Shown here: in pieces, positions 1-64,000 of the stretch | How the letters are laid out: each line of letters opens with the position of its first letter | How positions within the stretch are numbered: the first letter of the stretch is position 1 | Assembly: GCF_037042905.1 (NCBI RefSeq) | Contig: NC_087245.1 | Span: forward strand, 43,214,001-43,278,000 | Reading direction: 5' to 3' | Origin: Lytechinus pictus | Lineage: Eukaryota | Length of the DNA stretch: 64,000 nucleotides | Program-made: the position numbers and the translations under genes | Notes under the pieces: model-generated | Databases searched by the model: none | What the model was told of the DNA's origin: nothing | What the model saw: only the letters and a program-made list of their open reading frames with translations

Positions 1-517
1 CTTGCAATAACTACAAAAATGTGGCCAAGACTGTATCAAGGAGACATCAAGAACAACAAAGCTATGTGTTTCTCCAAGGAAAGACCCTTTCTTCTGAGAT
101 GGACATAAAGAATCAGTTTCCAGCCCATATATCAACATTTGAAGAAGCACAACATATTTTGCTACACTTGATTGTTCACAAGATGAATTCATCCATGTAG
201 CAGATAAACTGACTGTTCACAGCTATGAGTTTAAGCTGGGGTGTTTGGTGTTGACAGAATGGGATAAAAATGGATCCGTGTGTGCTCAACTAAAGAATAT
301 GATCATACACAAGGCAGTTGCCCTGTTTGTCTTGCTTGTGTACGAAACAGAATACCACCACAGACATCTACAGGCATATGCTGTGTCAGAATGTGTGGGT
401 CGAATCAAATTCATGGAACCATTAGATCTTCTAGTGCCTCGTCCTTTGCATATGGTTCGATCACTTGATGTTAATGACAAGTTCAATTATATCATTACAC
501 CATTCCAAATTGTATAA
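1..517 (+). pseudogene. C-terminal part of an EnSpm/CACTA-type transposase (element A), frameshifted near 160
   Basis: Frame from nt 3 reads CNNYKNVAKTVSRRHQ, matching CNFRNIAKTLAYRNQ after the RFEGKH motif of element D. After a shift it continues into ORF 245-517 (HRHLQAYAV...LDLLVPRPL), matching the C-termini of the other transposases (RHFHAYAV, RHLHAYEI). Confidence 0.8.
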
Positions 518-549
518 ATATGAACCCTAGGAATTTCCATTAATCACAG

Positions 550-933
550 GTTCAAGAGCAGCAAGCACAGGACCTGGTGTCATTACCAGCTAATTTACAG
601 CTACCAGTAACCCTAGTCATGTACGAGATGAACTTACCAACAGCATCACCATCATCATCGTCATCATCGTTATCCTTCACCAACTACTCAGCAGCTACTT
701 AAAACCACCTACATCTGGGGGATTATGCTATCTGCAGCACTGATGAGGCAATTTCAATCCCATCTACATCAGGATCTTCACCATTGTATTCAGAACCACC
801 ATCAGATTCCTGTCCATCGGGGCCAGATCCTGGCCCATCTACTTCAGCTAAGTCTGCTAAGCTAAGTCAACGGTCATCAGCAGAAGGACCAAATACACCC
901 CCACCACTTAAGAGACAGAAGGCTTGTTTGTTT
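550..933 (+). pseudogene. Ser/Pro-rich exon of the element A accessory gene, with an in-frame TAA at 700
   Basis: cag|GTT...TTT|gtgagt, phase 0/0. It ends PPLKRQKACLF and lies just after the transposase stop, like the Ser-rich exon ending PPEAKKIKMAH in element D. Confidence 0.65.
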
Positions 934-1149
934 GTGAGTAACAAAATCAAATAGGGGCATTGATCTTTCTGTCATTGAGACTAATTCCTTATGAAGAGAA
1001 GGAGATTTAGATCTAAAAAGATGTACTTTAAATCAAATTTAATTCCATTTTTATTTCTAGTAACTGCTGAATGAATGATTATTCAGATTTGAGACATATG
1101 TAAACAACTATAATGAATCTGATTGACTGGAAAATTGGCACATACGTAA

Positions 1150-1832
1150 AACAAACAAGTCGAGTAGAATGAGAATTAAAAAAAAAAAATTAGCATTATT
1201 ATTATTTTTTTTTATTAATTAGAATTTTGAATATGCAAATTTTTGACGAAATTGGGAGAAAATTGGGATTTTCGTCTAAAATCAAAAGAAATTACAGGAT
1301 TTCTTCAGGTTTTCTGCAAAAGTCCTTTCAAATGATGTTATCTATCATATCCAAGTTTTTTATGCTGTTGAAATGTGTCACTAATTTGCATAAATATGCA
1401 AATTAGTATTCCCGGATTTATACACTTGTTTTCATTCTTACGTATTCTATTGGTTTTTTTTTGTTGTTCTTTGAATTTTTTTTAAAGAAGAATTTATCGC
1501 TCAAATGTATGAATTCAACTAATAACAAAGAAATAATCCAAATTATAATTCGAAGTAACAATAATAACAGATTTGGACTGAGATTACATGGCATCGGATA
1601 TAGGAATTACATAGAAACCTGTACAAAAATTACATTTTTTTGTGACGGACGAGCAATTTATCGACCTGTAAAATCAGTTCTACATGTCCGACCGGGGTGA
1701 ATTATATATCAAAACATGCGGGAGAATTGAGAAAAAAATGTCATGAAGTTTGAACGTGAAATTCCAATCGCTCTAGGTGCACGTCAAAAAACCGACAGGA
1801 GGGCCTAAAAGGCCCCCCTAATGGGATTAGGG
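1150..1832. mobile_element. Partial piggyBac-like non-autonomous element (right end only)
   Basis: Ends ...GGGATTAGGG|TTAA like the complete copies at 13839 and 16975. The left TIR was not found, so the left boundary is approximate. Confidence 0.4.
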
Positions 1833-2121
1833 TTAAGATCCCCATCAGAGGATCATTGAAAATTTGAAAACACGTAACTTTTGAACGTATTGTCAAATCT
1901 TGCTCAAATTTTAAGTTTGTTCATTTCATTTTCCTCATTTACTGACAGGGGTAGCTTTGCCATTAAATACATAGGTACACAACTTTTTGGGAGTGACTTG
2001 ACTTGTAATACTGTATAATCATGTAGAACATAGGGTCTCATACAAAATATACAGGTTAGCAACAGTTGTCTGATTTGCTGAGCTGATTCACATTTTATTT
2101 TTCCTTCTTCTTTTCTTGTAG

Positions 2122-2280
2122 AATGTAGATAATGGAATAGACAGTGATGCGTTTCACCTCCTTGATGATGCGTCCATCACTCAACTGTTACCCAAACTTG
2201 GGGATAAATTGAAGTTCTCCAAGCGATACAAGGAGTTCAACAAATCCAAACAGGATGACACTACTGTCACACTCAAAGAG
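2122..2280 (+). CDS. Exon encoding the C-terminal half of a SAM domain (element A accessory gene)
   Basis: Polypyrimidine tract with AG at 2120-2121 (second AG at 2127-2128). Reads (NV)DNGIDSDAFHLLDDASITQLLPKLGDKLKFSKRYKEF...LKE|gt, homologous to D exon 2 EQEIDQETLLLLDDQAVKADLIKPLGPRSKL. Confidence 0.75.
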
Positions 2281-2310
2281 GTATTCTTCATAACTGAAAA
2301 TTAAACATGA

Positions 2311-3553
2311 ATGGGGCTCTTATGCTTTCGTTGTCATGAGAGTGTACACGGGGGAAGCACTGAATTGGTATGTCATTACAGAGTATTTCATACATTAGTA
2401 AAAGGTGGATTGTTTAACTGTGGAGTTGTTCCGTGTTTTCAAAGAGGGTGTCTTAGAACATTTCAGTACACTTGGTCCTTGAAGAGGCATTTGAACTCTG
2501 CAAACAGTGATTTATTTGACCGTGATCATGTTCATCAAGTTCCATTTTATGTAAATGGAGCAGCAGTTAATGCTATTTTAGATTCAGACTCAGAAGTTTC
2601 AGATGACGGAACTATTGGAGAAAGACATGAAGAGGAATTAGATGTAATCTCTTTGAGGGATATCAAAGACAAATGCTTGCAATATATATGCAATTTGTGG
2701 TCAACATCAAGCATTACAACAACTGCAGCTAACTTGATTACAGATCTTACAAAAGATATATTGGCAGATGTTGTAAACTTTTTTAGATCCAAAGCCAAAG
2801 ACACATTTATTAACCTAGGATTTGATCCTCAGAATGAAGTGGAAATTCAGTCGCTTTTCCAAGATCTACATGAACTAGAAAATCCATTTAGAGAAGTTGA
2901 TTCTGATCACAAGTTCAAAAAATTCTTAAAAGAATCTGAAAAATTTGTGGTGCCAGTAGCTGTACGCCTCGGTGTCGAATACAAGCAGAGAACTAATCCT
3001 GTGACAGGTGCTGTAGAACAGACCCCAATTCAGAAGACTTTTCAATATATTCCTTTGCGATCAGTTCTTAAACTTGGATGTCTGGAGCAGATATTTCATA
3101 TCACCATGAACAGCAAAGAAATGATGGATTGTTAATAGATTTTCAAGACGGCCAGTATTACAAAGCTCATGAGTTCTTCACCCGTTATGTAGTACGTATT
3201 CTACTCTATATATATGATGTGGAAGTAACCAATCCACTTAGTGGAAAAGCTGGAACACATAAACTTGGATGTATGTATATGCCCATCAAAAGCTTACCAT
3301 TGAAATATTTGTCAACATTGGATCAGTGTTATTTGGTGGCACTTTACAACACAGCTGACGCAAAACACCATGGACTTGAAAGCATAGTACGATTTATTGT
3401 GGATGACCTGAAGGATTTGGAGGTTAATGGTATTGATGTTGTCACACCTATTTATAATGGGAATCTTCCAGTAGGACTTGCACAAGTGGTTGGTGATAAT
3501 TTAGGAGTACATAGCCTCCTGGGATTTTCAGAATCTTTTCAGCAAATTATCCC
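2311..3553 (+). pseudogene. N-terminal and middle part of an EnSpm/CACTA transposase (element A), frameshifted and truncated
   Basis: ORFs 2311-3135 and 3078-3593 contain C2H2-like fingers, FQYIPL, DVEVTNPLSGKAGTHKL and AQVVGDNLGVHSLLGFSESF. Shifts occur near 3070 and 3540, and homology ends at about SANYP (3553). Confidence 0.9.
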
Positions 3554-5370
3554 CCCCTCCCACGGTAGGGAGCTCTTGGTATTTTCAACATAGAGGAATA
3601 CCCTTTTCCTTCACTTTAAACTCATTTTCCAACACTTATGCAACCCCTCCCCAACAAATTATTTCTTCTTAATTAAAATTAGAGATTGAAAAGTGAAAAT
3701 TTTCTTGCCATATTACTTTCCACCAATAGAGGGCGTACACAAAAATATGCCCAAAATTCAAGGTTTTGAGCGCTCTGATGAATACAAAAATTATTCCCAA
3801 GTTACTAATGAAAAATAAATTTCAACAGTATGGAAATTAGTAATTTTTGTCACAAAAGTGATATTTTAATGATTTTTTAAAGTGTGAGCTATGTACAGCA
3901 TTGGCATACCATAGTCCTACCTGTAGATTCTCCACAGGCAGGATGGTAGCAGTGAGCCAGTGATGTCAATTATTTCTCAAGCTAGGCTACACTAGCACAG
4001 CTCACATACAGTCAATCATCACGCAACACAGGCATATAAAACAGCATTAGCGCCAATACATGTATACACTCGGGCACTGACAGTTACTCACCAAAAATCC
4101 CCACAGAAAATCCTTATTTCGGTCTGAAAAATGCGGAATCTGTGCCAAATTTCCAAGAGCACCAAGTGGCTTAGTTCAGATTTGAGAAGTGGAGTCTCCG
4201 AAAACTACTCTAAAATGAAAATCTGTGATTTTCTTCAGAGCTCACGATCTTATTTTCTTGCAAATTTAGGATGGTATCTTATAAAATAATCCAATAGAAA
4301 AGGAAATTTTTTGCCATTAAAGTAATACGGCGAGACCTAGTGCCGCGCAGCTCTTTGAAAAATAGTACAAGGGATATCGAAGGTTTGAAACTCGATACAC
4401 ATTTTTCTGAAGCGCCGTGCCCGTGATTCTTAAAAATCTACTCAGTTACACGTCAGAAAGCGACGATGTGCTCTTATTGGATTATAGGTCTAGCACTTAC
4501 TAGGGTGTCTGAAGCCACACTGAAAAGTGTCAGCATAAAACAGGCTGATTTAGGGTAAAATATGGCACATTTTTTCGGGAGATTCAGGCTGCTAGAAAAA
4601 TGTGATCTGAATTGATAATTAACTTGTGTTTGGCATGTATGGAAAGAGAAAATTCAGGCGCTTCTTTAAACAGTAAGGACAATTTTATAGGATTATTTGA
4701 AATAAGGATTTAGAGATAGATTGCAAACCCTTATTTGTGTGTGTGTTGAGATTGCCATTTCCCCATGCGTTTTCTATGGGAAAATGATATTTCTGTTTTG
4801 CACAATTTTTTCCAAATCTCTATAAAAATCATACCATCAGAAAGAGCATAAAAAATCCTATTGGACTCTATATGGACAAGTTTTTGGCATTAATAATAAA
4901 TTTATAACAGCTCTCGGAAGCTAAAAATTTGGATTTGTGTGTGTCCATTTGTTATTAAACTACACAGTCTATGGCAGAGAAATGCTGAAAATTGACCTAA
5001 TTTCACTTTTTTGCAGCCAATAATTGGATTTTCTTTATGTTACATTTCTGTCAGTTTGAAGGTCATTTCTCTTCAAATTCACAAAGAAAACGTGATATTT
5101 TCTAGAAATAAGAAAAATATTTTTTTCTCCAGACACCCTACACTTACTATTATTTGTCACTTGCCTATCAATATAATCCGAGTTCAAAATGACTTTCACA
5201 TATACGGTGTGTAACCCCCCTACACCCCCTGATCCAGGTCTCATAAGCAAATAGGCCAAATATATTGTATTTGTACATTTATTTGCATTAGTCAAATCAT
5301 GTAAGTGAAGCCTGTTTCTTCTGTTGATGTATTGTTGTTTATTAAAGCTCTTGATTCATGATTATTTCAG

Positions 5371-5469
5371 TGTATCCAGTAAAACTTCTGTACAGTTGCA
5401 GCCACTCGAAAGGAGCGAGAAAGAGAAGCTCATGGATAGCTTGTATGATGCTGTAACAAGATACACGTT
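5371..5469 (+). pseudogene. Isolated exon of an EnSpm accessory (SAMD3-like) gene
   Basis: ag|...LERSEKEKLMDSLYDAVTRYTL|gt parallels the B exon LERKWRRKIVSHLYDNMVQVAV|gt, with the donor at the equivalent position. Confidence 0.5.
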
Positions 5470-5541
5470 GTTAGTGGCTGGTTTTTTTTTTGGGGGGGGG
5501 GGGTTAGTTTTCTTGCATGGTTATTTTAGTTGTTGTCTTTT

Positions 5542-5908
5542 ATTTTGCATTTTTGCTAGGAACACATGTTCCTATATTCCATATAATGTTCCATAATTGC
5601 ATTTACCAGTGCGACCATTATAGTTTGGCCACCTTCACTGTGCTCAATGCAAAAAATGGTGCAAGTTTTCACACTGGAGTTGCATACTTGGTGAATCATA
5701 GATAAGAATTGCAACCACCAGCACATTTTGCATTTTTGCTAGGAACACATGTTCGTATATTCCATATAATGTTCCATAATTGCATTTACCAGTGCGACCA
5801 TTATAGTTTGGCCACCTTCACTGTGCTCAATGCAATCAAATGGTGCAAGTTTTCACACTGGAGTTGCATACTTGGTGAATCATAGATAAGAATTGCAACC
5901 ACCAGCAC
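5542..5908. repeat. Tandem duplication of about 183 bp (2 copies)
   Basis: ATTTTGCATTTTTGCTAGGAACACATG...GCAACCACCAGCAC starts at 5542 and again at 5725; the copies are near identical. Confidence 0.95.
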
Positions 5909-6101
5909 AAAATGTCATGGAAAATTAATTCTTGACTGGTGGAGTGAACATTAAAAAACAAAAAATTGCTTGTCCATTTGTATGCATTTTCATACATGTA
6001 TTTAACCCTTTATCTCACAGGGTATTTTCAAACATTTCATTAGGGGGGGTGGGGTGCATTTTGACCCCCGTTAAGATGTTTCCAGCAACTTACTTTTCTA
6101 A

Positions 6102-6565
6102 ATGATATACATACATGTACATCCTATGAACACCAAAGGAGCAAGAAAGGTAGCAGAAACGGCCGCCCTCCGTTTTCTGAAAGAACGCATCTTTCTCACT
6201 AGATGCACGATTGATTCGGCTAAGACGGAATACGAAACTTTAAAAGCCGATATCAAAGAGACTATGCAAGCCCAACATAGTACAGACATTCTGAAGGTTA
6301 ATGAAATTATCTACGCAGATGTTTTCGCTAAATGCAAGAAAAGGCAACAGGCTAAATTTGAAAAGTTGATACAACCCAAATCGAAGAAGGTCACCGCCTC
6401 ATTAGCGAATGAGGATAAATGGGTTGTTAATCTATCCTCGAGACAGATCACCTCCACCGAGGAGCAATTGCTTAAGAAAGGCCTCGCCTTTGCCGTGTCG
6501 CCCCCAAAATTGCCCATTACCGAGATTGTAGCTAAGGTTGAAACCGCGGTCAAGTATATTGATCC
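6102..6565 (+). mobile_element. Penelope-like retroelement fragment (region N-terminal to the RT)
   Basis: KWVVNLSSRQITSTEEQLLKKGLAFAVSP matches the VVNLS..L...E..L.KGL.F...P motif typical of Penelope-like ORFs (recognised from memory). The ORF is cut off at the repeat array. Confidence 0.6.
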
Positions 6566-6834
6566 AGTTTGAAAACGATGGTTATGAAATAATGGTTTTA
6601 ACCGTGGTTTTATGAATGTGTAAAAACTGTGGTTATAAAACCATGGTTAAACATTCGTCTTAGCAAGACTGAAAACGACGGTTATACACCATGATTTTAA
6701 CCTTGGTTTTATGATAGTTTTGAAAATGATGGTTATATAAGTTATAACCATGGTTTTAACCGTGGTTTAATGAAAGTGTAAAAACAGTGGTTACAAAACC
6801 ATGGTTAAATTTTCGTTTGAAAACGATGGTTATA
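6565..6834. repeat. CCATGG-rich repeat array, segment 1
   Basis: Recurrent GAAAACGATGGTTAT and AACCATGGTTTT units; continues after element B at 21682. Confidence 0.9.
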
Positions 6835-7228
6835 CACACAGAAAAATTAGGGTACATTTGGGGTACATTTCGAGACATTATCACCCACGCGATCATATTG
6901 TACCCTTGGGGTACTGGTTTTTAGCCAAGAACAGCGGATTCTTGCGAGGGGTATAATTTTGAACCTTTCTTGTGTTAAGATTAGTGTGGTTTCCAGACCC
7001 ATACATAAGCTTTATATTACATAAATATTAGATAATTCAATTCCCAATGTATGATTAACGCATTAAACATGAATATATATTATTTACTATGCGATTTAGC
7101 CCTAAGATAGTGTCATTCTTGGTAGAATATTTAATACTGTTCAAATTAAAATAAGAATCATCCTTAAATGGGTTTTAAAGATAAGACCATGCCGTCAACT
7201 TTGCCGCCAACTTTGAGCCGGCGTGCAA

Positions 7229-7280
7229 GACGCTCGTGCAAGCTGTGAACGGTGGACGCTCGTGCAAGCTGTGAACGGTG
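7229..7280. repeat. Perfect 26-bp tandem duplication in the presumed 5' leader of B
   Basis: GACGCTCGTGCAAGCTGTGAACGGTG x2, upstream of a GTGAGT donor at 7321. Confidence 0.9.
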
Positions 7281-7780
7281 GTGCAATTTCTCTGGAAATC
7301 ATTGTCAAATCCGTCTAAAAGTGAGTATTTTCAGCCGCTTAGCATCTATTCTCTATGTTATCATAATTTTGCCAGAATATTGATCTTTTACCTGCAAATT
7401 TTTCCAGTTATGAGTAGCGAAACTGCCACGAACGGACGCTGGTTAGAAATTCTGACCAGTCCCACTCCTTCATTTTCGTTGTGGTGCGACTAACGTGAAT
7501 CGAGACATAAAAATTACTAATTACCACTTTGACACTTATTTTTCAACTTCTTTAGTTAATTTCCTTCTGGCCAGAGCAGAGAAACTAAAAAATTGAGGAA
7601 TTTAACAATGAGAGTGTGCATTTAACGTGGAATCTAAATAAATATGCTACATTATAACTTACATAGCCATATGGCATATGTGTAACTGCAACTGTTAGTC
7701 ATTGGATGATACATTTTCATGATTTTATAATTTTCGTTCATCAGTTTGTTTATCATTTGACCAGAACGGTAATTATTGTC

Positions 7781-10690
7781 ATGTTTCCTCAACCTTTGCC
7801 ATTTCGATGCCCATTGTGTGGTATCCATTTACGGTCTCTGCAAAGACTGCTAAGTCATGTAGGCGCAGTTCATCAGCATGAGCCCAACCTTTATATCACA
7901 TGCAATATACAGGGTTGCGTACAAGGGTTTAGCAAATTCCATTCCTATCGATCACATATGTATAGAAAGCATCGATTATTCCTTGATCTTGAAGAGAACC
8001 CTAACCACTTAGCCCAGGAAAATGATGAACAGCATTCTGATGATGAACTTGAAAATTATGGTCACGTGCTTGATGATGTGCAACTGGGAGAAAGAGATCG
8101 TAGTTCAAACAGGGAAATGCTACAAAAGCATTTGGCAATGTTTGCTCTTAAAACTAGGGAGAAATATAATCTCCCTAGAGTAGTTGTACAAGATATCATG
8201 AGTAGTGTACGTTCTCTCGTGTCATTTGTAAATGAGTCCCATACAAGTACCACAGATCACGAAGGTCCTTATAATTTTCCTGCATGTCGAGAACCAGAAG
8301 ATGAACTCAATGATCTTACATGTGATACAATCTTTGAGTCGATTGGGTCCGATTTTCTTCTTGAGAAATATTGCAAGGCCAATTTAGGTTTGATAGAATC
8401 TCACGAAAAGATCTTAGGTGAAGAATTGGTAAATGGTCGGCCGGTCAAACATACAATGCAGTATGTTCCCATTTTTGAGGTGTTAAAACAATACCTTGGC
8501 CAGGAAGATGTATGGGCTAGTATGAATGCCAACTTCATGGAGGTTTCTGATCCTGATATATTAGCAGGATATAAAGCTGGGGCTCATTTCCAGAGTAGTG
8601 AATTTTACTCTGCCCATCCACATGCATTGAGGATTGTGTTGTACACTGACGAGTTCGAAATTGTCAACCCATTGGGGGCAAAACGTGGTCAGCAAAAGTT
8701 GCTTGCAGTGTACTACATGGTGGAAAATATTGAGGCTCAATATCGATCAACCTTGTCAAATATCCATCTTGCTCTCCTTGTTAGGAACAAAATCGCTCAA
8801 AAATATGGATATGAAGGGATACTTAAACCCCTCATCACTGACCTAAAGATTCTGGAAAAAGATGGCATCTTCATAAATGTGAATGGCACAACGCATCACC
8901 GCCTTGGTTCTGTCATTGCAATGTGTGGTGACAATCTCTCGGCTCATGCTGTTGGTGGGTTTTCCAGTTGTTTCAATTCTGGGCGTATTTGTAGGCACTG
9001 TATGGCATTGAAACCTGAGATCTGCACAAAATTTGAAGAAAGTCAGTTTGTTCTCCGAACCACAGAAGTACATGCATATCATTTAAATGCCATTAAAGCA
9101 GACAGTCACAATTGTTCTGTTTATGGTGTTTATCGTCCATGTGTTCTCGATGAATTGCGATATTTTGATGTTACAAAGTGTTTACCCCCTGATCCCATGC
9201 ATGATCTGCTTGAGGGAGTTGTCCATCATGTGATAAGAGTTGTCCTCAAAGAGTTATTAGCGCGTTTTCGCCCAGCGTCGTACGACGTAGAACGTAAGGG
9301 TCGTGTGCAAAAATCGCCAACTTCCATGGAAACAGAGGCCCGAGCGTTCTTGAGCTCAAATCACGGACGGTTCTTCCGCAATTTAGCGGGCGTCCGCATT
9401 AGAACGTAGGATTTGTCAACAGCCGTCAACAGCCAATCAGATCGCTTGTAGAGCGAGCAAGCTGAGCCGATCAAATCGAGCGCGCGCCGACAGCCAGTTC
9501 ATAGAGCGCGGGCGCGGGATTTTCCCTAGTAGTGGTGACGTCATGCAGTCTACGTACTTCCGGTCGATCCGGCCGCGTTCAGCGATTTGCGAAACTGCTT
9601 ACAAGCGAGAGTTGAGCGCGACGGACGCACGAACCAAGAGATCGTTCTACGTCGTAGATAGCGTCGTACGACGCTGGGCGAAAACGCGCTAGTGACACAA
9701 CGATGTTTGAATTTTTCCAGTAGTAAACTGCAGAAGAAAATGGAAGAATTTAAATATGGTAGTAATGATGCAATGAGCAAGCCCGTTGTAATTCAGGCCA
9801 AAAATGTGAAGCACAATGAGCCCAATATAGTTGGTTCTGCGTCACAGAAACTATGCTTGTTCAGGCTATTGCCTTTTTTGATAGGTGAATTTGTGCCTGA
9901 AGATGCAGATATATGGGAGCTTTATCTTTCTTGCAGAGAGATTGTGGATATTTGCCTCTCACCCATTGTAAAGAAATCATGGCTTCCATATCTGCAGCAA
10001 GAGGTAATCGATCTAAGTGAATTGTTTGCAAAATATTCACAAGATCAATATCCTTGCAAACTTCATTATTTGATCCATTACCACAGACATCTTTCAGACT
10101 TTGGACCTCTTAGAAACTTTTGGTGTATGAGATTTGAATCTAAGCACCAATATTTCAAGAATCTATCGTCTGTGGTCCGTAACTTTAGAGATGTTGCCTT
10201 AACCCTGACAACACGTCATCAGTCTCTCCAATGTTGGCAAATGAATGCAGGGTCATTTTTCCAGCAGCAAGAGAGTGCTCTTAGTAATTGCAGACAGATT
10301 TCAGTGCTTAAACTGCCTCGTGCTCTCCAAAGAGTTTTGACTGAAATGAGTCTTGTCCACGAAGGCAATTTGTGGAAGACAAATTCTGTGCAAGTAAATT
10401 CCATGACTTATCAAGATGATGATGTTATCATCATAGATATAAAGCATGAAGAAATTCCTGTCTTTGGGAAGGTTAAGCATATTTTACAATGTGACACACA
10501 TTGGTATATATGCATCAAGGAGTTTGATACGTGCAGATTTAACAGGCATCTTCATGCATATGAAATTGGTGTAACAGAAAGATGGAGTGTGATGAAGGCA
10601 GGACCAAGAAGGGATTTCCAGAGTCTTAGTCTTTATGAGATAGATGACAAGTGCATGGTATCGTTGAAACATAGACCTTTGTTGTTGTAA
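7781..10690 (+). CDS. EnSpm/CACTA transposase of B (825 aa when restored), interrupted by a 430-bp MITE
   Basis: Two C2H2 fingers, YTDEFEIVNPLG, GDNL, CRHC, PPDPMHDLLEGV and KLHYLIHY...FGPLRNFWCMRFESKH. 7781-9259 joined to 9692-10690 is in frame (KELL|VTQR). Confidence 0.92.
9260..9689. mobile_element. GC-rich MITE inserted in the B transposase
   Basis: 28-bp perfect TIR GCGCGTTTTCGCCCAGCGTCGTACGACG, with TA on both sides (9258-9259, 9690-9691). Superfamily uncertain. Confidence 0.92.
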
Positions 10691-11543
10691 GGAAAATTGA
10701 ATCTTGCCCTCTATTAACCTATTTTCAGCATTTCATGCAATTATTGCTATTTTTGTGGTGTGTTCAGAAAACAGTAGAGGTCCTGTGCTGTCCAGTTTCT
10801 TTTTAGGTTTCTAGTAGTTTTTTATTTCTCTCCTTCTTTATATACTTTTTCGTTTATCTCATACATGTGTCATTTGTCTCTGACAAAGGTTCTGCTAGGA
10901 CTGACTGCTCAGGCTCTTTTACTTCGTGTTTTTCCAATTAACATATATTGTATTTTGTGGTTCTATAATGGCTACAATTTAAATGCTCATCTCACCTAGC
11001 AAAGAAGATTTTTTTTTAATAGTCTAGATACTGAGTCTGAATAAGTATCTAACATATTTTCCAATGCGTTCAAGTAGTTTTGCTACTCTCTAAATGGTAA
11101 ATTAACAATTGAATGAATAAATTAATGTATATATAGAGAGAGATGTAGGTTGATTATACAGCCACTATCATGGCAATTTTGGGGTGAGAGTGCATCGACC
11201 CAGCTTGTCAGTTGGTCATCTCTAAGCCGGCTAAAAGGTATGTATAATCCTCTCTGAATGTCAGTGTGATACGATTTTGATGTTGATAGTGTGAAATTCA
11301 CAAATTTGTCATGAATAGTAGAGGTGTCGTGGTCTAGATGTGAATTCCTGGGACTTTCTGGCAAGAAATTTTACTACATCTGCCACTTTCACCCAGGTGC
11401 TATTGTTCATGGCTACTCTATATAATAAGTGCAGTACAACAAACAATAATACTTCTCAGATATTTTGCGCACTGTTTTGCTTCAACAATACACCCAATCA
11501 AGACAATCAATGACATATCGTGCATATTTCTTTCTTCCTTTAG

Positions 11544-14500
11544 TGTTGCAGTATCATGTTTCTTGTGGGACTTCAAAGAAGCAGGTTATCATTGAAGAAA
11601 ATGCCACAATTGATGACTTGAGGGTGAAGATTGCCTCCAAATTTAACATGAGGAGACCCGACAGCCTGCAGGTCTTCAATAAAGACTTTGGTGACTGGCT
11701 GGACCTGGAAGAAGAGGATGAACTTCCTCCAACAATGTCAAGGGTGAAGGTTTTGGATGACCCAAACGAGGACACAGAAGACAAAGCGAGTTCTGATATC
11801 CATGAAGACAGGGAGGTCCCATCAAGACAGTAGGTTATTTTTTGTCTGTTCTGTATGCATATTATGTTGACGTTATCCGCATATATTGTTCATCTTTTCC
11901 ATTTTAATGCGTGAGGCAAACGCCTGGAGTAGTAAATGTCATAGACTTACATTTTTCCTCATGTTTCTTTTAATCGGATTGTAATTTATTCACTCAATGA
12001 TTTATTTCTATTATTGTAAATCAATTAAGCATTTGGCTGATTTTTATATACACGAGATGTTGTTATTGCCATTAATATTATTAGTATTATTATCATTATA
12101 ATTGTTATCATCATCTTTTTGCGCAGGACTTCAGTCGCTTCCACATGTCCTCAGACGCTGACATCTGAAGGAGCAAGGAGCAGCTTTTTTGTAAATTTTA
12201 AAGTGCCTGAAATGCCCCACGATGTGCAAAAACTCTTAAATGACAACAACAAGGCTGTTCTGGAAAGGAAGTGGAGGAGAAAAATTGTGTCGCATCTGTA
12301 TGACAACATGGTTCAAGTGGCAGTGTAAGTTTGCGTTAAAATTTGTCTTTCTCCTCAGTGAGTTTTCATTATTAGGACATATATTGGCTCAATCAGCGCC
12401 CGAACCCTACAATAATCTATAATAAACCATATAAAGCTTATTATAACCCTACAATATTAAGTCTGTATTGAACAAAATACATATTGCTTGGTTTGTGTAC
12501 ATATTCAAACATTTGTATCATTATTATACATGTATACGGGCAATTCCGTAAACTGATCAACCTTTTGTACGTCCGACCTCACTTTTCTGCTATTTTACTT
12601 TGCTATTTCACTATTTGGGCCATCATCATGAAAGACCATTACACCGAGTTTGCAAATCAGATATGAATGATGGAAAGTTAATTTATGAAGGCCCTGTATG
12701 CAGGGGATCAGCTGTACATAATTTATAGATTTACCAATTTTTTTGTATTGCTTTGATGTACCCTCAAAAATTTAATCGAATCTTGTGCATGTACATTATT
12801 ATGTTTGGTTCCTCTCCTCTCTCCCTCTTTCTCTCTCTTTCTTTCTATCTGTGTGTGTGTTTCTGTCTTCTCTTCTTTCTTTCTCTCTCTCTCTCCCTCT
12901 CTCTCTCTTTAACTACAGGTACCCTCATTCATGGGAGTACAATGCTGTGTGCAGTGCACTGATTAACAAGCACCCGATTTTGAAGGATCGAACCATAAAT
13001 GGTTCGGGATATGTAAGTTTTACATGCGCGCATGTGTGTGAGAATAATGATAATGATTCTTGAGATGATAACATATAATAAGTAGTAAATTGTAGTGAAC
13101 AAATATGCAATATTGAAACATTTTTTGTTCTTTTTTTTTCCTTACACATCTTGTGTTTCCTTACACATCTTGTGTTTGCGAGTCTGATACCACTTCAAAA
13201 TGGAGGAAAAATACCATGAAAAAGATCGATTTTGCACAGATTTGACTGGAACTTGATTGTGTATTATGTGTCAGAATATATAACTTGTTAAATACCTTTT
13301 CAATAATTCCACTTCATTACGTTAAAGCCCAAGTATAGTTTTGGTAAGGATTAAGAAATGTGAATTTTTGGGATATCTACCATGACATATAGTTTTTATA
13401 CACATTTTAAGACCATAGCATTTTTTCTACGAGCTAATTCTTTTGGAAATTTGAATTTGACCGTTAAATCGTATTTAGCGCCCTCTATTGGTTGTAACAA
13501 TAATTTGCTTCTTATCGGGCATATACAAAGTTATTTCCAAGACTTGATTAAAGCATGATAAAAAGGAATACACAAAGAATAAATTCTGAAATTTTCATCC
13601 AATTCTATGCATGAGAAGTTGTCCTTTATCAAGAAAGAAAATATTGAATTCGCATCGGGGGACACGACGCTGAAATATTTTGCACATTTTAGGTTATAAC
13701 TTTTCCAAAACTTGTTCATTTTTTGCACAATCTTTTGTACAACATGTTCATGATATCATGTTTCATTTTATACCGATTTGAAGTCAAAATTTGGTGATAA
13801 AAAATTTTGCTTTTACCAAAACTGTACTTGGCCTTTAACCCTAAATAGGCTGGGCTATTTTGAGAGTTCTCAGAGCCGGGGGGGGGGGGGGGGGGGCCTC
13901 CCAGGCCCCCCCCCCCCCTTCTGTTCTCGGCCGTCGATCGCGCTATCGCCGCGAAAATTTGCACGCGAGTAGAGCATCATGTAAACTACAAATTACCATC
14001 GTCAGATTTTCGAAAAAATACACCGTTTATTTTTAATTAATTAATTATGCTAATTTATGCATAAAAAGGCATTTTGTTCTCTAAATCACAAAATACTAGT
14101 GATAGCAAACTAATTTTTGGTCTAAGTATTCCTGGTATCATATCTAACAATTCCACATAAAAAAAATTGCACTGACAAATTGAATTTCTTTTTTTTTTTT
14201 TTTTTCAATTTCTTATGTATTTCATTGTTTTTTCGACCTTTTTTTTCTATTGTTTTTTGGGCACAATTTATTACAAATATTTTTTCAAGTATAATTATGC
14301 TAAAATGAATTGATTTCTGCCACTGAAAGCAAAAACATGAATTATTATGTGAATTAATTGAAAAAACACAATTTGCATTGACTTTGTACACAAAAACACG
14401 TTTTGGAGCAGTTTTGAGGCTGACATGCGTGTATAAAATGTTACGTAATTTCGTAACGGTAAGTCCGATTATCATGAAAACGGTTTTAAAAGTTGCGGGA

Positions 14501-17500
14501 AACTTGAAAGAAAAAAGTCAGCGAGCCGCGTTATCAGAAATTTTCGTGCAGCGAAACGATCGCGAAATCCGTCGGCCCCCGGCCTAGTTAGGGTTAATGC
14601 AGGGTTAATTATTAAAATAACCAGGTTTTTTTTTTTAATATGCTGTTATGCTTCATGTCTCACATTATTTTTGCATTGTAGGATACAATAAAAGAGTCGC
14701 TGAGGACAAAGTTTAAACACGAGAGAGGGATTCGAACACCATCAACTGATGTAGCCAGGAGGAGGGAGTTGTATGGCCGCAATGGCCCCAGAAAGCGTGC
14801 TGAGGACAACGTGGAAAAGGCCCCATCTCCTGTTAAAAGGAAGAAGCGGGATAGCATTGAGGTAAAGCAACCGTATACTTTTTTAGAGTTATCTGTAGCA
14901 TCTATCTGGCATTTCAATGTTATGACTTATTGTGAAAGAAGCCATCTATTAGATTGTTGGTTGTAATACATGTGTCGATTTATATATAGAAACAAATGAA
15001 ATTTCAATCTTGTGTGCCGATGATTTTTCATGTATTCAAGAACTCATGTGACGTTTTGTTTAAAATTAATGTGCTCTTTTTTTTTTTGTTTAGACCTCAC
15101 ATGGGGGAGAAGACGAAGCCAGCATCCAAAGACACATCGCGTCATTAAAAGATCTGGCATCCAAGAGGGGCGCAGACCCGTCAATTATTCAGGACAAAAT
15201 GAAGCGGACGCGAAGTCATAGACTTTGTTTTATTCAAGCCAATGCTTTGCAGGATGTTCTGAATGAATATCCGATACTGAGGTTTGAAAAACAGGTTAGT
15301 ACTAAATGTATTTCTTTCTTTGATAACATTAAAACTACTACGTACACATCAATCTCTTCGCGCACCAAATCAGATCTTAACGCAACATTGATTATTATTT
15401 ACTATTAAAATTGTACATGTACAAAAAAATATTGAAACTGCAGAGTTATAAATATCGGCTCCTATTTTTCGGAATAAATGGATGAAAATGCAATAGATTA
15501 TAGATACTGCACATCTTCGACCAAGTTAACTACTTTATTCATGTGTGATGTTCGGTTTTCATTTAAGAAATATGGAGGATATTTTGATGAAACTTAATTA
15601 ATGAAAATTAATCAGCGCGGATTAATCAAATGAAATCCATGAATTTGATTGGATAAAAAGCATCGTCTCTTACTCTTTAATAAATATTAGTGTCGGAGAA
15701 TGAGGCTTGTATTGTTGCTGCAACAAGCCTCATGAAATGCCCTCCAGGCGCTAGTTATAAGTGCGCTATTGATTACCTTCTATGAACATTGGCTCATTTT
15801 GTTTAATTTGTGTCCATCCATTCTTTTTAGCTAATACGTGAGCTTCAAAATACGTATGGGGCAAAGGAAATAGCAGCCGCTATTGCCGAATCGGTTACAG
15901 CTAGTGGAGAAGTGATTCTCCGAGAAGGATTGAAGGTGCCAGCAGCACAAGAAGTGATCGAGCAATATCAGGACAAAGTTGATGGTGCGACTACAGACAA
16001 GCAGAAAAAAGGTATTTTGTGCCTCATACCTCCAATTTATTTTATGGTGTAGAGGATAGTACCAAAAGCTATGGAATTATTTGCGATATTTACATTTATT
16101 TCGGCTTACATATAAAAAGGAATTGGTACTGCTAAAGTCACTGTCGTCCATGCCTTCAAAATCAGTTAATTGCATGAGGAGGAACATAACTATCCCACAT
16201 TAGTTGTCATAGTCTTTGTTTATTATTCTTATCATAATTTATTATGGTGCTCAATTTCCCTGTCATCACCCTTTCAGAGAAGAGAAGAAAAAATGGACGT
16301 GTTTCCTTGACAATTAACATGGATATTTCGTTATCTTTCCTTCATGATTATGATCTAGAAGAAATAGCTTCCAAAAGCGTAAAACTGAAATACAATGTAT
16401 TTACATGTATCTATTTTGTTTGGTTTTGTTTTAGATTTACTGGTGGCATTGTCATGCTTGCTGTTTCCTTTGATATTTGGGGAAAAGGACTCCATGTACA
16501 CTATAAACAAGGTAACATTCAGATTCCGCATTTAGTATCTACTTTCCTTGGGATTGATTAAATTTTGCATTTGTCGGCTTTATCTAATTGTCATTCCAGG
16601 TCATTCCAGGCTATCATTTTTTTATGTTAACAATTCTAATTTAAGATAGACACCAATTGCAGGGACTGCAGAACCGGGGGCGGGGGGAGGGGGGGGGTGG
16701 GTGCTCGGGGCTGCAGCCACCACACTTTTTAAAAATTGCGTGCAAGCCTATGGCAATGTGTAAAAATCGTTATCCACAGGCCCCGCACTCTCAGCCCCCC
16801 CCCCACTCTTCAAAAACGTTCCATGGTGCCTGAAATGTACCATCAATAATACAGTTTAACCTCTTTATAAAGATCACTGATGCATGTATATTAAAGTAAT
16901 GTTTTTGGTCAGAGTTCTTTGCATTGATTTGTTTTCCCTCCAAGGGAATAATGAATATCGAGAATCTTTTTTAACCCTATTTTAACTGGGCTTTTTGAGA
17001 CCAAGTTTATACTTCAGATCTCGGCCGTGGATCGCGCAATCGCCGCAAAATTTTGCACACGGATAGAGCAAAGTGTAAACTACAAGACTGTATGGATTGA
17101 TTTTCCGAAAATTCCTAATTTCTATTTTTAAATAATTAATTATGCAAATTTATGCATGAAATCACACTTTCTGCTCTATTTCCCTCAATAAAGCACCTAT
17201 AAGGCTAATTTTTGGTGTGAATATTCTTTATAATATCCCTCATGACACAACTTGAAAAAAATTTGGTATGACAATTTATTTCTTATGTTTTTTATTGATT
17301 TATGAATTTCTTATGTATTTCTTTGTTTTTTAGACCTTGTGTTTTCTATTGTTTTTTCTATGAAATTTATTGCAGGACATTTTTGAAGCATTTTTGTGCT
17401 GAAATAAATTAGTTTCAGCCCATCAAACAAAAAATAACTACATCTTTATGGATTCTGACTGAAATCACAATTTACATTGACTTTGCACACAAAATCACGT

Positions 17501-18054
17501 TTTTGAGCCATTTTCGGTCTGACATGCATGTACAAAAAGTGGTGCGGCAACATAACCACATACCCGATTTTTGCGAAAACAGTCTTAAAAGTTGCGCAAG
17601 ACGTTAAAGAAAAAAGTCAGCGAGTCTCGTGGTGAAAAAATTTTGCGCGGCTGAGTGATCGCGAAATTTGTCGAGGGGGGGGGTCAAATTGACCCCCCCC
17701 CCCCCTCCCCAGTTGGAATAGGGTTAAAGATTTATATGTTTTTATATTTCCGATTGGCTTTCTCTTTCTCAATTTTGTCAGGAACCCCAGAGCCCTACTC
17801 CTACCCTAGTGATATCAGGGAACCCCTTTGAATGTCGTGATTTAGCCATATTCATGGACGGGATAGAAGTTTGTCGAGCATCAGATCTCACATCCGGGTT
17901 TGTTGCAACATTCTCAAGTTTTTATGTGTTTGGGGTCCAGTACCCACAACGTGGAAAGAGGACCCTACAGCTATACCAGAAATTTTTTGCAGGACTGGAT
18001 GATGGAAGTCCCCTACCACCCAGAGTCCAGCGATTTCTTAACAGCCTTGTTTAG
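11544..18054 (+). CDS. Spliced accessory gene of B: ubiquitin/PB1-like N-terminal module plus SAMD3-like body, about 496 aa, start exon unresolved
   Basis: Exons 11544-11829, 12127-12324, 12919-13012, 14682-14861, 15094-15294, 15831-16011, 16435-16511 and 17782-18054. All are GT-AG, phase compatible (2,2,0,0,0,1,0) and stop-free. Motifs include VPEMPHDV, YPHSWEYNAVCSALINKHPIL, EYPIL and FYVFGVQYP. Confidence 0.85.
12812..12910. repeat. (CT)n/(GT)n microsatellite before an acceptor site
   Basis: Read directly from the sequence. Confidence 0.9.
13326..13834. mobile_element. Kolobok-like non-autonomous element
   Basis: TTAA|AGCCCAAGTATAGTTTTGGTAA...TTACCAAAACTGTACTTGGCCT|TTAA: TTAA TSD and purine-purine terminus. 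Confidence 0.75.
13839..14593. mobile_element. piggyBac-like non-autonomous element
   Basis: TTAA|CCCTAAATAGGCTGGG...CCCGGCCTAGTTAGGG|TTAA. Confidence 0.85.
16975..17723. mobile_element. piggyBac-like non-autonomous element related to 13839-14593
   Basis: TTAA|CCCTATTTTAACTGGG...CCCAGTTGGAATAGGG|TTAA. Shares internal CTCGGCCGTnGATCGCGCnATCGCCGC and GAAAAAAGTCAGCGAG. Confidence 0.85.
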
Positions 18055-18159
18055 ACTGATTTATTTCTGGTTGGAAATTCCGCCTTAAATTTCTATTATT
18101 TTGCCCTAAAATTAAAGACTGTTCTGTGTACATGAGAAGATTTACACTCTCTTGCTACA

Positions 18160-19740
18160 TTTGCTGAGATGAGGCAAAGTTTTGTATCAACTCAAACATT
18201 TTAATTTATTACGATTGCTTCATTTATTTTATGTGCTGAAATGAGGCCAAGTTTTGTTTCCTGTATCAACATGATCAACTCAAACTTTTTTTATTACACC
18301 TGCTTCATTTATTTTATGTGCTGCAATGAGGCAAAGTTTTGTATCAACTCAAACATTTTAATTTATTACACCTGCTTAATTTATTTTATGTGCTGCAATG
18401 AGGCAAAGTTTTGTATCAACTCAAACATTTTAATTTATTACACTTGCTACATTAATGTGCTGAAATGAGGCAAAGTTTTGTATCAACTCAAACATTTTAA
18501 TTTATTACACTTGCTACATTAATGTGCTGAAATGAGGTCAAGTTTTGTTTTAAAGGGGTACTAGCCCCTGACATTATCGTGCTCTCATTGAATAAAGAAA
18601 AATCAGATGAACAAACTGTAAAAATTTGATAAAAATCAGACAACTCGCTCAAAAGTTATGAATTTTCAAAGTCACCGAGATTTGACGATCACTGCCGCTC
18701 ATGGGGATCAGTGCGATCGGCAAAACCGACGGAATCTGTGACGTCATGTCGGACAACTCCTCATTCACTTTGTACATAGAATATTTAAAAATTGATCAAT
18801 GTCAAATTTAGAGTGAGGTTGCAGCATGAATCTTTTCAAAATACAAGCAAAAACAATGTAGAAATGCTATACCGCAACCAAAAAATGGTATTTTGTTGAC
18901 TTTTCCGAGAAAAAGGAGAAAATGTGAAGTTTGGTGTACAGAGTGAATGAGGAGTTGTCCGACGTGACGTCACAGATTCCGTCGAATTTGCCGATCGCAC
19001 GGATGCCCATGAGCGGCAGTGATCGTCAAATCTCTGTGACTTTGAAAATTCATAACCTTTGAACGGGTTGTCCGATTTTGCCCAAATTTTCAGTTTGTTC
19101 ATCTGGATTTTCTTCATATCCTGAGGTGAGGATAATTCCAGGGGTTGGTTTCCCTTTAATTTATTACATTTGCTACATTTATTTCATGTTTTGTGTGCTG
19201 AAATGAGGCTAAGTTTTGTTTCCTACATCAACTCAAACGTTTTAATTTATTATATGTGCTGAAATGAGGCCAAGTTTTGTTTCCTCTATCAACTCAAACA
19301 TTTTAATTTATTACGATTGCTTCATTTATTTTATGTGCTGAAATGAGGCCAAGTTTTGTTTCCTGTATCAACTCAAACATTTTAATTTATTACACCTCCT
19401 TCATTTATTTTATGTGCTGCAATGAGGCAAAGTTTTTTATCAACTCAAACATTTTAATTCTTTACGATTGATTCATTTATTTTATGTGCTGAAATGAGGC
19501 CAAGTTTTGTTTCCTGTATCAACTCAAACATTTTAATTTATTACACCTCCTTCATTTATTTTATGTGCTGCAATGAGGCAAAGTTTTTTATCAACTCAAA
19601 CATTTTAATTTTTTACGATTGATTCATTTATTTTATGTGCTGAAATGAAGTCAAGTTTTTTATCCTATATCAACTCAAAAGTATTAATTTGTTACATTTG
19701 CTACATTTTAATGTGCTGAAACAAGGCAAAGTTTTGTTGC
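18160..19740. repeat. Tandem array of 60-80 bp units in the 3' UTR region of B
   Basis: Unit about TGTGCTGAAATGAGGCCAAGTTTTGT(TTCCTG)TATCAACTCAAACATTTTAATTTATTAC..., more than 10 copies, interrupted at 18554-19155. Confidence 0.93.
18554..19155. mobile_element. Kolobok-like palindromic MITE
   Basis: TTAA|AGGGGTACTAGCCCCTG...CAGGGGTTGGTTTCCCT|TTAA, with long internal inverted arms (about 18625-18780 versus 18930-19090). Confidence 0.8.
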
Positions 19741-19789
19741 AAACGTCAATATAACTATTTAGTGGGTTCTTAAAATCGTTACAATATGA

Positions 19790-20491
19790 GTTTCTGGTCA
19801 CATGGTCAAGGTCAAAGGTTACCAGAGGTCATCAAACTTTGGTATGTCAAGCCAAAAACATCAAAAACTTAACTTGGAGGTTATATTTTAGAAATGTCAA
19901 CGTAGGTTTAAAATTTTTTTGTCTCTTTCCATGAAACTTTGTAATTAGGGTCATTAAGCATCACCAATCGTTCCGTATGCATTAGTAGTGTGGGTGGAGT
20001 CATTGTTGCCATGGTAACCATGGTTATATTGAAAAAAAATTAAGATTGTCTAGTAAGCATTCTACAGACCAAAATTTTCATCCAATCTTATTCAAATTTG
20101 GTGTGGACGTGTATTATGGCAAGTGGAAGTAAGCTGTCGATTCTTGGATATGGGCAGGGTCATTGTTGCCATGGTAACAATTTTTATAAAGAAATAATGA
20201 AGATTTCAGGGTGAGCACTCTACAGGCCAGATGTTTCATCTGCTCATATTCTAATTTGGTGTTGATGTGTAATGTTAAGAAGCCTATTGAATTAGGGTGT
20301 GGGCATAATCATTATTGCCATGGTAATCATGGTTTTTCAGATTTCTTTTAGTCATTGTTTTTGTCCAGTCACATTCAAATTTGGTGTTGGGACTGTATTA
20401 TGGTAGGAGTATCATGTGATATTTCCTGATTTCTTTGTAAAAGTGCTGCTGCCTGAAGAAGGCAAAACCACCAGAGGCACTCCACTTGTTT
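19790..20491 (+). mobile_element. Degenerate Helentron-associated-like (HINE/Tsp-type) element, 3' part
   Basis: GGTCAAGGTCAAAGG and TTGCCATGGTAAC repeats. The end CCAGAGGCACTCCACTTGTT matches the reverse complement of the end of the element at 61362. Confidence 0.5.
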
Positions 20492-20974
20492 TTTCTTAGA
20501 TTGTACTTTTTAATATAAACTTTTGTCCATATATTTCCTCCAAAAACAGATACCAAAACTTTTAAGATACCGATGCGATTATTTTGTACCTTTTCAATGA
20601 ATGAGAAAATATTTCTTTCTCATCATTTCTCGCAATAGGTGACACTTGGTTCAGCTGGTTTGTTATTTACATCACAATGTATAAGCTTATAGATATTCCA
20701 CACGTCAGATTGCCTTGTATGTCCACAAAGAGTGTGAGGCTACATCCTTTTTGCTTTACATAATTATTATTGCTCGTCTGAAGGCATGTTTACAGATTTT
20801 GATTAAGTCTGTGCCAAGAAATGGTGTTTAATATGTATGATGTATTAAATGTGTTGAACTCCAAATGTATATTCACTACTCTCCTTTCTAGTACATGTAC
20901 TGTAATAGCTCCTCATTGGCATATACATATACATGTGTCACAATTAGGACCTATTGCAGCTCATTTGAAAATAT

Positions 20975-21115
20975 TATTATAACTATTATTATTATTATTG
21001 TTGTTGTTGTTGTTTGTTAGTTGGTTTGTTTTTATTGTGTGTGTGTGTGTTGTGCGTGTTAGCGTGTGTGTGTGCTGTGGGTGGGTAGGTGGGTGTGTAC
21101 GTGTGTGGTTGTGTG
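20975..21115. repeat. (TTA)n/(TTG)n/(GT)n microsatellite tract
   Basis: Read directly from the sequence. Confidence 0.9.
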
Positions 21116-21119
21116 TATT

Positions 21120-21681
21120 ATTTGTACCAGCAAGGGAATGAAATTGTACCAACGGGGTGAAAAATTGCACCCCAAACATATAAAATTGAACCAAAAAGGG
21201 TATAAAATCGTACCACAAAGGGTATGAAAATGTACCTAAGGGGTCTGAAATTTGAACCCTACATGGAGGACATTGTACCAAAAGGGTGTAAAATTGTACA
21301 AAAGGGGTATAAAAATATACCGTAAAGGGTATAACATTGTCTCAAAAAGGGTGCAAAATTGTACCACATGGGTAAAAACTTGTACCAAATGGGGTATAAA
21401 ATTATACCAAAGGGGTATTATATTGCACCGGAAATGAATGAAAAAGTGTATAAATTGTACGAAAAGGGTAAAGATTTCTACCTAAGGGGTATACAATTTT
21501 ACCAAAAGGGGTACAAATTTGTACCCCAGGAGTACCCGGGGGTACAATATTGTACCCCATCATGGGGTACAAACTTGTACCCCAACTTTGGGGTACAACT
21601 TTGAACCCTATAGGGTGCAGCCGGTGTTGCATTGGATTGTACCCCTAGGGGTACAAATTTGTACCCTAATTTCTCTGTGTG
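21120..21681. repeat. 3' subterminal repeats of B
   Basis: Many (A)ATTGTACC / GGGTACAA / GGGTATAA units in both orientations, leading to the TIR. Confidence 0.9.
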
Positions 21682-22281
21682 TACACCAGGATTTGAGCCA
21701 TGGTTTTATTTTAGTTTGAAAACGATGGTCATGAAATAATGTTTTTTTTTTAACGTGTTAACCATGTAAACCATAGTTAAACATTCGTCTTAGCAAGATT
21801 GAAAACGACGGTTATACACCATGATTTTAACCATGGTTTTATGATAGTTTGAAAATGATGGTTATATAACCATGGTTTTAACCGTGGTTTAATGAAAGTG
21901 TAAAAACAGTGGTTACAAAACCATGAACCAAGGTTGAAAACGATGGTTATACACCAGGATTTGAGCCATGGTTTTATTAGTTTTAAAACGATGGTTATGA
22001 AATAATGGTTTTAACTGTGGTTTAATGAATGTGTGAAAACCGTGGTTATAAAAACCAAGGTTAAAGATTCGTCTTGGCAAGGTTGAAAACGATGGTTATA
22101 CGCCATGATTTTAACCATGGTTTTATGATAGTGTGAAAACGATTGTTATGAAACAAAGATTTTATCCGTAGTTTTATAGTAGTGAAGAGACGGCAGTTAT
22201 AAAACCATGATTTTCAACAGGGGGGGGGGGCACCATGGTTGTATGAGAGCATAAGAACAGTGGTTATAAAACCATGGTTTA
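21682..22281. repeat. CCATGG-rich repeat array, segment 2
   Basis: Same units as 6565-6834. Confidence 0.92.
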
Positions 22282-22587
22282 CTCTCTTAATTTGCGCGAT
22301 TACAAATAGTACTCTAGTTAGCGATTACAAATTATTGTAAACTATTTGGGTTATATTTTGCCGTTGTCAATCCGAAATGGATTAAAAATCGACGAATTCG
22401 CGCGCATTTAAAGTTAATCCAAACAAAATTACAAAATACTCAAACTATCTACCAATGAAAAGGCTTACAATATGTCACATGACCACGCCGCAGCTCGCTC
22501 ATCAAGAAATTTTTTCGACTTTTTGTACCGCACATGCACAACATACTGTGCAAGTGAGCTGTTGAATCTAGGCATACCAGGATCAGG

Positions 22588-22648
22588 ATGGCCGAACTGG
22601 AGTACATTTTAAAAGATTTCGGGGAGGAAATCATTCAGATTTTGAAAG
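22588..22648 (+). CDS. First coding exon of the C accessory gene (N-terminal half of SAM)
   Basis: ATG...MAELEYILKDFGEEIIQILK+G|gtatgt, phase 1, equivalent to D exon 1 MDDFVKEKLVMWGLERFLENFE+G|gtaag. Confidence 0.65.
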
Positions 22649-23175
22649 GTATGTGTTTATTGAATTGTACAGATCAAAGCTGAGGAAGAATGGGCTAATG
22701 ATTGCAATTTGCAACTGTGATTGATTGAGATTGAAAGTACGTTTCGATTGACGCTGTAACTTTCGCGAAGGAGATCTACGTGTACGTGTGAGTTGAACGT
22801 GAGATTAACACAACTGTCCGTCGCATGATGACTAGATCTAGTGGTCTAGTGTGTGTGAAGGGTTGGACCAAAAGTCAAGCACATCATAAAATTCAATATT
22901 TTGCAGTACTATGTTTACCTACCATCTGTTGCTATATACTCCGAATATTATTTTGTTGCAAAAACACGGCATAAAGCTAACGGTAATAACGAAAATCGCA
23001 GCGAGATCGAGACCCTACTAGCTCTCCTCGACCTCGGCTTTGTTGCCTCCAATCCAGTTCCAAACGCAGGTTGTGGACTGAAGAGGTCTATATCTGCGCC
23101 GGCCCGAACGCTGCAGACGTTCGAGCGTTCGGGCTGTCGCAGTTAATTCTGGGCAAGAATTTCGCATGCAATTAA

Positions 23176-23770
23176 GGGGGAATCCAACCCAAATAAAAAC
23201 TTGTTTTTATAAGGAAAAGAAAAACCAGACAAGCTGATAGGTGAAAGTTTGAACAATATTGGACAAACAAAAAGAAAGTTATGAATTTTTAAAATTTGTA
23301 AATATTGGTAATCACTATACCCATGGAGACTTCAAATTGGCCGCATATGGGATGTCATAGTGATGTAAGGCAAGGACTACTCTTCCATGTACTCCAATAC
23401 ATATTATGGCTAAAATGTAATTTTCCCAAAAAGTTTTATTTCAAATTATATTTTTCTTTCATGAGGACATAAAACAATATACTACCTGGATTATATTTAG
23501 ATTACTGCCCCAGGGGAATGGTTACTTAAGAGAAAACCACAAATCCCTGATAATAAAGTACATGGCCTATGGGAAAATTGTCCTTGGCCCTTGTCATAAT
23601 TTACTTACTCAGTTGCCAATTTGAAATCTACATAGTATTAGTGATCTCAATATTAAAGCAGCTATAACTTTTTTATTGCTTGTCCGATTTCTTTCAAACT
23701 TTCACCATTCTGTTTAATTTATTTTTCTCCTTCCCAACACAACATTTTATGGCCAAGGCTGGATTCCCCT
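23176..23770. mobile_element. Kolobok-like MITE
   Basis: TTAA|GGGGGAATCCAACC...GGCTGGATTCCCCT|TTAA. Confidence 0.75.
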
Positions 23771-23815
23771 TTAAGTTACAGTAGGCCTGAGACCAATTAG
23801 GTGCCAGTGTGAGTG

Positions 23816-24482
23816 TACCTCGACATTTCGTGCAGGCTCCACTCCCGCTCCACTCCACTTCACTACCTCTACATTACGCTCCACCTACCCGAACTTCGAG
23901 ACCGTGAACTCTATCAGATATTCCAAGTTACAAAGGAGGGATTTTATGGGGGGGGAATATAAAATTAATGCAACATCACGATCTTTAAAAACAATTAAAA
24001 CTAATATTCTTACTTTACACCAAGTTTCACTTCTTTTCCATGCGTCTATCAGTCTCAAAATTGGTGATTTAGAGCCAACATGAAGTTCCTCACACATAAA
24101 TAATTCGCTGCCGTATCGCATGAGATGAGCTACCGGGTCCGGTCCGAGCTCGGACCCTCGCGCGCGCATGCGATGTTTTGAAATCGGCAGCGGATTATAT
24201 ATACGTGTGAGGAACTTCATGTTGGCTCTAAATCACCAATTTTGAGACTGATAGAAGCATGGAAAAGAAGTGAAACTTGGTGTAAAGTAAGAATATTAGT
24301 TTTAATTGTTTTTAAAGATCGTGATGTTGCATGAATTTTATATCCCCCCCCCCCCCCCATTAAATCCCACCTTTGTCACTCGGAATATCAGATAGAGTTT
24401 ACGGTCTCGAAGTTTGGGTAGGTGGAGCGTAGTGTAGCGGTAGTGAAGTGGAGTGGAGCCTGCACAAACTTCGCTCGAGGTA
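23816..24482. mobile_element. Foldback element with 9-bp TSD (Mutator-like MITE)
   Basis: About 280-bp inverted arms (TACCTCGA...TCGAGGTA) flanked by direct GTGTGAGTG at 23807-23815 and 24483-24491. Confidence 0.8.
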
Positions 24483-25539
24483 GTGTGAGTGATACACTAT
24501 ACTGCCTTGGCCTTAATTAGGCCTTACGGCTGTGAATATTGTTACTGTTAGTGACCGGCCAAGTAGTCTAGATCTAGACCTAGACTAAACTTAAAATCTA
24601 GGAGATGGGTCTACACTCTTAAAATAACCTCTTCAAATTCTGAAAAGATTTCCTTGTCAAATATTTTCGAATAGAAAACTATTCAAAATGAATAGTTTTC
24701 TATTCAAAATGATTAGAAAACTGTTCAAAATGAAAAAGAATCGTTTCATTTTGAATGACAAAGATAAAAAGATTTCCTTGTCAAATATTTTGAATAGAAA
24801 ACTGTTCAAAATGATTAGAAAACTATTTAAAATGAAAAGAATCGTTTCATTTTGAATGACAATAACAAAAAGATTTCCTTGTCAAATATTTTGAATAGAA
24901 GACTATTTAATGAAAATAGAGAATCGTTCCCTTTTGAATGACAAAATGCCCGGGGCACGTACTGACCTAAAAAATGTGCCGCCGCAAACACCCTCTTCAC
25001 GCCTTAATTGCCTGCCGCTCCGTAGACCCCATATAAATTCAAGCACAATATTTAGTTCACAAGCCCTTTTTGAAAATTCTTAATCCCTTTTGGGGGAAAT
25101 TTAATATCTAGACCCCCGGCCATTTTAAGCAAATTTCAGATTTTTTTGCTTCCAGAGCAATTGACAAAAAATAGCTCTCAACTTCAAACGGCATTTGACC
25201 CACCTCCCCCCCCCCCCCGTCAGAAGCTTTGCCCGGCCCCCCCCCCCTCCAAGTTGCCCCCAATAATTTTCGGAGTGAAAAATTAAAGGGTTGAAAATGA
25301 GAAAGAAAAGAAAAGGGAGGGTTTTTTTGTCCGGCATTGCCCCCCCCCCCCACATTTTGTTTTGCCCCCTATTTGCCCCCCCCCTTAAAAATCCTGGTGC
25401 CGCCACTGCTTTTAAGGTCACTTCGGTTATAGATCTCCTTTTCAGAGTCAACTCGGTTATACCTGTCCCCCGTTTCAGAAACCGGGGCCGCACATCCCTA
25501 CCAAACCCAAAGTTGAGTGCCCCCCCCCCCGACAAAATG

Positions 25540-25717
25540 ACGTGGATGCTGAAAATTTTTGATACGTATTCTCTTCAAAATGACGTTGTCTTCGATGAAA
25601 CATTTCATTGGTCAAACTTGTTGACTGACGTCACCGCGCCGGCCGCGCGCGCAGCTAGCGCAGCGCAGACGATCATTTGAAATCAGTCGCCATATCATGA
25701 GTGTATACCGCGGTAAG
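25540..25717 (+). promoter_or_regulatory. Probable promoter and leader exon of D
   Basis: CpG-rich patch with ATTGG and TGACGTCA (25626), followed by a consensus donor G|GTAAGT at about 25712. Position is inferred only. Confidence 0.4.
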
Positions 25718-26129
25718 TTATCCAGTTTAATCTGTAAGATATTACATGATTTTGTCGGTGAAGTAGTTTTATTTTTATATGTATTAATATGCTCTATTCT
25801 CTTGAACAAATTTCTTGTATCTGCAACAGTGCCATCATACGATTTTCGGTCAAAATGCAACTCACAAAATGTCAATGCAACTCACAAAATGTCATGTACG
25901 ATCACTGCGATGCTACTCGATGCACATACGTTATGAATATGATTGATGTACGGTAGCTTAGCCTTAGCCTACTGCATTCGACAGTCTGCATGCAGTTTGC
26001 ACAATGATTAGTCTGGAATTGATGTTGTTTTATGATGTTCACCCCTGGGCCTGGCCCTGGCCCTGGTCTCGCGGCTAGCACTAGCAGTCTCAGTCATAAG
26101 ACAGCAAATGGAACTCGAGTAAGTTAGGC

Positions 26130-26660
26130 TTGGAAGTTGGGCTAGGCTAGGCCTACCTTAGGTCTAACGTTAGGCCTATCTAACTAGTATTAGGCCTAAC
26201 TTTAGGCCTACTAGGCCTAGTAAGTTATGGTTAGCAATAGCATGTCGAGTCGTCTTGAGCAAGGCAAGGCAAAACAAGGCAGACCCATGTAGGCCTAGCT
26301 ATAGGCCTAACTGTTAGATCCCGGCGGGGCCTAGATCTATCTACATTACGAGTATATTCATGAAGCGTGGATTGTATAGGCCCTGAAGGCTAAGGTATTC
26401 AGCGATCTCATGCACAAAAATGTCAAGAAGCATATTTTTATTCCAAACCTCATTTCATACTAGGCCTGGGCCCTGACCCAGGCCAAGGCTAGACTAGATC
26501 AAGGCCTATCCCTAGCCTAGCCTAGGCCCTAACTTAGTTTAGGCCTAGGCCTAACTTTAGTATTTGATATTCAATTTTTTTTCAATGAATGCCTAAGTTA
26601 TGGCTTCACTGTCTTGAAGGTAGCTATAGCCTAGGCCTAGTAGGCCTAACTTAGGCCTAC
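26130..26660. repeat. Low-complexity tract of TAGGCCTA/CTAG palindromes
   Basis: Dense AGGCCT and CTAG motifs. Confidence 0.8.
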
Positions 26661-26666
26661 TACTGA

Positions 26667-27762
26667 TTTTTTATACCCCCGCCACACACAAGGTGTGTAA
26701 CTGTAAGGGGGTAGGCCTAGGCCCTATATAGGAATCACCGTGTGGCCGGGCGGGTGGGCGGTCCGTTGCAGAATCTTGTGGATCAAACTCCCTCAGTTTT
26801 TGATCAATTGACTTGAAATTTAATACATGGGTCCATAATGATATGTAGAAGTGCAAGATATATTTTTCGTCAAAGTCGGGAAATGCGTTGCCATGGCAAC
26901 AGCATTTTTTGAGTGAAATTCATGCAAAAATCTTGTGGATCTAACTCCTCCCTCAGTTTTTGATCAATTGACCTGAAATTTAGTAGGCCTACATAGGTCC
27001 ATAATGATGTTTAGAAGTGCAAGATATATTGTTCATCAAAGTTGAGAATTGCGTTGCCGTGGCAACAGCATTTTTTGAATGAAATTCATGCAAAAAATTT
27101 GTGGATCTAACTCCTTCCTCAGTTTTTGATCAATTGACCTGAATTTTTAATTAGGCTAGTAGGCTTACATAGGTCCATAATGATGTATAAAAATTCAAGA
27201 TATATTTTTCGTCAGAGTCGAGAATCGTGTTGCCATGGCAACAGCATTTTTTGAATGAAATTTGTGCAAAATTTTTGTGGATCATACTACTCCCTCAGTT
27301 AAGGACCAATTAATTTGAAATTTGGAACATTAAGTCCATATTGATGTGTATAAAATATAAGTGCAAGATATAATTTTCGTCAAAGTCGAGAATTGCGTTG
27401 CCATGGCAACAACATTTTAAAATAAAATTGGTGCAAAAATCTTGTGGATCATACTACTCCCTCATTTTTTGACCAATTGATTTGAAATTCGGTGCATGGG
27501 TCCATAGTGATATGAAGAAGTGCAAGATATAGGCCTAATAGTTAAAAAAAAAGAAGGTTGCACTGTTGATTGGATTCTCAGTGAAATGTCATTCTTTGAT
27601 ATATCTGATGATGCATAGTTTTTGCCCTAACTGATAGACTTCAAAATATTTCATTTTTTCTTTTCTTTTTGGGGTTATTATAGTGGGATATTATTTTTTA
27701 TGTAGGTAGAGCGCTGCTGGCGGGGGTAGTATTATTAATCACTGATAGTGATATTTCTAGTT
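26667..27762 (+). mobile_element. Helentron-associated-like (HINE/Tsp-type) element with internal ~170-bp tandem repeats
   Basis: Subterminal inverted repeat TACCCCCGCCA / TGGCGGGGGTA, about 4.5 tandem units containing GTTGCCATGGCAAC, 3' hairpin ATCACTgatAGTGAT then CTAGTT, T-rich insertion site. Confidence 0.7.
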
Positions 27763-30293
27763 TTTTTATGTAGGCCTAGGCCTATATTATATGCATGCAA
27801 AGAGAGTCTTTGGCAAAGTGTCAAGATTGACATTGAGATAAAACTAGCCATCAGTGTCATAACTACCAGGCATGTAGCTGGGGGGGGTTGGGGCAGTCAC
27901 CCCCCAAAAAAAAACAAAAAAAGGAGAGAGGGAGAAAGGGGGAGAGAGAAAAAAAAATGAAAAAGTAAGAGAAGTTAGGGAAAGGGCAGATGTAGAATCA
28001 CAACAAAGATTGTCTTCTTTTGCTAATGATTTCAGGAAATTTCAAAGCTTCCACGCTTAGCGCAGGAGGGGGAAACTCAAAGCCTACCAGAAACCTGTGA
28101 TTTTATTTCAATTCGTTTCAGAAATCAGAGTTTCTCAGTTGGCCTTTCTTGTAGATTTTAGTACTTTATTACTATGTGCTTTGATGAATTATCCCACATT
28201 TTAAGAGTAGCCGATTCGAAACATTTTCTAAGCATTATGGATCTTTAAGATTAGGCCTCAATATTTTTATCATAAAGGAAACCCTCTGTTGACATAGTTG
28301 TGACTGACTACGCATGTCAACACCTAAAGGCTAAGGGCACAGCCGTCTTGTAAATTCTAGAATAATATAATTAAAATAACGGAATTTCAACAATGAAAAT
28401 TTCAAAACTCATTTTAGGTGACTTATTGTGGGCTTTTGAGATAGTAGGTCACATATGTAGACCACCCCCCCCCCCAAAAAAAGGGCTTGACACACACCTG
28501 TCAGGTGGTCAGATGAGGCCAAATAAAAATAATTTCAATTTTTTTTCTCGTCCCCTCCTTCCTTTTTTGGGGGCCGCCTTAATTGCTTTGTTATTTGATA
28601 TTTTTGTTCTGAAATGATATGAATAAAAATATGAGGACTTCTAGACAATGATATACCAAAAAACATTAATATGCAATTACACCTTGTTTCGATCCTCTGT
28701 AGTGTAGTACAAGTGTTACTAAATTTGTGAAGAATGTGTTGAAGTTGACCCAATAGCATTTTTGTGTATAAAAAAAAATCAAATATCAAATAAATAACAT
28801 GGAACCCCCTCCTCATTTTCGAAAAATCCGGACGAGAAACTAGGAATTGATTTTACTTGGCCTTACCAGTAAAAGTCACTGTCAGGCAATTAGCTTAGTT
28901 TGCTGGTCTGATATGACCGATATGTATATTGTCAGGGCTAGTAAAAAAGAACAAATCCGATCGAGGGGGGAAATTAGAGACATTTGCATATATTTACATG
29001 TATTTCAACAAATTCTAATTGCAACAGACTTTGTATTCAGGACTTTTTTATTTTCTCAGAATATTATATAAGTGATCTGATAATGAACAAAAATAAAGCC
29101 CTGTGTGATTTCAAAAAGATGCAAGTCTACTACCTCCCCTCCCCGGAACTTTAATTCCCAAGGCCATATAACTTGTTTTATAAAGATGTTTGAAACAAGA
29201 AAATAAAAAGGCCTCCATCTTTTTGGGGGGCACCGCATATTGAAAATATAGTGCTATAAACCGTAGGTATTCAGAAATTAATTCAATAAAAAACAAAGAG
29301 CCCCTCCTATTTTTCCAAAAACCAGAAGAGAACCATTTTTTTTTGTTTTACTTGGCCTTAAAATGTGTTTTTTTTTTTTTTTTTGGGGGGGGTTTGTTGA
29401 AAAATTACTGGAAATGAAATATTGTGTGCCTACAAAATCAGATCAGATATTGTCTTTTAAAGCGAGCGTGCATGATTTCGCTCAGTGGCACATCTAAAAT
29501 GGGTTAAGTCAGAGCAATTTATCGCGGCAAGTCATGTCAGAAGCCACTCCAGAGACATTTTTCAGCAGTGGCAGTACTAAGGGGGGGGGGAGGGGACGAA
29601 TTCCCCTGGAATTTTTATTTTTGAACACTAAGCTTATAATGCCATGTAGGCCTACAAGAATTTCATATATGTGAGACATAATTTGGTTCCAAGAGCAAAT
29701 ATCGATCGGGGGGGGGGGGAGGGGTACGAAACTTTTGTTTTGGTATGGGTGTGAGATTCGCAGGGCTGAAAATAGGGGCTTAAAGAATGGAAAGGCACCA
29801 AAATAGGGGCTCAAAGAACTAATTTTTTTAAACTGATTTTTGGCCCATTTTAAAGCTTGAGAACTCGTTGCCAGTTTTATGTTTACAAGTTCCATTATTG
29901 CCCTTGCCTTATAGACAACTGTATTTTTTACCCACACCTATTGATTTTTTATGTTGTAGAAACAGCAGCAACATACAAACCCATCACTTTAATGGTTTTC
30001 TCAAAATCGAAAAAATTATGAAATTAGAGGGGATAGTTTCCATCTTATAAATGTTCTTATGTCTCCAGAGACAAATAATTAACATTCCTGTATGAGTGCT
30101 TCTTAATTCAGCTCTAGTCTATCATGTCAAATTAAATCAGATAGAAATTTAGTTTGAGCTCTATTTGAGGGGAAAAAATTTAAATAAAAAAGAAATGTGT
30201 CTCATAATCGCCCAAGAGTTAAATTTTAGAAAAATTTATACCCAAGGAGTATTAAAATGACATTTTGATGATCAAAAAGTTTGAAGTCACCTG

Positions 30294-30463
30294 GTGGGTG
30301 TTTCATAAAGCTGTTCGTAAGATACGAATGACTTTACGAACGACTGGTGATCCTTTCTTGTGCTCTGTGATATCCCTATGTAATTGAATTATGACCTAAG
30401 AACATGTTCCAGTCGTGCGTAAAGTCGTTCGTAACTTTACGAACAGCTTTATGAAACACCCAC
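30294..30463. mobile_element. 170-bp MITE with 3-bp TSD (PIF/Harbinger-like)
   Basis: CTG|GTGGGTGTTTCATAAAGCTGTTCGTAA...TTACGAACAGCTTTATGAAACACCCAC|CTG. Confidence 0.8.
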
Positions 30464-30879
30464 CTGATGACCACAGATAGTGTGTTTATTTTGCTCAAAA
30501 GGACTGATTTCAATACAATTTTAGCCTCTTTAGGGGGTAAAGTGTATCATTGATGGGGGTTATTAAATTTTTGTTGCTGAAATAGGGGTGTTGTAACTTT
30601 ATCGCCGTCGACTTTTTGTAAATTTGGACCCCCCCCCCCCTCACAAGAAAATGCTAGCCCTCGTAGGAAAGAGATAGAAACAGATTTATGCAAAACTAAT
30701 TTTCAACATTTGAGGCCATTAGGAGAGGGTCCTCTATATATGAGTTAAGTCAAATTGAAAATGTGATGTCAAATTAAAAAGTTGAACCAAACTTTTAACC
30801 CCGATAATGATTATCTTCCCTTTTTATACAGCTCCTTCCTTTTCACGGATCTCCTTCCAGATTGGAGTGTGTTGTCATC

Positions 30880-33800
30880 ATGGATGACTTTGTTAAAGAG
30901 AAACTAGTGATGTGGGGGCTGGAAAGATTTCTGGAAAATTTTGAAGGTAAGCTTTTGTAATCATAACTGTTCAACTGTCGCAAAATTTGATATTGTTGCT
31001 TGAAGAATTTCTCAGACTGAGCAAGTTTAATTGAGTTTAACACTGCATTTGGTATGCAAAACAGTGTTAAATATGCACAGTAAATGCATGCCTAAGCCTT
31101 CCGTATTTGAATGTACGCAGCACGCAAGACATTTACTGCCGTTCAATCAAAGTCCGAGAATAACGTTGGGCGTTCATGGTTAGTAACAAATCACTTTACA
31201 CACTTTTTTATCCGTTCGAGAAATTCCTCAATCAACAATAAAATAATATTCCATCTATAATGTGAGCCTGTCTGGCTATGGATTTGTTTGGCCATGCTTT
31301 GACCTACGGAGCTGTTTGGCTTGTAGGGGGTTAGCAAGCTTGAAGGTGTGTGATGTCAAGCTTCCAAATTTTGCACTCATTTTTACTTGGAATATTTATA
31401 ATGAGCGATCAACTTTAAATTGTTGTTCAAAATAAAATGTTTTGCCGACAGACTTACCCAACTTTCTGGGCAGTATGTAACCAGAACAATTTTGTCCCGC
31501 CTTATGTTTGTTGTTGAACCTATGACAAATGTGTACAAAATAGTTTTGAATTAAAAGTAGGAGTGGGCTTTATACAGGGGTCAAAACACTTTTTTGGTAA
31601 TTTAATTTTTACAACAGTGTTTTTTTTGTGGGAAATGACTTATCTCAATATAATATGGAAAAATTTTGGACTATGTGTTTACCAAAAAGGTGCGCCATGC
31701 CCTCTTATGTCAGCTCATAGCTATTGAAATTGTGGGAAGGAGCAAAAAGTTACTTAATTTCACTCATTTTCAGTGAATATTTCTGTACCTTTGGTGTCAA
31801 ATTAGATGCAAATGAAGTCAAAATACAAGATTTTGAAAGTTTTGTAAAAATCAGACATTTCGTTTTTGTGAAATGCGCCATCATAGGTTAAAATGTAGCA
31901 TGAGGGTGCTTTTCATTCTTTCAAAATTTTTTTGAATTTTTTGCTTATCAAAGGATACCAGAATAAAGATAATACTAAGTTTGACATCCTCAAGAAGTTT
32001 GAGCTTTCTATTGCAAATGGTTTATCTGTAGCGACTATTAGAGTATCCGATTAGAATCGATATGTTTCCCATCAAATTACACAGAGGAAAATTTTGGTCG
32101 GTAAAGAGCGTGCATTATTTACAGGGGAAGGGGCAAGGAGAAACTTATGGGGGAGGGGTGTCATATGATTTTCAGTTGGTCAAATATTAAAGGGCATTTT
32201 GGGGAATTTGGGTCCTTGCATGCTTAGAACACAAAAGGGAAGATGCAATGCATTAATATGTGTGAGATAAACATAGTGTGCCTCAGGTTTTTTGCGCCAT
32301 TATCACTTATGCTAATATTGCAGAAAGATTTTGCTTACATGCGCACTAGAAAGCCATCTGAAGAACTTTGAATCTTCCTAATTTTCCAAGATTTGTGTAG
32401 GTCATCAGCAAATATTATGTTTCAAACTTCAAAAGTGTTTCTTGAATTTGATACCAATTAAATTCTACCAAATTCAGCTACATTGTATGTATTATGAAGA
32501 TTCCCCAACTACTGCTCCATGAGATCGAAGCGAGAACTTCGACTCAAGAACCACTAATTTTTTTTCTTTCTAATTACACCCCTCATGAAAACCTGGTAAA
32601 AACACACATGCCCACAATGCCTGTAATCTGGATCATGAATAACACGGAATATGGTCATATGGTTTTATTTGTAACAGAACAAGAGATTGACCAAGAAACC
32701 CTCCTTCTCCTTGATGATCAAGCTGTGAAAGCGGATTTGATAAAGCCACTTGGTCCAAGATCAAAGCTGCTCCAAAGGATAAAGGAATTGAAGGTACTAT
32801 TATTTTGACTTTTACTCTGTAAAGGAGTATATCGGAAACACTATTCTAATGGAATATAATTGTACTTGTCCCAAGTGTGGTGAACTTATAGACGGTGGCA
32901 GTAAAGCAATTTTATGGCATTTACAGAATCGACATGGTGTTATTAAGGGCCGTATTTTTACAGAAAGTATAGTATGTATGCAGGAAGGGTGCCAACGAAC
33001 ATTCTCAGGCAGAACGGAACAGTTCAAGCGCCACTTGATGAGTCATGCTTGTACTAGAGAACCACATGGCCATGTCCCACCACGTCCACATGGTAATTTT
33101 GATAATGCTGCAGATGTTGACGCAGGCAATGATTTTGCTGAAAACATTGATGTTGACATTGACCCAACAGAAGGGGATGCTGAGATGTGGGATTATTTTG
33201 GTGAGGATGAAATTAAGGAACGGGCTGTCATGCTGGTTGCGGGTCTGCTGGCAAACAGTAGCATTGTCCATACCACAGTTAATGAAGTTGTAGAAAAGTC
33301 AGCTTCTTTAGTTAAAGACACGTGTATGTATATAAAATATAAGGTGCAAAAATTCGGTGCAGAAACTGGACTTGAAGAAAATGATGAATTTCAAAGTCTC
33401 CTATTGGATATAGATATGGTTTCCCACCCGTTTGATAACATGGAAAGTCAATACAAGCAGAAGAAATTCTTCAAGAACAGTGCAGCTTTTATTCAGCCTG
33501 AACAAACTACAATAGGTATTGCATATTATCCATGTAATAACCGTTTAACAGGCAATGTGCAGCAGGTTATGAAGACTATCACATGCCAGTACATTCCAAT
33601 TAAAAAGCTAATAACCTTATTGCTTGAAAAAACAGATCTTATGAAACTAGCTGTAAGCTATGAACCAAGCACAGATGGTATGATGCATGATTTTCAAGAT
33701 GTTTTTTTTTCTGCAGGCAAAGTAGGTTTTTATCTAGCACTCGTACAATCAAACTAATTCTGTATGTAGATGACTTCGAGGTTACCAACCCTCTTAGTCC

Positions 33801-36800
33801 TAAGTCTGGGACTCACAAACTGACAGGAGTGTATTTCAAAATTGCTAGTGTACCACCTCAATACCGGTCAACTTTAGCAAACATATATTTGTTGATGCTG
33901 TTCAATTCAAGTGACGCAAAACTTTATGGATATCCTGTGATTTTGTCACAATTGCTGAAAGATCTGAAGGTGCTTGAGTCAGATGGTATAGCCATTCATA
34001 CCGACACTCTTGATGGAGTTGTAAAGGTTGGGATAGCACAAGTAGTAGGAGACAATCTAGGGATTCACTCATTGTTTGGTTTCAGCGAGGGCTTCACAGC
34101 AAACTTTCCATGCAGAACTTGCCGAATGCCACGTGCTGACATAAAGCATGCTTTACTTGAAAGAAAAGAAGTAATGCGGACACCTGAGAATTATCAACTG
34201 GACCTTAATAGGAATAGCTTACAAGAGACTGGTATAAAATCACCATGTATCTTGAATGAATTGACACACTTTCATACTCTAGACAACAGAGCACCAGACA
34301 TCATGCATGACATGCTAGAGGGAGTGTGCCCCTTGGAGGTGAAATTGGTGCTGCATGAACTTATCAGAAAACAAGCTTTTACATTAGAAACATTAAATGC
34401 CAGGATTACGAGTTTCAATTACGGCCTACCTGATGCAAGTAACAAACCCTGCCCCTTCACTAGCAATCAGCTTCGTTTTCCTGATGGTGCTGCAGGACAG
34501 CATGCAGCACAAATGTGGTGCCTTGTCCGTCATATTGGAGTTATGCTTGCACATCTTATTCAAGAAGATGATGAGCACTGGGAACTTATCGTAGCTTTGA
34601 AACAATGTATGGATATCATTTTTTCATCTAAGATAAGCAAGGGACATACCTTGTTCTTGGCACAATTAATTAGAGACCACCACATGCTCTTTTTGCAACT
34701 CTTTCCTGATCGTGATCTGAAGCCGAAACACCACTTCATGAGCCACTACCCTTCAGCAATGCAGCTGCTTGGACCTCTCATTATTTATTGGGTGATGCGT
34801 TTCGAAGGAAAGCACAACTTTTCTAAACGTTTGGCACACATTGTGTGCAATTTCAGAAATATTGCCAAAACTCTAGCCTACAGAAACCAAATGCAGCTTT
34901 GCTATAACGTATTAAGCAATCAGACAATGACACAGAAATCTGTTGAAACAGGTCCTGGTTTATCTGTGATGTTAGCATCATTGGAAGGTGCTGAAATTAT
35001 ATCTCAGACATGTAGCATACCTTTATATGATGATATATATGTTGCACAGTGGTGCAAGGTTTATGGTACTGAGTATCGTGAAAATATGATGGTGGCAGTT
35101 AGCAAAAATGACAATGGAGATGCCCAATTTGGAAATGTGAGAACAGTGCTTGCAGTTGGTACAACAGTTTTTCTTGTGTGCCATTTGTGGCATACATATG
35201 GATTTAAAAGACACTTCCATGCTTATGCGGTACAACCTAAAGAGCCAAAGGAAATAACTGTGGTTCAAGTTGAGAATTTGATTGACTCTAATCCCCTGCA
35301 TGCTACTAAATCCTATGATGACGATGATGACTTGTATTACATAAGCACAAGATGTATGTTGTAGGTGAGTAATTCAATCGCAAAAAAGATTGATTTATTT
35401 TGCTAAGTTACTAAAACAGGATTTTCAATCTACTGCAGGTCACAAACCATTAATTTTGAGCCAGAGCTCGATATACAATGCACATGTAGAGGGTGCACAG
35501 CACACATGCACAATGTAGATAACATTTTTTGTTTGCATGTAGAGTTTCTGACCTGCATACACATTGTGCATGTGAAGAAATCTGATTAATTCGTTACAAT
35601 TTCAACTCACAACTCACTTCCTTTATGACTGCTTGCTGTTCATAGCAATATAACTTGACACTTTGACGGACATGCAGGATCCAAATTTTTGGTCTAAAAA
35701 CTTGGATGTTAATACTGTATATAAGTTTTCAAGTTTTACATGTAATAGAAACTCTTAGTTTAAAAAAAAAAGTCGATGCTTTGACATAAAAACAAACAGA
35801 CCAAAAAAAAAAACAAAGGAGTACATAGACCTTCATGTTTGAGTAGCTCAATAGCTCAGGAACTCCTGAAAGAGCTTGTAAACCAGCTAGGGAGTTTTGT
35901 AAAGATTTAGTGATTCTACCTGATCTTAGTACAACTCTTGTATGAAACTATAAGTAGTATAGTGATTAAATGCTGATTGGAACTTTTGGAATTTTGAATA
36001 AATTATCTCTGGGAATCCATTGAGCACTCTGTTTTGGGAATTGTGAAAACAAATTTAATGATTTACTGTATTAATAACCATCTGTTCTGCACTTCACTAC
36101 TTGAGGGACCATCATTGATCTCTGAAGATTGCACGTTCTCTGAAGATATCCCAAGTACTAGCAACTCCTCACTGTCTATCCCAAGTGGTTCATCAACATC
36201 TATCATCAAACCACCAGAAGATATCCCAAGCACCAGCAACTCATCAACGTCTATCCGAAGCAGTTCATCATCAACATCTAAACCACCAGAAGATATCCCA
36301 AACACCAGCAACTCGTCAGTGTCTATCCCAAGCAGTTCATCAACATCTATCATCAAACCACCCGAGGCTAAAAAGATCAAGATGGCTCATGTAAGTTTTT
36401 AATCAACATTAAGGGAGGTCAGAGCCTTGCGACTTCTGTAAAATTGTTTTCATTGTAACTTGAAAACTGATAATGTATGCTGAATAAATGTAGACACTTT
36501 TTAAAAGGAAATTTCACAAGAAATCTAATTATAGCATCAGATTTTAGATTAAGAACTTGCTTTTCAGAAACTCACCAAAAACAGCAAGTTATTTATCCAA
36601 TTTTTTTAACAAGCCTAGAAAAAATACTTTTGGGTAAAAAATGGGTAAACATCATCTAAATCGATAGTTCTTGGGTATGTTTTTTTTTTTTTTTAAGTTA
36701 AATTCCTATTTTTCAAAATATTTGTCAGTAAAGGCAAAAATCATTTTTTTAAACCAAAAAAACCCATCATTTGTAAAGCAGTTATTTGACACATATTGGC

Positions 36801-39800
36801 TGTTTTTTAGAAAAATATGAAATTAATTTAAAAAAAAGGTATGAAAACAATCCCAGAAACTATCGATTTGGATGATGGTACCACATTTAACGATTGTTGG
36901 CGCAAAATGAAGAAAAAAAATGTACTAGCTAGGCTCCTTGTTTGTTCCTGTTCCTATAGTATCTCTCTCATATTCTAGATGTGAAGGCCCCGGCACATAC
37001 ATGGATCACTTAAAGCATCCACTTATGACCTTTCTTTGTAATCACTTCTGATCTGCAGGACATACGAGCCATCTTGTCCAAACGGAGAGAGGGGGAGGAG
37101 CTTATAAAGGAGATGGAGGAAGGGTGCATCAGCTACAATTCACGAAAATTGATAGTGAACACATTGGTCTCACACCTGATAGAGACATATACAAAGTGGT
37201 AAGCTAAAATCCTATGAGCAGAAAAAGGAAATGCTAGCGTATTTAGATGTGCTATACTATGTGGTAGTTTATTTGCTTATTTGCCTTACCAATTGACTCC
37301 AGTGATCAAATAGATGTCAAGGATTAAAAGTTTGACCACAGACACATACATACCATTTCAAAAGCAATCCCTTTCTCTTGTAGATGACACAAAAGTTAAT
37401 TATCAACTTAACTGGTGCATTGCATACCAGAAATAACCAGACACTTGGTATAAAAATTGTATACATGTAATCTTATCTAACAAATTTCACATAAATTTAT
37501 ATTTTCTTACATTTTCATGGCATAATTGAAACTTGTGTGTTGATATTTAAACACAGCTTTTGAATTGTTTATCACATTTACATAACAAATACATGCAATG
37601 AGCTGACATTACATGTGTATTATGCAGGTGCTTGGAAATAGTTTGGTGTGATACATACACCTTGCACTGTTTGTCTGCTTTATTAAAGGATGGGAGTTTG
37701 GAATTACTAAAATCAGAAAATGGGTGGATCAAAATTTTGCTATATAAAGGATATTCTCAAAGCAGATCACCAATGAAGCAGATTTTCATCAGACTACAAT
37801 TCAAAGCAGGGAATAATTTTGCTTCCCAGATTTGATTAGAAATTTTTGGAGATGGGAAAATATTTAAAACAAATTATGTACAATCCCATGGAAAAAAAAT
37901 TGTGACACAAAGTAAATTTTGTGTAGCAGCCCTGCAAAAAAGCAAAGCAAATTGCGATGCGATACTAGGTAATTTATTCCCTGCAAAGAATTGCATTTAA
38001 TCTCTAATATATATAGCCTTTTAAAACAATATTCTTAAACATTCAATTTTCATTTTTCTAAAGGCCTAAAACAGAGCAAAAATTGGCAATGGCAAAATGC
38101 ATTGTTACCCAGTTTCCTGCGTTGGACAATGATGATCATGATGCTTACGTAAGTTTTGAGTTCATTATGTTAGTTCATGGCTAGATAAATTGTGTGTAAC
38201 ATTGTTACTTGTTAAAGATAGGATCACCCATTTACAAGCCATGTTCATCATTGACTTTAGGCTCATGATGACCAAGATAACCATTGTTTATACTTAATAT
38301 CAGCTAATGCTAAATGGCCCCCTGAACACGTTATCTGCAGCAGGTTATTATTTACTCAACCAGACAAAAGTGGATGAAACTTGATACAACTGAAAGTCTA
38401 AATGCTTAAATCATTGAAAGGTTATTGTCTCAGATTGGGCAAGCCTTTATTAAGGTAAATCTGATTGACCGTACAGTTACCCCAAAGGGTAATACAAATT
38501 CTTATGAACAGTGATCTCTACTTCTAAAATTCAATAGTTTTGTTTTACTTTTTTTACTCTTTTACTTTAAAGTTGACCTGGTTCACTCCAGCAAGCCAAA
38601 ACAAAACAAAAGATTCGTCAGGTTACATTGAAATGCGGCTAAGGAACGTCAGATATCGTGATCCTGCCAGAACGCCAAAAGAAAGCAACAAGAAAGTGCA
38701 AGCAAACTTGCCTAATACAGAAGACCTGGATCTGTCGTCAGGTAAGGAAGAAATATAACAACTGAACATTACATAACCTTAGTTAATTGGTCATGGAGAT
38801 CTAATAGGGGTATTTGTGTCTGCCAGGGAAGCATACACAGAATTAGTCTCAAATAATACCCATGCATGTGTATAGTGTCTTTTAAAAAGTGGGTTTAAGC
38901 AATCATGCTGACACATTCAAGCGACATCTGAATATACAAATTAGTTGCGCTGTAACGAAAATGAGGCAATTTTTCGTATCGATCTGAATGATATTTTGGA
39001 GATCTGCGCCACAAGTTCCTTCCTTTTTTTCTGTACCCTTTTTGTTTGTACAAAATAGTGAAATCAGTCAAGAAATATTCAGGGAAGTGGTTAATTCTTG
39101 ACATCTTAACAAATAAACTCCTAGTGCTTTAAGGCTTCACATGCTTCATCTATTCAGCACCATGCACATTACAGTGTATGAGCCTGGGGGTTGAGCGTGC
39201 ATCATGCAGGCTGCGACGATTTTTTCTTCACTTGATTGCCTGGTCAGGCAAGCTTGGCCTTAAAACTGCTTGACCTTGCTAACAAGCCGCATAACAAAAC
39301 GGTCTGTGCAAAGTTAAAAGTCAGAATATGTTTATGGTTTGTAACTATTTAAGACATGTATAATTTTTGGATGTGTGTAACTTAAGTGATAACATTGATG
39401 CAAGCTAACTTACGATTTGATATTAATCATTGTTGCCCAAACCAAAAAATGATTGCCCAGGGCAATCAGGCAACCAATTGTCACAGCCTGCCCACATGTT
39501 TTATTTCTTGTGTTAATTTTTTACTGTCATCAGGTGAAATGGAACATTTGCTTGTGACTGTCATGACTTATAAATAAACTAAAAAGGCATAATGCATTAA
39601 CTCCCTGAATTTATTTGCATATTTAGATAGAGATGAGGAAGTAGATGCAAAAATAAAGTGGCTTCAGGACCACAAAGAGCCAAGGCAACAAGTTCGATCA
39701 TGGATGAGGGATACCTGTAAGGCGAGGGCAGGCTACATTAGAGACAATAAGGACAAACCTGTGCAAGAGCTTTTACTGTTGTTTCCACGTTTAATTGACA

Positions 39801-42800
39801 CAGAAGGAATGGTAAGTTTTCAATGGTACTGACTAGTAAAGTCTTCCTGCTTTTGCAGTAATTCCTGCTTTTTTAATTTATGATTTCCAGCTTGATCTTG
39901 CACTTTTATCTAATTTCAGCCCGTTTTGAAGGCTTTTAAAAGCCCAGATTCATTCACATTTTCAGGTTTTTCCTTCAGGCCAGCTTGCATTTCTAAGACG
40001 ATGGCACAGTTCTGTAATGTGATGTGAAAAAAATAGGGGTGTCTACATAGGGTGGCAAAATATCACAGCTCTCACAGTTCACAACTTATACACTTTTTAG
40101 CTCCCTGCGTTCAAATTTTTTGCAGAGCCATTTTTTGACCAGTCAGCTTAGTAAATTATTCAATTTTATGTATATGTAATTCTTGTAGTTTCCACTTTAA
40201 TAGAGCAAATAGAATGTACAAAACAGGTTTTCTTTATACTAATGACAAAACATAAAACTATTCGATTTTAACTTTGTCTTTATACAGGTTGACCAGGATT
40301 TCCGAATTCTTTTCCCACAATCAGCAGATAAGTTATTCCTCACATGGCCGAAATTTTGCAGACATGTCCTGAACTATGCTGAAAAGCAGGTGGATTGGAG
40401 GCTATACCTTAACTTCAAAGGTGCTGTTGAAACAGGTAAAATGGTGCTTATGTCTAACAGCTTCACTCTTCTTTCAAACCTACAGTCAGGCCATGCCATG
40501 CCCGTCACTTTGACAGGTAACTTCCCTTTTTGACGGGCAAGTAATGAACATTTTATACAAATTCAGCCCATTTTGGACAGGCACTCTTTCAAAAATGAGG
40601 GGCAACTCCAAAATTCTAACTAAGGCCCTGCCTACAGTAGTGAATATGCAATTTGAAATCCATTCTACATGTATGTATTATAATAGCTTGGTGAAAACCT
40701 GATAATCCAGACTATGATTGTCCCATTTCAGTAAGTGGGATTAATGTTAATGTTAATTAATTAGAGCGATGTGAACTATATCAACATTTTTTACAATTTG
40801 CAGTAATAGTAATAAACTACAAATATGTCTGGAAAAGTATTTGTTTCTTTTAAATATGAATATTATTATTAATTCATTTACTTTGTCGTACGAAAACTTG
40901 CTTCCTTCATCATATCATTGCTGAGATGATAAAAGCCTTATATCTCAACAAAAAAGTGAAATGTTCAGGAGAGCATAAATACATTAATTGCTTTCAATAC
41001 AAGATTACAGATCATGTTCATGTAAGTTGCAAGGTTCAGTAAGTTCATTGTACATGTAGGACATAATATTTGCAAATTGAAATGCAAAAGTTTGTCAGAA
41101 CAAAATCTGAATTAATTAGCAACAACAAAATCTTTTTTAAAGTCATTTTCATCAAAATTTGACATGCAGATCGATTTTTATCATCTCTACGCCAATATTG
41201 GGATCTTAAATTTATGCTACTGACATGTACAGTGATTTTAGTATTGAAGGATGAAAATTTTTGTAAAAAAATTGCTATTTCAAGATAACTCTAATTTGAC
41301 CTCTGCCAACATCATTCTCACCCACCTAAGACTATAATATAACCAATGATATTATAGTCTCATTCACTGGTGTTGAGTCGTATTTGATAACCACCTCTTT
41401 ATCTCCAATTTGAAATTGTGTGATATGAATGGAGGACAAAGCCCGTGTTTGATGCTGGGAAGGGGGTCTTAGTAAAAGGGTGGGTACGGGGATGTGTGGC
41501 CCGAATAGGGTCCTTTTTGGCCTCTCTTGTTTACCTATGGCCCCTTTTTTTAAAAATTGGTGTACATATTAATTTTTGAGGAATTTTTCTTTGGTTTACC
41601 GATATATTGTCAAAAAGTACTTATTTGCATTCCAATTTACTTGGTATTAAAAAACACTGATTAGTTTTAAAAAGGCCCCTTCCAAAAGCAACAAAAGTAA
41701 ATGGTTAACACATGGGTTGCAAATTTGCATCTTCTTAGGTTTACTCATCAAAGGGTGGTTGTTGGAAATTTTGGGTGTTCGGGCTGCACATCTGTACTTA
41801 ACTTTAATCTCAGGTTAGATGTGATAAAATGAGCACAAATTAATCTTAGTCTGTCCTGGAGTTTACTTCTCTGCAGGTGTTTTTGCCGTTGCTATCATGT
41901 CACGTTTGCGGCGTCTGTACGCGCTTTCATATGCACTTGTTTGATTCACAACACGCTCCCATAACTGGTTGATGAGCAATTTACTCTTGCTATGCTGCGG
42001 CATAAATTGTTCTTGTACAGATGTGACTTTGATGTGAGTTTGAGAGAAAATAAACATTTGGAAGAACTATAATTTAGAAACTTACAAATGTAGTTGTATC
42101 TTGTCTCCTATGTTTCAGATGAACAGGAGGTAAACTTATCTCTGCAGGTGTTGCCTATGCTGTTTCCACCGGGAAAGAAGAAAGGGGCAAAAGGGAGAAG
42201 TGGTTCTTCAACGATGGATGAAGCCCGCAAGGCATTCGTGCAGCGCAAAGAGGTGAGGAACAAATTTTATTTTTACTATTTGGCACACACTGTTTCAGAC
42301 AGATCAAGCAGAAATTAAACAAATACCCAGAGCCTGCTATTAAAAGGACAGGACTGAGATTATTTTAGTGATATTACATAAAACACACAGTGGCTCATTG
42401 CAAAGGGTTGTAGCACCTGGGCAAAAAGTAGAAATTGCTCTCCTACAGTATATCTGGGGCACTCCTATGACTCCATGAAAGCCTAGACAAAAATATGACA
42501 TTTTGTGAAAGAAACTGCAGTAAACTCCTTTCTGGATGGAATTTTTTATAGTAAAATTTAAATAATTTGACAAGCCCGCTATAGTGCTCTATAAGTTTGA
42601 GTCAGTTAAATCAGCTATATGACACAAAAACTAAGCAATTGTGGCAGCAAGGGTATTTACACGTCTGAGACGCATAGTGTGTGTGTGTGGGTGAATTTTC
42701 GTCTTTTTTAACCCCCAAAATTTGACATTTGAAAACGTGGATCCGTCAGAAAAATCTGCAAACAGACGTGTTTATTTTGAATCTTCACAGAAAAAATAAT

Positions 42801-44069
42801 CAGTTTTAAGGCTGGTGTCAACCTGTCAATGTTTGAAAAGGTTTTGCTCTGTAAATCAGCCTTAATTATTATTCCTAGTAAATGAGTGCGTTTGTAATCC
42901 TAATAGGAATATGAAGCTATCCATTATGAGACAATATATGACAGTGCATTTAGCGGTCAACACAGTGAAGCTACACATTATAACTAAACGCGAACTGCTC
43001 TACTTGGTTTGGAATATTGTATGTTTGAATAGGGGTGTACATTTTTCAATAAAACTGTTGTTTTTTTTTGGGGGGGGGTGTTGACATCATCTTTGGTTTG
43101 AAAATTACTAAAATTTGTGACTGAGAATGAGAATAAAAGATAGAATTAATTGTTTTGCCTGTCATATATCGTCTCATAACGCAGGCGCGGATCCAGGATT
43201 TCTGGGGGGGGGGGGGTTCAAACTGGGAAAATTTTCTGACAATAATTTGAAACCTGACAAGCAAAAAAAAAAGAAAGAAAAAGCTTATCACTCCTTTTTG
43301 AAATCTGACAAGCAAAAAAAAAAGTCTTTATTACTCCTTTTTGAAATCTTACAAGAAAAAAAAAAAGGTTATCACTCCCTTTTTTCCCCCGCTCGCCCCC
43401 CCCCCCCCGTATCCGCGCCTGTCATAATGGATGGACGTACATTACAAATGATAGTACTGTTCCGTAGTGATTACTAAAAAACCTGAGAAATTAATTTTTA
43501 AAAAAATTTCTTTGAAAACTGTTCTGGAGGAAAATATGTTTCAGTGAGAATTGAGTTCAACGAATATTGGCATGTATAGCTGCTGGCTGTATTTCCCTGC
43601 ATTTATCAGAACTTAGTCACAACCCTCACTACATTTGCCTGTTTTACTAAGATTGAAATGATGCACTAAATATTCCCTCCTTCATTTGTGGATGGTTCTG
43701 CTATCTCACTTGTCACCAATTTTATTTGTATTTCATATGCAGATTGGTACAAACATACCAGGCTTCTTGGACCAGAAGACTCAAACACAACCGTTTGTGT
43801 TAATTCAAGGTGAAATTGACAAACCAGAACAAGTGTTTGTTGTTGTGGAAAATAGCACCATCCCATGTACAAGTCTCCTGAAAGGAATTGATATATGCAT
43901 GAAACTAGTGTATATCCTTGATATGGATTATGCTTGGCAATGTCAACATGTTTGGGACTTTCTGCAGAAGAATGTTTACAAACTTGGGCAGGTGAAAGGT
44001 AGAGGTACCTCAGTTCCAGCAGTAACACTTCTCAAAACCTATCTAGAAAACAAGGTAAAAGAAGTTTAG
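30880..44069 (+). CDS. Spliced accessory gene of D: SAM domain, Ser-rich linker and SAMD3-like body, 551 aa, 10 coding exons, intact
   Basis: Exons 30880-30946, 32678-32793, 36106-36390, 37059-37198, 38064-38148, 38573-38741, 39627-39811, 40288-40435, 42119-42252 and 43743-44069. All GT-AG, phases 1,0,0,2,0,1,0,1,0, total 1656 nt with no internal stop. Confidence 0.88.
32849..35364 (+). CDS. EnSpm/CACTA transposase of D (838 aa when restored), one frameshift at about 33701; lies in intron 2 of the accessory gene
   Basis: ORF 32849-33757 joins the frame of 33829-35364 through LILYVDDFEVTNPLSPKSGTHKL. Motifs GDNLG, CRTC, APDIMHDMLEGV, PKHHFMSHY and WVMRFEGKH. Adding one G before the T9 run restores the conserved DG. 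Confidence 0.92.
43182..43421. mobile_element. hAT-like MITE
   Basis: TIR CAGGCGCGGAT / ATCCGCGCCTG, with 8-bp flanks TCATAACG / TCATAATG. Confidence 0.7.
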
Positions 44070-46217
44070 GGAGGCATATGTTTGTACAACACATTTAGGT
44101 GAATTGGTGTATTTAAGCCTAATGGATGTACCTATAGTGTTCTGATTTTTGTAGCTTTAAGAAGTGGTAATCTTTGATAGGTAAATAACTTGCATCATTT
44201 GTGAAGACAAATCCATGCACTCACAGTTAGTGATTTGTTGATACTTTCTTAACCAGACAGCAATTACAACCAACATCAAAGTAGGAGTGCATTGATTTGT
44301 CTAATTTTAATTTCAGTGCCATAATGTTTGGGATTTCTTAATTGCAAACGAATGTATACACACTGTGGCAGGGGAAAGGCAGAGGTACCTCAATGCCAGC
44401 AGTAACGCGTCTTGTAGAAAACAAAGTAGAAGAATGATATGAAAGTAGGCTTTTTCTTTTGAGAAATGAATGTTGTGCTACAAACACTACTTCTCAATAT
44501 ATTCAGGTATGCTGTAGGTGTGCATTTTGTATCTAACTGTGTATAATTTTACCAAATTTAGGTGTGCTGAAAATCGCACACCTCAAGACTATTTTAGGTG
44601 TGCTATCGAACTTGTACGCCTCAAATGAAAAAGCCTGATGAAAGTTTAAACTTCAACAAGTACTACATAAGTACTACGCTCACCTGGAACATTTTCACTA
44701 GTCCAACATATTAGCGCAGTGATACCTGTCTAAAAACGGCAACCTCATCTGGTATAACATCATAAAAGATTACATCATGAAAACATTACAATGTTGCTCC
44801 ACCTGGCCCCTTGGGTAAAAGAAAATTGAAAAGATGTACATATTGTTTTTTGTATGATGTCATACCAGTTGTAGACAGGTATCACAGCACCTCTGTCTGC
44901 AGAAGATTAGCGTAAAACTTATTAACTAGTGTTGAAGTTCAAACTTCGTATTATGTTAAATATCACTACGTATGAATATCTACTCGGATATAAGATTATA
45001 AAAAGTGTAGGAAGGCATATCTTTTCGCAGCACATTTATGTGATTTATCTTTTAAAAACTGATGCTTGTCAGTGCCAACATGTTTGGGATTTTTTACTGG
45101 GCAGGGAAAAGACAGCGGTACCTCAGTGCCAGCAATAACAGCCTATATATAGAAACAAGGTAAAGAGGTTAAAGTGCGTAGCCTACTGGGTTGTATATAT
45201 GTGTTAGGGTTTTTGTAGCTTTAGAAGTATTTATCATAAATAGGTAAATAACATGAAATAACAGAGAGAAATGTGGAGGCAAGCACATTGTGCAAATGCC
45301 AACATTTAAAGAAAGAATGCAACCAAAAGTAACAAGTTTTGTTTACCAGCATAAGTAGACAAAACTTGTTTTCATTTGAAAATTGGGCTGGAAGTATTAA
45401 AGAAGCGAGTATTGGACCATTCTCATAACTGGCAAGTTCAAAAGAAATTTTTGTTTTCTAAAAATCTCACAATATTGCTTGAAATTGTTGTACAGATGTA
45501 TAGATACAGATTTTTTTTTTTCAGATTGGTCAAGTTCAGTGAGTTAAGGGTGAAAATCAATCACAAATGTCAACAATTTTCTTGTGCAATAATGTTCTTG
45601 CACCCAAACCCCTACTTGTGAAGTCAAGTGGGTAAGTCATTCAAGTTGTATTTTTAAGGAGGTAGGGCAACCAAAACAAAAATTTAGCATGTTTTATGCG
45701 CTGTCTCAAAATATCACCTCTTTTTTTTTAGAAAAATGAGATATGCATCTTAAAGCAAATTATCTGAAAACCTAAAAATGACATTGATATTCATATTCAG
45801 ACCAAATCAGTGATTTTTTTTGAAAAACTCACATGATGTAAATCATGATTTAAATCGACATGATTTAAATCAAACAACCCTGGATGGGTTCTTCATGAGA
45901 AGTAGATTACAAATTTCTCAGGATGGCAATTGAAAGTTTGTATTGCTCACACCAAAGAGAAACCATAAATTCTAAATTTAAAGACACTTTTAAAAATGCA
46001 GCTGTTGAATGCCAGTAAATCAGGACTCAAACCAGAGAAACCGTTCGATTTTGTCGCCGCCTCAGAAAAAATATCTCAAACTTTTAACATTTTAACATTT
46101 AAAAAATGTTAAAATTTTAACATTAAAATTTATCATTTTAACATTTAAAAAATGCAAAATCTGGTTTTAGCTAATCTCAAGCATGTAACTTTATACAACC
46201 TATTCCTTTGTCCTTAA

Positions 46218-46812
46218 AGGGCAAGTCCACCACAACAAAAAGATGATTTGAATAAAAAGAGAAATATCAAACCAGCATAACGCTGAAAATTTCATCAACA
46301 TTGGATTTAAAATAAGAAAGTTATGACATTTTAAAGTTTCGCATAATTTCACAAAACAGTTATATGCACATCCTGGTCAGTATGCAAATGAGGGAACTGA
46401 TGTGGTCATCCACTCGCTATTTCTTTTGTATTTTTATTATATGAAATATGAAATATCGTAATTTTTTTCTATATTACAAGTTTTAAAAGGGCTTGACTCC
46501 TTCCTACATGTGGGGAATCCACTTCTGCAACATACTGCAATTAAACAAAGAGCTCCCTTATTGACAAAACTACAAAATTTGAAAATATTCTATATTTCAT
46601 ATAATAAAATACAAAAGAAATAGTGAGTGGGTGACGTCATCGGTCCATGCTGACCAGGATGTGCATATAACTGTTTTGTGAAATTAAGCAAACTTTAAAA
46701 TTTCATAACTTTCTTATTTCAAATCTGATTTTGATGAAATTTTCAGCGTTATGCTTGTTTAATTTTTTTTCTTTTGATTCAAATGAACTTTTTGTTGGGG
46801 TCGACTTGCCCT
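46218..46812. mobile_element. Kolobok-like palindromic MITE
   Basis: TTAA|AGGGCAAGTCCACCACAACAAAAAG...CTTTTTGTTGGGGTCGACTTGCCCT|TTAA, with long inverted arms. Confidence 0.8.
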
Positions 46813-47853
46813 TTAAAAGGAGATGTTAACCTAGAGCTGTGAATGCTTTGTATACCAGATGTAGCTCGAGAATTGCAAACCCTATTTTTGTGGAAACAAT
46901 TCTTACTATGAGAAAGCTTTACAATGGCTTAAAGGCATTGGTCAACATGGTGTTCAATTTTAAAAATCTGAGCTGCATGTTCTTACATGTATGCTATCAG
47001 GATGTCTATTGGAATATAGAAATGAACCTGAGGGGGGGATGCTTGAAGTTTTATCATTTACAGAAAAAACTTTTTAAAATTGGATAACTTCAACTTATCA
47101 TCCCATGACTACTGTGCAGGAATTATTGTCTTACACTACATAATAAACATAATGTTCATAGATCATGTCTTGATAGTGAATATGTGACTTTCTTTTGTTT
47201 TTACTTATGTAATATACCTTTCTATAATTTGTTATGTTTTTTATATTGTTAATGTTACCAATTCCTGAATTTGGTGTTGCAATAAAATGTGTTATATGTG
47301 AAAGCTAACACTGATGATTCTCCTGTTTTCTTTATGTGTGTATGACAATGATTCTATTCATTTTGAACAGGATTCTATTCATTCTTGAATAGAAAGACTA
47401 CTCATTCTTGAATAGGAATACTATTTAACTTTGAATAGGGTATATTCCAATTTAACAAGAGGATGAAACTGATTCTATTCATTTTTAATAGGATTCTATT
47501 CATTCTTGAATAGGAAAACTATTTAACTTTGAATAGAATACATATTCATTTATTTGAATAGATTTTCCTCTTCATTTTGAAGAGAACCTTGTAAGTGTCC
47601 CTCGGAAGAGGTTTTCTATTCAAATCTGAATAGATTCTATTAAAAAATGAAGAGGTTTTTTTTAGAGTGTAGATCTAAATGTAAAAGATCTAAAACTTAA
47701 AGCTAATGTAAGTACAGGAACCATAGCCTTTACACAGAATGTGGAAATTGATTATCTGCTAATTAATGCAAATATATTAAAATCACCAAACAATGCTTTT
47801 TTTTAAATGTAGGTCTAAGTCCAACTTGACTCTAAATCTGGTAGAGCTAAGTA

Positions 47854-48464
47854 CCGTATGGGTACTAGTATTCAACCCGGCATAATTCAAAGATTTTGAC
47901 ATATTCCCCAAAATATTTAGAAATAGGGAATTTATCTTAATTTCGTACCTTTGTTATTTCCAGGGTAATCTGTTGTCGATATTTTCTTTGTCAATCTGTC
48001 GACTGTATGCGCGGAGGATCGAATTATGCGGCGATGGCCTTTTGCACTGAATGGTACTAGTATTCAACCTAGTGAGGATTGATAGCAAATCTCAAAAGGG
48101 TTTAGATTGCTAAATTAGATCTAGATCTATGTAAGTCTCTGGCTTTGATTAATTCCCTGTTTGGTCTCATCTCAAATGGTCTAGTCCATAGTCGGATGCG
48201 ACAAGGGCAGATTTAGAGACAGGGCCATCTTTCATCGCTAGGTTGAATACTAGTACCGACGGGTTGAATACTAGTACCAAAATCCGTCGCCGTATAATTC
48301 GATCGCCCGCGCACACAGTCAACTGGTTGAAGAAAAAAATAACGGAAAAAGAATAACCAGCATTTGCTCTTGGAAATAAGACGGGTCTGAAATTCAGGTA
48401 AATTCTATATTTCTATATATTTGAGGAAACTCTCCAAACGGGTTGAATACTAGTGCCCTTACGG
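47854..48464. mobile_element. Tc1/mariner-type (TA TSD) MITE
   Basis: TA|CCGTATGGGTACTAGTATTCAACCCG...CGGGTTGAATACTAGTGCCCTTACGG|TA. The GTACTAGTATTCAACC motif recurs internally near 48054, 48241 and 48262. Confidence 0.75.
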
Positions 48465-49468
48465 TACAGGGATCATATTTTGTCCATAGAATTTGGAAAT
48501 TCATTAATTTGGCTAATTTAGGCAAATTGTACTATAAGTAGGCCTACACAGTTTTCCTTTATTGTGCCTTGAACTTTTAGCAGGTGACACGTGTGTTCTG
48601 TTAACACTCCATTAAGCGTTTAACCGCCGACCGTGCCTGCAGGCACGCTTCCGTGAAATGGAAGCATGTCTTCATGTGACACATTATAAACAGAGTAAAA
48701 AACACCTAATATCTTAGAAATTGGTATCAATAGAAAGTATCTAGAGTAAATTCCTGTTATTTTGATATGTAATTTGATGATTTTTATAAAGTATTTGTTT
48801 ATCTTTTATGTTAACTAAAAACCAGTAAAATTTTGGATCAAAATGACGTAAGAATGTACACAAAACGCATACAGATAGGCAGGTCCAGTATAAATGCAAT
48901 TTAGTATTTATGTTGAGTGTGTTACCATAGCAACGATTATTGACATAATAAAAACAAGAATTCCTATGATAAGAGTAATTCGTATTATTACTTATTTGTT
49001 GATTTACAGGATGTCTAATTAAAAAGGAAAAAAAAGCAACTGGCCGACCCCGCCCGCCGCCCCTAAAATAGGATTTTTCCAATTTTGGGGCCCTTTTTTT
49101 GCGTGCCGATATTATCTTCATAACTCCAGTTAGGATCAATGGTATTTTGTGATTTTGGTGTCTACATAAAGCTGATAATAAGGCCAATCTTATTAGTAGA
49201 ATCACAAATTTACATCTTTATCACTAAATTGCATATTCTTTTAAAAATACAAAAAATTTAAAAATTATTATCTGTTTATTTGGTTACCATAGCAACACAC
49301 TGAATGAGTTTTCCTTCCAAGAAGATTCTGCTAGGATCGAAGGCTCAGGCCCCTTTTTGACTCAGGTTATTTATTTATTTTTACGAAGAATGCATGATTT
49401 TGCCTTTTGAAGTACTGGATCTCATGATATCATGTGACTACTTATGTTTTATACTTTCGACATGACAG

Positions 49469-50640
49469 GAGCATTTCTTCTCAGAAAATGAAGGATTCAT
49501 TGAGTACAGATTCAAGAATATGAGGCCGAATGGCAAACAGGGTAAGAAGAGGAAGCATGCCAAATCAGATGATCACAAACAAGAAGATGTGATAGTGGAT
49601 GAGGAATTACTTCAAGATGAAGAATTACAAGAAAAGGTGTGAGAAATATAAATCTTGTTACAGTGTTGATTCCTGCAAAATAATATGTGAAATAAGATGG
49701 GTGGCTGACTGAAAGACTTGTCTGAGTTTAAATAAACTGATTAGAAAAGATAATTCAAGATATTCTTAAAGCACAAATATAGTTTTGGTAAGGAAAAAGT
49801 AGAAAAATAAAACTTGCTCTATATTTGAAAAGACATTATCAAAAGTATTTTCGAACAGCTTTCACGCTTTGAACCGAAGTCAGATTAATGATTTTACAAT
49901 AATTACACCTTGCAAACTGTACATGTAGTTATTATATGTATAGATTTGTTCGAAAGTCCTCCGAACAATTAAAAATAAGTCAAATAAATTATTAAAAAGT
50001 AAAAAAAGAGATTCAAAGCAAATTATTATTGGTCAATGACTTGCCTTGATAATCATTCTTTCATTCTCAAGTTTGTTTCATCAATCTGAGTGACAATGCA
50101 CATTTGGAAAGCTCTAATAGGTGATTTCATACAGTTAACATTTAACGAAATTATATTGACAAATGTTGTGAAATCTATTTCTCATGTCGATATTGGCATG
50201 GTTTCTGTCATTTTGATGATGTATTTGCCATGTCAATGGCATCCCTAGTATGCATGCACATCTGTGTAATGTATGCAGAATAGCTCAAAATACGAGATCA
50301 AGGGGGCACTAAATTAAAGGCACGTTTAGAAGTAATACAAAGAGTATGTCCAAGGCAATAAAAGTGCCTTACATGTACATGCAGGTTATTTTGATGGTTG
50401 AAATAATACGGTAACTTCTGTCTTTCAGGTTAACTGAAAGAAGCACACAGTTCCCACTGCAGCAAGTAAGGGGAAAATTATCAAATTTTTAAAAGACACT
50501 GCTGCTTATCGTCAAATGATGCTAAAGAAGAGGACAGACATTACCATTACAGACTTCATCACCACCTTTCCAAGGATACAAGAGATGCCAGAACTTTGTC
50601 CAAAATACTCCAGTCTGATTAAGGTTAAACTTTCATTTTC
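49469..50640 (+). pseudogene. Remnant exons of the C accessory gene
   Basis: Exon 49469-49636 (EHFFSENEGFIEYRFKNMR..., compare D SGYIEMRLRNVR) and an exon from 50429 (VN*KKHT...FLKDTAAYRQ...FPRIQEMPEL, compare D KWLQDH...MRDTCKAR...FPRLIDTEGM). In-frame TGA at 50435; downstream exons are missing. Confidence 0.75.
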
Positions 50641-50924
50641 ATATTTATTTTGCTCTTTTTTGTCTCACCTGAACACAGTTCAGCAGAGACTTAATCACGG
50701 TCTCTGTTGGTCTGTTATTCTGTTACAACAATCTGAAAGTTTTTGTTTAACTTGCTCTCATTTCTTTATTTCTGCAATTTAAGAATTTGAGTACACATGA
50801 CTATAATTAATTATGCCATGAAGTTATTTACTGTGACACTGATTAGCGCTGAAACACAACTTGCATTGTAAACTCTTTCAATATTATACATTGCCTGGTC
50901 ACTTATTCCTTCCTTATTACATAG

Positions 50925-51393
50925 GATCGAACTTCTTCCTTAGTTTTGAACAAATACTCATGAAATTTGGCACATACATTGGTCTTGGTGTGAGGATGTT
51001 CAGGACACATTTTCCACATGTTTCGGAAACTGTGTTGCCATGTCAGAAAATTTTGTAAAAATCTTGCGGATCGAACTGTACTTCCTCAGTTTTCAACCAA
51101 TACTCATGAAATTTGGCACATACATTGGTCTTGGTGTGAGGATGTGCAAGACACATTTTTCACATGTTTCGGAAACTGTTGCCATGGTAACGGCACATAT
51201 AATGTCAGAAAATTTGGTAAAAATCTTGCGGATCGAACTACTTCCTCAGTTTTCAACCAATTTGGCACAAACATTTGTCTTGGTGTGAGGATGTGCAAGA
51301 CACATTTTTCACGTGTCGAAAATCGTGTTGTCATGGTAACAGCATGTTATTGATGGGGCGGGGTATTAATCACCTTCGGTGATATTTCTAGTT
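50925..51393 (+). mobile_element. HINE/Tsp-type element, 3' part with about 3 tandem units
   Basis: Repeats of GGATCGAACT...GAAATTTGGCACATACATTGGTCTTGGTGTGAGGATG; the end ATCACCttcGGTGATATTTCTAGTT resembles 27738-27762. Confidence 0.6.
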
Positions 51394-51892
51394 CACCTTA
51401 TAATTGTACAGAATATTTAATGTTTCTACTTTCATTATATTGATTGTACAATGGTCTTCATAATCACATTACACTCTGATGTGTATTGTTGCAATGTAAA
51501 TAATTCTTTGAAAGCATTGAATTTTGAATGTTAACTGAAATGTGTATTGTTGCAATGTAAATAATGCTTTGAAAGCATTGAATTTTGAATGTTAACTGAT
51601 GAAACGTTTTGAAAATAAAGCTGTAAAAGCACCCATTTCTTAATTTCATATTGTGTACTGTTTTTTAGATTGTGAAAGTGTTAATCTAGAAAGGGATTTA
51701 TAGTTAATTTATAACTGATTAGTTTTTAATCTAATTTGATTATGATTGATGTAATCTTCCTGAAGATTAAAAATGAGTAATCCAAGAAAATTTTACTTTT
51801 TAATCTGAAGTGATTTGTCCCTCAGGACAATCTGAGCTGGATTAAAAAATTAATCTATTTGATTACAATTATAATCGCTCGAATTTAGAGAG

Positions 51893-52387
51893 TAACTTTC
51901 GTTTTACCACAGTTGAAAAGTGGTTATTCACCATTATTTTAATAATGGTTTTAACCGTAGTTTTATGAGAGTGCATAAAAGATAGTAATAAAACCATGAT
52001 TTAACCATGGTTGTATGATAGCATAAGAACAGCGGTTAATGGTCCATGGTTACCCTTTCATTTTACCAAAGTTTAAAACGATGGTTTTTCATCATGACTT
52101 TAGCTATGGTTTTATAATAGTTTGAAAACGATGGTTATGAAACAGTGGTTTTATGATTTTGTAAAAACGATAGTTCTGAAAACGTGGTTGAAATCGCAGA
52201 TGTATGATAGCGCAAAAACCATGGTTATAAAACCACGGTTAAACTTCCCTCTTACCAAGATTGCAAAGGCATATACACCATTGTTTATGATAGATTGAAA
52301 ACGATGGTTAGGAAAAATGGTTTGACCCTGGTTTTGTATGCTATCATGCAACGGTTAAAACCATGGTTTTTATACACTATCATACAG
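51893..52387. repeat. CCATGG-rich repeat array, segment 3
   Basis: Same units as segments 1 and 2; the last ~60 bp appear inverted. Confidence 0.88.
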
Positions 52388-52389
52388 CA

Positions 52390-52975
52390 ATCATTAAAAC
52401 GTATCCAGAACACGGCTGCTCGGCTTGTAACTCGTTCCAGAAAGCACGACAACATCACCCCTATCCTCCGTTCTCTTCACTGGCTTCCTGTCTCTGCACG
52501 TATCATCTTCAAAATCTTGATTCTAACTTACAAAACCCAACATGGTCAAGCCCCTTCTTATATTACCGACCTTCTCTCACCCAGGATCCCGACAACCTCC
52601 ATTCGACTCCGATCTTCCACACATCTTCATCTGCACCTGGCCCAAGGACCCAGCGCTCGGACAAGGTATGGGAACCGAGCATTTAGTGTTGTTGCTCCAA
52701 AGCTTTGGAATGACCTTCCCATAGAATTGAGGGATGCCCCGTCATTCGAATCATTCAAAGCTTCTCTCAAAACTTACCTTTACAATTCTTCCTTTAAGTT
52801 TTAAGTAAATTTTGTCAATATCAAACGATTATTCCTAATTTATTTCTTGTTTGTTTATGTGTGTTATACTGTTCAATGTTATTGATGTATGCTACTTAAT
52901 CGTTTTGTAAAGCGCTTAGAAACACCACATGTATTAAGCGCTATATAAATACAATGTATTATTATTATTATTATT
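52390..52975 (+). mobile_element. 5'-truncated non-LTR retrotransposon, L2/CR1 group (ORF2 C-terminus, 3' UTR, (TTA)n tail)
   Basis: LKRIQNTAARLV...HDNITPILRSLHWLPVSARIIFKIL...GNRAFSVVAPKLWNDLP...FKASLKTYL; tail AAGCGCTATATAAAT...(TTA)n. Confidence 0.88.
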
Positions 52976-53429
52976 TGGCTTTATATCTGGATAATAGTAC
53001 AATAACACTTAGTCATAACCAATATACATGTAGACATGGCTGTGTAATACTTATGGAAAACATACCATGCAAGTCTATCATTATGCCAGAATGTTCAGAT
53101 GTACATGTATAGTGAAGAATTATTCACTGACGTCGATATACTACGTACTGATGCTATGGTGTTGTAGTATGATATGGTTACACAAAGCCGAGTTATGAAC
53201 CAATCAATGAATTAATAATTTTTTTTCTGTACAGGGAGCTGATAAATTTACATTGTTCACGTCATCTTGTCCATGATGGTGCATGGCCAACGAGGCTTGC
53301 TGATAAGCTTACTCACTGACCCCTGAAATTAATTTGAATATTTAAATTCTTAAATGAGAACGACTGAAATTTAAATGGCATTTAATGGACATTTGATGTA
53401 CATTCTTGTTCTCTCTCACTTTTTTTTCC

Positions 53430-53492
53430 CAATGCGCTTAGAAACTGTTGTATTAAGCGCTATATAAATGTTAATTATTATTATTATTATTT
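53430..53492 (+). mobile_element. Short L2-type LINE/SINE 3' end
   Basis: GCGCTTAGAAAC...GTATTAAGCGCTATATAAAT...(TTA)n, the same tail as 52910-52975. Confidence 0.7.
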
Positions 53493-54779
53493 ATATGTAT
53501 TATGAATATCAATGCTCAACTCTCAACACAGTTTCAGAAATTCCTTTCAGTATTAGAAGTTTATCTACACTGTAAAAAATTGCTGTAATTTGTACGGTAA
53601 ATTGATGTAAATTTTAACAGTAAGATACTGTAATGATGATTTTACAGTAATTTGCCGTATTATTCAGGCGGTTCACGGTAATTTACAGCAATCATTCGAA
53701 TTCTTTTTTGGGGAGATCAACTTTACAGTAATTTACTGTAATTGAGCACGCGAAATGCATTCTGGGATACAACACGTCACACGCGCATGCGCCTCTTACT
53801 CGGCGCGGAGCATGAATTCTTGCAAAATTTCGAGTGTCAGATCGACAAGAAGTGCCGTCGGAACTGCTGTTGTTTTGAATTCAACTTTACGTCTCCGGTC
53901 AAGTACACATTCCCTGGTAAGTAGTGATATTTTCATCCTGTAGATCCGTCACATGTAGAAATGTTTTGTTGAACTGTTTTACATATAATGTAATCTTTCA
54001 TGGAACTCTGACATTCACCATCCTCACTTTTCGCGCGCTCTCTCTGTTGTCTATGAAGATGTATGTGTTAATGTGTGTTGTGCGGATGTTGTCTACGGAA
54101 GATGTGTACTGTGTAGATTTAGACTTAGAGTTGTGCGGGGTGTTGACTCAAATTTCGACTGTTTTTAACTTGCTAAAAAATAGTAAAGACCTATGCATAG
54201 AAATTTGGTATGTGTTGAAATTATCATTAAAATGCCTCTTAGCAATTCCATCATATCGACTAAATTCCATTACGCTACTTTTTGCTAGATCAGCTAGATA
54301 GATTGCATCGGATTCCGATGTCTGCACGCAGTTTAGCCATGCAACCCTGGCCATACTCGTACAGTACATGTACAGTACAGTCGTGCAGCGCAGCATGCAG
54401 TGCTAGTGCTGTGTGGTGCGAGCTATAGCTAGCTAGCCGCGTCAGCGCATGCATGCAGCGCTAGCGATATGGCAAGGAGTTCCGGCCGATCGACCGTGGG
54501 CAATCGTCTGTTACAGTCTGGTCTTTTGTATTGTGACGTCATTACTGTTTGAAAGCGTGCGCGTGCATATAATTAGCCAAGGATGGGGAAGGGGGATACT
54601 CCCATGAATTCATATGTGTCTTTTTCACAATGTAACACATATATATTTCCTTTGCTATTGCAGTTTTTACACTTTGATAATGGTAAACTTTTCTTGAAAA
54701 TATAGACTTATCCATTTGTAAATATTTTTAAAGTTGATCACAAATAACACACAAACAAATTTTTTTTCCAACTCTATAT

Positions 54780-55280
54780 TTCTACTTCTCGGTTCTCCAC
54801 TTTTTTGTTTTGTCCTTTTCTTCCCGCTGCTTCTAATTATTCACCTCCTTTGTCTTCTTTCTTCACCAATTTCTTCTCCTTTGCCTTCCTTCTTGCCACC
54901 TCCCCTTTCCTTTTTTTTTCATTTCCTCTTTTAATATTCTAATTAATTCTTATCTCTTCTTTTGGCTTCTACTTCTCATATCTCTTCCATCTTGTCAAAC
55001 TCTTTCTCATTTTGCTTCTTACTCATTCCATGTCTATCTTCTTGTCCCCTATCTCCCTCCCCTCCTGCCCAGGACCCTACTCATTCAACTTATTATTTTT
55101 TCTATTTTTTCCCTCTCTCTCTTCCTCCAGTACTTCTCCACCCTCTTCGTCTTGAGTATAATCACTTCCTCTTTCTCCTCCCCCCTATTATCTCATTCTT
55201 CTTGTCGTCAACCTAATTCTCCTTTTTTTATCCTTTCTCTTCATTTTTACCTTTCTCTATCTTGTCCTCTTCCACCAGCC
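54780..55280. repeat. Pyrimidine-rich low-complexity tract
   Basis: C/T-rich on the + strand; the ORFs over it are compositional artefacts. Confidence 0.8.
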
Positions 55281-57879
55281 TCATATTGTGGTTCTGTCTT
55301 ATTATACCCCACTATGGTAGCAGTGCATTTATGCTAGGCCTTTGCCTTAAGGTGCCTTGAGGCCAATTTTTTCAATTCCTATGGCCTTGAACTTTCATGC
55401 CTTGGCCTTGAGGATTTGAAGCCTTGAAAACTTAAGGCACTTTCATGGCTTTGTGAGATTTTTACCATTTCTGAATGTCAATATTAATCAGCACTGAAGA
55501 AATCCGCTGAAATATCTTGCTTTGGATAGGTAGCCTGGAGGCACAAAGTTAACCATAATTAATTTTTCTGTGATTTTTTCTTTTCATAATCATGTAAGTT
55601 TTTTCATTCCCTTTCATGCATTTTATGTTCTTTAAGTCAAGTAATAATTCAATATAGTTTGAGTGACTATAATGCGGACACTGAGGACTTTTAGAAATAT
55701 GAGTTGTTTAAAAGCATTATGCATGATAGACTCGTACCAAGACTATATGAAGAGGTGGTCATAATTCTGCCAAACGGTCATGTCATTGGGTGGTTTCTGG
55801 GTGAGTCCATAAACAGGACTTGGACTGCAAATTAAAGTGCTTCTTAGAAAAGCAAACTTTAAAAGTCTTTGCTGGTGTGCAGGGTGGGAGGTTGTTCTAC
55901 TTCCTCGACCCCCCCCCCTTTGGGTACGGGCATGCATTACAGTTCCTGTTTTCATGTCCTGATAAAAAAATAGAGTCTTCTTGATCAAAACACACATTTG
56001 CTCAATTGCATTTTTAGTCATCTTTTAGTCATCGCTGTCTAAATTTCACATTATTTTCATGAAAGAGTACATGAGTCATAGTACCAGAGTGTTGCAAAGG
56101 CTGCAACTACCAAAGTGTTGGGTCTTTTTTAACCGAAAATCATGGCTGTTTTTTTTTTTTCGTGCTCCTTTTCCTTGCTGCATAGCATTGTGTCTTTTTC
56201 AAGGGGAGGGTGTTATATTTGATGCACATTGCACCTTGTTTCTATAACTTTGTGCATATTATGAGTCCTCAAATATATTCGTTGACTACAGCCTTGGGTG
56301 GTTAATCCTTAGCTTTGGCCTTGGATTTGTCTACAGTCCACACCACTTAACCCGCCAAACATAATGTACAGTACATGTACAGGTAGCTTGTAGGGGGAAT
56401 ATACATGTAGGAATCAGCGTGATGTTGGTTGGTCAAGCCGTCTGTTGCAAAATATGGCCTTGCAAACTCCTCCTCCAGTTTTGAAGCAATTTGAATGAAA
56501 CTTAGGGTAAATTATAAAATTGAGGTAAAGATGTTGAAAACTTGCTTTTTGTGTTTTCGGGCTATGCATTGCCATGGTAATCACAATTTTACCAAAACCC
56601 TTGCAAAGCAGATTACTTCCACAGTATTTAAGCAATTCATTTCAAATTCGGTATGTGTGATGATCTAAAGGTGTAGTTATGCAAGACAATCTTTGTCTGT
56701 GTACGGACAAAGCATTGCCATGGTAACCACATGTGAAAATCTTGTGAAGTGAATAACTTCCACATGCAAGTTTGAAGCAATTGAAATTTAATTGGGTAGG
56801 CTATTATGGCATTCATGTAAAGAAGGGGAAAACATTTTTTTTGGGGGGGAGGGGGGTATCAGACAATGCTTTGTCATGGCAACTACAATTTTACCAAAAT
56901 ATTGCAGATCATGTAACTTTCACAGCTTTTGAGCAATTTGGGTCATGTTCAGTATTATTGTGCAGATCGAGGCTCTACAGGTAAACTTGTGCAAAATCTC
57001 CATTGTGTTTGATATGCCCAAAGCATTTTCATTATACCAAAGAGAGCACCATTTTTAAGAGGGTGAAACATTCTTTCTCGAGCACATGTATACTACATGT
57101 GCTCAGAAAGAATATTATGCCTTAGAAAGAAATTTATAACCCAAACATTTTTTGAGGAGTTCATCGATGTTCCACATCTGAAGTTAATTTGTAATTAAAT
57201 TTATGGCAGATGTCGATAGGTCTTATTTTCAAATAGATATCAGGCAGTGTTAAATTCCTTTCGACAAAATGAAGGGGACCTAAAGGTACGCACATATAAT
57301 AAGTGTATGCCTATTTTGATTTTGAAGCTGACTGGTTTGAATCTTACTCCAATTTCTAAGTAAATGTATTACCAAGTTTAAAGCAAAATTAATGATTCTT
57401 TTGCGCTTCCCTTGAAGAAATTCCCATTGCTTGGTCACATCGGATGGTGCATTGAAGGTATTGCATTGTGCATATTTTCTGATTAGCTGCTTAGCTTTAG
57501 GACCCTGGCCATAAAATAATGTCTTCGGCACCCTTCAGGGCAGATTCATATATGAGTGTTTTTTCATTTCTTAATTATTGGTTCACCAAGAAAAAAATAA
57601 AATTATGTATAGTCTTAAAACAATTATATTTCAGTTAGCTTCCTGTTTTCAGTTAGCTTACTGTAATCACTTTTTCAAACTAAGGCTGGTAAATCCTAAG
57701 ACGAGTAGAAATCTAATCTACTGAAGATGTACAATGTAATTTCATGCATATTTCTCCAGTGAATTGAACTAATCTTTTTTTTCTCTCTCTCCTTTTTTCT
57801 TTCCTGCAGTTTCTCATGGACGATTTATGCAGTGTCCCAACTGACAAATGCAGACGGATTATGTGCAATTCATTCATCT

Positions 57880-60560
57880 ATGTACATTTGTAAGCTGTGC
57901 ACTTATTCAACGGATTCGTTAAAGCAGTTTTCAGATCACTTTAAAGTACATAGGAACGTAGCAAATTTTGACTTTCCTTGTGGAGTCCCAGGCTGCTGTC
58001 GCACATTCAGGCATTATTCATCTTTCAAAGCCCATGTATATAGAGACCATCAACATCTTTCCAGGAAGCACGCAGTTCAGCATGTACATATTACCTTGTA
58101 TTGTCCACTTTGTGCTGTGAAGTTTACAGAAATCTCTGACGTTCTTTCTCATCTTAAAGGCCATATTTCTAGTGGAGTTGCGGTACCATGCCCTTTTGCA
58201 CATTGCCAAAAACAGTTTTCTGTGAAATCTTCTTTTTCGTCACATATTTCGAGACAACATAGTAAGCGCCAAGTTGAGTTTTTGTCAGAATCGGTTTTGC
58301 GAGAAAAATATAAAGCTCTTACTGAATCAAACCCTGCTGAGGAGGATGATCAAGAATTTCCAGATGAAGAAATCTTGCATTGCACTGATGATGTAAAGGT
58401 AGATGATACTGAAGAGGATGTATTTGTAACTAATGATGTATTCAAAGAAAACTTAGCACTATTTTACTTGAAATTGGAAGCCAAATTCTTGTTACCTAGT
58501 TCTACAATTCAAGAAATTGTTAATTCATTTCAAGAAATACATTCTCTGAGTAACAGCAATTTGCTGCAGGAATTAAGACAGAGACTGAAGGCATTAGATA
58601 TTCCTGAGCATGAGCTCACTGATCTGCTGACTGTATTTACAACGGAAGATTTGCTGAATCCTACCAACTGTAGCTATTTCAGATCAGATTGCACAAGGAC
58701 ATCATACTTCAAATCGAAGTTTAACTATGTTCATCCTCTGGAAATTTACTTGGGCGTGGACCAATGTGGTCGGCAACGGTATTGCCAGTATGTTCCAATA
58801 CGAGAAACCCTGTTAGCCTTGTTCAAACAAAACTCTTTCATTCAGAATTACAACAAAACTCATCGTGATCATCCTGTAAGAAAGACAGTTCTAGAAGATG
58901 TTTATGATGGTCAGACTTTCTTAAAAGGTGATAGTAGTAAGGATGACACAGCGGTCACACTCATTCTGTATCAAGATTCTTTTGAAGTGGTAAATCCTCT
59001 AGGCTCGGGGAGAAAAAAGCACAAGATGTTAGCTGTCTATGCAACACTTGCTGATATACAGCCCCACAATAGATCAAATATTGATCATATGCAATTGGTG
59101 TTGCTCTGCAGAGAACAAGACTATAAGGAATTCGGAGCGAGTGCTGTCTTTGGTCGTCTTGTTGTGATCTTCAGCTGCTAGAAGATAATGGTATTGTACT
59201 AGATGACAACACATGCGTCAAAGGTACACTTCTCGCTATTGCAGGAGACAACCTTGGGTCACATAACTTAGGAGGATTTACTGAGAACTTTAGCACAAGT
59301 CACTTCTTTTGCCGCTATTGCGTTCTTCCAAGGAACTCCTTTATAGTGGATCCGGTTACAACAGGTGGTATCAGAACAAAGGAACAATACCAACAAGCTG
59401 TACAAGCTACAGATACTGAAGAAAGTGAAAGATGCGGTGTCAAGTTTGATTCCATTTTCAATAAACTGTCAACCTTTCACGTCTGCAAACCTGGATTGCC
59501 ACCATGTTTAGGTCATGATTTATTTGAAGGAATCGTCTCTGTTGACTTGTCATTGTTCCTCAGTGATCTCATACGAGTGAAGAAGTATTTCACTTATGCA
59601 CAGTTGAACAGGTTAATAACTCGATTCACTTATCTTAGTAGTGACATCAACAACAAACCCTGTACAGTCAATGAGAGTGGAAAAAAACTTGGAGGACATG
59701 CAGTCCAGAACTGGTGCTTGTTAAGACTGCTTCCCCTAATAGTTGGCAACAGAATAAAGAATCCCGTAGATGATGAGGTATGGCAGCTTTGTTTGACACT
59801 TAGGGAAATAGTTGAACTAATTTGTGCGCCAACAATATCAACAAATCAGATAGCACATCTGAAGATACTTATTGAAGGCTATCTCAGTGATGTATGCGAC
59901 AAATTTCCAAGTTACTCTCTTAGACCAAAGCATCACTTCATCCTCCATTATCCTTGGCTAATTACACAGTTTGGACCTTTGATACGACTGTGGACATTAA
60001 GATTTGAGAGTAAACATACCTTCTTTAAGCAATGCTGTGGGAAACTTAAGAATTTCAAGAACTTGTGCAAGACGCTAGCACACAAACATCAACTGTTGCA
60101 GGCCTACTTGGGTGCATGTTTTTTGTTTCCCCCTACCTTGATAGTAGAGAAGAGCTTGCCTTTCACGCCAAATGTGTATTGTGAGAAGATAAAGACTTGT
60201 ATTTCAAAGTGTAGTTTCTATGGCCAGCATGTTGAAGTTGCACACAAAGTAATATTTAAGGGCACAATCTACAAGAAAGGTTTGTTTGTTGTTCTCGATC
60301 GACATGGAGACAATCTTAGTTTGGGACGAATTGAATTTGCATTGATTCACTCGGATTTGCCGTACTTTGTGACACAGGTGTACAACGCAGCATTTCTTAT
60401 AGACATTGGAGTGTATTGTCTTGAGGATAATGACGATGACCAAGAATTCAGATGTGTTGGTGTAGACAAGCTGCTTGATTTCTACCCATTGCCAGTGTAC
60501 AAAGTTTTTGGATGCTCCCTCATACCTTTACATCATGCTGTTGTAGACGACGGATCGTAA
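57880..60560 (+). CDS. EnSpm/CACTA transposase of E (893 aa when restored), one frameshift at about 59165
   Basis: Four C2H2 fingers and LYQDSFEVVNPLGSGRKKHKM. After the shift: DLQLLEDNG...AGDNLGSH, CRYC, PPCLGHDLFEG, PKHHFILHY and WTLRFESKH. Confidence 0.92.
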
Positions 60561-60687
60561 AGTAACAGGTCTTTGTAGCAAACTCTTGTGTCAGGATTTG
60601 GCATTGACCTATGTAGTACAGTTTACATGTACATAATATTTGACAGGTAGCAAATGTACATATTGGTGCTCATCAGGTACATATATT

Positions 60688-63600
60688 ATGATGGAAGAAA
60701 TCAAGGAGGTTATTCAGTCTGTGCTTCCGACAATAGTAGAGCTGCAGTTGGACACTCTTGTTGAGAGACTACTCGCTAAGGGAGTAGAGGAGAAGGATGA
60801 TCTCCAATTTGTGGAGGAAGAGGACATTACAGATCTTGTCAAGCCAATCCAGTGTCGCAAGCTTCTTAATGCCTGGAAACTTGGTATGTGAGTTCCAACC
60901 ATACATGTACAATGACAAAAATAATAATTCTAATCATAACAATAATGAAGATAATTGTGATAATTATAATGGTAACGAATGATGAAAATAATCATCAACC
61001 TCATTGTTGATAAGGAAAAAAATATTTTTGAGTTCCGTTGTTTTCAAAATATTTTTGAGTACCCTGAAAATCAGAAAGCTGTAATAATCAAAAGTAAAGG
61101 CTCCTAGCATCTTGTTAATTAACTTTGCATTTTAAGTATTGTTTGCATATAAAGCTACATGTACATGTACATTAACCTTGCAAGGTTTAGTAATTGACCT
61201 AAAGCTTTTTTGTGGGGTAAAGTTTAGATTTATATTGATAAAATACCTCCCTGCTTAATGTTGACCCTTGTAAGTTCTAAAATTATACCACAGAACCATT
61301 ATCTTATTTAATTTATAATAATTTTGTGTTGGGAAATGAATATTTTGCATTTGGAATAATAAACAAGTGGAATGCCTCTGGCCGTCTCACCTGCATCACG
61401 CGATTCAATATAGCAGCAGTGCTGATTTTGAAAACTACTATAACTCGCACAAGATGTTCAGTGATACTTGGTTACTCTTATTTCCACGTTTTATGAACTA
61501 GACCAATACACTTTCAAATTTATGGCTGTAATTCAACAAATACCCCAATTTGGCCAAAGTTCTTTGACCTTACATGACCTTTGACCTTGATCATGTGACC
61601 TGTAACTCGCACAGGATGTCCAGTGATACTTGATTACTATTATGTCCAAGTTTTATGAACTAGACCAACACACTTTCAAATGTATGGCTGTAATTCAACA
61701 AATACCCCAATTTGGCCAAAGTTCATTGACCCTAAATGACCTTTGACCTTGATCATGTGACCTGAAACTTGCACAGGATGTTCAGTAATACTTGATTACT
61801 ATTATGTCCAAGTTTCATGAATCAGATCCATAAACTTTCAAAGTTATGATGGTAATTCAACAGATACCCCCAATTCGGCCAAAGTTCATTGACCCTAAAT
61901 GACCTTTGACCTTGGTCATGTGACGTGAAACTCAGGCAGGATGTTCAGTGATACTTGATTAACCTTATGTATAAGTTTCATGAACTAGGTCCATATATTT
62001 TCTAAGTTATGATGACATTTCAAAAACTTAACCTTAGGTTAAGATTTTGATGTTGATTCCCCCAACATGGTCTAAGTTCATTGACCCTAAATGACCTTTG
62101 ACCTTGGTCATGTGACATGAAACTCAGGCAGGATGTTCAATAATACTTGATTAACCTTATGGCCAAGTTTCATGAACTAGGTCCATATACTTTCTAAGTT
62201 ATGCTGTCATTTCAAAAACTTAACCTCAGGTTAAGATTTGGTGTTGACGCCGCCGCCGCCGCCGCCGTCGGAAAAGCGGCGCCTATAGTCTCACTCTGCT
62301 ATGCAGGTGAGACAAAAACCCAGATGTTTTGGAATATTTAGCAAATTCAGACTTTCTTTTCAGGAGTTACATGTATGAATTTTTAAAGTTTTTGCAAATA
62401 ATTTTGGGATCATTGAGCAACTTTGCTCATATCTTTGAAGGAATTATTAATAGTTTGTTCAGATTTTCACTGTTTCTTTTTACCACATCCCTCTAAGACA
62501 TGTTTGCATGTTTGAGGCTGAGTCATACCAAAATAAAGAGCTGGAAGAATTTTACTTTGAAAAATTTAAAAACATGTAATTCTCCCTACAAAATCAAGAG
62601 AGAGTCCATCTCCACACTTTCATTGCAGATTATGGAGTGTAGCTTACATGTAGCTGATCTGCATAATATGATTATGGCTTTGATTGAACTTTTACTCTTT
62701 GACTTACTTTCTTGTATCTAATATCCACTATAAGCACACAGAAGCCTTTTTTCCTTAGGATAACCTAACAATATATCCACTGTTTTAATCATAAGTGGAC
62801 ATGTAATAAGATATAGATTATGTATAAATACAATTGACACAATTCTTTCTTTTTTTCCCATATTATAACATTTTACATGCACATGTAGGTATGGTTACTT
62901 GTACATACTAAGTCGTAAATGTTTCTTTATCTATATTTTTCAGTGACAACTCCTGAAATCGTTCATGACACTGCAGAGACAGTTGGTGTGGCATCAAAAC
63001 CTACATGTATCCAGGATCCAAGGGAGGAAAAGCAGAAAATGACATCACCTAGTCATGGGAAACCAACATCAAACTGGCCTGAAAAAATGGATATCAAAGG
63101 ACTAGAAATTCCAAAGAACGTTTCAAGTAAATTGGAGGGTGGTGTGCGTCTCGGACATTCTGAAAGATGCTCTGCTGTCAGGGTAATCGTGGCAAAGATG
63201 CAAAACTATGAAAAAAACCCAATACGACAACAGTGCGATGTAGTAGCTAGAAGAGTGGTGAAGCAATGGCCAGGCAGTTTCTGTGATATGAATGATGATG
63301 ATAGCAAACTTGGATCCGGTCATTTTTCATTGTTGACCAAAATCAAGTGGAGAGTAGAACATGTTAATAGAAACAATACATTAAATCGCCATCGTGCCAG
63401 TAGAAAGCAAAAGGAAGCAACAAATAAATTGTTGAAAACGACAGACACATATGGCTGTATTAACTGGCAGCCTGTGCTGCCTGCAGGTGAAAGTGTTGAA
63501 TCCCTCATGGAAAAAAGAGAAACATTGAAAAGCATATTTTCAGAAAAAGGACCAGAATCACCACCAGCAATTGTTGACTCTTTAATGACTATTACATACT

Positions 63601-63941
63601 ACCTACAAAGAAAGGTAATTAATGGACCCCCGCAGCTGGTTAGTCAAATCAAAGAACAATGGCCCTACCTCTTTGTTCCGAATTTGTTCACCAAGCATTT
63701 CACAACTCTAACTGGTGTTGACATTGCCTCTACCCTTCTGAAGGCATTCCAAGAGAAAGGACAAACAATTCTTCGTTTCCTAGTGCAGGAAAAATGGGAA
63801 GATGCGAACCATGCCCGTCCTCTCGTGGAAGCTGCGGCTGCAAAAGATGATGCAAACCTGCATGATGTAGCATCTGGTGTGCTGAGAGGGTTGCAGAGCC
63901 TGTTTAAAGAAGGGAATGACTCCCTTTTCCTCATCCATGAT
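60688..63941 (+). CDS. Accessory gene of E (partial): SAM-like exon plus a long SAMD3-like exon
   Basis: Exon 60688-60883 (LVERLLAKGVEEKDDLQFVEEEDITDLVKPIQCRKLLNAW, phase 1) joins exon 62944-63941 (998 nt, open: VARRVVKQWPGSF...GSGHFSLLTKIKWRVEHVNR...YGCINWQP...TYYLQRKVIN...QWPYLF). The ORF track lacks it because the frame has no stop before the window end. Confidence 0.85.
61362..62318 (-). mobile_element. Helentron-associated-like (HINE/Tsp-type) element in an intron of E
   Basis: Subterminal inverted repeat GTCTCACCTGCAT / ATGCAGGTGAGAC, (GCC)n microsatellite, about five 165-190 bp tandem units with TGACCTTTGACCTT, A/T-run ends. Confidence 0.75.
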
Positions 63942-64000
63942 GTAAGATTTAATAATTACTCTCCTGAAAAATGTTTTGCGCTATTAATCCTGAGTGAAAA

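What the first reader, a model, noticed from the sequence alone, without database searches (positions are those of the whole stretch)
6565..64000. Nested, co-oriented cluster of different EnSpm families, all inserted at TA
Seen: B and C both inserted into the same ~1.4-kb CCATGG array 600 bp apart, D inserted into intron 1 of C, E starts 1.7 kb after C, and A lies upstream. All transposase and accessory exons are on the + strand, every visible terminus is flanked by TA, and the families are strongly diverged. Five independent insertions would share orientation by chance 1 time in 16, so this is suggestive only. Inference: either these elements target one another, possibly through SAM-SAM contacts with accessory protein bound on resident ends, or the locus is a uni-strand transposon trap such as a piRNA cluster transcribed from the - strand.
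Basis: partly seen in the sequence, partly recalled or inferred. Interest (0 to 1): 0.75.

Follow-up and report, generated by a model that had tools for sequence, protein, structure and literature searches.

The report
Same-direction pile-up of sea-urchin CACTA transposons
Near one end of a Lytechinus pictus chromosome, many unrelated families of giant cut-and-paste (CACTA/EnSpm-type) transposons have landed next to and inside each other and all point the same way, which looks like the transposon-trap loci that make piRNAs in flies, though no small-RNA data could be checked.

Summary

- **Elements:** B (6835-21681), C (22282-51892), D (24614-47669, nested in C) and E (53568 to 75430, past the window end) each have terminal inverted repeats and a 2-bp TA duplication.
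- **Layout:** B and C split one ~1.35-kb satellite array, 600 bp apart. E starts 1,675 bp after C.
- **Corrections:** C has no transposase. It is a non-autonomous family with CTCTC ends, oriented only by a relic first exon. A is a truncated fragment with no visible ends. TA is simply this clade's target site.
- **New result:** A genome-wide census finds about 51 transposase loci of this clade in 812 Mb. Ten lie in 286 kb around the window, all on +. Six lie in 182 kb of contig C31, all on +. All 15 neighbouring pairs within 100 kb are co-oriented. The seven lineages compared are at most 48% identical.
- **Other classes:** LINE and integrase genes nearby point both ways.
- **Cause, still open:** Best guess (~0.35) is a flamenco-like, strand-selective trap. 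SAM-mediated mutual targeting has no support, because most copies of D and B are solitary.
- **RNA:** Three runs over 6 kb show only faint, mostly sense RNA of E.

The scan had already noted same-strand transposon debris in the adjacent window and at other loci of this genome.

The parts
2137..3593 (+). Element A: a truncated, single-copy transposase fragment. It has a SAM half-exon at 2137-2238 and two overlapping ORFs (2311-3135 and 3078-3593). No termini are visible.
   Evidence: blastp and tblastn against the D, B and E transposases. The SAM-like exon was found by tblastn. No other copy exists in the genome, and other repeats follow from ~3564.
6567..6832 (.). Satellite block 1 (51-bp CCATGG-type units). 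It begins where a 449-bp repeat (6122-6570) ends.
6835..21681 (+). Element B, 14,847 bp. TIR CACACAGAAAAATTAGGGTACA matches 21/22, with a TA duplication. The transposase (7706-10690) is split by a 440-bp MITE at 9253-9696. GGGGTACA-type subterminal repeats are present.
   Evidence: A 100%-identical right part lies at C6:6983040-6988677, and intact 862-aa relatives exist on C2, C3 and C6.
21684..22279 (.). Satellite block 2, the 600-bp spacer between B and C.
   Evidence: Arrays ~80% identical occur at 40 or more loci on many chromosomes.
22282..51892 (+). Element C, a non-autonomous family. Ends are CTCTCTTAATT...AATTTAGAGAG, with a 2-bp TA duplication. Its own DNA is 22282-23176, 23771-24611, 47672-47854, 48464-50596 and 50599-51892. 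It holds a ~600-bp MITE (about 23172-23775), element D, and a ~610-bp insert (47855-48463). The strand is inferred only from a relic first exon at 22588-22650.
   Evidence: No transposase was found in this copy or in the longer C9 copy. The C5 copy has TG/TG duplications.
24614..47669 (+). Element D, 23,056 bp. TIR CACTCTTAAAATAACCTCTTCA matches 20/22, with a TA duplication, and it is nested in C. A SAM exon lies within 32665-32793. The transposase (32849-35364) is frameshifted here near 33700-33830 but is an intact 856-aa frame in other copies.
   Evidence: Ten or more copies at 96-99% identity lie on other chromosomes. One is 105 kb upstream on the same strand.
51895..52390 (.). Satellite block 3, followed by the C-terminal tail of a LINE reverse transcriptase (about 52400-52804, + strand).
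53568..64000 (+). Element E, left part. Left end is TA|CACTGTAAAAAATTGCTG. The transposase (57832-60560) has one frameshift near 59130-59180. The element runs to window coordinate 75430 (TTTTTACAGTG|TA) and holds an intact LINE on the minus strand at 68204-72420.
   Evidence: It is the only copy of its family, the next relative being 44% identical. DNA contigs of another run break at 53566.

Best explanation
Shown: the window is the core of a ~290-kb domain (C1:43.015-43.301 Mb, about 1 Mb from the end of a 44.3-Mb chromosome). At least ten independent, anciently diverged lineages of giant CACTA/EnSpm-type transposons have inserted there by ordinary cut-and-paste into TA, next to and inside each other and a small satellite. 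All have their genes on the + strand.

Inferred: the shared direction comes from strand-selective retention, not from the insertion chemistry. The domain would behave like a flamenco-type uni-strand trap. It would be read as one long transcript from the minus strand, so only insertions antisense to that transcript yield silencing small RNAs and tend to be kept. That would also explain why one class is concentrated here while most families stay at one to a few copies. A second domain on contig C31 would be the same kind of locus.
For: - Canonical insertions: TIRs plus TA duplications for B, C, D and E.
- Independence: the seven transposases in 264 kb are at most 48% identical pairwise. A and B have no DNA-level copies on C31.
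- Census: every first-look candidate was scored (63/63, 57/57, 41/41), giving about 51 loci in 812 Mb. Ten lie in 286 kb of C1, all +. Six lie in 182 kb of C31, all +.
- Statistics: 15 of 15 adjacent pairs within 100 kb are co-oriented, reached by 1 of 200,000 strand shuffles. Pairs more than 500 kb apart are 6 same to 4 opposite. The Poisson probability of 10 or more loci in 286 kb is about 1e-24.
- Other TE classes nearby point both ways, and the two on the minus strand are intact, presumably young copies.
- Flam-like clusters in Drosophila are 227-1,085 kb, and their strand bias is carried by one TE class only (PMC10643416).
- Seven of the ten C1 loci are broken or truncated, as expected of a graveyard or trap.
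Against: - No small-RNA data could be examined.
- The only RNA laid (51500-57499, three rRNA-depleted runs, about 6% of each read) gave 22, 3 and 7 reads. Most have the first mate on the minus strand over E, which means sense RNA of E if the libraries are dUTP-stranded. None crossed the C end or the satellite. The tissue is unknown.
- The three young D insertions in the two domains are already co-oriented with their domains, and four of six C31 transposases are intact. This is at least as easy to explain by a bias at the moment of insertion.
- The non-EnSpm sample is tiny (5 on + against 2 on minus).
- The domain lies about 1 Mb from a chromosome end, where transposons may pile up for unrelated reasons.
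- No promoter or precursor has been identified.
Confidence: 0.35

Rival explanations
1. Orientation is set when the element inserts. One version is that a strand-asymmetric local feature, such as the direction of the replication fork or of transcription in this distal chromosome segment, biases how the EnSpm transposition complex captures its target. The other is the reader's idea that resident elements recruit incoming ones through polar protein assemblies (SAM polymers).
For: - The bias is specific to this transposase clade. Intact LINE and integrase copies nearby point the other way.
- Young copies obey it. Both D copies in the C1 domain and the D copy on C31 are 96-99% identical to dispersed copies.
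- Four of six C31 transposases are intact.
- Three of the nine transposase-bearing D copies lie in domains that make up 0.06% of the genome, which suggests preferential landing.
- Three of five adjacent pairs 200-500 kb apart are also co-oriented.
- A SAM half-exon precedes the transposase in four lineages.
Against: - No oriented insertion is known to me for eukaryotic DDE cut-and-paste elements. This rests on my own knowledge, and a literature search found nothing relevant.
- The TA target is symmetric.
- Against the kin-targeting version: B and C landed in a satellite, D copies elsewhere are not in C elements, and most D and B copies are solitary. Each family also has its own subterminal motif.
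- The counts of young copies are small (3 of 3).
Confidence: 0.2
2. This is an ordinary transposon graveyard in a gene-poor, low-recombination distal region. Elements accumulate because insertions are harmless there and local hopping adds linked copies. The shared orientation is coincidence.
For: - The domain lies about 1 Mb from the chromosome end.
- It is packed with other repeats, including a satellite, MITEs and LINEs.
- Unplaced repeat-rich contigs (C22, C28, C29, C31, C38) also carry copies.
- Most C1 copies are broken.
- Two D copies lie 155 kb apart, as local hopping would give.
- With pre-insertion distances this short, two hits in one 1.35-kb array and one nested hit are not surprising. 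This is my own estimate, with no formal test.
Against: - Accumulation explains density but not direction. 15 of 15 neighbouring pairs are co-oriented.
- The 12 pairs that did not prompt the finding give 1 in 4,096 by themselves.
- The polarity holds in two separate domains.
- The lineages are far too diverged (at most 48% identity) to be local duplicates.
- 31% of all loci sit in 0.06% of the genome, which is extreme even for a graveyard.
Confidence: 0.12
3. The domain lies inside, or overlaps, a very long host transcription unit on the minus strand, such as a giant intron or a long non-coding RNA. Sense-oriented insertions of these multi-exon elements, which carry polyadenylation signals, are removed by selection. 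This leaves antisense copies and involves no piRNA.
For: - Antisense bias of gene-carrying transposons in introns is well established in animals (my own knowledge).
- These elements carry spliced genes with strong donor sites.
- Long ORFs across 264 kb favour the + strand two to one (65 against 32 at 120 aa or more).
Against: - No Pfam-recognisable host coding sequence was found among 61 further ORFs of 115 aa or more in 264 kb.
- Almost no minus-strand RNA appears over the 6 kb examined.
- LINEs, which are usually the most strongly antisense-biased class, point both ways here.
- Two separate domains of roughly 180-290 kb would each need such a unit.
Confidence: 0.12

Closest known systems
flamenco and flam-like uni-strand piRNA clusters of Drosophila (PMC10643416)
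   Same: - A domain hundreds of kb long.
- Strong enrichment of one transposon class, inserted in one orientation.
- Other classes are not polarised.
- Many different families are each represented by one or a few, often broken, copies.
- That paper found such clusters de novo from sequence using the same signature.
   Different: - The polarised class here is a DNA transposon clade (CACTA/EnSpm-type) and not Gypsy-type retroviruses.
- The host is an echinoderm.
- The domain lies near a chromosome end, a location that paper's screen excluded.
- No piRNAs, precursor transcript or promoter have been shown.
CACTA/EnSpm (CMC) DNA transposons, including the two-gene SAMD3-like sea-urchin elements already reported by this scan
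   Same: - CAC(T/A)-type terminal inverted repeats and subterminal repeat arrays.
- A large DDE transposase whose relatives carry Pfam Transposase_21.
- A second, spliced gene on the same strand.
- Autonomous and deleted non-autonomous copies.
   Different: - The duplication is 2 bp (TA), not the 3 bp of plant En/Spm, which is closer to the Mirage branch.
- The C family ends in CTCTC.
- The new point is how the elements are arranged along the chromosome, not the elements themselves.
Nested transposon nests and subtelomeric or heterochromatic CACTA accumulations in plants
   Same: Elements sit inside elements, there is a high local density of one superfamily in a distal chromosome region, and many members are dead.
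   Different: Those accumulations are not reported, to my knowledge, to be uniformly oriented across unrelated families. Here every neighbouring pair is.

Membership tests
CACTA/EnSpm (CMC superfamily) DNA transposon | Terminal inverted repeats beginning with CAC(T/A) | tested here: met
   B begins CACACAG, D CACTCTT and E CACTGTA, with matching inverted right ends. C is the exception (CTCTCTT). It differs from D's CACTCTTAA at one position.
CACTA/EnSpm (CMC superfamily) DNA transposon | Short target-site duplication of 2-3 bp | tested here: met
   TA lies on both sides of B, C, D and E. A TG/TG pair on another C copy shows the 2 bp are a duplication and not part of the element. Plant En/Spm makes 3 bp, so this is the 2-bp branch.
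CACTA/EnSpm (CMC superfamily) DNA transposon | TnpD-type DDE transposase (Pfam Transposase_21 or related) | tested here: inconclusive
   - Direct Pfam scans gave only Plavaka at E=0.0018, below the curated cut-off, for B. They gave nothing for D, E or an intact 860-aa relative.
- Three of the 120 homologues listed carry precomputed PF02992.
- The nearest Atlas clusters carry PF02992, PF18759 and PF06869.
CACTA/EnSpm (CMC superfamily) DNA transposon | Arrays of subterminal repeats at both ends | tested here: met
   B has GGGGTACA-type repeats at 6850-6880 and 21120-21670. D has GAATAG(A)AAAC-type repeats at 24660-24900 and 47400-47650. E has TTTACAGTAA-type repeats at 53570-53740 and 75060-75430.
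Uni-strand (flamenco-like) piRNA cluster | A domain of 100 kb or more, enriched in one transposon class | tested here: met
   10 of about 51 genome-wide loci lie in 286 kb, and 6 lie in 182 kb on C31. The expected number is 0.02.
Uni-strand (flamenco-like) piRNA cluster | Strong strand bias of that class | tested here: met
   10 of 10 and 6 of 6 loci are on one strand. Other classes are mixed.
Uni-strand (flamenco-like) piRNA cluster | Abundant 24-32-nt, 1U-biased small RNAs from one strand only | not testable with these tools
   No small-RNA run was offered. The run index works on 31-letter words. No sea-urchin piRNA-cluster map was found in the literature held.
Uni-strand (flamenco-like) piRNA cluster | A long precursor transcript antisense to the transposons, running across element junctions | tested here: inconclusive
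   On 51500-57499, three rRNA-depleted runs gave 22, 3 and 7 reads. They lie mostly over E, in the direction expected for sense RNA, and none crossed the C end or the satellite. The tissue is unknown and only about 6% of each run was read.

The most novel reading that the evidence does not exclude
The two domains (C1:43.02-43.30 Mb and C31:0.2-0.4 Mb) are flamenco-like uni-strand piRNA source loci devoted to giant CACTA/EnSpm DNA transposons. Under the trap model, each invading lineage is held to a handful of copies once one member lands antisense in the trap. I found no report of either a one-class, one-strand trap outside arthropods or one aimed at DNA transposons.
Probability: 0.3. Interest if true: 0.8.

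Novelty: new variant of a known kind. Interest (0 to 1): 0.62.

Why it matters
Uni-strand clusters are the textbook case of a genome 'remembering' its parasites, but they are well characterised only in Drosophila and only for retrovirus-like elements. This sea-urchin locus shows the same sequence signature for a clade of cut-and-paste transposons: about a third of the clade's transposase loci sit in 0.06% of the genome, and every neighbouring pair is co-oriented.

That makes the generality of the trap model directly testable. One gonad small-RNA library from L. pictus, a laboratory species, would be enough.

If the polarity instead arises at insertion, that would be an unreported property of eukaryotic DDE transposition. 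Either way, the census gives exact coordinates and a clear yes-or-no prediction.

Tried and rejected
1. The CCATGG array as subterminal repeats of an EnSpm element. Rejected: it is a dispersed satellite at 40 or more loci and is not linked to transposase loci.
2. C as an autonomous element with D in its first intron. No transposase was found in the window copy, or by tblastn and ORF listing in a longer copy. The extra ~5.3 kb of other copies shows no coding similarity to the elements here.
3. Exon-level similarity between the accessory regions of B, C, D and E by tblastx. Only shared repeats matched.
4. Segmental duplication or haplotig artefact as the source of the cluster. Rejected for four reasons. 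The lineages are at most 48% identical. The 264 kb holds no N. A and B have no DNA copies on C31. The order of families also differs between the domains.
5. A whole-region, all-class strand bias. Not supported. LINE and integrase genes lie on both strands, and 61 further ORFs of 115 aa or more gave no Pfam hit, so the non-EnSpm sample stays small.
6. GC and AT skew as a sign of transcription direction. There is a weak positive GC skew (+0.024 overall), which cannot be told apart from the elements' own composition.
7. Fetching more flanks, the C31 domain and the flanks of D copies.
8. Looking up the annotated L. pictus protein for neighbouring gene models. It is not on record.
9. A control census with a high-copy class. 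Not attempted, because the tool scores only the best few dozen candidates for large families.


Full report
**What the window is.** The window is G000:C1:43214001-43278000 (+ strand) of a 44.3-Mb contig, about 1 Mb from its end. The best homologue of the D transposase is an annotated Lytechinus pictus protein at 100% identity. This confirms the species named in earlier scan notes.

**Anatomy.** Four transposase genes lie on the + strand:
- A at 2311-3593
- B at 7706-10690
- D at 32849-35364
- E at 57832-60560

They are homologous but only 25-47% identical. Boundaries were fixed by reading the ends, by comparison with other copies in the genome, and by a TIR scan.

- **B** is 6835-21681. Its TIR matches 21/22, with TA on both sides. 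Its transposase is split by a 440-bp MITE at 9253-9696. A copy of its right part on C6 is 100% identical. Intact 862-aa relatives lie on C2, C3 and C6.
- **D** is 24614-47669. Its TIR matches 20/22, with TA on both sides. It is 23 kb long, and ten or more copies at 96-99% identity occur elsewhere. Those copies have an intact 856-aa frame, whereas the window copy is frameshifted.
- **C** is 22282-51892. Its TIR matches 18/22, with TA on both sides. In other copies C's pieces are contiguous. In the window copy D, a ~600-bp MITE and a ~610-bp piece are therefore insertions into C. The window copy also lacks ~5.3 kb that other copies have.
- **E** starts at 53568 (TA|CACTG). It ends outside the window at 75430 (CAGTG|TA) and carries an intact LINE on the minus strand.

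The 51-bp CCATGG array lies in three blocks that B and C interrupt.

**Corrections.**
- C has no transposase, either here or in a longer copy. Its ends are CTCTC, and a TG/TG pair on another copy shows that the flanking 2 bp are a duplication. Its + orientation rests on a relic first exon with a splice donor. That exon is conserved in one copy and stopped in another. 'Intron 1 of C' is therefore unverifiable.
- A is a single-copy, truncated fragment whose ends I could not find.
- TA is the clade's target site and says nothing about mutual attraction.
- The array is a satellite found at 40 or more loci and is unrelated to transposase loci.
- Given how short the pre-insertion region must have been, two hits in the array and one nested hit are not remarkable. 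This is my own estimate, with no formal test.

**Family.**
- CAC(T/A) termini, 2-bp duplications, subterminal repeats and a large transposase place these elements in the CACTA/Mirage/Chapaev group.
- Pfam support is indirect. B hits Plavaka at E=0.0018, below the cut-off. D, E and an intact relative give nothing. Three of the 120 homologues listed carry precomputed PF02992. The nearest Atlas clusters carry PF02992, PF18759 and PF06869.
- A SAM half-exon lies directly upstream of the transposase start in A, D and two flanking elements. This agrees with the two-gene architecture already described by this scan.

**The new result: a polarised domain.** I fetched 100 kb on either side of the window and searched the 264 kb with the four transposases. 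Seven transposase loci were found, all on + and at most 48% identical to one another.

Genome-wide searches with the D core, the E core and the D N-terminal part scored every first-look candidate (63/63, 57/57, 41/41). Together they give about 51 loci in 812 Mb.
- Ten lie in C1:43.015-43.301 Mb, all on +.
- Six lie in C31:0.209-0.392 Mb, all on +.
- All 15 adjacent pairs within 100 kb are co-oriented, which 1 of 200,000 strand shuffles reaches.
- Pairs more than 500 kb apart are 6 same to 4 opposite.
- The expected number of loci in 286 kb is 0.02.
- Leaving out the three pairs that prompted the finding, 12 of 12 remain, or 1 in 4,096.

This is not a duplication artefact. The lineages are ancient, the 264 kb has no gaps, and A and B have no DNA-level copies on C31.

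**Is the polarity general?** No.
- On the + strand there are a LINE at 76.5-81.5 kb, three reverse-transcriptase fragments and a zf-RVT ORF.
- On the minus strand there are an intact LINE (68.2-72.4 kb) and an intact integrase (-75 kb).
- 61 further ORFs of 115 aa or more gave no Pfam hit.
- Long ORFs overall favour + two to one, largely because of the EnSpm genes.

**Mutual targeting.** Six of the nine transposase-bearing D copies and the other B copies are solitary, and D copies elsewhere are not in C elements. Three of those nine D copies lie in the two domains, which is a large excess. That points to the domains and not to particular resident elements.

**RNA.** Three rRNA-depleted paired runs of the species were laid on 51500-57499, with about 6% of each run read. 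They gave 22, 3 and 7 reads.
- In the best run, most reads have the first mate on the minus strand between 53.5 and 57.1 kb. This means sense RNA of E if the library is of the usual dUTP kind.
- A few reads lie the other way near E's 5' end.
- None cross the C end or the satellite.

This neither shows nor excludes a minus-strand precursor, and the tissue is unknown. No small-RNA run was available. I found no paper mapping piRNA clusters in a sea urchin.

**Interpretation.** The sequence-level signature is a domain hundreds of kb long. One transposon class is strongly enriched and fully polarised there, and other classes are not. This same signature was used to find flam-like uni-strand clusters in Drosophila, where the strand bias is carried only by Gypsy elements (PMC10643416).

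I therefore rank a strand-selective, flam-like trap first, at about 0.35. The rivals are:
- A bias at the moment of insertion, at 0.2. The young, co-oriented D copies and the intact C31 genes favour it. No known precedent supports it.
- A long minus-strand host transcript without piRNAs, at 0.12.
- Chance within a distal graveyard, at 0.12.

These four leave about a fifth unassigned. The SAM-SAM targeting idea has no specific support.

**Earlier scan notes.**
- An adjacent-window note (s1-320103) also saw same-strand remnants.
- Another note (s1-320066) described stacked right ends upstream. I did not re-test those stacks.
- Other loci of this genome have been flagged for same-strand debris (s1-294476, s1-324919). 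A genome-wide, class-by-class scan is therefore needed before these two domains can be called exceptional.

**Limits.** So I could not build a tree of all loci, read the C31 domain, or read the flanks of other D copies.

Noticed in passing
window 9253-9696: A 440-bp MITE with 35-bp terminal inverted repeats sits inside the B transposase ORF. At least 35 copies at 94-100% identity occur on many chromosomes, so it is a young, abundant family.
   Followed up: partly
window 2137-2238 and 32665-32793; flanking DNA at about -50061..-49939 and +86387..+86488 (window coordinates): The second half of a SAM domain is encoded directly upstream of the transposase start codon in four different lineages. 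This suggests a conserved splice choice between a SAM-containing product and the transposase.
   Followed up: partly
window 11465-11833 (+): An ORF in B's accessory region gives a weak match to the Crinkler effector N-terminal (ubiquitin-like) domain (E=0.0019, below the cut-off).
   Followed up: no
window 6122-6570: A 449-bp piece with an open frame has ten or more copies at 99% identity. All start and end at the same positions, and the satellite begins exactly where it ends. Two copies on C10 lie 3.2 kb apart, like the direct repeats of a larger element.
   Followed up: no
window 6567-6832, 21684-22279, 51895-52390; loci L031-L035: The 51-bp-unit satellite forms arrays of several kb at 40 or more loci on most chromosomes, with match starts commonly 300 or 450 bp apart. 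All are about 80% identical to the window's array, and its GC skew is strongly positive (+0.24).
   Followed up: partly
window 50597-50599; L001:4534-9871: Other copies of the C family carry about 5.3 kb at this point that the window copy lacks. That extra DNA has no ORF of 70 aa or more with a recognisable product and includes other repeats, so no autonomous partner of C was identified.
   Followed up: partly
downstream of the window, coordinates 68204-72420 (L017:4204-8420, minus strand): An apparently intact LINE is nested in E in the opposite orientation to all the EnSpm genes. It has a 996-aa ORF with endonuclease and reverse-transcriptase domains plus a 283-aa ORF1.
   Followed up: partly
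window 53500-57100: E is a single-copy element with a frameshifted transposase. It is nevertheless weakly transcribed in one of three RNA runs, apparently in the sense direction from its own 5' end.
   Followed up: partly
genome-wide census: Most lineages of this transposase clade are present as only one to four copies, many with intact frames of 820-966 aa. The genome therefore holds a wide diversity of low-copy families that may still be active.
   Followed up: partly

What the first reader, a model, noticed from the sequence alone, without database searches (positions are those of the whole stretch)
11544..18054. Accessory protein of B appears collinear with vertebrate SAMD3, so SAMD3 may be a domesticated transposon gene
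Seen: the assembled B protein has the ordered motifs FKVPEMPHDV, RRKIVSHLYDNM, YPHSWEYNAVCSALINKHPIL, GSGYDTIKESLRTKFKHER, MKRTRSHR, EYPIL, SCLLFPLIFGE, TPTLVISGNPF and FYVFGVQYPQR. From memory, human SAMD3 has similar motifs in the same order after its SAM domain (roughly LPEFPYDV, YPS..QYN.VV.ALL..HPFL, WKRALKDRFK, CLLLPDVFG, FHVFRIECPRR). This comparison is recalled, not searched. Inference: SAMD3, a poorly characterised vertebrate gene, derives from the accessory ORF of animal EnSpm elements, and many SAMD3-like annotations in animal genomes may be transposon genes.
Basis: partly seen in the sequence, partly recalled or inferred. Interest (0 to 1): 0.85.

Follow-up and report, generated by a model that had tools for sequence, protein, structure and literature searches.

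The report
Transposon-borne relative of vertebrate SAMD3
An intact, spliced eight-exon gene carried inside a 14.8-kb cut-and-paste DNA transposon encodes a protein related along its whole length to the uncharacterised part of vertebrate SAMD3, and the same transposase-plus-gene pair occurs in crinoids, sea cucumbers and fishes, so many "SAMD3-like" genes are transposon genes and SAMD3 itself is probably a tamed one.

Summary
They join through seven GT..AG introns into an intact 507-aa protein (exons 11510-18054). Contigs of an RNA-labelled run carry two of the junctions.

The gene sits inside element B (6835-21681), which has 22-nt terminal inverted repeats, a TA duplication and an empty-site paralogue. 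It lies downstream of the transposase.

The protein matches database proteins named "SAMD3-like": Diadema 4e-88, Anneissia 3e-76, and a fish "SAMD3" profile at 179 bits over residues 145-507. An AlphaFold model of the Anneissia homologue hits only mouse and human SAMD3 in Swiss-Prot (Foldseek E 3e-12, about 400 residues, SAMD3 113-514).

The transposase-then-SAMD3-like arrangement recurs in Anneissia, Holothuria, Leuciscus, Siphateles, Triplophysa and Labeo. Transposon-linked copies fall in every major clade of the family tree. Intron positions are shared with an amphipod and with fishes.

So "many SAMD3-like annotations are transposon genes" is supported. "SAMD3 is domesticated" is the more parsimonious reading but is untested: I could not obtain a tetrapod SAMD3 sequence, so there is no tree, intron or synteny test.

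First readers noted similar two-gene elements on other pieces of this genome; those notes are unchecked. No paper found links SAMD3 to transposons.

The parts
6835..6856 (+). Left terminal inverted repeat of element B (starts CACACAG), preceded by the TA target-site duplication at 6833-6834
   Evidence: Inverted repeat I7. Sequence and empty-site comparison with the paralogous host repeat at 21930-21990.
7706..9256 (+). Transposase, N-terminal part (C2H2 finger plus catalytic region). The ORF runs on to 9409 into an inserted MITE.
   Evidence: ORF. 44-58% identical to the crinoid locus L003, combined E 5e-124. 34% identical to Holothuria P0179 residues 7-493. Weak Pfam Plavaka hit, E 0.0018.
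9253..9696 (.). 444-bp insertion with 35-nt inverted ends that splits the transposase reading frame
   Evidence: Inverted repeat I3. Transposase homology stops near 9256 and resumes near 9716, whereas it is continuous in L003 and L006.
9692..10690 (+). Transposase, C-terminal part
   Evidence: ORF. Homology to L003, L004, L006 and P0179.
11510..11829 (+). Accessory gene exon 1: N-terminal module in place of SAM, possibly ubiquitin-like
   Evidence: Weak Pfam Crinkler-N hit, E 9.6e-4, below the curated cut-off. Collinear with the N-terminus of Apostichopus P0068.
12127..12324 (+). Accessory gene exon 2 (FKVPEMPHDV, RRKIVSHLYDNM)
   Evidence: The intron position after it is shared with Anneissia, Hyalella and Siphateles.
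12919..13012 (+). Accessory gene exon 3 (YPHSWEYNAVCSALINKHPIL ... GSGY)
14682..14861 (+). Accessory gene exon 4 (DTIKESLRTKFKHER, basic linker)
   Evidence: The junction 14861 to 15094 is present in X1 contigs.
15094..15294 (+). Accessory gene exon 5 (MKRTRSHR, EYPIL)
15831..16011 (+). Accessory gene exon 6
   Evidence: The junction 16011 to 16435 is present in X1 contigs.
16435..16511 (+). Accessory gene exon 7 (26 aa, SCLLFPLIFGE). An exon of the same size is present in Diadema and Hyalella (26 aa), Siphateles (25 aa) and Haplochromis (about 27 aa).
17782..18054 (+). Accessory gene exon 8 with the stop codon (TPTLVISGNPF, FYVFGVQYPQR)
   Evidence: phmmer of this exon gave 115 hits at E<=1e-3 in 1.84 billion representatives.
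18133..19740 (.). 3' subterminal tandem repeats (72-151-bp units) with an internal 156-nt inverted pair
   Evidence: Families D1-D3 and inverted repeat I1.
21120..21659 (.). Right subterminal short repeats (GGGTACA / TGTACCC type). The same motif clusters at 6850-6905 next to the left end.
   Evidence: Families D4, D5, D12. 13 of the 15 occurrences of the 7-mer in the 64-kb window lie at the two ends of B.
21660..21681 (-). Right terminal inverted repeat (ends CTGTGTG), followed by TA at 21682-21683
   Evidence: 21 of 22 bases are complementary to the left TIR.

Best explanation
Element B (6835-21681) is a two-gene cut-and-paste DNA transposon of the CACTA/Mirage/Chapaev kind. Downstream of its transposase, which in this copy is broken by a small insertion, it carries an intact and spliced eight-exon accessory gene. 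The 507-aa product has an N-terminal module that is swappable between elements: possibly ubiquitin-like in B, and a SAM domain in element D and in many fish copies. It is followed by a conserved region of about 400 aa that is homologous to the uncharacterised post-SAM region of vertebrate SAMD3. The gene is an ancestral component of this transposon lineage, so a large share of the 'SAMD3-like' genes annotated in animals are transposon genes. Those points are shown here.

Two further steps are inferred. First, the protein acts for the element the way TnpA acts for plant En/Spm: it binds the element's own subterminal repeats and, through its N-terminal interaction module, brings the ends together or regulates transposition. 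Second, the single host gene SAMD3 of vertebrates arose by domestication of such a SAM-bearing accessory gene.
For: The gene model is intact with canonical splice sites, and two junctions appear in contigs of an RNA-labelled run. The gene lies inside the TIRs and the TA duplication, with an empty-site paralogue, and the ends are rich in one 7-mer.

Homology: Diadema P0003 4e-88, Anneissia P0006 3e-76, Apostichopus P0068 collinear over residues 12-506, Astyanax 'SAMD3' P0161 3e-37, and a fish SAMD3-named profile at 179 bits covering B 145-507. The model of P0006 hits only human and mouse SAMD3 in Swiss-Prot, E 3.2e-12. The match covers exactly its SAMD3-like exons (residues 61-416) and SAMD3 residues 113-514.

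The same gene order is seen in L003 Anneissia, L004 Leuciscus and L006 Siphateles, and in the fused gene models P0179 Holothuria, P0150 Triplophysa, P0105 Labeo and P0067. Transposon-linked copies are present in every major clade of the tree (with for P0166). Near-identical copies occur at many loci in Dallia, Phoxinus, Apostichopus and Maylandia. Five to six intron positions are shared among B, Diadema, Anneissia and Hyalella, and four with Siphateles. A SAM half-exon sits just before the transposase of element D (SAM_1, E 8.7e-5), and SAM domains occur in fish members. Fold relatives are spread over many AlphaFold DB clusters.
Against: No tetrapod SAMD3 sequence was in hand, so its position relative to the transposon copies, its intron positions and its synteny are untested. 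The link from B to human SAMD3 runs through one predicted structure: pLDDT 68, TM only 0.32, and significance that rests on Foldseek's local score. Three loci (Diadema L002, Hyalella L005, Haplochromis L001) have no transposase within 10 kb, so solo or host copies exist outside vertebrates. No DNA-binding fold was demonstrated: the best PDB matches have Z<=5 and Foldseek E>0.09. There is no detectable similarity to plant TnpA. The raw stranded RNA reads are sparse and their orientation relative to the gene is unknown. The similarity of D's accessory gene to the family is only marginal (E 0.004-0.1).
Confidence: 0.65

Rival explanations
1. Capture. An early member of this transposon lineage picked up a host SAMD3-type gene, and vertebrate SAMD3 is the surviving original host gene rather than a derivative.
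For: SAM is a common host domain. The gene has many conserved introns, as a host gene would. Copies without a transposase nearby exist in a sea urchin, an amphipod and a cichlid.
Against: Transposon-linked copies occur in all major clades and in three echinoderm classes plus teleosts, always in the same position and orientation. The capture would have to predate all of these lineages, and the host original would have to be lost nearly everywhere except vertebrates. The N-terminal module varies between elements while the 400-aa region stays constant.
Confidence: 0.2
2. Several independent associations. The SAMD3-type region is an old host family that was recruited repeatedly by different mobile elements, and SAMD3 has no direct transposon ancestor.
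For: Fold relatives in AlphaFold DB clusters appear fused to unrelated parts such as integrase and HECT. P0172 and P0160 carry retroelement domains.
Against: Such fusions are typical annotation artefacts in repeat-rich DNA. Wherever I could read the DNA, the partner was the same transposase family.
Confidence: 0.12
3. The resemblance to SAMD3 is chance, or is limited to the SAM domain.
For: None found. The TM-score of 0.32 is low.
Against: B has no SAM domain. The alignment to human SAMD3 covers residues 113-511, outside SAM, with E 3e-12 against a next-best hit of 0.16. Sequence E-values to SAMD3-named proteins reach 1e-37 to 1e-88.
Confidence: 0.01

Closest known systems
Vertebrate SAMD3 (Swiss-Prot Q8N6K7 human, Q8C4H2 mouse)
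   Same: The roughly 400-aa post-SAM region is homologous and collinear (via P0006). Total length is similar, 507 versus 520 aa. SAM-bearing transposon copies have the same two-part architecture.
   Different: B replaces SAM with another N-terminal module. It lies inside a transposon, and its family is multi-copy. From the literature found, SAMD3 is treated as an ordinary host gene expressed in NK and T cells, with no transposon link reported.
Plant En/Spm (CACTA) elements with TnpA and TnpD (from established knowledge)
   Same: A two-gene transposon. The accessory gene has many exons and lies downstream of, or around, the transposase ORF. The ends carry subterminal repeats. The termini begin with CAC.
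   Different: There is no sequence or Pfam similarity to TnpA. The TSD here is 2 bp (TA), not 3 bp. The host is an animal. End binding by the accessory protein is inferred, not shown.
Harbinger/PIF transposons and the domesticated pair HARBI1 and NAIF1 (from established knowledge)
   Same: A precedent for a non-transposase accessory gene of a DNA transposon becoming a vertebrate host gene.
   Different: A different superfamily and a different protein fold (Myb-like). For SAMD3 the domestication is not yet demonstrated.
Mirage/Chapaev branch of the CMC superfamily
   Same: A 2-bp TSD and CAC termini. A sub-threshold hit to the nematode family DUF1258 in the transposase part of P0067, and sub-threshold hits to Plavaka.
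   Different: All Pfam hits are below the curated cut-offs, and the catalytic residues were not mapped.

Membership tests
SAMD3 family (conserved post-SAM region) | Significant full-length sequence similarity of the ~400-aa region to proteins annotated SAMD3 or SAMD3-like | tested here: met
   BLASTP 4e-88 (P0003), 3e-76 (P0006), 3e-37 (P0161). Profile of six fish SAMD3-named proteins: 179 bits, one stretch covering B 145-507.
SAMD3 family (conserved post-SAM region) | Similarity to reviewed human or mouse SAMD3 itself | tested here: met
   Indirect: the model of homologue P0006 gives Foldseek E 3.2e-12, 402-407 aligned residues, SAMD3 113-514, and these are the only significant Swiss-Prot hits. 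A direct sequence comparison was not possible.
SAMD3 family (conserved post-SAM region) | N-terminal SAM domain | tested here: not met
   No SAM hit in B exon 1; only a weak Crinkler-N/ubiquitin-like hit. SAM is present in element D and in fish members.
SAMD3 orthologue (host gene) | Single-copy gene in conserved synteny, without transposon ends | tested here: not met
   The gene lies between the TIRs with a TSD, next to a transposase.
CACTA/EnSpm (CMC superfamily) transposon | Terminal inverted repeats starting CAC..., with subterminal repeats | tested here: met
   22-nt TIRs CACACAG...CTGTGTG matching at 21 of 22 bases. The GGGTACA motif is clustered at both ends.
CACTA/EnSpm (CMC superfamily) transposon | 3-bp target-site duplication (strict CACTA) | tested here: not met
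   The empty-site comparison indicates a 2-bp TA duplication, which fits Mirage-type CMC elements better.
CACTA/EnSpm (CMC superfamily) transposon | CMC-type DDE transposase | tested here: inconclusive
   Only sub-threshold Pfam hits: Plavaka E 0.0018 and 1.8e-4, DUF1258 E 4.8e-4. The catalytic triad was not mapped.
Domesticated transposon gene | The host gene nests among transposon copies in a tree, has lost the ends and transposase, and is under purifying selection in synteny | not testable with these tools
   No tetrapod SAMD3 sequence or locus could be fetched (searches returned only fish, Hydra and echinoderm proteins).
TnpA-like end-binding accessory protein | Sequence-specific binding to the subterminal repeats | not testable with these tools
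   Only weak three-helix, homeodomain-like fold hints, Z<=5.

The most novel reading that the evidence does not exclude
Vertebrate SAMD3, an NK/T-cell gene of unknown biochemical function, is a domesticated TnpA-like accessory protein of a CMC-superfamily DNA transposon. Its conserved 400-aa region would then be a nucleic-acid- or end-binding module, and its SAM domain the self-association module that once paired transposon ends. That would predict a chromatin or DNA-directed role for SAMD3.
Probability: 0.35. Interest if true: 0.8.

Novelty: new member of a known kind. Interest (0 to 1): 0.62.

Why it matters
SAMD3 is widely used as an NK/T-cell marker, yet the function of its main region is not established; Pfam has no model for that region and none of the papers found addresses it. 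Tying that region to a conserved transposon accessory gene gives a concrete hypothesis (end binding or regulation of transposition) and experimental material, namely active elements in fishes and echinoderms. It also explains the erratic copy number of 'SAMD3-like' genes. It flags fused or mis-named gene models such as the 1329-aa Holothuria 'SAMD3', which is a transposase joined to the accessory protein. Finally, it documents a second-gene family for animal CMC transposons. If the domestication is confirmed, it would be a second case, after Harbinger and NAIF1, of an accessory transposon gene turned into a host gene.

Tried and rejected
- Word-index protein searches with P0090, alignment A1 and P0161 returned only fish, Hydra and echinoderm relatives. 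No tetrapod SAMD3 came back, so the planned tree, intron and synteny tests could not include it.
- tblastn of the B exons against the rest of the window found no copy in elements D or E at E<1. Profiles then found E clearly (1e-13 and 4e-23) and D only marginally.
- Pfam has no model for the 400-aa region.
- The PDB sequence search found only weak SAM hits.
- Foldseek and VIA searches of the whole model and of the N-terminal helical domain gave nothing significant. The homeodomain-like three-helix hints are within noise, and I do not claim DNA binding from them.
- Context look-ups failed for P0161, P0068, P0157, P0090, P0162 and P0158, so the Hydra context is unknown.
- Literature searches pairing SAMD3 with transposon, transposase or transposable, pairing EnSpm with SAM domain, and for SAMD3-like found nothing relevant. 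A Crinkler-related paper was unrelated.
- The spliced B protein could not be given to the structure or exhaustive-search tools, so homologue P0006 stood in for it.
Full report
**1. Observation**

Reading the stop-free stretches and the splice signals gives eight exons: 11510-11829, 12127-12324, 12919-13012, 14682-14861, 15094-15294, 15831-16011, 16435-16511 and 17782-18054. They are joined by seven GT..AG introns in matching phases and encode 507 residues without an internal stop.

Homology to other family members begins at about 11543. The only in-frame ATG is at 11510.

Contigs of run X1, a run of the same organism labelled RNA with a question mark, skip exactly 14862-15093 and 16012-16434, both with GT..AG ends. 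So at least two of the predicted junctions exist in processed molecules. Raw stranded RNA reads (X13-X15, about 6% of each run read) cover the exons at a depth of about 1, on one orientation only, and also touch introns. The library chemistry is unknown, so I cannot say whether these reads are sense or antisense.

**2. The gene is inside a transposon**

A 22-nt inverted repeat bounds the element. The left arm is 6835-6856 and starts CACACAG. The right arm is 21660-21681 and ends CTGTGTG. The arms match at 21 of 22 bases.

The flanks belong to another repeat. An uninterrupted paralogue of that repeat at 21930-21990 shows the empty site, with TA duplicated on insertion. The 7-mer GGGTACA and its complement occur 15 times in the window, and 13 of those lie next to the two ends. 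Longer tandem subterminal repeats fill 18133-19740.

Inside the element, upstream of the accessory gene and on the same strand, lies the transposase (7706-9409 and 9692-10690). Its frame is interrupted by a 444-bp insertion with 35-nt inverted ends at 9253-9696. Homologues in other species are continuous across that point. This copy therefore probably cannot make its own transposase, while its accessory gene is intact.

**3. What the protein is**

The last exon alone found 115 proteins at E<=1e-3 among 1.84 billion representatives. The spliced protein aligns along most of its length with the long hits:
- P0003: 4e-88, B 168-506
- P0006: 3e-76, B 131-503
- P0053: 1e-40
- P0068: 2e-26 against the pooled set and 4e-28 in the pairwise comparison, B 12-506

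[quoted passage not shown] A Hydra relative also appears.

Against Astyanax 'SAMD3 isoform X4' (P0161) the alignment is 3e-37, and eight of the nine motifs line up in order; FKVPEMPHDV lies just upstream of where that alignment begins. A profile of six fish proteins from the clade that carries the plain name SAMD3 scores 179 bits in one stretch covering B 145-507. Pfam has no model for this region, and B has no SAM domain.

**4. Link to real SAMD3**

I could not obtain a tetrapod SAMD3 sequence. As a substitute I modelled the crinoid homologue P0006 with a 19-sequence alignment (pLDDT 68) and searched Swiss-Prot structures. Mouse and human SAMD3 are the only significant matches: E 3.2e-12, probability 1.00, 402-407 aligned residues, 21-22% identity. 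The next hit has E 0.16.

The aligned part of P0006 is residues 60/61-414/416. That is exactly its SAMD3-like exons: it excludes a first exon that derives from the transposase and some spurious 3' exons. The aligned part of SAMD3 is 113-514, the whole region after SAM.

The TM-score is only 0.32, which I attribute to the loose arrangement of three sub-domains in both predictions.

**5. The arrangement is conserved elsewhere**

Translated searches with the window's transposase on fetched loci show the same order, transposase then SAMD3-like exons on one strand, in three species:
- Anneissia japonica L003: transposase 8528-11299, accessory gene 13713-18466
- Leuciscus chuanchicus L004
- Siphateles boraxobius L006: a single 808-residue transposase match, E 3e-121, then the gene from 9950

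Several gene models fuse the two parts:
- Holothuria P0179: 1329 aa, transposase at 7-779 and SAMD3-like region at 971-1327
- P0067, P0150 and P0105

Near-identical proteins come from many loci in Dallia, Phoxinus, Apostichopus and Maylandia. In a maximum-likelihood tree of 36 members, transposon-linked copies occur in each major clade. This includes the clade holding the fish proteins named SAMD3 (with for P0166).

Intron positions are shared as follows:
- Diadema: all five of its introns match B.
- Anneissia: six introns match B.
- Hyalella: all five of its introns match B.
- Siphateles: four match B.

Three loci show no transposase within 10 kb: Diadema L002, Hyalella L005 and Haplochromis L001. 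So solo copies exist too.

**6. Other elements in the window**

Element E carries a clear but divergent member in one long exon (63003-63938; E 1e-13 and 4e-23), cut off by the window's end.

Element D has a SAM half-exon at 32671-32805, just before its transposase start (SAM_1, E 8.7e-5). It also has two marginal, collinear matches to the family at 39632-39811 and 43785-43994 (E 0.004-0.1).

So the N-terminal module differs between elements while the long region persists.

**7. Mechanism**

- **Shown:** an intact, spliced, transposon-resident gene that is conserved with its transposase across deuterostome classes.
- **Inferred:** the protein serves the element, most likely as TnpA serves plant En/Spm. 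It would recognise the element-specific subterminal repeats and self-associate through SAM or the alternative N-terminal module.

The structural searches do not establish a DNA-binding fold. The best matches to the well-predicted N-terminal helical domain are three-helix DNA binders at Z<=5, which is within noise. Foldseek finds nothing.

**8. Direction of the SAMD3 relationship**

Domestication is favoured by the breadth and depth of the transposon-borne state and by SAM-bearing transposon copies that have the SAMD3 architecture. Capture is not excluded. The decisive tests need tetrapod sequences and loci, which the tools did not yield.

**9. Novelty**

Full-text searches found no paper that connects SAMD3 with transposons. 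First readers of this scan noted similar two-gene elements on other pieces of the same genome; those notes are unchecked.

Noticed in passing
window 9253-9696: A 444-bp insertion with 35-nt inverted ends (a MITE-like element) splits the transposase ORF of element B. Its length is a multiple of three and both ORF halves are in the same frame, but it contains stop codons.
   Followed up: partly
window 11540-11830: Exon 1 of the B accessory gene gives a sub-threshold Pfam hit to the ubiquitin-like Crinkler N-terminal domain (E 9.6e-4) and is collinear with the N-terminus of Apostichopus P0068. It occupies the place where other copies have SAM.
   Followed up: partly
window 13830-14600 and 16930-17710: Two copies (75-84% identical, about 3.1 kb apart) of a repeat with poly-G/poly-C tracts sit in introns 3 and 7. 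They reach very high depth (up to about 6000) in the contigs of run X1, so this repeat is abundant in that library.
   Followed up: no
window 6535-6832 and 21684-21990: Element B is inserted into another repeat whose arms carry AACCATGGTT-type motifs (6638-6725 is 94% identical to 21768-21855). This is a nested insertion.
   Followed up: partly
P0090 (Carassius) versus P0145 (Umbra): SAMD3-like proteins of a cypriniform and an esociform fish are 90% identical over two thirds of their length. In the tree copies from distant teleost orders sit on very short branches. This suggests horizontal transfer of the element among fishes.
   Followed up: no
P0179 (Holothuria, 1329 aa), P0141 (Misgurnus, 678 aa), P0006 (Anneissia): Public gene models named SAMD3 or SAMD3-like fuse transposase exons (or a C2H2 finger) with the accessory protein. 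These are annotation artefacts of the two-gene element.
   Followed up: yes
window 60685-60888: The module that precedes the SAMD3-like exon of element E is not recognised as SAM by Pfam (best hit E 0.039, to an unrelated family).
   Followed up: partly
window 18621-19090: A 156-nt inverted pair (91% complementary, 158 nt apart) sits inside the 3' subterminal repeat field of element B.
   Followed up: no

Follow-up and report, generated by a model that had tools for sequence, protein, structure and literature searches.

Element D and its two genes

The 64-kb window, by which we mean the whole stretch of Lytechinus pictus DNA analysed here, contains a CACTA/EnSpm-like DNA transposon, element D, with a transposase ORF and a ten-exon accessory gene on the same strand (Table 1). 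The original prediction had placed this two-gene system at 30880-44069; the span is real, but homology edges and empty sites led to a far larger element of 24614-47669. In six other copies, 98.7-99.7% identical to D, homology starts and stops at these two positions, and comparison of 12 empty sites (GGGTC-TA-GATC) with the window (GGGTC-TA-[element]-TA-GATC) revealed a 2-bp TA target duplication. Both ends start with CACTCT and were counted as CACT(A/G)-type, although the fifth base is C and not A or G. The heptamer GAATAGA/TCTATTC occurs 17 times in the window, and 13 of these sites lie no more than about 320 nt from one or other end of D. The family comprises at least 12 copies of approximately 99% identity in the L. 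pictus genome. From its terminal inverted repeats (TIRs), TA duplication, 12 empty sites and at least 12 near-identical copies, D is a mobile element, a young member of an active-looking animal CACTA/EnSpm-like (TRC-type) family.

Table 1. Features of element D in the window, with the evidence for each.
Feature	Position	Strand	Evidence
Target-site duplication TA, 5' copy	24612..24613	.	Empty versus filled sites
Whole element D, CACTA/EnSpm-like DNA transposon	24614..47669	+	23,056 bp; homology edges of six other copies
5' terminal inverted repeat, CACTCTTAAAATAACCTCTTCA	24614..24635	+	20 of 22 positions pair with reverse complement of 3' end
5' subterminal cluster, GAATAGA/TCTATTC in both orientations	24669..24899	.	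7-mer count
Accessory exon 1, ATG and first half of SAM domain	30880..30946	+	RNA joint 30946/32678; homologous exon 1 in H. leucospilota
Accessory exon 2, second half of SAM domain, proximal donor AAG/GTACTA	32678..32793	+	Pfam SAM_1 E 9e-5; RNA joints at both exon ends
Read-through tail after exon 2, VLLF then TGA	32794..32808	+	Sequence; same layout in A and two H. leucospilota elements
Transposase ORF	32849..35364	+	Apparently frameshifted here; other copies encode an intact 837-aa protein
Candidate distal 5' splice site GTGAGT, directly after stop TAG	35365..35370	+	Sequence; homologous donor used in H. leucospilota RNA
Accessory exon 3, Ser-rich linker	36106..36390	+	RNA joint 32793/36106; loose end after 36390
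Accessory exon 4	37059..37198	+	RNA loose end matches start; HMM E 4e-12; conserved intron position
Accessory exon 5	38064..38148	+	HMM E 8e-6; splice choice; conserved intron position
Accessory exon 6	38573..38741	+	HMM E 6e-7; splice choice; conserved intron position
Accessory exon 7	39627..39811	+	HMM E 1e-19; acceptor at 39633 equally good
Accessory exon 8	40288..40435	+	HMM E 3e-12; splice choice; conserved intron position
Accessory exon 9	42119..42252	+	HMM E 5e-9; splice choice; conserved intron position
Accessory exon 10, C-terminal alpha/beta domain, ends in stop codon	43743..44069	+	HMM E 3e-38
3' subterminal cluster, GAATAGA/TCTATTC	47353..47634	.	7-mer count
3' terminal inverted repeat, 22 bp	47648..47669	-	20 of 22 match to 5' end
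Target-site duplication TA, 3' copy	47670..47671	.	Empty versus filled sites

The predicted gene model of ten GT-AG exons was rebuilt identically, with 1653 coding nt, 551 aa and no stop, and the transposase ORF lies entirely within its intron 2, as had been claimed. Each of the nine introns has GT-AG ends, with eight donors of the form GTAAG, GTAAA or GTGAG, and the transcript starts at or upstream of approximately 30806. Exon 3 contains a threefold tandem repeat (36142-36365). Exons 4-10 are collinear with the family HMM (per-exon E 8e-6 to 3e-38), and an RNA-verified sea-cucumber homologue has introns at the same positions and in the same phases. For exon 10, 96 matches were found in the genome and 637 relatives at E<=1e-3 in a representative library. 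RefSeq models from fish and echinoderms can be aligned with the 551-aa protein over its whole length, for example P0160 over residues 1-544 (E 1e-67), and the coding sequence of the protein is intact and amino-acid identical in copies C3, C7 and C12. A comparison of exon and non-coding variation among the young copies gave no significant signal of selection (p = 0.10).

The transposase ORF in the window carries two extra nt in a T run (33702-33710) compared with copies C3, C7, C12 and C1b, and this copy appears to be frameshifted. Seven other copies have open transposase frames of 849-857 aa, and the intact 837-aa transposase is identical to RefSeq XP_063957930.1, which is labelled 'isoform X1' at two loci. 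When the ORF pieces of the window and the intact transposase were searched against Pfam, SAM_1 alone was significant, with no match on the transposase. Among 28 transposase relatives, three matched PF02992 (Transposase_21; best E 3.7e-5), one DUF4218 and one Plavaka, and none matched another transposase superfamily.

Both genes are supported as parts of one TIR-bounded mobile element. The nested position alone would also be explained by a host SAM gene into whose intron 2 a transposon had inserted by chance. We consider this next to impossible, as all ten exons lie inside the TIRs and are mobile with the element: at least ten contigs have D copies that contain them, and nothing of the sequence enclosed by the two TA copies is present at the empty sites.

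Transcripts from Lytechinus pictus and a sea cucumber

Run X1, taken as RNA because its contig carries splice joints (the RNA label itself is a guess), yielded one contig of 3526 nt at a depth of 16.5, with joints 30946/32678 and 32793/36106. The latter removes 3312 nt, among them the entire transposase ORF; as genomic DNA this exon 2-3 joint had no match in the genome with up to two mismatches allowed. The loose end of the contig after 36390 corresponds to the first letters of exon 4 (37059). Read mapping covered 30850-36849, so that direct reads bear on junctions 1-2, 2-3 and 3-4, and all three were recovered in the X1 contig exactly as modelled. The accessory mRNA splices the transposase ORF out via the proximal donor at 32793. 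Separate contigs of lower depth (about 5 versus 16.5 for the accessory contig, in this one run) cover the transposase region 33122-35013 only, with intron 1 and the rest of intron 2 uncovered; one of them lacks the 2 extra nt of the window copy, and none is joined to exon 2 or exon 3. Three raw RNA runs, X9-X11, yielded 0, 9 and 24 reads, none of them across a joint, which neither supports nor refutes the model. Neither use of the distal donor nor intron 2 retention was seen for L. pictus in the X1 contigs or in these reads.

A transcript that keeps the transposase was found in the sea cucumber Holothuria leucospilota. Its RNA contig L014 is 99-100% identical to genomic locus L015, from which it differs by the loss of eight GT-AG introns. 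It retains the transposase ORF, and from a donor located 2 nt behind the stop codon it is spliced to accessory exons 3-10; its sequence begins 322 nt into intron 1, with exon 1 missing. The transposase and accessory ORFs of this contig are in different frames, each with its own stop codon. Intron positions and phases agree between L. pictus and H. leucospilota at eight of eight shared junctions, one of them displaced by four columns where the alignment has gaps. Of the two forms in the splicing switch proposed originally, the transposase-skipping one is seen in L. pictus (X1) and the transposase-keeping one in the related H. leucospilota transcript; for L. pictus, the distal donor sequence and the RefSeq label 'isoform X1' point to the latter form.

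A layout in which the donor of the SAM exon is followed by an early stop and then by the ATG of the transposase is kept in D, in element A of the window and in two H. leucospilota elements. In D, the SAM frame would end at TGA 32806-32808 if the proximal donor were not used, 40 nt before the transposase ATG.

As the H. leucospilota contig splices the transposase end to exons 3-10, the two genes share exons. Since it starts in intron 1 without exon 1, an internal instead of a shared promoter is possible, as would be expected for two merely nested genes with separate promoters, a transposase with its own poly(A) site and an accessory gene that is constitutively spliced without a regulated switch. 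Such an arrangement would also fit two poly(A)-type signals in intron 2 downstream of the transposase stop (ATTAAA at 35965 and AATAAA at 35997) and the unjoined X1 transposase contigs. We nevertheless regard it as unlikely, because of the observed splice from the post-stop donor into exons 3-10 and because elements whose proteins are 44-49% identical share both this donor, directly after the stop, and the close spacing of donor, stop and ATG.

The main product might instead be a fusion protein in which the transposase is joined to the body, with or without the SAM domain in front, as predicted by the H. leucospilota model P0011 (1216 aa). P0011 and P0052 are annotated as fusions, and splicing from the distal donor in D would put transposase and exon 3 in one frame with the TAG codon alone between them. 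This is very improbable given the separate frames and stop codons of the RNA-verified H. leucospilota transcript, and the P0011 model requires an unsupported join inside the transposase N-terminus.

The accessory protein and its linkage to the transposase

The SAM domain is recognised by Pfam from exon 2 alone, and comparison of the P0186 model with solved SAM domains gave Z 10.7 and an rmsd of 1.8 Å. In a Foldseek search of Swiss-Prot models, the only whole-length match was to human and mouse SAMD3 (E 1e-13; next match 1e-2), aligning query residues 46-523 with SAMD3 7-497 at a sequence identity of 15-17%. A SAM-less homologue matched an SAMD3-like cluster of the Atlas with TM 0.56 over 353 residues. 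The 'SAMD3-type' label given at the outset holds at the level of fold, in comparisons with predicted models on both sides. A word-index search with the family profile for named SAMD3 sequences returned close relatives only.

For the body, Foldseek against the PDB gave nothing at E<=1e-3 and the best VIA-align score (Z 5.0) was within noise, as were the rows for PvuII-like nucleases, HMG-C1, BEN, DnaA DBD and homeodomain (Z 3.9-4.9), which were set aside. Pfam assigned no family to the body of ten full-length homologues. SAM is the only domain of the family, apart from sub-threshold Transposase_21 in the fused P0011 (19.2 bits versus a cut-off of 28.6) and NPL in an unrelated part of P0050. Pfam and PDB fold searches found no DNA-binding or TnpA-like fold in the accessory protein and no sequence or fold homology to TnpA, of which no solved structure was in the comparison. 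With a pI of 6.7 the protein is not basic overall.

Relatives of the accessory gene were found in echinoderms, fish, octocorals and arthropods. Within the window, tblastx of D against the rest detected transposase paralogues and no accessory exons; those of the other elements were found with an HMM built from homologues. Element A had been described as showing the same flanking exons: its SAM exon (2128-2271) is present and followed by a truncated transposase, and the other exons are missing. Similarly, the spliced homologues reported downstream of the transposases in B and E are borne out as downstream homology, with three exon matches in B and one long ORF (63099-63803) in E, for which splicing is putative. 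A genome search with the 38-aa SAM exon matched only nine copies of D's own family.

The presumed linkage of the two genes is strong when seen from the transposase. An accessory last exon lies at most 20 kb downstream on the same strand for 24 of 47 transposase matches (0.05 expected by chance), and for 22 of the 23 long-ORF transposases at >=36% identity. In the reverse direction, a detectable transposase lies upstream of only 25 of 88 accessory last-exon matches. Transposase and accessory identities co-vary across families (Spearman 0.77), and linkage and co-divergence hold from 100% to 36% transposase identity in the genome and across echinoderm classes. A grass-carp gene has kept the order SAM, transposase, body, with transposase remnants in the intron.

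The architecture could be real without the accessory protein being a cofactor; it might be a passenger, an anti-silencing factor or a repressor like the short P-element product. The lack of a detected DNA-binding fold or TnpA homology is in line with this, as are the 63 of 88 accessory copies without a nearby transposase. Fish, moreover, retain a conserved single-copy accessory-type gene in whose intron the transposase has decayed, and therefore the protein can be useful without transposition. A role other than that of a cofactor is nevertheless rather doubtful, considering the stable linkage and co-divergence of the two genes and the presence, near the element ends, of motif clusters like those to which TnpA binds. 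We favour a role as cofactor or regulator.

Vertebrate SAMD3 (human Q8N6K7, mouse Q8C4H2) has the same architecture as the accessory protein, with SAM at the N-terminus and approximately 400 aa of body behind it, but it is a single-copy host gene, and sequence identity is low, as given above. SAMD3 has been studied as a marker of NK and CD8 T cells, and the titles and abstracts listed state no molecular function. In the literature searched, no paper linking SAMD3 or SAM domains to CACTA/EnSpm was found. It is a tentative but serious possibility that animal CACTA/EnSpm transposons have their ancestral, conserved accessory gene in the SAMD3-like family and that vertebrate SAMD3 is a domesticated copy of it, as cyprinid si:dkey-286j15.1 appears to be. 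If true, the function of human SAMD3 could be approached via transposon biology, e.g. DNA-end binding or SAM-driven assembly. In si:dkey-286j15.1, transposase fossils are still found in the intron behind the SAM exon.

Comparison with known systems and proposed mechanism

In maize En/Spm, tnpA and tnpD arise from one transcription unit with the transposase in a tnpA intron (PMC1636069 and general knowledge). Like D, En/Spm is large, with CACT-type TIRs, subterminal repeat clusters and a transposase ORF inside an intron of the accessory gene. Its shorter accessory mRNA drops the transposase, as does that of D (joint 32793/36106), and its longer mRNA keeps transposase and downstream accessory exons, for which a counterpart is seen in the related H. 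leucospilota element. The greater depth of the accessory contig over the transposase contigs, in the single run X1, is likewise in keeping with En/Spm. The two differ in target duplication (2 bp, TA, in D versus 3 bp in plant En/Spm), in the accessory protein, which in D consists of SAM and a SAMD3-like body without detectable TnpA similarity, and in the transposase, which in D follows the SAM exon immediately, inside intron 2, and has no Pfam match, only some of its relatives touching Transposase_21. From an accessory mRNA without transposase, the tnpD-like H. leucospilota RNA and the donor in the window, the En/Spm analogy drawn originally therefore holds for gene architecture and alternative splicing; homology with TnpA in sequence or fold was not detected.

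Animal CACTA-like TRC elements have a 2-bp target duplication, compared to 3 bp in plants, and for the schistosome element SmTRC1 alternatively spliced short products without transposase have been described (DeMarco et al. 2006; PMC1636069). SmTRC1/TRC elements thus resemble D in being of animal origin, in their 2-bp duplication and in Transposase_21-related transposases, and they give several alternatively spliced transcripts, with the transposase domain absent from those that are shorter and more abundant (PMC1636069). The SmTRC1 products PrA and PrB, in contrast to the large conserved family of the D accessory protein, have no detectable relatives in other animal elements, and SmTRC TIRs start with CCC instead of CACTC in D. 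In the Drosophila P element, a splice choice in one transcription unit decides whether transposase is made, as in the switch proposed for D; its alternative product is a truncated transposase, whereas that of D is an unrelated protein with its own exons.

We propose that D probably has one main transcription unit giving two products by 5' splice site choice after exon 2, with the accessory protein as a cofactor or regulator. Use of the proximal donor at 32793, the observed step, removes intron 2 together with the transposase and leaves the mRNA for the predicted 551-aa protein of SAM domain, Ser-rich linker and SAMD3-like body. If the proximal donor is skipped, the spacer and the whole transposase would be kept and a post-stop donor would join exon 3, as seen in H. 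leucospilota; the distal donor TAG/GTGAGT at 35365 is presumably in use in L. pictus as well. From the form unspliced at the proximal donor, the SAM frame would end at its early TGA and translation of the transposase would begin at the ATG 40 nt further on. The accessory protein may then act in transposition as a cofactor or regulator in a TnpA-like role, possibly oligomerising via its SAM domain at the subterminal GAATAGA clusters, as maize TnpA does.

The spliced two-gene layout of En/Spm is a textbook case which in animals has only been sketched, for one schistosome element with short products without relatives. Element D is an animal counterpart with a conserved and widely distributed accessory protein, and there is transcript evidence for both splice forms, one form per species (L. 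pictus and H. leucospilota). Since its ends are known exactly and young copies that are intact exist in a laboratory sea urchin, excision assays and binding studies are feasible. Many 'uncharacterized' animal proteins, by fold vertebrate SAMD3 among them, are tied in this way to a transposon context, which offers a concrete hypothesis for their function.

Extent and copies of element D

Six other genomic copies of D, one of four CACTA/EnSpm-like transposase-bearing elements in the window, align with it at 98.7-99.7% from window position 24612/24614 to 47669-47672, and its ends are formed by CACTCTTAAAATAACCTCTTCA and the near-perfect inverse. Twelve paralogous genome sites without the element read ...GGGTC TA GATC..., and D therefore comprises 23,056 bp with a flanking 2-bp TA duplication. 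The span of 30880-44069 given in the original prediction holds for the gene pair, and the whole element, as delimited by the copies and empty sites, is larger. Element D is mobile. The window contains 17 copies of the 7-mer GAATAGA/TCTATTC, 13 of them within ~320 nt of the two ends of D and in both orientations. D sits in another repeat, of which the genome has at least 12 uninterrupted copies (the empty sites).

In the genome searched (812 Mb, window at G000:C1:43214001-43278000), the last exon of the accessory gene has at least 12 copies at 96% or more amino-acid identity and the SAM exon nine, and in seven further D-family copies the transposase frame is open over 849-857 aa. An intact transposase copy is identical, letter for letter, to RefSeq XP_063957930.1 of L. 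pictus. The window copy carries two extra nt in a T run (33702-33710) and is split into two frames, and an assembly error is possible due to the homopolymeric site. Copies C3, C7 and C12 encode the identical 551-aa accessory protein, copy C1b lacks exon 9, and copy C21 lacks 30408-36791 (exons 1-3 and the transposase).

Features of the window and their coordinates
Feature	Position	Strand	Remarks
SAM exon of A	2128-2271		HMM E 6e-10; ends in GAG followed by GTATTC
Transposase A	2311-3593	+	truncated
Transposase B	7706-10690	+	two blocks, 8291-9265 and 9713-10660
Accessory exon matches 3' of transposase B	12920-13024, 15169-15279, 17764-18024		first match weak
Repeat flanking D	24560-24613, 47670-47730		
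Element D	24614-47669		
Transposase D	32849-35364	+	
Accessory-like exon fragments	49490-50596		HMM positions 193-241, 252-294
Transposase E	57832-60560	+	also delimited as 58102-60509; frame change at 59163/59166
SAM-like match 3' of transposase E	60730-60858		weak, E 0.03
Accessory-body homologue of E	63099-63803		one long ORF, E 4e-6

Accessory gene model and transcripts

When the last ORF of the accessory gene alone was used as query, 637 relatives were obtained, the long ones being collinear with seven further exons. The gene starts with the ATG at 30880, and its SAM domain is encoded by exons 1 and 2, interrupted by a 1731-nt intron. Of the GT-AG pairs possible at each intron, the one in frame and in closest agreement with the family HMM was taken, which gave ten exons (1653 nt) and a protein of 551 aa, the length originally predicted. 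Residues 1 to ~545 can be aligned with RefSeq models of fish, crinoid, brittle star and sea cucumbers.

In X1, an L. pictus run taken as RNA, a contig of 3526 nt (depth 16.5) joins 30946 to 32678 and 32793 to 36106, both as GT..AG, and runs on past 36390 into the start of exon 4 (37059). As the exon 2-3 joint is absent from the whole genome assembly, this contig represents spliced RNA, the RNA label of the run itself being a guess. Among the predicted junctions, the exon 1-2 and 2-3 joints and the run-on from exon 3 to 4 were thus recovered, the reads having been compared with 30850-36849. Separate short X1 contigs (depth 4.4-5.8) were detected over 33122-35013, within the transposase ORF only, with no coverage of intron 1 or of other parts of intron 2; ribo-depleted raw-read runs covered the locus very thinly. 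Six reads of RNA run X11 carry ~82 unrelated letters (CTTGGGTAATCAGTTGCTTGAAGTGTTGGC...) ahead of 34429. This 30-mer was found in neither the window nor the genome assembly, and a plain splice acceptor was ruled out, as no AG precedes 34429.

Homologues of both genes adjoin in the sea cucumber H. leucospilota (HOLleu_29486, 835 aa; HOLleu_29487, 467 aa), and both proteins are encoded by a single Logan contig, L014 (4488 nt), which matches its genome locus L015 at 99-100%. L014 is colinear with the locus from within intron 1 across SAM exon 2, the spacer and the entire transposase ORF, and then splices from a GT donor 2 nt past the transposase stop to accessory exons 3-10; it lacks eight GT-AG introns that L015 contains. 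It is a transcript of the tnpD type, named after one of the two splice products of maize En/Spm. The eight junctions coincide in position and phase with the L. pictus model, one being shifted by four columns where the alignment has gaps, and this agreement with sea-cucumber RNA supports L. pictus exons 4-10. In D, GTGAGT directly follows the transposase stop codon. The SAM frame meets a stop 2-8 codons past the exon-2 donor in D, in two H. leucospilota elements and in A (8 codons in A), and the transposase ATG follows 2-40 nt after this stop. The predicted splice in D from the donor after the stop to exon 3 (35362-36108) would leave transposase and body in frame with only TAG between them, which is probably a coincidence, as the H. 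leucospilota frames differ. The sea-cucumber element (L015 1-22508) lies inside a wnt gene intron on the opposite strand, and its exon-2 donor is GC in the genome copy and GT in the RNA contig.

Linkage of the two genes and neighbouring elements

An accessory last exon lies on the same strand, 2.5-15.4 kb downstream, for 24 of the 47 transposase matches in the genome (chance expectation 0.05) and for 22 of the 23 long-open-frame transposases at 36% identity or more. The identities of both proteins co-vary (Spearman 0.77, the families not being independent). With the D last-exon query, no accessory match was obtained for transposase families at 28-33% identity; such families can carry more diverged accessories, as seen for B and E. 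In the reverse direction, no transposase was detected upstream of 63 of the 88 accessory matches. Several of these are multi-copy families with identical scores and probably represent deletion derivatives like C21.

A second H. leucospilota family (44% identity) retains the order of SAM exon, transposase and body, as does grass-carp si:dkey-286j15.1, where only decayed transposase fragments are left between SAM exon and body exons. The grass-carp gene (L016 10001-23823; transposase fossils at 10389-13407, body internally duplicated) is flanked by a Tmemb_14 gene and a laminin-G gene, is the same named locus across cyprinids with 66-94% identity, and looks like a domesticated accessory gene. 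P0186, the accessory protein of A. japonicus, shows 51-59% identity to octocoral proteins (Dendronephthya, Paramuricea) and ~40% to fish proteins, and this patchy occurrence suggests horizontal spread of the elements.

Within the window, the four transposase paralogues share 21-51% amino-acid identity without nucleotide similarity. That of A is cut off at ~residue 425 with a frame change near 3075-3123, and no body exons were found between A and B. A GT donor is absent after the B transposase. The accessory-body ORF of E, which follows the weak SAM-like match, appears to be without introns. The two accessory-like fragments just beyond the 3' end of D are part of another element. All CACTA-like transposase matches in two stretches, at least nine in G000:C1 43.01-43.28 Mb and six in G000:C31 0.2-0.45 Mb, are on the + strand; so many insertions in one orientation call to mind a uni-strand piRNA cluster or a chromosome end poor in recombination.

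Protein features and relation to known systems

The transposase carries an N-terminal C2H2-like zinc finger, and its near-invariant residues D307, D401 (GDNLG motif) and E652 (RFEAKH) look like a DDE triad, the roles assigned here being putative. Pfam assigned only some of the relatives to a family, and these all to CACTA-associated ones (Transposase_21, DUF4218, Plavaka). For the accessory protein, confident structure models were obtained (pLDDT 84 and pTM 0.70 for the whole protein; pLDDT 87 and pTM 0.87 for the body alone). In fold comparison the SAM domain was canonical (Z 10.7), and no solved structure was found to be related to the body, in which a helical part precedes a small alpha/beta domain. 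Human and mouse SAMD3 were the only Swiss-Prot models to match, over the whole length, which justifies at fold level the SAMD3-type label proposed before. In the AlphaFold cluster library, the fold occurs in fish, sea cucumbers, aphids, springtails, Daphnia, ants, beetles and mosquitoes, and the matched proteins include some of 1100-1240 aa and some that bear the name C2H2-type or BED-type domain-containing.

Our literature search, with Repbase notes outside its scope, found no papers tying SAM or SAMD3 proteins to CACTA/EnSpm-like elements. SmTRC1, an animal CACTA-like element, resembles D in its 2-bp duplication and an abundant short non-transposase transcript, for the products of which the authors found no relatives (PMC1636069). 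D is like maize En/Spm in architecture and splicing logic, and to this extent the En/Spm-type reading of the original prediction stands, given the accessory joints in X1 and the sea-cucumber contig carrying both genes. The structure of the element, with its gene pair, is solidly supported, and the accessory protein may, as a reasonable inference, have a TnpA-like function.
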